From positions 3,454,542 through 3,486,541 of the forward strand of contig NZ_CP036280.1 of assembly GCF_007748075.1 (NCBI RefSeq): DNA of 32,000 bases. The letters run 5' to 3'. Below are positions 1-32,000 of the stretch, piece after piece. This DNA comes from Mucisphaera calidilacus. GTDB taxonomy: Bacteria; Planctomycetota; Phycisphaerae; Phycisphaerales; Phycisphaeraceae. A program made the translations under genes and the position numbers. The notes below the pieces were generated by a model. It worked only from the letters and a program-made list of their open reading frames with translations. It was not told the DNA's origin and made no database searches. The first letter of the stretch is position 1; each line of letters opens with the position of its first letter.

Positions 1-438
1 GACCAGAATTCTGACGTTCTGGAGATCGCTTAGGTGTTGTTCGATGAGCGGTCGCACGTCGGCCCAATCGAGTTTGCCGTTGCCACTGCCAAGCGGTGGG
101 ATACCAATGGATTTGATGTTCAGGTCGAGGATGACTTGGCGCAGGTCGGCAAGCCCCTGATCAATCCATTCGATTTTTGAGGGTGGACGCCAGTGTTTCT
201 TAGTCGGGAAGTGAATCACCCACTTTGGGTTGTGTAGTTGTCCGGTTTGCGTGACGAACATCTTGCCCGTTAGAACCTCGTTGCGGTCGCAGGCCGTCTT
301 GTAGGCGTTGAAGATGTCGGGGAATCTGTCCTTAAACATCAGGGCGATGCCCTTGCCCATGACGCCGACGGTGTTGACGGTGTTGACAAGTGCCTCGGTG
401 TCGGCTTCCAGCAGATTGCCTGAGGTGTAGTGAATCAT
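1..438 (-). CDS. darG: DarG antitoxin, N-terminal macrodomain (partial; 3' end runs off the left window edge)
   Basis: Own translation of the minus strand from ATG (438..436): [136 protein letters not shown]... I checked codon by codon that the frame stays open to nt 1, which is why it is absent from the ORF track. Macrodomain hallmarks are present (NxVNxxGVMGKG, IPPLGxGxG). It starts 1 nt after the darT stop. Confidence 0.85.
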
Positions 439-439
439 G

Positions 440-1108
440 TCAGAAGTACCATGATGGCAATGTTTTAACGGCTAGATTCAAGCTGGCGTTTGCGGTGTCG
501 TTTGCAATCTGTTCGGTGGTTGACTCATTGTAGCACGCAATACCGAGTAGGGCATCGATGGGTACGTGGCGGTATGCGAGCGCTTCGGCCTGATAGCGGT
601 TGAATTTCTCAGGGCGTTCTGGGTCTCGTCTGAAGTCTTTTGCCTGAAGCAGTGGCCAATCGATCTTGTCGAGATCATCGACAGAGTTGTAGCAGGTGCT
701 TTCCTGCATGTATGCGTGGCCGTCGTAGAAGACGAAGGGGATTTTGAGCTCGGCTAATCGGTGCACGGAAGAGGTGAGGATCACGATCTCGTGATTCGGA
801 CGCTGGATTACGCCATGGTATCCGGTTTTGATGTTGTACATCATGACTGAGTAAGGCGTGAAATAGAACGGTATGTAGTCTGCGAGCGTCCCCCTCGGTT
901 CGGCTTCTACCGTGTGGCTTGACCGTTTGAGGATTAACTCCTGACTGCCGATGGGCACGAAGTTCAAATCTTGCTTTGGGCTATTCATGCAGTGCAGACC
1001 GTTATCCAGAAGCCATGGCACGTTATTGACGTGCGTAATGCGAAATATTCTCCCATCTTTTGCGTTCAGGCCTGCCATTTCAGTTCGGCACCATCTCGCT
1101 TCCAGCAT
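440..1108 (-). CDS. darT: DarT ssDNA ADP-ribosyltransferase toxin (DUF4433 family)
   Basis: ORF-track protein ...[18 protein letters not shown]...[18 protein letters not shown]...[12 protein letters not shown]...[14 protein letters not shown]...SWYF. It is collinear with characterised DarT (IYHITHxxNL start, YVPFYF, catalytic-Glu context KQAEFLV, C-terminal WYY). An alternative start is the ATG at 1078 (MAGLNAK...). It sits immediately upstream of darG. Confidence 0.85.
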
Positions 1109-1310
1109 GTGGTTGTCCCCGGCGGTAAGGGTGTTTTGTAGCGGTCTGTGGCAGATACCGCAATGGAGCTTTGCGGGAAGGAGCTCTCGGCTGATGTCTG
1201 TGTGAAGTGTGCTGTGATCGGATGCGGTAGTCCTTCGACTCGGCTCAGGATCTTGCCCCTTCGGCCTTGCTCAGGATCAGGCTTGTCGCGAGGAGGCGGG
1301 CGGTGGTGTG

Positions 1311-1808
1311 TCAGTTGTTGGCGGGGGGGTCGAGTTCGGAGGTGATTCGGTTGGCGTAGATGCCGGGTGAGGAGCCGGGGATTTCGGTGGCGTTGCAGGC
1401 GCGTGCGTAGAAGTCGGCGGGTCCGACGCCTCCGATGATGCCGTAGGCGTAGCCTTCGTGCCAGAGTGCCCAGAGTGCGGCGAGGAGGAGGGCTTTGCCG
1501 ACGCCTTTGCCGCGGGCGGTGTCGGCGACGCCTGTGGGCCCGAAGTAGCCTTTGCGGGTGACGTCGTAGCAGGCGAAGCCGATGATCTGTTCGTTTTCGA
1601 CGGCGATGAAGCAGCTGACGGGTGTGTTGGAGAAGGCGGCGTTGCACTCGTCGGCCCAGGCGGGCTGGAACTCGTCGTTGGCGAATCGGAGGAGGTGTCG
1701 TCGTTCGTGGGCGCTGATGCGTCGGATGACGATGCCCTGGTCTGCGAGGTTGCGGATCAGCTCGCGGTGATCGGGCAGTTCGTAGAGTTTGACGAGCATG
1801 TCGGGCAT
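1311..1808 (-). CDS. GNAT family N-acetyltransferase
   Basis: C-terminal 165 aa of ORF 1311..2510, starting at ATG 1808 (MPDMLVKLYEL...). It carries an acetyl-CoA-binding motif (ARGKGVGKALLLAAL). The upstream part of the long ORF is R/P/H-rich read-through and is not coding. Confidence 0.8.
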   Translation of the reverse strand: MPDMLVKLYELPDHRELIRNLADQGIVIRRISAHERRHLLRFANDEFQPAWADECNAAFSNTPVSCFIAVENEQIIGFACYDVTRKGYFGPTGVADTARGKGVGKALLLAALWALWHEGYAYGIIGGVGPADFYARACNATEIPGSSPGIYANRITSELDPPANN

Positions 1809-1870
1809 GGTGTGCGTCGGGGGGTTGGGGGTGTTGTTGGGCCCGAGGCCTGTGCCTCGGGCTCGCGGGA

Positions 1871-3430
1871 TTATTGGGGGAGTTCGAGGATGACCTTGTC
1901 GCTGGCGATGCCGAGTTCGTCGACGACGAAGGTGACGACGGCCTCGACGCCGAGGTTGGGGATGTCGGTCATGTCCTTGTCGGTGGCGGGCATGTTGGCG
2001 AGGCCCATGCGTGAGATGGCGGGGAGGATGGTGTTTTCCCAGTTGCCGTCGCGTTTGACCTGGATGACCCACCAGCGAGCGTTTTCGAGGGATCGGTGTC
2101 CTGCGACGACGCGGATGCCGTCGTCGGCGATGATGTTGACGGTGGCGGTAGGAGCCTGGGGTTGTGTGCCGTCGGAGAGCCACGGGCTGGCGGGGACGAG
2201 TGCGGGTTTGGCGTAGACGGTGTTGGCGAGGTTTTCGCGGAGTTCGGGGTTTTTGGTGACGGACTTGGCGGAGAAGTGGACGTGTCCGTCGGCGCCCTCG
2301 ATGTGCCGGATCCACTGGATCTGGTAGTTGATTTCGTTCTCGTCGAACTGGTTGCCGGTGCGGTAGGTTCCGAGTCCGGGCCAGAGGTTTCGTCCGGTGG
2401 GGTTCTGCTCGGACCACCAGTTCAGGAGTGCGACGAAGCTCTGCTGGGGTTTGGCGATTTCCCAGTAGAGTTGGGGCGTGTAGTAGTCGACCCAGCCTTC
2501 GACGAGCCACTTGCGTGCGTCGGCGTAGAGTCCTTCGTACTGGTTGAAGCCCTGGATCTGTTCGGGATGACCGGGTTTCCAGATGCCGAAGGGGCTGATG
2601 CCGAAGCGGACCTTGGGGGATTGCTCTTTGAGTTGTGTGTAGAAGCGTTGGATGAAGTCGTCGACGGCGGCGCGTCGGAAGTCGCTGATGCCGAGGGTTC
2701 CGCCTGCGTCGGTGTAGGCCTTGTAGGTTTGGGCGTCGGGGAAGTCGACGATCTGGCCGTCGTCGCCTCGGACCTGGTAGGGGTAGAAGTAGTCGTCGAT
2801 GTGGATGCCATCGACGTCGTAGCGTTTGGCGACGTCGAGGAAGACGTCGAGCGAGCGTTGTTTAACTTTTTCTTCGGCGGGGTTCATCCAGCGGTAGACG
2901 CCATACTGCGGGACGATGTCGGGGTCGGTGACGGCGATGTGGTCGTCGGTGAGGGGTGATTTCTGGTTGGGGTGGAGGGCTCGGTAGGGGTTGAACCATG
3001 CGTGGAGTTCGAGTCCGCGTTTGTGGGCTTCGGCGCAGGCGAACTTGAGGGGGTCGTAGTAGGGTTCGGGTGCTTTGCCCTGTTCGCCTGTGAGGTAGTG
3101 CGACCAGGGTTCGAGGGGTGAGTCGTAGAGCGCGTCGGCGTGGGGTCGCACCTGGAAGACGACGGCGTTCATGTTGAGTGCGGCGAATTCGTCGAGGTAT
3201 TCGATGAGTTCGGCTTTTTGTTGTTCGACGGGGAGGCCGGGTTTTGAGGGCCAGTCGATGTTGGCGACGGTGGCGATCCAGGCGGCGCGGAATTCGCGGG
3301 GCACTTCGGGGACGCCGAGTTCTTTGAGCGCGGCGTCGTGGGTGCTGAGTTCGTCGGTCGGCGCGGTGGAGCAGCCGAGCGGGAGTGCGGCGATGAGGGT
3401 GAGGGCGAGGAGGGTGGCGAGGTGTCGCAT
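1871..3430 (-). CDS. Glycoside-hydrolase-like GHL10 (former DUF187, YngK-like) lipoprotein
   Basis: Start chosen at ATG 3430 (MRHLATLLALTLIAALPLGCS: signal peptide plus lipobox LPLGC). REFRAAWIATVANIDWPS, NAVVFQVRP and HAWFNP are typical of GHL10 TIM-barrel proteins. A GAGG-like RBS lies upstream. Confidence 0.8.
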   Translation of the reverse strand: MRHLATLLALTLIAALPLGCSTAPTDELSTHDAALKELGVPEVPREFRAAWIATVANIDWPSKPGLPVEQQKAELIEYLDEFAALNMNAVVFQVRPHADALYDSPLEPWSHYLTGEQGKAPEPYYDPLKFACAEAHKRGLELHAWFNPYRALHPNQKSPLTDDHIAVTDPDIVPQYGVYRWMNPAEEKVKQRSLDVFLDVAKRYDVDGIHIDDYFYPYQVRGDDGQIVDFPDAQTYKAYTDAGGTLGISDFRRAAVDDFIQRFYTQLKEQSPKVRFGISPFGIWKPGHPEQIQGFNQYEGLYADARKWLVEGWVDYYTPQLYWEIAKPQQSFVALLNWWSEQNPTGRNLWPGLGTYRTGNQFDENEINYQIQWIRHIEGADGHVHFSAKSVTKNPELRENLANTVYAKPALVPASPWLSDGTQPQAPTATVNIIADDGIRVVAGHRSLENARWWVIQVKRDGNWENTILPAISRMGLANMPATDKDMTDIPNLGVEAVVTFVVDELGIASDKVILELPQ

Positions 3431-3555
3431 GGAGAGTTCCTCTGATTGTTTCAGAACCGATAGAAGAACCATAAGAATACCAGAGAGGCCGTCGGGTGTG
3501 TCGGCGTGTGGTTCGACAAGGGGGGTTGGGGTGTCCATGATGGCGGCTGGAGTTT

Positions 3556-4929
3556 GTGATGCTGGAATACATCGCGGGTTTTCGGCCATCGGCTCAGCCG
3601 CTGATGACGCGGCCGACGTACGAGCGTGAGTTGTGGACGGCGATGGCGATGCCGATCGCGGTGTCGATGGTCGAGGGCGGCGTGGTGGGGATTCTGGCGA
3701 AGAAGGCTTTTGATGTTTCGCCGATCGTTTTCGCGGCGATCCAGGCGGCGCCGATGTTCGCGAACGTGACGAGTCTGGGTTGGGCGATGCTGGCGCGGGG
3801 CAGGCCGAAGGTGCCGTTCATCACGGGGATGATGGTGGTGGTGCTGTTGTGCGTGGCGGGGATCGCGTTGTTGCCGACGGGTGGCGTGTTGGGTTCGTGG
3901 TTGCTGGCGTTGCTGGTGATCGCGTCTCGGTGTCTGCTGGCGGGTGTGGTGACGCTCCGGAGCGTGGTGTGGCGGAACAATTATCCGCGTCACGTTCGGG
4001 CGCAGATCACGGGTCGTTTGTCGCTGGTGGTGAGTCTGGTGGTGGCGGTGGCGCCGGTGGTGGGGTACGGCTTTCTGGATCGCGGGCCGGAGAACTTCCG
4101 GATTCTGTATCCGGTGGCGGCGTTGCTGGCGGTGGTGGGTGTGGTGTCGTTTTCGCGGGTGCGTTTGCGTCAGGAGGCGAGTCTGCTGGCGTACGAGAAT
4201 CGGTCTGATGTGGAGCCGGTGCCGAAGGGTGAGACGGGCGCGGTGTATGAGTATGAGGCGTTGCCACGGGACACGTTCTGGTCGGTGTTGCGGAAGGACG
4301 GTGCGTTTCGGACGTACATGTTCTGGCAGTTCATCGCGGGGATGTCGATGATGTCGGGCGAGACGGTGGTGGTGTACGTGATTGCGGAGCAGACGGCGGG
4401 CTGGTCGTATGAGTATCTGCTGTCGGTGTTGTTGTCGACGTCGGTGCCGATGCTGGTGGCGGTGGCGTTGATGCCGACGTGGGCGCGTTATCTGGATCGG
4501 GTGCACATCGCGAAGTTCCGGACGCGTCAGGGCTGGTTCTGGGCGTTGGCTCAGGGATTGAATCTGATGGGCGCGTTGCTGGGTTCGTTGTCGCTGATCG
4601 GTTTGGCGCGTGCGGTGATCGGGATGGTTCGTGCGGGTGGGATGCTGGCGTGGAACCTGGGTCACAATGATTTTGCGGACCGTCGGCTGGTGTCGATTTA
4701 CATGGGGATCCACGTGACGCTGACGGGTGTGCGTGGCGCGATTGCGCCGTTCCTGGGGATTCTGCTTTATGCGGGGTGGTCGGAGCGTGATTTGGGGGGT
4801 GGCGTGGTGCTGCCGGGGTTCGAGGGATTGGGGAGTTGGTTTTTTGCGGTGTCGTTGGGATTGGCGGTGCTGGCGTGGGCGGGTTTTGCCCGGATGGCGC
4901 GGGAGGCTGAGTCGGTGGCGGGGTCATGA
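3556..4929 (+). CDS. Polytopic membrane transporter, MFS-like
   Basis: 457-aa ORF with about 12 hydrophobic segments in two halves split by a charged central loop (RLRQEASLLAYENRSDVEPVPKGE). G/T-ending codons match the other + strand genes. The start is uncertain (GTG 3556 or ATG 3559). The family call is inferred from topology only. Confidence 0.55.
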   Translation: MMLEYIAGFRPSAQPLMTRPTYERELWTAMAMPIAVSMVEGGVVGILAKKAFDVSPIVFAAIQAAPMFANVTSLGWAMLARGRPKVPFITGMMVVVLLCVAGIALLPTGGVLGSWLLALLVIASRCLLAGVVTLRSVVWRNNYPRHVRAQITGRLSLVVSLVVAVAPVVGYGFLDRGPENFRILYPVAALLAVVGVVSFSRVRLRQEASLLAYENRSDVEPVPKGETGAVYEYEALPRDTFWSVLRKDGAFRTYMFWQFIAGMSMMSGETVVVYVIAEQTAGWSYEYLLSVLLSTSVPMLVAVALMPTWARYLDRVHIAKFRTRQGWFWALAQGLNLMGALLGSLSLIGLARAVIGMVRAGGMLAWNLGHNDFADRRLVSIYMGIHVTLTGVRGAIAPFLGILLYAGWSERDLGGGVVLPGFEGLGSWFFAVSLGLAVLAWAGFARMAREAESVAGS

Positions 4930-5550
4930 GGGGTTGATGGCGAGGTGGGCGAGGAATTCGAGGTTGTTGCCCTTGCCGCCTCGGACGGGTGAGGGGATGA
5001 GGTCTTTGAGTTGGATCTGGTCGTTGGCGAGCGTTTCTGCGACGTCGTGGCTGATGCGTTGGGCTTCGGCGTCGGAGAGTTGGTGTTGTCCGGATTCGTA
5101 GTGGGGTTTGATGAGGGGGATGATGGTGGTGGGCTGGTCGTGTCGCAACCATTGGAGCGCGGCGGGGAGGGCTTTGTTGAGTTTGGTCCAGCCGAGGTCG
5201 ATGGTGACGAGGTGCACGCCTTGGAAGTCGTCGAAGAGCTTGGCGGTTTTGGGTCGGTGGTGGGGTCCGTTGGGGTCGAGGTGGAGCGCGTTTTGTCGTT
5301 CGAGGGTGATGACGTTGGGGTGTTGTCGGAGTTTCCAGGCGAGTTCGCCATAGGCGGTATCGACGGCGTAGACGCGTGCGGCTTGGCGTTGGATGAGGCA
5401 GTCGGTGAATCCGCCGGTGGAGCAGCCGAGGTCGGCGCAGGCGAGTCCGGCGACGTCGATGTTGAAGGCGGTGAGGGCGGCTTCGAGTTTGGCGCCGGCG
5501 CGGGAGACGAATCCGCCGGAGGATTCTGAAGGGGTGGATTCGCTGGTCAT
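4924..5550 (-). CDS. tlyA: TlyA-family (FtsJ-like) rRNA 2'-O-methyltransferase domain without the N-terminal S4 domain
   Basis: FVSRAGAKLEAALTAFNIDVAGLACADLGCSTGGFTDCLIQRQAARVYAVDTAYGELAWKLRQHPNVITLERQNA matches the TlyA core (SRGGxKL...DxGxSTGGFTD...VYAVDVGxxQLAWKLR). At 208 aa it is too short to hold an S4 domain. Confidence 0.7.
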   Translation of the reverse strand: MTSESTPSESSGGFVSRAGAKLEAALTAFNIDVAGLACADLGCSTGGFTDCLIQRQAARVYAVDTAYGELAWKLRQHPNVITLERQNALHLDPNGPHHRPKTAKLFDDFQGVHLVTIDLGWTKLNKALPAALQWLRHDQPTTIIPLIKPHYESGQHQLSDAEAQRISHDVAETLANDQIQLKDLIPSPVRGGKGNNLEFLAHLAINPS

Positions 5551-5559
5551 GCCTTTATC

Positions 5560-6102
5560 ATGGTAGGGATGATGCAGCGGATTTGTGTGGTTGGGCCTTG
5601 CGGGTCAGGCAAGAGTTGGCTGGCGTCTCGTCTGGGCGAGCGTCTGGGTTTGCCGGTGGTGCACATGGATCGGCTGTACTGGAAGCCGGGTTGGGTGGAG
5701 GGGACGCAGGAGGAGCTTCGTGCGAAGCTGGAGGAGGTGGTGGCGGGGGAGCGTTGGGTGATTGACGGGAATTATGCGGGGACGCTTGGGATGCGGCTGG
5801 CGCGAGCGGACGCGGTGGTGTGGCTGGACTACGGGAGGTGGGTGTATCGGCGGCGGTTGTTGTGGCGTCAGGTGGCGGGTCGTTTTCGGGGTCGGCCGGA
5901 CATGGCGGAGGGGTGTCGGGAGACGTTTGATCCGGAGTTCTTGAGGTACGCGTGGGATTTCGAGAAGACGGGTGGTGTTGCGCTGCGTGAGGCGTTGGCG
6001 GGTGTTCCGGCGGGTGTTGAGGTGTTGCGTTTTCGTCGGCCGGGTGAGGCGGCGGGGTGGTTGGGGGAGGGTCAGAAGTTCAGGCCGGCGCCGAGGGCGT
6101 AG
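5560..6102 (+). CDS. P-loop NTPase, adenylate-kinase-like / topology-modulation (FlaR-like) family
   Basis: Walker A motif VVGPCGSGKS near the N-terminus, followed by HMDRLYWKPGW and VIDGNY, typical of this small kinase-like family. The 3' end overlaps the convergent OMP gene by 31 nt. Confidence 0.65.
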   Translation: MVGMMQRICVVGPCGSGKSWLASRLGERLGLPVVHMDRLYWKPGWVEGTQEELRAKLEEVVAGERWVIDGNYAGTLGMRLARADAVVWLDYGRWVYRRRLLWRQVAGRFRGRPDMAEGCRETFDPEFLRYAWDFEKTGGVALREALAGVPAGVEVLRFRRPGEAAGWLGEGQKFRPAPRA

Positions 6103-7055
6103 CCTTGGGCGTTGTCGCCGATGAGATAGGCGGCGGTGACGGAGATTCCTGCGTTGAGCGGGAGGATGTCGCGGAGTTCGAGTCCGGTGCCGATCTGGGC
6201 GTAGTTGGTGACGCCGAAGAGTTGTCCTTCGATGAAGTTGCGGTATCCGACGAAGGTTCGCCAGCGCAGCGGCTGGTTGAGGAGGTCGATGCCTGTGGGT
6301 CCGGTGAGGTCGGTGCGTAGTGTGAGGATCTGGATTCGGTTGGTGACGTCCTGCGCGGGGTCGTCGGCGGTGAGGGTATCGGTGAATCGCAGGTCGTAGC
6401 GGGCACGACATCGTAGTTCGAGATCGTTTTCGAACGCGTGGTTGTAGTCGAGGCGTGTGGCGACGCCGAGTCCGGCCGAGATTGCGTTCCAGTTGAAGGC
6501 GACGCCGTCGGCGATGGCGGCGGTGACGTTGCGGCCGGGTCCTGAGTAGGTGGTTCGGTTTTCGAGGTAGGCGAGGTTGGCGTTGGCGATGAGGGCGAGT
6601 CGGAGTTCGGGGAGGATTTCGAATTCGGGTCCTGCTCCGACGATGGCGCCGAGTGTGGACCATTTGGTTTCGACGCCTGTGGCGAGCGCTGGTGCGGCGC
6701 CCTCGTAGATGTCTGAGAAGCTTTGTGTTGCGGAGGCGTAGCCTACGGCGGCTTCGACGTAGAGGTGAGGAGCGTCCTGGCCAAAGAGGGGGAAGCTGCG
6801 TGCGAAGGGTATGGAGAAGGCGGAGATTCGGGTGTCGCTGTCGTCGTTGATCCAGAGTTGTGTGCCGGTGAGTTCGAGTTCGTCGGAGAGGAGGATCAAG
6901 CCGCTGAAGGTCGTGGTGAATTCGGTGTCGGCGAGTCCGTCGGAGAGTTGAGCCCGTATCTCGTTGAGTGTTTGAGCGTGGGTGGTGGGGGTGGCCAGCA
7001 GTGCTGCTGCGGCTGTGATGATCGCCGGGTAAAGGGGGGTGCGTATGGTGCGCAT
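6072..7055 (-). CDS. Outer-membrane beta-barrel protein (autotransporter-beta-domain-like), secreted
   Basis: Start at ATG 7055 (MRTIRTPLYPAIITAAAALLATPTTHAQ, a signal peptide). Alternating amphipathic beta-strand pattern and the C-terminal ...GYALGAGLNF with a terminal Phe. I counted 327 aa. The rest of ORF 6072..7577 is read-through. Confidence 0.7.
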   Translation of the reverse strand: MRTIRTPLYPAIITAAAALLATPTTHAQTLNEIRAQLSDGLADTEFTTTFSGLILLSDELELTGTQLWINDDSDTRISAFSIPFARSFPLFGQDAPHLYVEAAVGYASATQSFSDIYEGAAPALATGVETKWSTLGAIVGAGPEFEILPELRLALIANANLAYLENRTTYSGPGRNVTAAIADGVAFNWNAISAGLGVATRLDYNHAFENDLELRCRARYDLRFTDTLTADDPAQDVTNRIQILTLRTDLTGPTGIDLLNQPLRWRTFVGYRNFIEGQLFGVTNYAQIGTGLELRDILPLNAGISVTAAYLIGDNAQGYALGAGLNF

Positions 7056-7124
7056 GTTCGATTTTAGGGGGATGGGGGAGATTAACGACAACGTTCGGGG
7101 TATTGGCCGTGTCAGCCGGGCATG

Positions 7125-7149
7125 AAAAAACCCCGCGGGGGCGGGGTTT
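7125..7149 (-). terminator. Rho-independent terminator downstream of iscA
   Basis: Minus strand reads aaaCCCCGC-cccc-GCGGGGtttttt. The stem is 7131-7136 / 7141-7146 with a 4-nt loop, flanked by AAA/TTT extensions and followed by a T-run. It lies 70 nt after the iscA stop. Confidence 0.7.
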
Positions 7150-7218
7150 GGCGAGGTGGTTGGGAGGGCACCATGAGCACGGACCTGCAGGAAAAGGTCC
7201 GTGGCACCGTGTTGTGGC

Positions 7219-7551
7219 TTAGGCGGAGAAAGAGGATCCGCAGCCGCAGGAGGAGGTGGCGTTGGGGTTGTTGAAGACGAAGCCACGTCCCATGACTTCG
7301 TCTTTGAAGTCGATGGAGACGCCGTTGAGGTAGAGGTAGGACTTGGGGTCGCAGACGACCTTGATGCCGTGCTGGTCGAACTCTTCGTCGGCGTCGCGAG
7401 CGGTTTCGGTGAGGTCGAGGAGGTAGGAGAAGCCGGAGCAGCCGCCACCCTTGACGCCGACGCGGAGGCGGACCTTCTGGCGGTCGAGTTCCTGCTGGTC
7501 GATGATGGTGCTGATCTCGCGTGCGGCGGTTTCGCTGATGGTGATGCCCAT
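7219..7551 (-). CDS. iscA: Fe-S cluster assembly/insertion A-type carrier (IscA/ErpA, HesB family)
   Basis: 110 aa. RVGVKGGGCSGFSY ... C-terminal SSCGCGSSF gives the three conserved Cys of A-type carriers. It is the last gene of the isc cluster. Confidence 0.9.
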   Translation of the reverse strand: MGITISETAAREISTIIDQQELDRQKVRLRVGVKGGGCSGFSYLLDLTETARDADEEFDQHGIKVVCDPKSYLYLNGVSIDFKDEVMGRGFVFNNPNATSSCGCGSSFSA

Positions 7552-7573
7552 GGGCGTTGGTCCTTACAAAGGG

Positions 7574-7588
7574 GCACCGCGGGGGTGC
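7574..7588 (-). other. Short GC stem-loop in the iscU-iscA intergenic spacer
   Basis: gcacc-gcggg-ggtgc (5-bp stem, 5-nt loop). On the + strand it is followed by tgttttt, and on the minus strand by cccttt. Function unknown. Confidence 0.3.
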
Positions 7589-7677
7589 TGTTTTTGAGAT
7601 TGAGAATAGTTACCGGTTCGTCGGACGGTGATTATAGCGACTGCGAACGCGGGTCAACAAGGGGTTGGGTGGGTGTT

Positions 7678-8076
7678 TCAGTCGTCGTGTTCGAGGCCGT
7701 TTTTGTGCTCGTAGTCGTGGATGGCGGCCTTGATGGCGTCTTCGGCGAGGACGGAGCAGTGGATTTTCACGGGCGGGAGGGAGAGTTCCTCGACGATCTG
7801 CGTGTTTTTGATGTCCTCGGCCTCGTGGATGGTTTTGCCTTTGAGCCACTCGGTGGCGAGTGAGGAGGAGGCGATGGCGGACCCGCAGCCGAAGGTCTTG
7901 AACTTGGCGTCTTCGATGACGCCTGTGTCGGGGTTGACCTGGATCTGGAGTCGCATGACGTCGCCACACTCGGGGGCGCCGACGACGCCTGTGCCGACGG
8001 TGGTGGCGTCCTTGTCGAGTGTCCCGACGTTGCGTGGGTTTTCGTAGTGGTCGATGACTTTTCCGCTGTATGCCAT
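7678..8076 (-). CDS. iscU: Fe-S cluster assembly scaffold IscU
   Basis: MAYSGKVIDHYENPRNVG...GAPECGDVMRLQI...FKTFGCGSAIASSS...LPPVKIHCSVLAEDAIKAAI. All canonical IscU motifs and the three Cys are present. Confidence 0.95.
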   Translation of the reverse strand: MAYSGKVIDHYENPRNVGTLDKDATTVGTGVVGAPECGDVMRLQIQVNPDTGVIEDAKFKTFGCGSAIASSSLATEWLKGKTIHEAEDIKNTQIVEELSLPPVKIHCSVLAEDAIKAAIHDYEHKNGLEHDD

Positions 8077-8131
8077 GGTTGGTTTCCTCAGTCTGTGTTT
8101 AATCGGTTTCGGTGGTTTTGTATTCCGCGGG

Positions 8132-9352
8132 TCAGTGAGCGCCCCACTGGACGGTGGCGAGGTCGATGCCTTCTTTGACCATGTCGTAGAGGGGGCTCAT
8201 GGCGAGCAGGTGGTTGACGGACTTGACGACCTGCTGGACGGTGTAATCGACTTCTTCCTCGGTGTTGAATCGTCCGAGTCCGAAGCGGATGGAGCTGTGC
8301 GCGATCTCGTCGCCTGCGCCGAGTGCCTTGAGGACGTAGCTGGGCTCGAGTGACGCGGAGGTGCATGCGGAGCCGGAGGAGACGGCGATTTCCTTCATGG
8401 CCATCATGAGGGACTCGCCCTCGACGTAGGGGAAGGAGATGTTGGCGGTGTGGGGGAGTCGTCGGGTCTTGTGGCCGTTGAGGACGGCGGTTTCGATCTG
8501 TCCGGTGATGCCGTCGACGAGTCGGTCGCGGAGTGCGGTGAGTCGTTCGGCCTCGGATTGCATTTCGTTGGCGCAGATCTCGCAGGCGGCGCCGAGACCG
8601 ACGATGCCGGTGACGTTGAGGGTTCCGGAGCGCATGCCGCGTTCGTGGCCGCCGCCCTCGATGATGGGAGCGAGCCGGACGCGTGGCTTGCGTCGTCGGA
8701 CGTAGAGGAATCCGGCGCCCTTGGGTCCGTACATTTTATGTGCGGTGGCGGAGAGGAGGTCGATGCCGGCGGCTTCGACGTCGGTGGGCATTTTGCCGAC
8801 CCACTGCGTGGCGTCGGTGTGGAAGAGGACGCCTTTGTCCTTGCAGATCGCGCCGATCTCGGGGATTTCGTTGGCGGTGCCGACCTCGTTGTTGGCCCAC
8901 ATGACGGAGACGAGGATGGTGTCGTCGCGGATTGCCTCTCGGACCTGTTCGGCGTAGATGACGCCATCCTGTCCGGGTTCGAGGAAGGTGACGTCGTAGC
9001 CCTCGCGTTGGAGTCGTTTGCAGGGGTCGAGGACGGCCTTGTGTTCGTGGACGGCGGAGATGATGTGTTTGCCCTGTTTGGCGTACATGTCCGCGGCGCC
9101 CTTGATGGCGATGTTGTTGGACTCGGTGGCGCCGGAGGTCCAGATGATCTCCTTGGGGGAGGCGTTGATGAGGGAGGCGACCTGCTGTCGTGCCTTGTCG
9201 ACGGCGTCCTCGGCGGCCCAGCCGAAGCTGTGGTTGCGGCTGGAGGCGTTGCCGAAGTGCTCGGTGAAGTAGGGGAGCATGGCGTCGAGCACCCTGGGGT
9301 CCATGGGTGTGGTCGCGTTGTGGTCCATGTAGATGGGGAGCTTGAGGGTCAT
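8132..9352 (-). CDS. iscS: Cysteine desulfurase IscS (PLP-dependent)
   Basis: 406 aa. [30 protein letters not shown] (PLP lysine) and [17 protein letters not shown] (catalytic Cys loop). Confidence 0.95.
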
Positions 9353-9858
9353 GGTTGTTTTTCTCGGTTCAGAACGTTGAGGGTTGGCGTTTTGCCGTTG
9401 TTAGATGCTAGCGGGGTCGTGGGGATCGGGTCGGGCTTGTCGGTGACGAGGTCGTCGAGGGTGACCGAGTGGAAGAAGGCTCTCATGCGTCGGTCGAGTC
9501 GCTGCATGGGGTTCTCGATGGGGCAGCTGCCATGGTGCCGGCAGGACTTGTTGCGTTCGTCGGCGTCGTCGCAGCACTGGACGAGGTGGATGGGTCCTTC
9601 GAGTGCGGTGAAGACGTCGAGGAGGGTGATGGCGTCGGGTTGTCGTTGGAGGTGGTATCCGCCTCGTGCCCCGCGTGTGGAGGCGACGATGTCTGCGGCG
9701 GCGAGGTCTTTGAGGATGTTCATGAGCAGGGCGAGGGGTAGCTGGTAGGCGTCGGCGATGTGCCTGGCGCTGGTGGGTGGCGTGTGCTCGTCGTGGTTGC
9801 CGGCGAGGTGGGTGAGGGCAACCAGTGCGTAGTCGGCTTTTTTGGTCAGGCTAAGCAT
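9349..9858 (-). CDS. iscR: Rrf2-family transcriptional regulator (IscR-like)
   Basis: Start at ATG 9858 ([19 protein letters not shown]..., an Rrf2 wHTH). I counted 169 aa. The Cys cluster is [20 protein letters not shown]. The stop overlaps the iscS start (ATGA). Confidence 0.85.
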
Positions 9859-9878
9859 GGTGTTGTTTCCCGTTTCGT

Positions 9879-9911
9879 CTGAATAGTAGGACTGATTCAG
9901 TGCGATTTCAA
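9879..9911 (-). promoter_or_regulatory. Candidate iscR promoter (TTGAAA-17-TACTAT) with an overlapping inverted-repeat operator
   Basis: Minus strand: TTGAAA (9911..9906), 17-nt spacer, TACTAT (9888..9883). The perfect inverted repeat CTGAAT-N10-ATTCAG (9879..9900) covers the spacer and the -10 box, 21 nt upstream of the iscR ATG. Confidence 0.4.
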
Positions 9912-10035
9912 TGGGTGTCGCTATCCTGTTCGCAGGGGGATGGTGGCGGGTTCGATCTATGGGGGAAATCCCGCTATTTTGGTGACGGGACTCTTTAGAT
10001 GGATGGTTTGGACCCTTGACGAAAGGCCGGTCACG

Positions 10036-10650
10036 ATGTCTCTGTATAAGTCGATGTTGTTGTTCGGGGCCCCGGGTTCGGGCAAGGGCACGCAGGGTGC
10101 GATTCTGGGTCGGATTCCGGGTTTTTATCACTGCTCGTGTGGCGACGTGTTTCGGTCGATCGACCTGCACAGCGACCTTGGGAAGGTGTTTTATGAGTAT
10201 TCGTCGCGGGGCGAGCTGGTGCCTGACGAGGTGACGGTTCAGATGTGGGCGAAGGTGATCCACGCGCACTCGGTGTTGAGTCAGTACAAGCCGCACGTGG
10301 ATCTGCTGATTCTGGACGGGATACCGCGGACGCTGCGCCAGGCGGAGCTGATGGATGAGCACATCGAGGTGTTGAAGATTGTGCACCTGGAGTGTGACAA
10401 CGAGGAGGAGATGTTTGACCGGTTGCGCAAGCGTGCGTTGAAGGCGAACCGTCATGACGATGCGGATGAGCGTGTGATCCGGAACCGGTGGAAGGTTTAC
10501 GAGGAGGAGACGGCGCCGGTGCTGGATCATTACCCGTCGGAGAAGATCATTTCGGTGAATTCGCTGGGGTCGCCAGCCGAGATCCTGCACGACATTCTGG
10601 AGGTCGTGACGCCTATTCAGCAGGAGCACTTTGCGGCATTCAGCGGCTGA
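10036..10650 (+). CDS. Adenylate kinase / nucleoside-monophosphate kinase family, short-LID type
   Basis: Start at ATG 10036 (MSLYKSMLLFGAPGSGKGTQG, a P-loop). LILDGIPRT and RxxRxxxxxRxDDxxxxIxxRxxxY (RKRALKANRHDDADERVIRNRWKVY) resemble AK1/UMP-CMP-kinase-type enzymes. Confidence 0.75.
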   Translation: MSLYKSMLLFGAPGSGKGTQGAILGRIPGFYHCSCGDVFRSIDLHSDLGKVFYEYSSRGELVPDEVTVQMWAKVIHAHSVLSQYKPHVDLLILDGIPRTLRQAELMDEHIEVLKIVHLECDNEEEMFDRLRKRALKANRHDDADERVIRNRWKVYEEETAPVLDHYPSEKIISVNSLGSPAEILHDILEVVTPIQQEHFAAFSG

Positions 10651-10850
10651 CTGGTGTTGATTTTGCGGGGTTTGTGAGGTTTGTGCGGGTCGTGGCGATG
10701 AGGCGATGTGTTTCGGGGGTTTGGGTTACTCGATAGGGCCTGCCATTGTTTGGGTGTTTTCCCTGAGCAGTGATTGCGTTCGCTCTCGGGTGTGTCGATA
10801 GGGAAGTTTCCGAGTGACCATGATGTCCTCGAACCGTGGGAGGTATCGAT

Positions 10851-11162
10851 ATGAGTCAGGTTCCCGAGCCTTTGCTCAGTGAGTTCGCCGACGATCCGGA
10901 CATGCGTGAACTGGTTGAGATGTTCGTGGAGGAGTTGCCGGGGCGTGTGTCATCGATCGAGGCGGCTTTGGCGGAGGGTTTGCTGGAGGACCTGGCGCGT
11001 CTGTCGCATCAGTTGAAGGGTGCGGCGGGTGGTTATGGGTTTATGCCGATCACGGATGCGGCGCGTGAGGTCGAGGCGTTGGCGAAGTCCGGCGCCGAGT
11101 TGGATGCGTTGCGTGGCGAGGTGGACGCGTTGCTGGGGTTGTGTCGTCGGGCGCAGGCCTGA
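10851..11162 (+). CDS. Histidine phosphotransfer (Hpt) domain protein
   Basis: SHQLKGAAGGYGF is the Hpt phospho-His motif (HxLKG). A four-helix-bundle-sized protein. ATG 10851 is preceded by GGGAGG at 7-nt spacing, so it is preferred over GTG 10836. Confidence 0.8.
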   Translation: MSQVPEPLLSEFADDPDMRELVEMFVEELPGRVSSIEAALAEGLLEDLARLSHQLKGAAGGYGFMPITDAAREVEALAKSGAELDALRGEVDALLGLCRRAQA

Positions 11163-11207
11163 GTGTGCAGCGGTGCGGGTTGATGCGGGTATGAAAGGTT
11201 TGATTCG

Positions 11208-12119
11208 ATGAACCAGACAGTTCTGATTATTGATGATTCGCCGGACATCCATCGCATCATTGAGGTGCGTGGCCGCGATCTGGACGTGCGTTTTGTGTCG
11301 GCGCTGGACGCGGAGGAGGGTTTTGCGCTCGCGGCGTCGGAGCGTCCGGACCTGATTCTGCTGGACGTGGATCTGGGTGAGGGCACGAGTGGTTTTGACC
11401 TGTGCGAGAGGCTCAAGTCGACGCCCGTGGTTCGTGACGTGCCGGTGATCTTCCTGACGGGTGAGGGTCAGAGTGACAGCAAGATCCGTGCGTTTGACAT
11501 CGGCGCGGTGGATTACGTGGTGAAGCCGTTCAATCATGGCGAGTTGCTGGCGCGGATGCGTTCGGCGCTGCGGACGAAGCATCTGGTGGACATGCTGGCG
11601 GAGTGTGCGAATCTGGATGGGCTGACGGGTCTGCGGAACCGTCGTTACTTTGATGAGCGGTTGGCGCAGGAGGTTGAGACGGTTCGTCGTCACGACTGTG
11701 CGTTGACGCTGATCATCATGGACATTGACAAGTTCAAGACGATCAACGACACGCTGGGGCATCCGCGGGGTGACCAGGTGATTCAGGCGTTGGGGCAGGT
11801 GATTCAGCGCGTGGGGCGGATGACGGATATTCCGTGTCGTCTGGGCGGTGACGAGTTTGTGCTGATGCTTCCTCAGACGGACACGCCGGCTGTGGAGGTG
11901 GTGGCGGAGCGGCTGTGCGAGGCGGTTCGTAGCGACGAGACGCTCAACCGTCTGGTGCCGAACGGCGTGACGTGCAGTGTCGGTCTGGCGTCGACCTCGA
12001 TGCTCGAGGATCTGTCGGCGGACGCGTTGATCGAGGCGGCGGACCAGGCGTTGTATGCGTCGAAGCGTGGCGGCCGGGATCGCTGGACGGCTTACGAGCG
12101 GGGTCGCGCGGCGGCGTGA
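11208..12119 (+). CDS. Response regulator receiver + GGDEF diguanylate cyclase (PleD/WspR-like)
   Basis: REC domain: LIIDDS, LILLDVDL acceptor Asp, VVKPF. GGDEF domain: DGLTGLRNRRYF, intact GGDEF in RLGGDEFVLML, and the I-site RxxD (RMTD) five residues upstream. Confidence 0.9.
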   Translation: MNQTVLIIDDSPDIHRIIEVRGRDLDVRFVSALDAEEGFALAASERPDLILLDVDLGEGTSGFDLCERLKSTPVVRDVPVIFLTGEGQSDSKIRAFDIGAVDYVVKPFNHGELLARMRSALRTKHLVDMLAECANLDGLTGLRNRRYFDERLAQEVETVRRHDCALTLIIMDIDKFKTINDTLGHPRGDQVIQALGQVIQRVGRMTDIPCRLGGDEFVLMLPQTDTPAVEVVAERLCEAVRSDETLNRLVPNGVTCSVGLASTSMLEDLSADALIEAADQALYASKRGGRDRWTAYERGRAAA

Positions 12120-12149
12120 GTCACGGGGTCGCGGTCCGGTTATAGTCGG

Positions 12150-13397
12150 GTGATGCAGACGATCGAGACGCACGTGCTGGACAATGGGTTGACGGTTGCG
12201 CTGGAGCCCATGTCGGGTGTCGAGTCGGTTTCGTTGACGTTGATGGTTCCGGCGGGGATGGCTTCGGAGCCCGAGGACCGGCAGGGTTTGTCGGGCTTGT
12301 TGACGGAGATGGTGTGTCGGGGGGCGGGTGGTCTGAGCAGCCGTGCGCACGTGGACCTGCTGGACCGGCTGGGTGTGGTCCGGACAACGGGGTCGACGCT
12401 CCGGCATTTTCGTCTGGGCGCGACGCTGGTGGGTGATCGTTTGTCGGAGGCGTTGGGTCCGTTGCTGGACATGGCGATGTCGCCCGCGTTGTCGGAGGCG
12501 GATTTCGAGCCGAGTCGTCAGCTGGCGTTGCAGACGCTTGACGGCTTGCAGGATGACCCTCAGCACCGCGTGATGCTGGATCTGCGTCGTGTGTTGTTCC
12601 CGACGCCTCTGGGCCGTTCGCCTCACGGGCGTCGCGCGGACGTTGAGGCGTCGAGCGTGGAGGACGTTCGCGGTTTCTGGGAGCGTCGATGTCGGCCGGG
12701 CGGGGGTGTGCTGGCGATCGCGGGGAAGCTGGATCCTGAGCGTGTGTTGGAGCGTGTGTCGGGTCTGGTGTCGGGGTGGACGGGTCGGGCGGAGCCGGTG
12801 TCGATTTCGCCGACGGCTTATGGGGGCCCGGTGCAGAGCGTGGAGAAGACGTCGCAGGTTCACATTGGTGTGGGTCTGGAGGCGATTCCGGAGTTGGACG
12901 AGGGCGTGTGGTGTCAGCGTCTGGCGGTGGCGGCGTTGTCGGGGGGGATGTCGGCGCGGCTGTTTACGGAGGTTCGTGAGAAGCGTGGGTTGTGTTATTC
13001 GGTGCACGCGAGTTATGCGGGGGCGCGGGAGTTCGGTGCGATCATGGCGTATGCGGGGACGACGCCTGAGCGAGCGGAGCAGACGCTTGACGTGCTGAGC
13101 GGGGAGCTGGTTCGGATCCACGAGGGTCTGGAGGCGGACGAGTTTGCGCGGGCGAAGACGGGGATGAAGGCCCGGGTGGTGATGTCGGGCGAGTCGACGT
13201 CGGCGCGGGCGAGTGCGTTGGCGTCGGACCTGATGGTGCTTGGGCGTACGCGTAGCCTGGAGGAGGTGGGTGCGAAGATTGACGGGGTGACGCTTGAGCA
13301 GGTCAACGCGTTTCTGGCGTCGCGCGAGGCGGGCGTCCAGCGTGTGGTGACGATCGGTCCTGAGCCGCTGGCGGTGCCTGAGCGTTGCGGGGGGTGA
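12150..13397 (+). CDS. M16 (pitrilysin/insulinase) family peptidase homologue with a degenerate zinc motif
   Basis: Two-domain M16 architecture (HVLDNGLTVALEPM..., later REKRGLCYSVHA). Where the HxxEH motif belongs (G-x-x-H-x-x-E-H-M) the sequence reads GLSGLLTEMVCRG. Start is GTG 12150 or ATG 12153. Confidence 0.8.
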   Translation: MMQTIETHVLDNGLTVALEPMSGVESVSLTLMVPAGMASEPEDRQGLSGLLTEMVCRGAGGLSSRAHVDLLDRLGVVRTTGSTLRHFRLGATLVGDRLSEALGPLLDMAMSPALSEADFEPSRQLALQTLDGLQDDPQHRVMLDLRRVLFPTPLGRSPHGRRADVEASSVEDVRGFWERRCRPGGGVLAIAGKLDPERVLERVSGLVSGWTGRAEPVSISPTAYGGPVQSVEKTSQVHIGVGLEAIPELDEGVWCQRLAVAALSGGMSARLFTEVREKRGLCYSVHASYAGAREFGAIMAYAGTTPERAEQTLDVLSGELVRIHEGLEADEFARAKTGMKARVVMSGESTSARASALASDLMVLGRTRSLEEVGAKIDGVTLEQVNAFLASREAGVQRVVTIGPEPLAVPERCGG

Positions 13398-13403
13398 GGA
13401 GGC

Positions 13404-14057
13404 GTGGTGTTGCGTGTGTTGATCACGGTGGGTCCGACGCGTGAGCCGATTGATCGGGTGCGTTTTATCGGGAACCGGTCGAGTGGCGAGATGGGGAGTC
13501 TGATCGCGGAGGCGATGGCGAGCGCGGGTCACGAGGTGACGTCGCTGGTGGGTCCGGTGGATCGTGCGGTTGTGGCGCGGTGTTCGGGGGCGGGTCGGGT
13601 GTATCGTTTTGAGAGTTCGGCGGAGCTGGGTCAGTTGCTGGAGGCGCATTTTCGGGACGCGGACGTGTTGGTGATGGCGGCGGCGGTGGCGGATTATCGA
13701 CCGGTGACGGTGTCGGAGGGCAAGATGGCACGTCTTTCGGGTCAAGATCAGCGGATGGTGGTGGAGTTGATGCCGACGCCTGACCTGGTGGCGGGTGTGG
13801 CGGGCAGCAAGCGTGCGGGTCAGCGTGTGGTGGCGTTTGCGTTGGAGGAAGCGGGTGTTCTGGAGGCGCGGGCGGGGGAGAAGATGCGTCGTAAGGGTGT
13901 GGACGCGATGGTGGCGAATCCGCTGGGGACGATGGAATCGGGGGGGATTCGGGCGACGTGGATGACGGTGGGTGGCGAGGTGGAGCGTCTGGAGAGGATG
14001 CCTAAGTCTGAGTTTGCGAGCTGGTTAGCTGAACGGGTTGTGCGGTTGTTCGGATGA
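13404..14057 (+). CDS. coaB: Phosphopantothenate-cysteine ligase (CoaB domain only, not fused to CoaC)
   Basis: LITVGPTREPIDRVRFIGNRSSGEMG and AAAVADYRP are CoaB/Dfp C-terminal-domain signatures. At 217 aa there is no flavoprotein decarboxylase domain. Start is ambiguous among GTG 13404, GTG 13407 and TTG 13410, after RBS GAGGAGG (13396-13402). Confidence 0.85.
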   Translation: MVLRVLITVGPTREPIDRVRFIGNRSSGEMGSLIAEAMASAGHEVTSLVGPVDRAVVARCSGAGRVYRFESSAELGQLLEAHFRDADVLVMAAAVADYRPVTVSEGKMARLSGQDQRMVVELMPTPDLVAGVAGSKRAGQRVVAFALEEAGVLEARAGEKMRRKGVDAMVANPLGTMESGGIRATWMTVGGEVERLERMPKSEFASWLAERVVRLFG

Positions 14058-14201
14058 TCTGAAAAAGCCTTGTCTTCATCGGGTTAGGGTGATACGGTTG
14101 TATTTACCGATCATGTCTTTGGGCGAGGCCTGCTCGCTGTTTTGGGTTCGCCGGGCCGATTGCGATTCTTTCTTGTGGCCCGAGAAATACGAGGTTGAGC
14201 G

Positions 14202-14918
14202 ATGCTGACGATTCATTGCAGCCGCTGTGGTGCCGAGATGCACTTTGGCGAGGGGGCTTGTGGCCGGCGGGCCAAGTGCCTGAAGTGTGATTATGTGTTC
14301 CGGTTGCCTTCGAAAGAGGCGTTGATGGAGGAGACGGTTTCGGAGTGGATCGCGGAGGACGTGGACGAGGTTCTGACCAAGCGTGACGAGATGTTTGAGG
14401 AGCGTAATCGTCCGGAGTTGCGTGATCTGCATTATGAGAAGGCGAAGCGTGTTTCGCGGTCGTTTGACTCGACGATCGGTCCGGCGATCTCGACGCGCGA
14501 GGCGGCGAAGGACAAGAAGTCGTCGGGCAAGCAGTCGTCGCCTGTGACGCCTGAGTGCCGAGCGCGTCTGGAGACGTGGACGAGCTGGCAGCCCGGGGAG
14601 CGGTTGCGGAAGTATTATCCGGACGCGGATTACGCGGAGGATGACGAGGGGAAGGCGGGGGTGCTGATTACGAATCAGCGGTTGTTGTACCGGAAGGGTC
14701 ACAACCAGGGCTCGGTGGGTCTGGATGTCGAGGACGCGGTGATTCTGGCGCGGGTTCGGGGCCACACGGCGTCGTTGAATCTGATGGTGGGTTCGACGCG
14801 GACGCGGATGGCGCGGGTGACGTTGCATCACCTACAGCGGCTGACGCGTGAGGTTCACAACATGGACCGCGGGATCAAGCTGCTGATTGGCGAGGCCCAG
14901 GCGAACGAGACGGCCTGA
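14202..14918 (+). CDS. Hypothetical protein: N-terminal CxxC...CxxC zinc ribbon, charged linker, C-terminal PH-like domain
   Basis: MLTIHCSRCGAEMHF...AKCLKCDYVF gives two CxxC pairs. A K/E/S-rich linker follows. The C-terminal GVLITNQRLLYRKG... resembles bacterial PH/GRAM-like domains. G/T-ending codon periodicity supports coding. Confidence 0.55.
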   Translation: MLTIHCSRCGAEMHFGEGACGRRAKCLKCDYVFRLPSKEALMEETVSEWIAEDVDEVLTKRDEMFEERNRPELRDLHYEKAKRVSRSFDSTIGPAISTREAAKDKKSSGKQSSPVTPECRARLETWTSWQPGERLRKYYPDADYAEDDEGKAGVLITNQRLLYRKGHNQGSVGLDVEDAVILARVRGHTASLNLMVGSTRTRMARVTLHHLQRLTREVHNMDRGIKLLIGEAQANETA

Positions 14919-14944
14919 CGGGTTGATTCTGGGCGGGAGAGGAT

Positions 14945-14972
14945 TTGACTTGGTTTACGGGTTCGCTAGTAT
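14945..14972 (+). promoter_or_regulatory. Sigma70-like promoter for arsR-arsM (TTGACT-16-TAGTAT)
   Basis: TTGACT 14945-14950, 16-nt spacer, TAGTAT 14967-14972. The arsR ATG (14979) lies 6 nt after the -10 box with no SD, which suggests a leaderless transcript. Confidence 0.4.
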
Positions 14973-14978
14973 GCTTGC

Positions 14979-15392
14979 ATGGTGACGCCAGTATCCAAGC
15001 GATTTGTGGGCAGTCCGACGGAGGCGGCTTCGTGCGTGGACGAGCTGGACGAGCGTTTTGACACGGCGTTGTTCAAGGCGTTGGCGGACCCGACGCGTTG
15101 TCGTCTGCTGACGTGCCTGATTCGTTGCGGGCGGCCCTGCTCGGTGACGGAGGTGGCGGCGTGTTGTGCGGTGGATTTTTCGGTGGTGGCGCGTCACCTG
15201 GCGCAGCTGGCGCGGGTGGGCGTGTTGTCGGCGCACAAGCGGGGTCGGACGGTGTGGTACGAGCCGCGTTACGGTCATCTTTCGGGTGTGCTGCGTGGAT
15301 TGGCGGACGCGGTGGAGGGTTGGTGTCCGGGTGGCGGGGGTGTGGTTGATGTGACGGTTGAAACTCGAACAGAAGAAGGAAAAGCAACGTGA
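14979..15392 (+). CDS. arsR: ArsR/SmtB-family metalloregulator (Cys-rich)
   Basis: LFKALADPTRCRLLTCL ... SVTEVAACCAVDFSVVARHLAQLARVGVL is the ArsR wHTH, with a CC pair at the position of the ELCVCDL metal site. It is upstream of and overlaps arsM (GTGA). Confidence 0.85.
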   Translation: MVTPVSKRFVGSPTEAASCVDELDERFDTALFKALADPTRCRLLTCLIRCGRPCSVTEVAACCAVDFSVVARHLAQLARVGVLSAHKRGRTVWYEPRYGHLSGVLRGLADAVEGWCPGGGGVVDVTVETRTEEGKAT

Positions 15393-16294
15393 GTGATCAG
15401 AAGGCAGATGCGGTTCGTGACACGGTTCGCGAGGGTTATTCGGAGATCGCAGAGATGGGTCAGTGGTCGGGTGTTCGGCCGGCGTCGCGTCGTGTGGTGG
15501 AGGCGGAGGGGTCGGGTTGCTGTGGCGGCGGATCGGGTGAGGGTGGCGGGTGTTGCGGGCCGGTGACGCTGACGGCGGATGACGTGGCGGTGGCGGTGGG
15601 TTATGCGAAGGAGGATCTGGCGTCGCTGCCTGAGGGAGCGAACATGGGTTTGTCGTGCGGGAACCCGACGGCGTTGGCGTCGCTTGTTGAGGGCGAGGTG
15701 GTGGTGGACCTGGGTTCGGGGGGCGGTTTTGACTGTTTCCTGGCGGGTCCGAAGGTGGGTGCGTCGGGTCGTGTGATTGGTGTGGACATGACGCCTGCGA
15801 TGCTGAGCAAGGCGCGGGGGAATATCGAGAGTTATCGGAAGCAGAGTGCGTTGGACAACGTGGAGTTTCGGCTGGGTGAGATTGAGCATCTGCCGATCGC
15901 GGACGGGGTCGTGGACGTGGTGATCTCGAACTGCGTGATTAATTTGTCGACGGACAAGGGGCAGGTGTGGCGTGAGATTGCGCGGGTGTTGAAGCCCGGG
16001 GGTCGTGCGGCGGTGTCGGACATTGCGTTGCTGAGGCCTCTGCCTGAGGCGGTGCGTGCGAACGCGGAGGCGTTGGTGGGTTGTGTGGCGGGGGCGGAGC
16101 TGGTGGAGGATGTGCTGGCGGCGATCGAGTCGGCGGGGATGGTGGAGGTGAAGCAGCGTGCGAAGCCGGAGTACATCGAGGCGATGGTGAACGCGGAGGA
16201 CCCGCTTTATCAGAAGATCGCGGCGGCGTTGCCTGAGGGCGCGAAGATCAGCGACTACATCGTGAGCCTGGACGTGGAGGCGAAGAAGGGGTGA
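15389..16294 (+). CDS. arsM: Arsenite S-adenosylmethionine methyltransferase
   Basis: GYSEIA, N-terminal Cys pairs (GCCGGG...GCCGP), [14 protein letters not shown] motif [23 protein letters not shown] and LVGCVAGA. The conserved ArsM cysteines all appear present. Confidence 0.9.
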
Positions 16295-16332
16295 ATGTTT
16301 TTCAGGCGGGGGTGGTGCCTGGCCGATGGGGA

Positions 16333-16348
16333 TGATATCATGATATCA
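16333..16348 (+). promoter_or_regulatory. Tandem palindromic candidate operator upstream of vapB
   Basis: TGATATCA TGATATCA: two abutting copies of an 8-bp perfect palindrome, 20 nt upstream of the vapB ATG and just upstream of RBS AGGAGG (16356-16361). Confidence 0.45.
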
Positions 16349-16367
16349 CTTTGATAGGAGGTGTTGG

Positions 16368-16619
16368 ATGGCACAGTTTGTGGTGCGGAACATCGAGGAC
16401 GATGTGCGTGACCGGCTGCGAGAGCAGGCGAAGGTTGCGGGGTGCAGCATGGAAGAGTATATTCGTGATATCTTGCGGGCGCACGCGTTGCGTGACCCGT
16501 CGGTGCCCCGGAAGGGACTGGGGACACTGATGTATGAGCGGTTTAAGGATTGCGGGCTCGACGAGCCGCTGGAGCAGTTTGATTGGGGTATCGCCAAGCC
16601 CATGGAGTTTCCGGATTGA
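16368..16619 (+). CDS. vapB: VapB/FitA-like antitoxin (Arc/MetJ ribbon-helix-helix, 'plasmid stability protein' type)
   Basis: MAQFVVRNIEDDVRDRLREQAKVAGCSMEEYIRDILR is the typical RHH N-terminus of FitA-type antitoxins. 83 aa. The stop overlaps the vapC start. Confidence 0.8.
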   Translation: MAQFVVRNIEDDVRDRLREQAKVAGCSMEEYIRDILRAHALRDPSVPRKGLGTLMYERFKDCGLDEPLEQFDWGIAKPMEFPD

Positions 16620-17035
16620 TCGTCCTCGACACGAACGTGTTGTCGGAGATGATGCGTTCGCGTCCGGATCCTCGGGTGATTGGCTGGCTGAATCGGCAGG
16701 CGCTTGAGCGGTTGTGGATTACCTCGGTCACCGTTTTCGAGAGTCGCTTTGGTATCGAGCGGATGGCTGCGGGGCGTCGCAAGAGTGAGATCGATGCTCA
16801 GTACCACGGCGTTGTTGCGGAGGATTTGAGGGGGCGTGTGTTGGATCTGGACGAGCGAGCGGCGGAATTGGCGGCGTCGATCGGTGCGCGGCTGCAGTCG
16901 GCGGGGCGTCCGATTCAGGTGAATGATCTGTTGATTGCGGGGATGGTGTCGGCGCGTGACGCGACGCTGGCGACGCGGAATGTGCGTCATTTTGATGACA
17001 CGGGGATCCGGACGGTGGACCCTTGGGAAGGGTGA
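16616..17035 (+). CDS. vapC: VapC/FitB-like PIN-domain toxin ribonuclease
   Basis: (M)IVLDTNVLSE ... VTVFES ... VNDLLIAGM ... LATRNVRHF carries the PIN acidic residues. I prefer TTG 16616 (TTGA overlap with the vapB stop) to the upstream TTG 16583 given in the ORF track. Confidence 0.8.
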   Translation: MIVLDTNVLSEMMRSRPDPRVIGWLNRQALERLWITSVTVFESRFGIERMAAGRRKSEIDAQYHGVVAEDLRGRVLDLDERAAELAASIGARLQSAGRPIQVNDLLIAGMVSARDATLATRNVRHFDDTGIRTVDPWEG

Positions 17036-17057
17036 CGGGGGCGGTGTATCGGCTGTG

Positions 17058-18908
17058 TCAGGGGATGGTGGGCGGTTCGAGTGTGACGGCGATGCGGACG
17101 CTCCCGGAGTCCGGGGCGGTGGCGTTGACGATGAGCAGGCGGTGTCCGGGGTTGGGTGCGTCGAAGTCGTTGGTGGGTGTGGCTTCGAGGGTGGAGAAGT
17201 CGGCGGCGGGGGTGGCGTCGACGGTGGCCCGGAGTGTTTGTTGTTGCTGGCGGAGGGTGGCTGTTGTGCCGTGGAGCGTGATGGTGGCGGGTGTCATCAT
17301 GGCCCAGCGGACGCGGTCGCCTGGCTGGAGGCCTTCGAGTTGGTCTTCGATGAGGATGTTGTTGTCCGGGGTGAAGGTGAAGGCTCGCGTGACGCTGGTG
17401 GCCTGGTCGCCAAAGACCGGGGTGAGGTCGTAGACGGCACGGGCCGGCAGGTTCTGGTCGGGGGTGGTGACGAGGGTTGCCTGTCCATCGACGCGGTGGG
17501 GCTGGTCGTTGATGGTGATTGTGTTGTGTGATTGGTGGTTGAGTCGGTAGATCTCCCATCGCTGGCTGTCCTGTTGTCGGCCCCAGAGATTGATGCCTCG
17601 TGATTCGAGGCTGTGGTAGTTCTGTTTGCCTAGGTCGGAGGCCCATCGGTGTCCTGCCGCGTCGAGGACGAAGGAGCCGGCGTCCATCTGTCCGTGGTTG
17701 AGGCTGGCCCGTCCGCCCTTGGTGGCGAGGAAGTGTGCGTTGGGGTCGTTCCACGCGGATCGGAAGATGGCGAGGGGTTGTTCGCCTTGGCCGTACCAGA
17801 CGGTGGGTTGTGGGGGTGTCGGCTCGTTGTTGTCGTCGAGTCGTGCCCACCAGACGGCGGCGAGGGGTGTGATGCGGTCGATGGACCCGGTCATGGCGTT
17901 CCAGTCGCGTGCGCGTTCGTTGGCGATGATGTCGGGTCGGTTGAGGTGTGCGGCGAACCAGAAGAGCGCGGATTTCTGCTGGTCTTTCTCGTCGCCATCG
18001 GAGTAGTTGAAGGGCAGTCCTGTGGGGCCGATGACGTGGGCGATGTAGTCGGCGGATTCGAGGAATCCCGGGGCGTGGCTGAGTAGGAGGTCGCTGCCGA
18101 GCGCGGTGTTGAGGGCGTCGAGGAGCATGACCTGGTAGCTGGTGCCGTAGACCCAGTAGGAGGGTCCTTCGGGGTAGACGCCATCGGGCGCGTAGGCGTG
18201 GAGGGCGAGGGGGTTTCCCTGTCGGACCTTGTCGAGCCAGCGTGCGGCGCGTTGGGGGTGTTGCTCGGCGGTGACGAGCATGGCGAGGGTGAGTCCGCCG
18301 AAGCAGACCTGGTTCCAGTTGTGGGTGCTGCGCATCCAGGCGAGTTCGCGTTCGCGTTTGGGGTCGTCGATGTGGCTGAGTGCGTGGTCCCAGAGCGCCT
18401 GTTGGATGTCGGCTCTGAGTTGGGGGTCGAGGTCGTGGTAGAGCCAGTCGTAGCCGATGGCGACGGCGGCGGCCATCTCGGCGACGTCGAGGTAGTGGGA
18501 GGGGTTCCAGTCGGTGAAGCCGATGACCTGTTGGATCTCGTCGGCGGCGCGGTGGAGGTAGGGTTTTTCGCCGGTGGTGTGGTAGGTGAAGGCGAGGACG
18601 AGGATGCGTCGGAGTGCTTCGCGTGAGACGGAGAGGAGTCGTCGGCCTTTCTTGTGGTAGACGACGGGGGGTTTGTCGAGCAGGTCCCCTGCGTTGTGTT
18701 CGAGGCGTGTGACGAGGGCATTGAAGTGGGGGTCGGTGGCGCGTTTGGCGCGGATGGTCTTCCAGGTATCGGGTTGCAGGAAGAGCCTGGGGTGTTCGCG
18801 GTTCATGTATCGGATGAGGGTCTGGTCGTGTGACATGTCGTCGGCGGCTGCGGTTGGGGCCATCAGTGCGATGAGCGTCAGGCAGAGGGCGGTGATGAGG
18901 TGGGTCAT
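17058..18908 (-). CDS. Heparinase II/III-like polysaccharide lyase family protein, secreted
   Basis: Signal peptide MTHLITALCLTLIALMAPTAAA. An N-terminal alpha/alpha-toroid-like region (NWNQVCFGG) is followed by LNHGQMDAGSFVLDAAGHRWASDLG, which matches the heparinase II/III H-x-D-x-GSF motif. Confidence 0.75.
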   Translation of the reverse strand: MTHLITALCLTLIALMAPTAAADDMSHDQTLIRYMNREHPRLFLQPDTWKTIRAKRATDPHFNALVTRLEHNAGDLLDKPPVVYHKKGRRLLSVSREALRRILVLAFTYHTTGEKPYLHRAADEIQQVIGFTDWNPSHYLDVAEMAAAVAIGYDWLYHDLDPQLRADIQQALWDHALSHIDDPKRERELAWMRSTHNWNQVCFGGLTLAMLVTAEQHPQRAARWLDKVRQGNPLALHAYAPDGVYPEGPSYWVYGTSYQVMLLDALNTALGSDLLLSHAPGFLESADYIAHVIGPTGLPFNYSDGDEKDQQKSALFWFAAHLNRPDIIANERARDWNAMTGSIDRITPLAAVWWARLDDNNEPTPPQPTVWYGQGEQPLAIFRSAWNDPNAHFLATKGGRASLNHGQMDAGSFVLDAAGHRWASDLGKQNYHSLESRGINLWGRQQDSQRWEIYRLNHQSHNTITINDQPHRVDGQATLVTTPDQNLPARAVYDLTPVFGDQATSVTRAFTFTPDNNILIEDQLEGLQPGDRVRWAMMTPATITLHGTTATLRQQQQTLRATVDATPAADFSTLEATPTNDFDAPNPGHRLLIVNATAPDSGSVRIAVTLEPPTIP

Positions 18909-18948
18909 GGCAGGGGTTCCCGGTGGGTGCTGGCGGCGCGGTGGTGTG

Positions 18949-20364
18949 TCAGTGGTCGTGTTTGCCTTCGAGTCGTTCGGCGAGGGTTTGTTTGGGTTTG
19001 CCGCGGATCTGGAGGTTGATGGGGACTTCGGAGTAGGGGAGTTCGTCGCGGAAGCGGTTGAGGATGAATCGCTGGTAGTTGGGGTTAAAGAGGTCGGGGT
19101 CGTTGACGAAGATGGTGACGGTGGGGGGGTGGACGGCGGTCTGTGTGGCGTAGTAGACCTTGGCGATCTTGCCGTGTTTCGAGCTGGGTCCGCGTTCGGC
19201 CATGATGGTCTCGACGACGCGGTTGATCTCGCCGGTGCCGACGCGGTGGTTGGCCTGTTCGTAGAGGTTGGCGACGAGGGCGAGCATCTCGCGCATGCCC
19301 TCCTCGTTCTTGGCGCTGATAAAGACGATGGGTGCGAAGGAGAAGCCCTTGAGTTCGTTGTCGAGGTACTCGGCGTATTCTTCTTCGGTGTGATTTTTCT
19401 CGGCGAGGTCCCACTTGTTGATGACGATGACGGTGGGCCGGTGGTGTTCGAGGATCTCGTGTCCGAGTTGTTTATCGACCTGTGAGATGGGGAGTGTGGC
19501 GTCGATGAGCAGGAGGCAGACGTCGGCGCGTCGGATGCTCCGGAGTGCGCGGTGGTGTGCGTAGTACTCGATGTCCTGTTTCATGGACTTTCGTTTGCGG
19601 ACGCCTGCGGTGTCGATGGCGGTGAAGACGCGTGTGGCGTTGCCGTCGTCGGTGGGGACTTCGAATCGGACGTCGACGGCGTCGCGGGTGGTGCCTTCGG
19701 CCTCGGAGACGATGACGCGTTGGTCGCCTGCGAGTGCGTTAGTGAGGGTGGACTTGCCGGCGTTTCGTTTGCCGACGATGGCGATGCGGATGCCGGGGTC
19801 GAGGGTGTCTTCGGGGGTGTCGGGGAGGTTGAGTCGGTCGATCTCGCGGCGGAGGGTATCGAGGAAGAGGCGTTTGTTGTGCCCGGTTTTGGCGGAGATG
19901 AAGAGGGGTTGTCCGAGTCCGAGTGAGGCGGCCTCGTAGGCGTCGGCTTCGAGTTTTTCGGCGTCGACCTTGTTGACGATGACGAGGCAGGGTTTGCGGT
20001 CGGTGCCTTTGCCCAGGGATTGCCGGAGGACTTCGGCGACGGTCTGGTCGAGGGGGACGACGCCTGTTTGCGCGTCGACGACGAAGAGGACGAGGTGTGC
20101 TTCGGCGAGCCCGTTGGCGATCTGTTGTTCGACTTCGCGGGTGAGGTTCTGGGAGTCCTTGATGCCGTAGCCGCCGGTGTCGATCACCTCGACGGGCCGC
20201 GGTTCTTCGCCGGGCTGTCCGGGGATTTCGGCGGTGGCGGCGATGCGGTCGCGTGTGACGCCTGCCATGTCGTCGACGATGCTGATGCGTCGTCCGGCGA
20301 GCATGTTGAGCAGAGAGGACTTGCCGACGTTGGGGCGTCCGACGATGACGATCTTGGGGAGCAT
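18949..20364 (-). CDS. der: Ribosome-biogenesis GTPase Der (EngA)
   Basis: Two tandem GTPase domains (GRPNVGKSS...DTGG; GKRNAGKST...DTAG, NKWD) and a C-terminal KH-like domain. Confidence 0.95.
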   Translation of the reverse strand: MLPKIVIVGRPNVGKSSLLNMLAGRRISIVDDMAGVTRDRIAATAEIPGQPGEEPRPVEVIDTGGYGIKDSQNLTREVEQQIANGLAEAHLVLFVVDAQTGVVPLDQTVAEVLRQSLGKGTDRKPCLVIVNKVDAEKLEADAYEAASLGLGQPLFISAKTGHNKRLFLDTLRREIDRLNLPDTPEDTLDPGIRIAIVGKRNAGKSTLTNALAGDQRVIVSEAEGTTRDAVDVRFEVPTDDGNATRVFTAIDTAGVRKRKSMKQDIEYYAHHRALRSIRRADVCLLLIDATLPISQVDKQLGHEILEHHRPTVIVINKWDLAEKNHTEEEYAEYLDNELKGFSFAPIVFISAKNEEGMREMLALVANLYEQANHRVGTGEINRVVETIMAERGPSSKHGKIAKVYYATQTAVHPPTVTIFVNDPDLFNPNYQRFILNRFRDELPYSEVPINLQIRGKPKQTLAERLEGKHDH

Positions 20365-20384
20365 TGCTTCTCGGGGTGTTGGGG

Positions 20385-21089
20385 TCAGGGGTTTTTGCGT
20401 TGTTGCCAGAGGCTGACGGCCTCGGGCTGCCGCCCGTAGGTGGGCGTGAGGGCCGACGGGTCACTGTAATCGCCAGCGTGTGCGGCTGCGCGCCCGAGCT
20501 GGTAGACGACGGCGGCGGAGCAGGTGGCGTGCTGATCGAGGAGGAGGTTGATGCCGAGGTCCCGGGCGTTTCGGGTGATGGTTTCGGGGAGGGTCTGGGC
20601 GATGAGGCAGTCGGGTTGCGGGTTGGCGAGGAGTTCGGCCAGGAGTCCGGCGTGGGGCTGGCGCGTGGGGGTGAGGGTGTGGCCGGTGCGTTGGTAGGCG
20701 GCGATCCAGGCGTTGTCGGCCTTGGTGTTGAGTGCGACGGCGATGTGCCGGGCGTCGGGCGGGGCGTTGTGGGCGAGGGTGTGCGTGGTGGGTATGGCGA
20801 CGACGCGTGCGGGCGTGGTGAGGGTGAGGGTTTGGGTGACGGCGAAGCCGACGCGCAGGCCGGTGAAGGATCCGGGGCCGGTGGAGAGGGCGATGGTGTT
20901 GAGTTGGCCGGGGTTGAGGCTGAGTTCGTGGAAGGCGTCGGCGAGTTGGGGGACGAGTCCGACGGAGTGTCTTCGTGCGGGTTCGAAGCTGCGGACGAGC
21001 AGGGGCTGTTCGTCGGTTCCGATGGCGATGGAGGCGGTTCGGCCGCTGGTTTCGATCGCGAGGAGGAGTCCGGGGTCGTCGGCGTTCAT
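20385..21089 (-). CDS. tsaB: tRNA t6A37 biosynthesis protein TsaB (YeaZ)
   Basis: Start at ATG 21089 (MNADDPGLLLAIETSGRTASIAIG...). TGPGSFTGLRVG motif. I counted 234 aa. The start overlaps the trpD stop (ATGA). Confidence 0.85.
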   Translation of the reverse strand: MNADDPGLLLAIETSGRTASIAIGTDEQPLLVRSFEPARRHSVGLVPQLADAFHELSLNPGQLNTIALSTGPGSFTGLRVGFAVTQTLTLTTPARVVAIPTTHTLAHNAPPDARHIAVALNTKADNAWIAAYQRTGHTLTPTRQPHAGLLAELLANPQPDCLIAQTLPETITRNARDLGINLLLDQHATCSAAVVYQLGRAAAHAGDYSDPSALTPTYGRQPEAVSLWQQRKNP

Positions 21090-22132
21090 CCGTCGGCGGG
21101 TTTCGAGAGTTCGGCGAGTTTGGCGAGGGTGTGTCGTGCGGCGCCGGAGTCGATGGCTTGTGTGGCGAGGGTGATGGCGTTGTCGAGGGTATCGGCGGCC
21201 TCGGCGATGACGAGTGCTGCGGCGGCGTTGAGCAGGACGGTGTTGCGGGGTGCGCCCTTGTCGCCGGCGAGGACGGACTGGATGAGGGCGGCGGATTGTT
21301 GCGGGTTTTCGACGGTGACTGCGCTGGTGGTGTCGGCGGCAAGTCCGAGCGCGGCGGGGTCGATGGTGTCGTGGGTGATGGTGTTGTTGCGGACGATGGC
21401 GACGCTGACGGGCGCGAAGGGTGTGAGTTCGCCGAGGCGTGTGCCGTCGGGCAGTTCGGTGGTGACGACCCACGCGTGCTGCGTGTCGAGTTTGAGGAGG
21501 GTTTCGGCGATGAGTTGCTGGGTGGCTGCGTCGCCGACGCCGAGGAGTTGGTGTTGTGCACCGGCGGGGTTGGTGAGAGGTCCGAGGAGGTTGAAGATGG
21601 TCCGGATGCCAAGCGCGGCGCGGACGGGTCCGGCGTGTTTCATGCCGGGGTGGTGAGCGGGTGCGAAGCAGAAGCAGATGCCGGCTTCGTCGAGGGCTTT
21701 GGGCAGGTGTGTGGGGGGCATGGGGAGGTTGACGCCGAGTTCCTGGAGGACGTCGGAGGATCCGGAGGCGCTGGTGACGGCGCGGTTGCCGTGCTTGGCG
21801 ACGGCGATGCCTTTGGGTCGTCCGGCGGCGGCGGTGACGATGGCGGCGGAGGTGGAGACGTTGAAGAATCGCGATCCGGTTCCACCGGTGCCGCAGGTAT
21901 CGACGATGCGCAGGCCGACGGGTGTGGTGACGGGGATGAGGTGTTTGCGCATGGCGCGTGCGCCGGCGGCGAGTTCGTCGGTGGTGGCGCCGCGGGCCTG
22001 GATGAGGGCGAGCATGGCGCCGAGCTGGATGGGGTCGGCGTCGCCTGTCATGACGGCGTCGAAGAGTTTTTCGGCGTCGTCGGCGTCGAGGTGGTGTCCC
22101 TGGACGAGTCGTGGGAGTGCGTCACGGATCAT
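21086..22132 (-). CDS. trpD: Anthranilate phosphoribosyltransferase
   Basis: VDTCGTGGTGSRFFNVSTSAA, VAKHGNRAVTS, RTIFNLLGPLTNPA. Confidence 0.9.
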   Translation of the reverse strand: MIRDALPRLVQGHHLDADDAEKLFDAVMTGDADPIQLGAMLALIQARGATTDELAAGARAMRKHLIPVTTPVGLRIVDTCGTGGTGSRFFNVSTSAAIVTAAAGRPKGIAVAKHGNRAVTSASGSSDVLQELGVNLPMPPTHLPKALDEAGICFCFAPAHHPGMKHAGPVRAALGIRTIFNLLGPLTNPAGAQHQLLGVGDAATQQLIAETLLKLDTQHAWVVTTELPDGTRLGELTPFAPVSVAIVRNNTITHDTIDPAALGLAADTTSAVTVENPQQSAALIQSVLAGDKGAPRNTVLLNAAAALVIAEAADTLDNAITLATQAIDSGAARHTLAKLAELSKPADG

Positions 22133-22159
22133 GCTTGGGTTTCTCGGAGGGTTTCGTGC

Positions 22160-22399
22160 TCAGGCGATCTCGGTGAGGATCCAGAGTGCGGCGGCGACGA
22201 GGACCATGAAGGCGATGATCTGGCTGCTCAGGACGAGGGTCTGTGCGGGGAGCTGGCTGAGGTCGGGTAGCTTGATGGCCTTGTAGATGAGGGCGACGGC
22301 GAGGGCGAGGGGGATCATGAGCCAGAGCCAGTGGTTCTCGAGGGGCAGGGGGTCGAGGAAGGGCCGCCAGGCGAGGGTGAGGGGCGTGGTGTCAGGCAT
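22160..22399 (-). CDS. Small two-TM membrane protein, hypothetical
   Basis: Start at ATG 22399 (MPDTTPLTLAWRPFLDPLPLENHWLWLMIPLALAVALIYK...). 79 aa with two hydrophobic helices and strong C-at-third-position periodicity, as in other minus-strand genes. It overlaps the upstream gene by 8 nt. Confidence 0.55.
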   Translation of the reverse strand: MPDTTPLTLAWRPFLDPLPLENHWLWLMIPLALAVALIYKAIKLPDLSQLPAQTLVLSSQIIAFMVLVAAALWILTEIA

Positions 22400-22874
22400 G
22401 GGCTTGTGCTCCGGCGGGGTCTTGCTGAGGGAGTCGGCCGGCGGGGTATCGGTAGGCGACGTCGATGATGGCGAGGAGGTTGAGGAGTCCTGCGAGGGCG
22501 GTGAATATCGTTCCCTGCTCGTGGACACGGTTCATGCTGGGTTCGAAGGGGGGTGTGGTGGCGGGTATACCCTGAACGACGGTGCCTTCGGGCGGCGGAG
22601 CCTGTCCGTCGAGGGTGAGGGATCGGTGCAGGAGGTCGACGAGGATGGCGGGAGCGACGAGGACCTGGCAGCCATACCAGGCGGGGTGGTTGGCCTTGTC
22701 GATGACGGAGATGCCGCCGATGAAGAGTCCCGCGGTCCAGAGGGTGAGGATGCTGAGGGCGAGGATGATGCCGCGGCGGGTTTCGCCGATGAGTGCGTGT
22801 CCGCTGCCGGGGATGAGCCATCCGGCGATGGCGGCGAGGATGTGCCATCGTGGCTGGTGGTCGTCTTGGGTCAC
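22392..22874 (-). CDS. Membrane protein, hypothetical (3-4 TM)
   Basis: 160 aa. WHILAAIAGWLIPGSGHALIGETRRGIILALSILTLWTAGLFIGG and a C-terminal TM. First gene of the minus-strand run ending with der. Confidence 0.6.
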   Translation of the reverse strand: MTQDDHQPRWHILAAIAGWLIPGSGHALIGETRRGIILALSILTLWTAGLFIGGISVIDKANHPAWYGCQVLVAPAILVDLLHRSLTLDGQAPPPEGTVVQGIPATTPPFEPSMNRVHEQGTIFTALAGLLNLLAIIDVAYRYPAGRLPQQDPAGAQAHA

Positions 22875-22935
22875 GGGTGGGTCACTCCGAGTTGCTTGGT
22901 GTCGGGCGTGGACGTTCGTGTCTCTTACTTTATGA

Positions 22936-22963
22936 TTGACACGGTGGACAGCTTCGATAGTGT
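22936..22963 (+). promoter_or_regulatory. Sigma70-like promoter (TTGACA-16-TAGTGT) for the acidic/basic gene pair
   Basis: TTGACA 22936-22941, 16-nt spacer, TAGTGT 22958-22963, in a locally AT-richer divergent intergenic region. Same geometry as the arsR promoter. Confidence 0.4.
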
Positions 22964-23054
22964 AACCGCCGCGTGACGACCGATGAGGTTTGAGGCGGGT
23001 CGCGTGCCCCGTCGGGGGGAGGCGTGGGAAGCGGAAGGCGACGTGGAGGCAACG

Positions 23055-23339
23055 ATGTCGGTTTCAGAAGCATTGAGTGAGCGGTTGATGGAAGCGGTGC
23101 CGTGGTCGGGTGGGTGCTGGTATGCGTCGTCGTCGGGTTGCCCGCGTTTCGTGGACGCGAAGGATGACGACGCGTTCGAGGATGATGACGACGACGTCTT
23201 TGATGACGACGACGAGGATGATGACGATTTTGAGGATGATGAGGACGACTTCTTCGACGACGAGGAGGACGACGACCTGTTCGACGACGAGGAAGATGAC
23301 GATCTGGATGGGGATGATCTTCTCGACGACGACGAGTGA
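23055..23339 (+). CDS. Extremely acidic small protein (hypothetical)
   Basis: ATG 23055 is preceded by GGAGG at 5-nt spacing. The N-terminal 33 aa (MSVSEALSERLMEAVPWSGGCWYASSSGCPRFV) show the G/T-ending codon periodicity of + strand genes. About 46 of the last 61 residues are Asp/Glu (hand count). Confidence 0.6.
   Translation: MSVSEALSERLMEAVPWSGGCWYASSSGCPRFVDAKDDDAFEDDDDDVFDDDDEDDDDFEDDEDDFFDDEEDDDLFDDEEDDDLDGDDLLDDDE
23154..23336 (+). repeat. Low-complexity (GAY/GAR)n tract encoding the D/E-rich tail
   Basis: Directly visible gat/gac/gag runs punctuated by ttc/ttt/ctg codons. This tract is what produces the poly-Ser and poly-Val antisense ORFs in the track. Confidence 0.9.
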
Positions 23340-23389
23340 TCCTTCTCTGGATTGCGGGTGAGCTCGTCGTCCTGACGGGTGCACCAACG

Positions 23390-23779
23390 ATGAGTGAGCG
23401 TGGACAATCGTCTCGGGGTGAGCACAAGGAACGGGGTCCGGACCGGCGCAAGTCGGTGGTGGATCAGCGGATGCCCGGCACGGGCCTGGAGCGTCGTCGC
23501 GGCCCGGGTCGTCGTCTGAGTGATTTTGCTCGGGCGGCGGAGGAGGGCGAGCTGAGCTCGGAGCAGTTTGCTTTCGTGAAGGCGATTGACGCGTACAAGC
23601 GTTCGAACGACCGTCCTTATCCGAACTGGACGGAGGTTCTTGAGGTGATCCGGAAGCTGGGTTACCGCAAGACGGCGTCGTCGGAGCTGAATCTGGCGGC
23701 GTTCGAGGACTGGACGGAGCCGGCGGATGCGCCGGCGTTTCCGGACACGTCGGACGTTTGGGAGGGCGAGGCGGCCTGA
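23390..23779 (+). CDS. Hypothetical protein with an Arg/Lys-rich N-terminus and a small helical C-terminal domain
   Basis: MSERGQSSRGEHKERGPDRRKSVVDQRMPGTGLERRRGPGRR... then FAFVKAIDAYKRSNDRPYPNWTEVLEVIRKLGYRK. Coding periodicity is good. An alternative start at GTG 23336 overlaps the acidic gene's stop (GTGA) and would add a hydrophobic 18-aa N-terminus. Confidence 0.6.
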   Translation: MSERGQSSRGEHKERGPDRRKSVVDQRMPGTGLERRRGPGRRLSDFARAAEEGELSSEQFAFVKAIDAYKRSNDRPYPNWTEVLEVIRKLGYRKTASSELNLAAFEDWTEPADAPAFPDTSDVWEGEAA

Positions 23780-23841
23780 GGGGAGTCTGAACGGGGGTTG
23801 GCCGGATCGGCTAAGGTCTTCGCTCTTCGGAGACCCGACTG

Positions 23842-24372
23842 ATGGCCGAGACGCCTTATCGCATCGCGACGCTTTGTTACCTGTTTGATGATCGGGGGCG
23901 GTTGCTGCTGATTCACCGGCGCAAGCACCCGAACCGGGATTTGTATTCACCGATTGGTGGCAAGTTGGACACGGTTTCGGGTGAGAGTCCGCAGCAGTGC
24001 GCACTCCGTGAGATACGGGAAGAAACCGGGTTAGTATTGAGCGAAGGCGATTTACACCTGGTGGGTCTGGTTTCGGAGACGGCGTATCAGAACGAAACAC
24101 ACTGGCTGATGTTTCTTTATGAAGTAACAACGTTACACAGCCTGGCGGAGCGTGATATCAACGAGGGCAGGCTAGCGTGGGTGACGCGTGAGGAGTTAGT
24201 GGAATTGCCCATGCCGGAGACGGATCGCGAGGTGATCTGGCCGCTTTTCTGGGCTCATCGCGGCGGGTTTTTCGCGGCGCACATTGATTGTCGCGGGGGT
24301 GCGATGCGTTGGACGCTGGACCGCAGTTTGCGGGCTGAGGGGGGCGTGGGGGCGGATTCTTGCGATTGTTAG
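23842..24372 (+). CDS. NUDIX hydrolase
   Basis: Nudix box GGKLDTVSGESPQQCALREIREETGL (GX5EX7REUXEEXGU). Confidence 0.85.
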   Translation: MAETPYRIATLCYLFDDRGRLLLIHRRKHPNRDLYSPIGGKLDTVSGESPQQCALREIREETGLVLSEGDLHLVGLVSETAYQNETHWLMFLYEVTTLHSLAERDINEGRLAWVTREELVELPMPETDREVIWPLFWAHRGGFFAAHIDCRGGAMRWTLDRSLRAEGGVGADSCDC

Positions 24373-24476
24373 CAAACCGGTTGTGCAGCCGGGCATTTTT
24401 CCGCTATATTTTGCTTTCCGGGTTTTTGTACCCAGGGGGATGGCGGGTCACAGTTGATGATTGAAGAGATTGTCGT

Positions 24477-25613
24477 GTGGCCACAAGCCCGGTGAATCTA
24501 TCTACCTTTACACGATTGGACAGTACCTTGAGCAAGTCACGCGTGATGACCCCGGACACCGCATCCTTTGCGCCGTGGGATCATGGATCGGAGCACCTGT
24601 TTCGCCTGTTGAAGGGCGTTGTGAAGATCAACGGTTTTTCGCTGGCGATTCTGGACCCGTCGCGTCCGCGTGAGGACGGCTTCTTGGCCGGTGCGGGGAT
24701 CAGCAAGGACGAGGTGGATCGCTGGTGCGGGAGCGGTTATGCGAACGACCCGCTTTATCAGGAGGCGTTGCGTAAGGGGATTGCGAGTGGTCGCGGGCTG
24801 AAGACCAAGCCGTCGCCGCCCGCGCCGGGCAAGCAGATCGTGATCGCGACGGAGCCGGTGGGTCCTGAGAGCAAGGCTGTGTGGGTTCTGATTGGTGGCC
24901 GTGACAGCGCGTTGTCGGAGGATGAGCTGGCTGCGTGGCCGCTGCTGCTCAAGAGCATCCGCACGTCGTTTGATTACATGCCGGAGCCGGGTATGTCGCG
25001 TGTGGTTCTGGGCAGTGACGACCGCGTGATCCATGCGGACCCGGTGCTGCGCAGCCGTGCGATCAGTCAGCCGGAGGTTCTGAGTGATCTGTCGGCGAAC
25101 CTTCGTCCGATCATCGAGCAGCGTTGGCCGGAGACGGAGTATTTCGAGCGTCACGACCTGTCGATCGAGGTGAACGGCGAGCCGACGTGGGTTCGGTTCC
25201 ATTTCGGGCATGCCCCGGGCGAGTCGGAGGGCGAGCACCTGTATGTGGAGCTACGTCCGTTGTCGGAGGATGACGTTCCGCCGAGCGGCCTGGTACCGGA
25301 CGACCGTATTGCGCAGGCGGCTGGTTACATCAGCGACAATTTCGCGTCGTCGCCGAACCTGACGGAGATCTCGGCGTCGGTGGAGACGAGCCCGTTCCAC
25401 TTCCACCGCCTGTTCTCGAAGCAGATGAACATCAGTCCGAAGCATTATCTGCTTCGTCTTCAGATGCAGATCGCCAAGTGGATGCTTCGTGCGAGCCGCA
25501 AGCCGATCGGCACGATCGCGATGGACACGGGTTTTTCGAGCCACGGTCACTTCACGGCGACGTTCCACCGGATTGTGGGAATGAGCCCGACGCAGTACCG
25601 CGAGAGCAACTGA
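24477..25613 (+). CDS. AraC/XylS-family transcriptional regulator with an uncharacterised ~270-aa N-terminal domain
   Basis: C-terminal double HTH: IAQAAGYISDNFASSPNLTEISASVETSPFHFHRLFSKQMNISPKHYLLRLQMQIAKWML...GFSSHGHFTATFHRIVGMSPTQYR. Start uncertain (GTG 24477 or ATG 24546). Confidence 0.8.
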   Translation: MATSPVNLSTFTRLDSTLSKSRVMTPDTASFAPWDHGSEHLFRLLKGVVKINGFSLAILDPSRPREDGFLAGAGISKDEVDRWCGSGYANDPLYQEALRKGIASGRGLKTKPSPPAPGKQIVIATEPVGPESKAVWVLIGGRDSALSEDELAAWPLLLKSIRTSFDYMPEPGMSRVVLGSDDRVIHADPVLRSRAISQPEVLSDLSANLRPIIEQRWPETEYFERHDLSIEVNGEPTWVRFHFGHAPGESEGEHLYVELRPLSEDDVPPSGLVPDDRIAQAAGYISDNFASSPNLTEISASVETSPFHFHRLFSKQMNISPKHYLLRLQMQIAKWMLRASRKPIGTIAMDTGFSSHGHFTATFHRIVGMSPTQYRESN

Positions 25614-25793
25614 GTCGTGCCTGTGCGGGCGTTGTGAGGCGTGGGTCCGGTATTCCGGTGCGGCCGGAACGGATGGATCTGCGTCCGGATGTCCGATGGT
25701 AGAGTGGTGTGGGACCGGGCCGGGTTTGGCCGCGGTCGTCTGGCCGTCTATCTTGTAGGCGGCAGGAGATCACCCGGAAAGGACCTTCGCTTT

Positions 25794-26402
25794 ATGGCAC
25801 GGATCGACACCTGGCTGAGCCGCCCGATGCTCGCAGTTCTGACGCTGGCTGTGGCCCTGCTGCCTTTGGGCTGCACGGCGAACCGTTACACCTTCGAGAG
25901 TTCGGCGTTCAGCCCGAAGACGGTGGAGGTGGTGGATCAGCTGGCGATGGAGACGGTTTGGGCGATGGACGTCCCGGTGGGTCAGAAGTTGATTCTGGAC
26001 TTCAACAGCAAGCATGAGGGGGGGGTGTTCACGCACGACCCGACCCCGCCGACGTCGATGACGTGGGAGCTTCAGCGAGCGTCGCGGCACACGCTCTTTG
26101 CCCAGCACTACATCGGTGGTGCGAACGACAAGGGCGAGGTGGTGTTGAACGGCAACCCGGTGATCACGCGTGTGACGGTTCGCGAGGTGAATCGTGAGCT
26201 GGAGGAGCCGATGCCCGAGTTGTTCGTGGCCCCGACGGAGCCGGCTTCGTTCTCGGAGCCTGAGTCGGACGCGGGCGTCTCGGACGTTCCGGCGGAGGAG
26301 CCTGCTGAGGACGTGATGGACGAGGCGCCGTCCGAGGACGCGGCGGAAGATGCCGAGTCGGCCGAGGACGAGGTCCCGTTGCTGGAGGGTGCCCCGGACT
26401 GA
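25794..26402 (+). CDS. Lipoprotein, hypothetical, with an acidic disordered C-terminus
   Basis: Start at ATG 25794 (MARIDTWLSRPMLAVLTLAVALLPLGCT, signal peptide plus lipobox). The C-terminal ~60 aa are E/D/A/P-rich. Confidence 0.65.
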   Translation: MARIDTWLSRPMLAVLTLAVALLPLGCTANRYTFESSAFSPKTVEVVDQLAMETVWAMDVPVGQKLILDFNSKHEGGVFTHDPTPPTSMTWELQRASRHTLFAQHYIGGANDKGEVVLNGNPVITRVTVREVNRELEEPMPELFVAPTEPASFSEPESDAGVSDVPAEEPAEDVMDEAPSEDAAEDAESAEDEVPLLEGAPD

Positions 26403-26435
26403 GTGATCGGGGTCTGACCGCGGAGGGCTTTGGCC

Positions 26436-27038
26436 ATGCGGCTCGGAATCTGTTTTGTGATGGTCGTGGTGGGTGGTCTGGGGACGGGTGTGGTGTCGGC
26501 GCAGGACGATCGTTCGGTGGACCGTGGTGTGGAGGATGTGGATCCGGTGGCGCGGAGCCTGCGTCAGTTGGATTTCGGCATCGACGAGCGGACGTCGCGG
26601 AGCCGGATGTTTGATTTATCGCGGGATCTGCGGGGCACGGCGGCGGTTCACGGGACGCAGCGGAGCGCGGATTATCGTCTGGAGGGCTCGGGGTTCACGG
26701 CTTATTTTCGTCGTTCGGATTACGCGGTGCGCACGGGCAAGGACGAGTATGGCCTGAATCAGAACGTGATCGACGGCGGGGATCAGTACGCGTTGACGCC
26801 CGTGGACACGTTTTACAGTCTGGTGCCCGAGCGTCCGGCGTTTGTGGGGCCTGAGCCGCTGCGGCCGGGACAGGTGGATCTGCGGCTGGGTGCCGCGTCG
26901 GGTGATGATCGGATGCGGATGGCGATCCCGGGGCATCAGCTGGATCCGGTGCCGACGGACCTGGATGCGCAGCTGCGGCTGCTGAATGAGGCTTTTGAGC
27001 CTTACGGTGCGGACGAGACGCCGCCCGGCGGCTGGTGA
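26436..27038 (+). CDS. Secreted hypothetical protein
   Basis: ATG 26436 lies 7 nt after GGAGGG. Signal peptide MRLGICFVMVVVGGLGTGVVSAQ. No recognisable domain. Confidence 0.6.
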   Translation: MRLGICFVMVVVGGLGTGVVSAQDDRSVDRGVEDVDPVARSLRQLDFGIDERTSRSRMFDLSRDLRGTAAVHGTQRSADYRLEGSGFTAYFRRSDYAVRTGKDEYGLNQNVIDGGDQYALTPVDTFYSLVPERPAFVGPEPLRPGQVDLRLGAASGDDRMRMAIPGHQLDPVPTDLDAQLRLLNEAFEPYGADETPPGGW

Positions 27039-27042
27039 ATGA

Positions 27043-27894
27043 TTATGAAGTCGGGGTGAGCAGGGCGTTGTCGATGAGGCGGACGCTTCCGAGTCGCGCG
27101 GCGATGAGTGCGACGTTGCTCTGGTCGGCGGTCTGGACGGGCTGGAGGTTGTCGGCGTCGCGGATGACGGCGTAGTCGGTGTCGAGGCCGTGGTCGGCGA
27201 GGATTTCGGCCATGGCGGTTTCGAGGGTGTGGGGGTCGTTGTGTCCGTCGGCGAGCGTCTTGCGGGCGAGGCGTAGGGCTTTGAAGAGGGCGGCGGCTCG
27301 GGGACGCTCGTCGGGGGTGAGGTACTGGTTGCGGCTGGACCTGGCGAGGCCGTCGTGTTCACGGGCGGTGGGGACGCTGACGATGCGCAGGGGCATGGCG
27401 AGGTCGCGGACCATGGCGCGGACGATGGCGAGTTGCTGGTAGTCCTTCTGGCCGAAGCAGGCGATATCGGGCTGGCAGAGGTTGAAGAGTTTGGCGACGA
27501 CGCGGCAGACGCCCGGGAAGAGGGCGGGTCGTGCGGCGCCCTCGAGGATGTTGGCGAGATCGGGGACGTTGATGGCGACGTCGGGTTGGCCGGGGGGGTA
27601 GAGGGTGTGGGCGTCGGGTGTGAAGACGAGGTCGACGTCGTCGTTGCGGCAGATGGCGAGGTCGTCGTCGAGGGGGCGTGGGTAGCGGTCGAAGTCCTCG
27701 TGGGGTCCGAACTGGGTGGGGTTGACGAAGATGGAGACCCAGACGAGGTCGGCGTGCTTCTGGGCGTGTCGGATGAGGGATCGGTGTCCGTCGTGGAGGG
27801 CGCCCATGGTGGGGACGAGTGCGACGGTGGCCTGCGTGGCGTGCCGGTACTGGCGGATTTCCTGGGCGGAGGTGACGACGACGGGTTTGCTCAT
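27043..27894 (-). CDS. panC: Pantoate-beta-alanine ligase
   Basis: Start at ATG 27894. VPTMGALHDGHRSL, VSIFVNPTQF, FGQKDYQQ. I counted 283 aa. The start overlaps the stop of the upstream glycosyltransferase (ATGA). Confidence 0.9.
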   Translation of the reverse strand: MSKPVVVTSAQEIRQYRHATQATVALVPTMGALHDGHRSLIRHAQKHADLVWVSIFVNPTQFGPHEDFDRYPRPLDDDLAICRNDDVDLVFTPDAHTLYPPGQPDVAINVPDLANILEGAARPALFPGVCRVVAKLFNLCQPDIACFGQKDYQQLAIVRAMVRDLAMPLRIVSVPTAREHDGLARSSRNQYLTPDERPRAAALFKALRLARKTLADGHNDPHTLETAMAEILADHGLDTDYAVIRDADNLQPVQTADQSNVALIAARLGSVRLIDNALLTPTS

Positions 27895-28976
27895 GGGCTG
27901 GCCCCTGCCTCGATGGGGATGCCTTCGCCTGTGAGGGCGTGGTAGACGTGGAGGAGGTTCCGGATCTGTGAGGAGGCGAGCCGGTTGTCGCGGACCCATT
28001 CGCGTCCGCGTTCGCCGAGCGCGCAGGCTTCGGCGGGGTCGTTCATGCAGCGCAGGAGGGGTTTGAGGAAGGCCTCGGGTGTGGGTTCGCGGACGATCCA
28101 CGCGGTGTGGTCGTGGATGAGGTGGTCGAGCCAGGGGTCTTCGAGGGCGATGACGGGGAGACCGGTGGCGAGTGCGTGGAGGGTGAGACCGCGTGCGCGT
28201 CCCTGGGGTTGGGGGTGGAGCAGGACGTCGGTGCGGAGGAGCATCTCGCGGTGCCCGAGTCGTCGTGGGACGAGTGAGAGGTTGGCGGCGAGTCCGATGC
28301 GTTGGGCTTCGCGCCAGATGAGGGACTGGTCGGCGCCCTGTCCGTCGAAGAAGAACTGGACCTGGGGGTGTTGGTGGACGACGCGTTTGATAGCCTTGAG
28401 GAGGTTATCGTAGTGGTGGTCCATGGCGCCGTTGCCGCTGACGACGACGGCTCGTGCCTCGCTGATGTTGCAGGTCTGGGGCGCGGCGGGGATGTGGACG
28501 CCATGGTGGAGCGTGTGGATATCGAGTCGTTCGCCCGCGATCTCGCGCATGGTGTCGGCGAGGGGCTGTGTGGCGGGGAGGATGGCGGCGCGTTCGGGGT
28601 TGATGCGGTTGTTGAGGGACCGGAGCAGGGGGATGTCGAACTGTGAGTTGGCGCTGAGGATGGCGGGGATGTCGAGTCGTTCGGCGAGGTTGAGTGCGGC
28701 GCGCCACATGCGTCCGTCGAGGGCGTGGACGGCGGTGATCTCGAGTTCGCGGAAGGTGTCGGTGAGTGCGGTGAGTCGTCGGAGGTTGAGCCAGCTCCAG
28801 CGTGTTTCGTTCCAGCTGACGTAGGCACCGAATCCGCTGCACTCGTGGTCGGGCAGCGAGGAGGGGACGACCTGGGCGACGCGGACCATTTCGTCGATCA
28901 GGCCGACGACCAGGTGCTGGAACATCGGGAGTTCTTCGTCGAGCCAGGCGGTGTTGGCGAGTAGGGCAACGTGCAC
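27891..28976 (-). CDS. Glycosyltransferase, GT-B fold (GT4-like)
   Basis: 361 aa with a GTG start at 28976. The C-terminal half has the GT-B/GT4-like pattern (VLLHPQPQGRARGLTLHALATGLPVIALEDPW...), though the usual E-x7-E motif is not obvious. Confidence 0.6.
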   Translation of the reverse strand: MHVALLANTAWLDEELPMFQHLVVGLIDEMVRVAQVVPSSLPDHECSGFGAYVSWNETRWSWLNLRRLTALTDTFRELEITAVHALDGRMWRAALNLAERLDIPAILSANSQFDIPLLRSLNNRINPERAAILPATQPLADTMREIAGERLDIHTLHHGVHIPAAPQTCNISEARAVVVSGNGAMDHHYDNLLKAIKRVVHQHPQVQFFFDGQGADQSLIWREAQRIGLAANLSLVPRRLGHREMLLRTDVLLHPQPQGRARGLTLHALATGLPVIALEDPWLDHLIHDHTAWIVREPTPEAFLKPLLRCMNDPAEACALGERGREWVRDNRLASSQIRNLLHVYHALTGEGIPIEAGASP

Positions 28977-29018
28977 GTATTCATCGTATCAGGGCGTGGC
29001 GGTTAGACTGCGTTTTGT

Positions 29019-29909
29019 ATGCCTGAGACGCCTTCTGAAACCTGGACAACCCGCAAGCTGTTGACGTGGACGACGGGTCACCTGGAGCGTCACGGCGTGG
29101 ATCATGCTCGTCTGGCGGCGGAGATGCTGCTGGGGCACGTGCTGGGTGTGGAGCGGCTTCGGCTGTATCTGGACCCGGACCGGCCGGCGTCGTCGGCGGA
29201 GCGGGATCGGTTTCGGGCGTTGATCGAGCGTGCGACCGGCCACGAGCCGGTGGACTACCTGGTGGGTCGGGCTCCGTTTTACGGGCTGGAGTTGGCGGTG
29301 GATCGTCGCGTGTTGATCCCGCGTCCGAGCACGGAGGCGCTGGTGGACGCGGTGATCGAGCATGCGCGTTCGCAGGGGCGGCCGGTGTCGGTGCTGGACG
29401 TGGGTACGGGCAGCGGGGCGGTGGCGCTGGCGTTGGCGAAGTCGCTGGCGGATGCGTCGGTGACGGCGACGGACGTGGAGGCGGAGGCGTTGGCGGTGGC
29501 TCGGGGGAACGCGGAGCGCTTGGGTTTAGCGGATCGTGTGCGTTTTGTGCGTGGTGATCTGCTGGGTGCGGTGGCGGGGGAGCGTTTTGACGTGATCGCG
29601 TCGAACCCGCCTTACATCCCCACGGGCGATCTTGCGGGTCTGGATGCGAACGTGCGTGATCACGAGCCGCACGGTGCTCTGGATGGTGGTGTGGATGGGC
29701 TGGCCTGCGTGAACGCGTTGATCGACGGGGCGGCGGATCATCTGCTGCCCGGGGGTTTGCTGGCGTTGGAGTACAACGGCGGGGCTCAGACGTCGGCGGT
29801 GACGGAGCGTCTGGGGCGCGTTTCGGGTTGGGGTGAGTCCCGGGTGCTTCGTGACCACGAGGGTCTGGAGCGTGTGGTGTGCTGTGTGCGTGAGGCGCAG
29901 GGGGCTTAG
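29019..29909 (+). CDS. prmC: Peptide chain release factor N5-glutamine methyltransferase
   Basis: HEPVDYLVGRAPFYGLEL, LIPRP(S)TE, SAM motif VLDVGTGSGAVALALA, catalytic IASNPPYIP. Confidence 0.9.
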   Translation: MPETPSETWTTRKLLTWTTGHLERHGVDHARLAAEMLLGHVLGVERLRLYLDPDRPASSAERDRFRALIERATGHEPVDYLVGRAPFYGLELAVDRRVLIPRPSTEALVDAVIEHARSQGRPVSVLDVGTGSGAVALALAKSLADASVTATDVEAEALAVARGNAERLGLADRVRFVRGDLLGAVAGERFDVIASNPPYIPTGDLAGLDANVRDHEPHGALDGGVDGLACVNALIDGAADHLLPGGLLALEYNGGAQTSAVTERLGRVSGWGESRVLRDHEGLERVVCCVREAQGA

Positions 29910-30538
29910 CGCATCACGTCGCGTTCTTCGACGAGTTCGATGGGCTGGAACTGGGGGTTGTCGTAGAAGCCGGGCGCTGAGAAGCGGAGCATGCGTGTAC
30001 GTCGGAGTTGGATGGTTTCGCCTTCGCGATCGGGGTCGGGGTGTGCGATGGTGGCGGTTTCGCCGCTGAGTCCGCCGATGAAGACGGTCATCTCGTCGAT
30101 GTCTTCGTAGGGTGCGCGCCAGATGGCGACGCTGTCGCGTGCGTGGTCTTTGCCCTGGAGGAGTCGTCCGACGGCCTCGGTGGGGCTCTGGAGGAGCGGG
30201 TTGGCGATGACGCGTTCGATCTCGTTGTAGACGGTGGGCGCGATGCCCTGGTTGGCGGCGATGATGCGTCCGGTGTCGTCGGCGATGTCGAATTCGGGAA
30301 CGAGGAGTCGTTCGTCGCCTGTGTTGTTGGTGACGCTGTAGGTCATGAACCAGTACCAGCGGACGGTGCCGGAGGGTTCTTTGACGGCGATGGTTCGGGG
30401 GATGTCCCACTGGAGGTCGAGGACCCACGAGGGGCTGATGATGCCGGGTTCGGGGTGGCCGGTGTCGGGCTCATCCTGGGCGAGTGCGGGGGTTACGGCG
30501 ATCAGGAGGGTGATCAGGACGACACGAAACGATGTCAT
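29906..30538 (-). CDS. Secreted hypothetical protein
   Basis: Signal peptide MTSFRVVLITLLIAVTPALAQ. 210 aa with C/A-ending codon periodicity. The stop overlaps the convergent prmC stop (cTTAGc). Confidence 0.6.
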   Translation of the reverse strand: MTSFRVVLITLLIAVTPALAQDEPDTGHPEPGIISPSWVLDLQWDIPRTIAVKEPSGTVRWYWFMTYSVTNNTGDERLLVPEFDIADDTGRIIAANQGIAPTVYNEIERVIANPLLQSPTEAVGRLLQGKDHARDSVAIWRAPYEDIDEMTVFIGGLSGETATIAHPDPDREGETIQLRRTRMLRFSAPGFYDNPQFQPIELVEERDVMR

Positions 30539-30649
30539 GGCTCAATCCTCGTAGGCTTGGGAGACTTCATAGGGTACCGGTTCCTGCGGCTCGCGTGAAG
30601 GAGCGGTGTTCGCGGAGCGGCTAGACTGCCTGCTTGCTGGGAGCGATGC

Positions 30650-31585
30650 ATGGCCGGATCGTCATCTCAAGGTGTCGGGTTGTCGATGGAGCGTGTCTCG
30701 GGCGGGCGTTGCCCGGAGGCGTTGGCGTTGTTGCTGACGGGTCGTTGGGGGGATCCGGGGAGGATGGTGGAGGGATTTCGGGCGTACATCCTGCAGCAGG
30801 GGTTGTCGCTGGACCTGCTGTGGGTGGCGCGGATGGACGGTGAGCCGACGGCGGCGGTTTTGCTGCTGCCGAACGTGGGTCGTTCGGCGATGGTGTTCGT
30901 GTCGCCTTGCCGTTCTCAGGAGCAGGCGGGGGTTCTGACGGCGGTGTTGAGTCACGCAGCGGAGTCGTCGGAGGGATTGGCGGGGTATCTGACGCAGGTT
31001 CTGCTGGAGCCGAGTCAGCGTCTGGAGAAGTCGGCGGTGCTGCTGGGGGGTTACGAGCATCTGGCGGACCTGGGTTACCTGCAGCGGACGCTGCGTGAGG
31101 GTGACGGGAGCGACGCGATGCCGGGGGGCTACCGGGTGGAAACGGCGGACGTTGCTCCGTCGGGTTGGTTGGAGCGTGTGATCCTGTCGAGTTACGAGCG
31201 GACGCTGGACTGTCCGTCGCTGGTGGGTCGTCGCGCGATCGAGGACATCGTGGCGGGTCACAAGGCGACGGGTGTGTTCGATCCGACGCTCTGGTTCATT
31301 CTGGTGGAGGAGGCGTCGGAGGAGCCGGTGGGTGTGACGCTGATCAATCCGCTGGTTCAGCCGGGTGGTTACGAGCTGGTTTATCTGGGTGTGGGCGTGT
31401 CGCACCGGGGTCGGGGTCTTGCGGGTTGGATGATGCGTTACGCGATGGGCGCGTTGTGTGGTCGATCGTCGTCGGGGACGCTGTATCTGGCGGTGGATCA
31501 GCGGAACGTACCGGCTTTAAAGCTCTACGCGGGGCTGGGTTTCAGGCAGACGGCGGAGCGCGCGGCGTACCTGCGGATGCTGTGA
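30650..31585 (+). CDS. GNAT-family N-acetyltransferase (two-lobed; C-terminal acetyl-CoA motif)
   Basis: The C-terminal ELVYLGVGVSHRGRGLAGWMMRYAM ... ALKLYAGLGFRQ is a GNAT motif A/B. The N-terminal ~150 aa look like a degenerate second GNAT-like lobe. Start uncertain (ATG 30650, or the M of MERVSGG about 30686). Confidence 0.7.
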   Translation: MAGSSSQGVGLSMERVSGGRCPEALALLLTGRWGDPGRMVEGFRAYILQQGLSLDLLWVARMDGEPTAAVLLLPNVGRSAMVFVSPCRSQEQAGVLTAVLSHAAESSEGLAGYLTQVLLEPSQRLEKSAVLLGGYEHLADLGYLQRTLREGDGSDAMPGGYRVETADVAPSGWLERVILSSYERTLDCPSLVGRRAIEDIVAGHKATGVFDPTLWFILVEEASEEPVGVTLINPLVQPGGYELVYLGVGVSHRGRGLAGWMMRYAMGALCGRSSSGTLYLAVDQRNVPALKLYAGLGFRQTAERAAYLRML

Positions 31586-32000
31586 AACCCTGTGAATCGC
31601 GGGGTTTTCCACGGGTTATGCGTGAGGGTTCGGCGTGGCGTGGAAAAAAAGAAATCAAGTCAATAACTGCATGATTCACAATGGGCTGGAATGGGTATGC
31701 GGGTTGCGGAGGCTGTTCCCCCGGTTGAAGCGGAGGGCGTGTGTCTCTAAGTTTGGGCTTGCGTCGCTGGATGGACGCACGTGAACTTGTTGAAGGACAC
31801 ATCTCATGGTCGAGCACGGCTTGAAGTCTCAGAGAATTGGCCTGTTGTCACAGGCCGTGCCCGGCACGCCGGACGGACCCGGTTTTCAGGGGCAATCCTG
31901 CCTGAGAGGGCGGGTGAGCCAGCACACGGCACAGCGCCACACCTGATGTTCGCGGGGGGCGTCGTGTGAGCCCCACGCCTAACCAATAAGGGTCCATGCC

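What the first reader, a model, noticed from the sequence alone, without database searches (positions are those of the whole stretch)
1..32000. Extreme replication-strand-like asymmetry: the + strand is G>>C and T>A in genes of both orientations, giving mirrored codon usage
I hand-counted seven arbitrarily chosen 60-nt lines, starting at 2401, 8401, 19021 and 21301 (inside minus-strand genes) and at 4501, 12421 and 29401 (inside plus-strand genes). Together they give G 185 : C 86 and T 94 : A 55 on the + strand. That is a GC skew of about +0.37 and a TA skew of about +0.26, and every line shows G>C. The effect is visible codon by codon. Plus-strand genes (prmC, M16, MFS) use GCG/CCG/ACG/TCG/CTG/GTG/CGG-CGT. 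Minus-strand genes (iscS, der, the 79-aa TM protein) use GCC/CCC/ACC/TCC/CTC/GTC/CGC-CGA. Typical bacterial GC skews are a few percent. Strand-dictated codon usage is known from low-GC spirochaetes such as Borrelia, but a high-GC genome with skew this large would be unusual. It implies strong strand-specific mutation pressure and a decoding apparatus that copes with two codon dialects. It also explains why the six-frame track is full of 200-900-aa ORFs: stops need A on the + strand and T on the - strand, and both are depleted.
Basis: seen in the sequence. Interest (0 to 1): 0.7.

Follow-up and report, generated by a model that had tools for sequence, protein, structure and literature searches.

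The report
Extreme strand-mirrored base composition, Mucisphaera chromosome
This 32-kb piece of the free-living, high-GC marine planctomycete Mucisphaera calidilacus has one DNA strand so enriched in G and T that genes on opposite strands use mirror-image codons and differ in amino-acid content, an asymmetry about twice that of Borrelia, the classic extreme case.

Summary
The + strand has G 13234, C 6980, T 7211 and A 4575. That gives a GC skew of +0.31 and a TA skew of +0.22, positive in every 1-kb bin. At four-fold degenerate sites the + strand GC skew is +0.73 in + genes and +0.84 in − genes, so it follows the physical strand and not gene orientation. All 32 genes scored, including Pfam-verified genes on both strands, show this.

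The window is Mucisphaera calidilacus Pan265 (Phycisphaerae). It ends about 0.4 kb upstream of where collinear relatives carry dnaA.

Relatives in Phycisphaeraceae show the same amplitude. One collinear relative carries the opposite polarity on the same genes. Der has conserved four-fold codons that are 68% C in the window and G in that relative, and amino-acid replacements follow the strand. This indicates a strand-linked mutation pressure, most likely replicative.

Two points are new. G exceeds 50% at four-fold sites, so deamination transitions alone cannot explain it and asymmetric transversions are required. The polarity relative to dnaA also differs among collinear relatives and is unexplained.

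The genome-wide pattern and fork direction could not be tested.

The parts
1..32000 (+). G- and T-rich strand over the whole window, with no sign switch
   Evidence: GC skew +0.309 and TA skew +0.224, and all 32 one-kb bins are positive.
18949..20364 (-). der (GTPase Der), an example of a C/A-dialect gene
   Evidence: Pfam match. Four-fold sites on the coding strand are C .82 and G .05. It is 100% identical to M. calidilacus Der. The ortholog in relative B has G where the window has C at 68% of conserved four-fold codons.
8132..9352 (-). iscS, in the Rrf2-IscS-IscU-IscA cluster (7219-9900); C/A dialect
   Evidence: Pfam and tblastn. GC4 on the + strand is +0.90.
1871..3589 (-). GHL10 glycosyl hydrolase-like gene, C/A dialect
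   Evidence: Pfam. GC4 on the + strand is +0.86.
21086..22132 (-). trpD, C/A dialect
   Evidence: Pfam. GC4 on the + strand is +0.87.
3556..4929 (+). MFS transporter, G/T dialect
   Evidence: Pfam. Four-fold sites are G .79, T .14, C .06, A .02.
12150..13397 (+). M16 peptidase, G/T dialect
   Evidence: Pfam. GC4 is +0.79 and TA4 is +0.90.
29019..29909 (+). prmC, G/T dialect
   Evidence: Pfam. GC4 is +0.79 and TA4 is +0.96.
13404..14057 (+). DFP-domain gene (CoaBC-type), G/T dialect
   Evidence: Pfam. GC4 is +0.92.
23336..26402 (+). Stretch with the weakest skew among the native genes (orf147, NUDIX, AraC, orf253)
   Evidence: GC4 is +0.40 to +0.57. The 1-kb GC skew falls to +0.13 and the TA skew to +0.07. 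In relative A the skew crosses zero at the same genes.
1..1108 (-). darT-darG toxin-antitoxin island, low GC and only half the skew; probably a recent acquisition that has not equilibrated
   Evidence: DarT Pfam match. A macrodomain-like reading frame lies at 1-441. GC is 0.51-0.54, GC skew +0.13 to +0.16 and GC4 +0.23.
14919..18908 (.). Window-specific insertion (methyltransferase, small ORF plus PIN-domain gene, heparinase II/III-like gene) that carries the full skew
   Evidence: Relatives A and B lack it between orf238 and der. GC4 is +0.62 to +0.87.
31586..32000 (+). Intergenic region upstream of dnaA (dnaA itself lies beyond the window end). It holds a convergent pair of DnaA-box-like sites at 31605 and 31639 and a conserved A/T-rich 22-mer. 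It has the lowest skew of any unassigned segment.
   Evidence: Synteny GNAT-IGR-dnaA is seen in five relatives. The boxes were found and the alignment is A1. GC skew is +0.16 and TA skew +0.01.

Best explanation
The window is part of the chromosome of Mucisphaera calidilacus Pan265. It sits in a long stretch that has been under a very strong, strand-specific mutation pressure for a long time. The most likely source is the asymmetry between leading- and lagging-strand replication. One physical strand accumulates G and T and its complement accumulates C and A. Because the pressure acts on the DNA strand and not on the gene, genes on the + strand end their codons in G/T and genes on the - strand end theirs in C/A. 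The pressure is strong enough to reach first and second codon positions and to shift amino-acid composition. Plus-strand genes are richer in Gly, Val, Arg, Glu and Ser. Minus-strand genes are richer in Ile, Asn, Thr, Gln, His and Pro. What is shown: the dependence on the physical strand, the amplitude, the effect on proteins, the same trait in related genera, and the opposite polarity on the same collinear genes in one relative. What is inferred: that replication direction is the cause, that the G/T-rich strand is the leading strand, and that the pattern covers the whole chromosome. The base-level spectrum must include more than the classical deamination of single-stranded DNA. On the G-rich strand, two-fold sites sit at about G:A 95:5 and C:T 45:55, which is roughly a 20-fold asymmetry in transitions. 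Four-fold sites are 70-80% purine with G above 50%. Transitions cannot produce that, so pyrimidine-to-purine transversions must exceed the reverse by about 2.3- to 4-fold on that strand.
For: The skew follows the physical strand in all 32 genes scored, including Pfam-verified genes on both strands. There is no gene-strand bias, with 18 genes on each strand. The strand component is about 0.6 at codon position 3 (0.73-0.84 at four-fold sites) and about 0.1 at positions 1 and 2. Unassigned DNA is skewed in the same direction in every segment. A probable recent acquisition (darTG, GC 0.53) has only about a quarter of the four-fold skew, as expected for a pressure that acts over time. Organism: Der, orf210 and IscU are each 100% identical to M. 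calidilacus proteins on a 3,486,541-bp contig. Relatives: the Mucisphaera sp. MAG reaches plateaus of +0.7 and -0.75 to -1.0 on either side of a sign switch. A Phycisphaeraceae MAG has +0.63 to +0.91 over about 12 kb in genes of both orientations. Poriferisphaera sp. WC338 has -0.5 to -0.88 at two loci that have opposite polarity in genome coordinates, so the sign does switch along a chromosome. Strain AB-hyl4 has +0.6 to +0.8. Planctomycetia loci show none. Natural experiment: the window and relative B are collinear but oppositely skewed. For Der, only 10% of conserved four-fold codons share the third base and 68% are C in the window and G in B. At replaced residues the copy coded on the G/T-rich strand has Gly 68:13 and Val 95:36, and the other copy has Pro 38:8 and Ile 53:18. 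This excludes gene-specific selection.
Against: No sign switch lies in the window, and the rest of the chromosome could not be retrieved, so the ori/ter pattern that defines replicative skew is untested for this genome. In collinear relatives the region next to dnaA behaves inconsistently. The window and contig C show one polarity throughout. Relative A shows a gradual G-to-C switch over about 25 kb. Relative B shows a sharp C-to-G switch about 3 kb from the dnaA upstream region and then a decline 17 kb further on. A fixed origin with one fixed polarity does not explain all of this. In Poriferisphaera the G-rich arc that contains dnaA is at most about 0.52 Mb of 4.24 Mb unless there are more than two switches. 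If oriC lies beside dnaA as is usual, the leading strand in the window would be the C/A-rich one, contrary to the bacterial rule. Unassigned DNA has a GC skew of only 0.32 against 0.73-0.84 at four-fold sites, so four-fold sites are not a pure neutral read-out, or the short intergenic regions are constrained.
Confidence: 0.75

Rival explanations
1. The asymmetry is a physical-strand mutation bias, but its relation to replication is not the classical one. Either the leading strand is the C/A-rich one in Mucisphaera (inverted polarity with oriC at dnaA), or the origin and terminus sit in unusual and evolutionarily mobile positions, for example dnaA in a fork-convergence zone, strongly unequal replichores or more than one origin.
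For: dnaA lies just beyond the window's right end, and the G-rich strand runs 5' to 3' towards it. A conserved DnaA-box pair plus an A/T-rich element sits in that intergenic region in six genomes. In relative A the genes left of dnaA point away from it and are coded on the C-rich strand, and the sign switch beside dnaA is of the G-to-C type. Collinear relatives differ in polarity at this locus. Poriferisphaera shows at least one switch within 0.52 Mb of dnaA and none at dnaA itself.
Against: G>C together with T>A on one strand is the universal signature of the leading strand in bacteria (established knowledge; PMC5291525). In Poriferisphaera and in contig L022 the skew does not switch at dnaA, so the DnaA boxes may only regulate dnaA. 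In the window (inferred from the adjacent GNAT gene), in B and in Poriferisphaera, dnaA lies on the G-rich strand, which is an ordinary arrangement if the origin lies further upstream. In AB-hyl4 the tuf-secE-nusG cluster is on the strand that is G-rich in the adjoining 10 kb.
Confidence: 0.17
2. The skew comes from gene orientation, that is from transcription-coupled mutation or translational selection combined with an uneven distribution of genes between strands, as in Firmicutes.
For: There is a small coding-strand preference for C. Genes coded on the G-rich strand show somewhat weaker skew (0.73) than those coded on the C-rich strand (0.84). Highly expressed genes in a relative resist the skew (EF-Tu cluster).
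Against: Genes are split 18 to 18 between the strands. The coding-strand skew changes sign with orientation in every gene. Unassigned DNA shows the same polarity. GC and TA skews are concordant, unlike in Firmicutes.
Confidence: 0.02
3. The skew is an artefact: strand-specific sequencing or assembly damage (for example C-to-T conversion), or a local oddity of this 32-kb block such as a recently inverted or foreign segment, rather than a property of the genome.
For: Only one window of the genome was seen. Local blocks of reversed skew do exist in a relative.
Against: The reading frames are intact and have strong Pfam matches. The effect is concentrated at synonymous sites, which damage would not respect. 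Independent assemblies of related organisms from other samples show the same amplitude. The one clearly foreign piece (darTG) has less skew, not more.
Confidence: 0.04

Closest known systems
Strand-separated codon usage in Borrelia burgdorferi and nine other bacteria (Treponema pallidum, Chlamydia trachomatis and C. muridarum, Buchnera, Blochmannia, Bartonella henselae and B. quintana, Tropheryma whipplei, Lawsonia intracellularis); list in PMC2671203
   Same: One strand favours G/T-ending codons and the other C/A-ending codons. The effect follows the DNA strand. Amino-acid composition shifts with strand. GC and TA skews are concordant.
   Different: The amplitude is about twice as large. The window has GC skew 0.308 and TA skew 0.226 per 1-kb bin, against 0.179 and 0.091 in B. 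burgdorferi. Third-position GC skew in Lawsonia is about +0.32 / -0.13, against a strand component of about 0.6 here. All ten listed species are host-associated, and those whose composition I know are of low or middling GC (my knowledge). M. calidilacus is a free-living aerobic marine heterotroph with 3.49 Mb and 63.9% GC. In B. burgdorferi most genes are on the leading strand, whereas in the window they are split 18 to 18.
Heavy/light-strand asymmetry of vertebrate mitochondrial DNA (review PMC3269012, seen; details from my own knowledge)
   Same: The four-fold-site skews are of comparable size. G and T accumulate together on one strand. The usual explanation is deamination of C and A on the strand that stays single-stranded longer.
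   Different: Deamination causes transitions only, so purines stay near 50% of each strand. Here the G-rich strand is 70-80% purine at four-fold sites and G alone exceeds 50%, so transversions must also be asymmetric. This is also a 3.5-Mb bacterial chromosome with a bacterial replisome.
Ordinary bacterial replicative GC skew (Lobry-type; typical size about 2.5%, SkewDB, PMC8941118)
   Same: It is a physical-strand effect, with concordant G>C and T>A, and it changes sign along the chromosome (seen in relatives).
   Different: It is about ten times larger than typical. In a survey of 7738 genomes, skews shrank with rising GC and high-GC genomes clustered near zero.
Firmicutes-type asymmetry, with strong gene-strand bias and discordant TA skew (SkewDB, PMC8941118; the link to PolC is my own knowledge)
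   Same: The overall GC skew is large.
   Different: In Firmicutes much of the skew comes from genes crowding on the leading strand, and the TA skew is discordant with the GC skew. Here the genes are evenly split and T>A accompanies G>C.

Membership tests
Replication-associated strand compositional asymmetry (GC/TA skew) | The skew follows the physical DNA strand whatever the gene orientation | tested here: met
   All 32 genes scored are G-rich on the + strand at four-fold sites. The pooled value is +0.73 for + genes and +0.84 for - genes.
Replication-associated strand compositional asymmetry (GC/TA skew) | It is present in non-coding DNA and strongest at the least constrained sites | tested here: met
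   Unassigned DNA has +0.32 GC and +0.24 TA skew, positive in every segment. The strand component is about 0.6 at codon position 3 and about 0.1 at positions 1 and 2. Caveat: the unassigned DNA is less skewed than the four-fold sites.
Replication-associated strand compositional asymmetry (GC/TA skew) | The sign switches at the origin and terminus, with two switches roughly opposite each other on a circular chromosome | tested here: inconclusive
   There is no switch in the window and the source genome was not retrievable. Relatives do show sign switches, but their positions differ among collinear genomes, and the two Poriferisphaera loci do not fit two equal arms.
Replication-associated strand compositional asymmetry (GC/TA skew) | The leading strand is the G-rich one | not testable with these tools
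   Fork direction is unknown. dnaA lies just past the right end, with the G-rich strand pointing towards it, so the polarity is ambiguous. No dif-like site was found.
Genomes with strand-separated codon usage (Borrelia type) | Genes on the two strands use distinct synonymous codons, G/T-ending against C/A-ending | tested here: met
   One search gives, for example, Ala GCG .83 vs GCC .75, Thr ACG .88 vs ACC .78, Val GTG .76 vs GTC .95, and Glu GAG .95 vs GAA .69.
Genomes with strand-separated codon usage (Borrelia type) | Amino-acid composition differs by strand in the direction of the base bias | tested here: met
   Plus genes have more Gly (+2.9 percentage points), Val (+2.5) and Arg (+2.3). 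Minus genes have more Ile (+2.3), Asn (+2.1) and Thr (+2.1). Replacements between orthologs follow the strand context.
Genomes with strand-separated codon usage (Borrelia type) | The strand is the primary axis of codon-usage variation across the whole genome | not testable with these tools
   Only 32 kb of the genome was available. Within it the strand explains nearly all the variation.
Genomes with strand-separated codon usage (Borrelia type) | Host-associated, reduced genome of low or middling GC (a shared character of the known members, not a definition) | tested here: not met
   The organism is a free-living aerobic heterotroph with 3,486,541 bp, 63.9% GC and 50 tRNAs (PMC8882080).
Deamination-only (mitochondrion-like) strand asymmetry | The asymmetry can be produced by C-to-T and A-to-G transitions alone, so purine content stays near 50% on each strand | tested here: not met
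   Four-fold sites on the G-rich strand have G .67-.77 and purines .70-.80. Transitions cannot move sites between purine and pyrimidine.
Firmicutes-type skew driven by gene-strand bias | Most genes lie on one strand and the skew is largely explained by that; the TA skew is discordant | tested here: not met
   There are 18 genes on each strand. The TA skew is concordant with the GC skew.

The most novel reading that the evidence does not exclude
Phycisphaeraceae replicate or repair their chromosome in a way that is not the textbook one. One possibility is that the leading strand is the C/A-rich one, that is, inverted polarity with oriC beside dnaA. Another is that origin and terminus positions move between closely related collinear genomes. 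A third is that a so far undescribed strand-asymmetric transversion process drives G above 50% at silent sites of one strand; strand-biased incorporation or repair of oxidised guanine nucleotides is one candidate I considered but did not test. The evidence does not exclude any of these. The same collinear genes next to dnaA carry full-amplitude skew of opposite sign in different genera, and deamination alone cannot give the observed purine excess.
Probability: 0.2. Interest if true: 0.85.

Novelty: new variant of a known kind. Interest (0 to 1): 0.68.

Why it matters
Strand-specific mutation bias strong enough to split a genome into two codon dialects has been treated as a feature of small, host-bound genomes of low or middling GC. 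Here it appears at about twice the Borrelia amplitude in a free-living, high-GC bacterium with a 3.5-Mb genome, and in several related genera. That removes the usual explanations of relaxed selection and repair-gene loss in reduced genomes.

It also offers a clean natural experiment. The same genes have been driven to opposite synonymous and amino-acid compositions in sister lineages, which allows measurement of how far mutation pressure can reshape proteins.

The purine excess shows that the standard deamination model is insufficient. It points to an unidentified strand-asymmetric transversion process.

There are practical consequences too. Gene finders, codon-adaptation indices, binning by composition and phylogenies built from these proteins will all be biased by strand. 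If fork direction turns out not to match the classical polarity, that would touch an unstudied question, namely how planctomycetes replicate their chromosome.

Tried and rejected
1. Loss of a uracil-DNA glycosylase as the cause. Relatives A and B carry a PF03167 UDG gene plus a BaxI gene between M16/Hpt and ADK. The window has no homolog. However, A and B are skewed as strongly as the window, so I rejected this as the explanation. Whether another UDG exists elsewhere in the genome could not be checked.

2. My first impression that the extreme skew is specific to M. calidilacus. The nearest genome gave only 0.088 over 21 kb. This was wrong, because that locus straddles a sign switch and its plateaus are as extreme as the window.

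3. Import of relative B's reversed block by recombination. Protein identities of B to the window are no lower inside the block than in the flanks, relative to A, so there is no support.

4. Search for a dif site near the switches, using a consensus recalled from memory. It found nothing, which is only weakly informative.

5. Search for a DnaA-box cluster at the apparent switch in Poriferisphaera. None was found. Boxes occur only in the dnaA upstream region.

6. tRNA genes and Rfam families in the window. None were found.

7. Retrieval of the source chromosome. It is not on record. The metagenome scan returned only short or distant contigs.

8. Literature. The species description does not mention skew. 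A search for 'GC skew' with 'Phycisphaerae' returned seven papers, none of whose titles or abstracts concern this. The structure tools were not relevant.

Full report
**The observation.** A full count of the window gives G 13234, C 6980, T 7211 and A 4575. That is 63.2% GC, a GC skew of +0.309 and a TA skew of +0.224. Every 1-kb bin is positive for both skews. Across bins the GC skew is 0.308 +/- 0.069 and the TA skew is 0.226 +/- 0.081.

**The genes are real and lie on both strands.** Pfam confirms these on the - strand: GHL10, FtsJ, NifU/IscU, IscS, a heparinase-like protein, Der, TrpD, DUF6677, PanC, a GT1 glycosyltransferase and DarT. It confirms these on the + strand: MFS, adenylate kinase, Hpt, a response-regulator GGDEF protein, M16 peptidase, a DFP-domain protein, a methyltransferase, PIN, NUDIX, AraC, PrmC and GNAT. 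tblastn adds Rrf2, IscA, TsaD, a second GNAT and a small ORF on the - strand. The split is 18 genes on each strand, 13.4 kb on + and 15.1 kb on -. Gene crowding on one strand therefore cannot cause the skew.

**The skew follows the physical strand.**
- At four-fold degenerate sites, + genes are A .03 C .10 G .67 T .20.
- Minus genes on their own coding strand are A .13 C .77 G .07 T .03.
- On the + strand this gives a GC skew of +0.73 and +0.84, and a TA skew of +0.75 and +0.66.
- All 32 genes scored have the same sign.
- The strand component is about 0.6 at codon position 3 and about 0.1 at positions 1 and 2.
- Unassigned DNA has +0.32 GC and +0.24 TA skew, positive in every segment of 100 bp or more.

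| Amino acid | + genes | - genes |
|---|---|---|
| Ala | GCG .83 | GCC .75 |
| Pro | CCG .73 | CCC .80 |
| Thr | ACG .88 | ACC .78 |
| Val | GTG .76 | GTC .95 |
| Leu | CTG+TTG .87 | CTC .89 |
| Lys | AAG .99 | AAA .59 |
| Glu | GAG .95 | GAA .69 |

Proteins differ too. Plus genes have more Gly, Val, Arg, Glu and Ser. Minus genes have more Ile, Asn, Thr, Gln, His and Pro.

**Where the window comes from.** Der, the 210-aa hypothetical protein and IscU are each 100% identical to Mucisphaera calidilacus proteins from a 3,486,541-bp contig. M. calidilacus Pan265 belongs to Phycisphaerae, Planctomycetota. It is a free-living aerobic mesophile (optimum 30-33 C) isolated from a biofilm at a shallow hydrothermal site. 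Its genome has 63.9% GC, 50 tRNAs and no plasmid. Its description does not mention skew (PMC8882080). The chromosome itself could not be fetched.

**Relatives.** In what follows, A is a Mucisphaera sp. MAG on a 3.25-Mb contig. B is a Phycisphaeraceae MAG (JAVKDK01). C is a 10.8-kb assembly contig. All three are collinear with the window. In all three, and in two more distant Phycisphaeraceae, the order GT1-PrmC-orf210-GNAT is followed by an intergenic region of about 440 bp and then dnaA. The window therefore ends inside the dnaA upstream region.

- **Relative A.** My first impression was that the nearest genome is only weakly skewed, at 0.088 over 21 kb. That was wrong, because the locus straddles a sign switch. 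A has four-fold skew of +0.65 to +0.73 on one side of dnaA. It then declines gradually over about 25 kb to a plateau of -0.75 to -1.0, which is the window's amplitude.
- **Contig C.** It has the window's polarity throughout.
- **Relative B.** It carries +0.63 to +0.91 over about 12 kb in genes of both orientations, but with the opposite polarity relative to the genes.
- **Poriferisphaera sp. WC338.** This is a complete 4.24-Mb genome with about 51% GC at the two sampled loci. It shows -0.5 to -0.88 at two loci, with all-site skew up to 0.49. In genome coordinates these two loci have opposite sign, so the polarity does change along a chromosome.
- **Strain AB-hyl4.** It shows +0.6 to +0.8.
- **Weak or absent skew.** One Phycisphaeraceae contig (L022) shows only about +0.1 to +0.2. 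Another (L008) and two Planctomycetia loci show no strand component.

The trait is thus widespread but not universal in the family.

**A natural experiment.** The window and B are collinear but oppositely skewed, so orthologs can be compared codon by codon.
- In Der (77% amino-acid identity), only 10% of conserved four-fold codons share the third base.
- 68% of those codons have C in the window and G in B.
- M16, the DFP-domain gene, AraC, ADK and PanC behave the same way, with the sign set by their strand.
- At replaced residues, the copy coded on the G/T-rich strand has Gly 68:13, Val 95:36, Glu 74:32 and Met 32:11.
- The copy coded on the C/A-rich strand has Pro 38:8, Ile 53:18, Gln 44:17 and His 29:10.

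Gene-specific selection cannot do this. A pressure acting on the DNA strand can.

**What the numbers say about the spectrum.** On the G-rich strand, two-fold sites give about G:A 95:5 and C:T roughly 45:55 (derived). That is about a 20-fold asymmetry between complementary transitions. This is the direction expected from deamination of C and A on the strand that is more often single-stranded. But four-fold sites on that strand are 70-80% purine, with G alone at .67-.77. Transitions cannot change the purine share of a strand. So pyrimidine-to-purine transversions must outnumber the reverse by about 2.3- to 4-fold. The classical deamination model, which fits mitochondrial DNA, is therefore not sufficient here. 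This step is an inference from equilibrium composition, not a measured spectrum.

**Comparison with what is known.** Typical bacterial skew is about 2.5% (SkewDB). B. burgdorferi, the classic extreme, has GC skew 0.179 and TA skew 0.091 per 1-kb bin, summing to 0.270. In a survey of 7738 genomes, skews fell with rising GC and high-GC genomes clustered near zero (bioRxiv 10.1101/176370). The window has 0.308 and 0.226, summing to 0.533. The ten bacteria listed as having strand-separated codon usage are all host-associated (PMC2671203). I found no paper that reports this for Phycisphaerae. The kind of phenomenon is known. Three things appear to be new:
- the amplitude;
- the setting, a free-living, high-GC organism with a 3.5-Mb genome;
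- the need for asymmetric transversions.

**What remains unexplained.**
- **Replication link.** It is inferred only.
- **Polarity at dnaA.** The G-rich strand of the window runs towards dnaA. A convergent pair of DnaA-box-like sites (TTATCCAC, about 25 nt, GTGGATAA) followed by AAAAAGAAATCAAGTCAATAAC is conserved in that intergenic region across six genomes. It could be part of oriC or just dnaA autoregulation. If oriC is there, the leading strand in the window is the C/A-rich one, against the bacterial rule. If the polarity is conventional, forks run through the window towards dnaA.
- **Disagreement among collinear relatives at this locus.** The window and C show no switch. A shows a gradual G-to-C switch. 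B shows a sharp C-to-G switch about 3 kb from the dnaA upstream region and a decline 17 kb further on. Part of that decline may be selection for C-ending codons in the Isc genes, as seen for the EF-Tu cluster in AB-hyl4.
- **Poriferisphaera.** The skew does not switch at dnaA. The arc of one polarity around dnaA is at most about 0.52 Mb unless there are extra switches.
- **Terminus.** No dif-like site was found.
- **Unassigned DNA versus silent sites.** Unassigned DNA is less skewed (0.32) than four-fold sites (0.73-0.84), so silent sites are not a pure neutral read-out.

Composition alone predicts stop-codon frequencies of 3.1% on the + strand and 2.1% on the - strand, against 2.8% without skew. 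In random sequence the skew lowers long open frames on the + strand (8 vs 13) and raises them on the - strand (27 vs 13). The observed 39 and 65 owe more to high GC and codon structure. So the ORF explanation is only partly right. The decoding claim could not be tested, because the window has no tRNA genes.

**Verdict.** The finding is real and striking. It is best explained as an extreme, clade-wide, strand-linked and probably replicative mutation pressure (confidence 0.75). There is an open and testable question about fork direction and the transversion process. A whole-chromosome skew plot and a read-depth profile would settle most of it.

Noticed in passing
window 1-1108 (- strand): A darT-darG toxin-antitoxin pair. 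DarT lies at 440-1108 and a macrodomain-like frame at 1-441 is cut by the window edge. GC is 0.51-0.54 and the four-fold skew is only +0.23, against about +0.8 next door. It looks like a recent acquisition that has not yet taken on the host's asymmetry.
   Followed up: partly
window 31586-32000; L017 8461-8899; L018 8473-8937; L019 1-240; L022 8850-8900; L023 8760-8810: dnaA begins just beyond the window's right end. Its upstream region holds a convergent pair of DnaA-box-like sites (window 31605 TTTTCCACG and 31639 CGTGGAAAA; TTATCCAC and GTGGATAA in relatives). These are followed by a nearly invariant A/T-rich 22-mer, AAAAAGAAATCAAGTCAATAAC. The element is conserved across six Phycisphaeraceae genomes although silent sites are saturated. 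It could be part of oriC or a dnaA autoregulation site.
   Followed up: partly
window 10651-10835 versus L006 16586-18190 and L020 4548-7292: Relatives A and B carry a PF03167 uracil-DNA glycosylase gene and a BaxI-family gene (A also a GerE regulator) between M16/Hpt and ADK. The window has only 185 bp there and no homolog anywhere in its 32 kb. This is not the cause of the skew, because A and B are equally skewed.
   Followed up: yes
window 14919-18908: A roughly 4-kb insertion that is absent from relatives A and B. It holds a SAM-dependent methyltransferase, a small ORF plus a PIN-domain gene (a VapBC-like pair) and a heparinase II/III-like gene. It carries the full skew, so it is not recent.
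   Followed up: partly
L006 1200-19000 and L018 (relative B): A block of about 17 kb has full-amplitude skew of the opposite sign to the window, flanked on both sides by weaker skew of the window's sign. There is no rearrangement relative to the window. The left boundary is sharp (within about 2.5 kb, inside PrmC/GT1) and the right one is gradual.
   Followed up: partly
L017 + L001 + L020 (relative A, contig positions 1,415,446-1,456,113): The skew falls gradually from +0.7 to -0.85 over about 25 kb starting at dnaA, rather than switching abruptly. This resembles a broad fork-convergence zone or a switch point that has recently moved.
   Followed up: partly
L021 17660-20557 (strain AB-hyl4): The tuf-rpmG-secE-nusG cluster has four-fold GC skew near -0.1 to -0.26 while the preceding 10 kb is at +0.6 to +0.8. 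Selection for C-ending codons in highly expressed genes can apparently cancel the strand pressure.
   Followed up: no
window, + strand: Canonical G-quadruplex motifs are scarce despite 41% G. There are 7 on the + strand, against 32 +/- 5 in base-shuffled sequence, and none on the - strand. The spacing of G at third codon positions may explain this. Selection against quadruplexes is an alternative.
   Followed up: no
window 6103-7218: This 1.1 kb has no convincing gene. The 501-aa ORF at 6072-7577 (-) has no Pfam match and an atypical codon-position GC pattern. Relative A has a 154-aa gene at the corresponding place, but no homolog was detected here.
   Followed up: no
window 27043-28101 and 27891-28976: The longest ORFs for panC and the GT1 gene overlap by 211 bp. 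The Pfam match to PanC starts at residue 76, so the true panC start is probably about 27876 and the overlap is an artefact of scarce stop codons on the - strand.
   Followed up: no
L022 (ENA contig, GC 53%) and L008: Some Phycisphaeraceae with the same dnaA-GNAT-orf210 synteny (L022), or with 65% Der identity (L008), have little or no strand component. The amplitude therefore varies widely within the family, which gives natural contrasts for finding the responsible gene.
   Followed up: no
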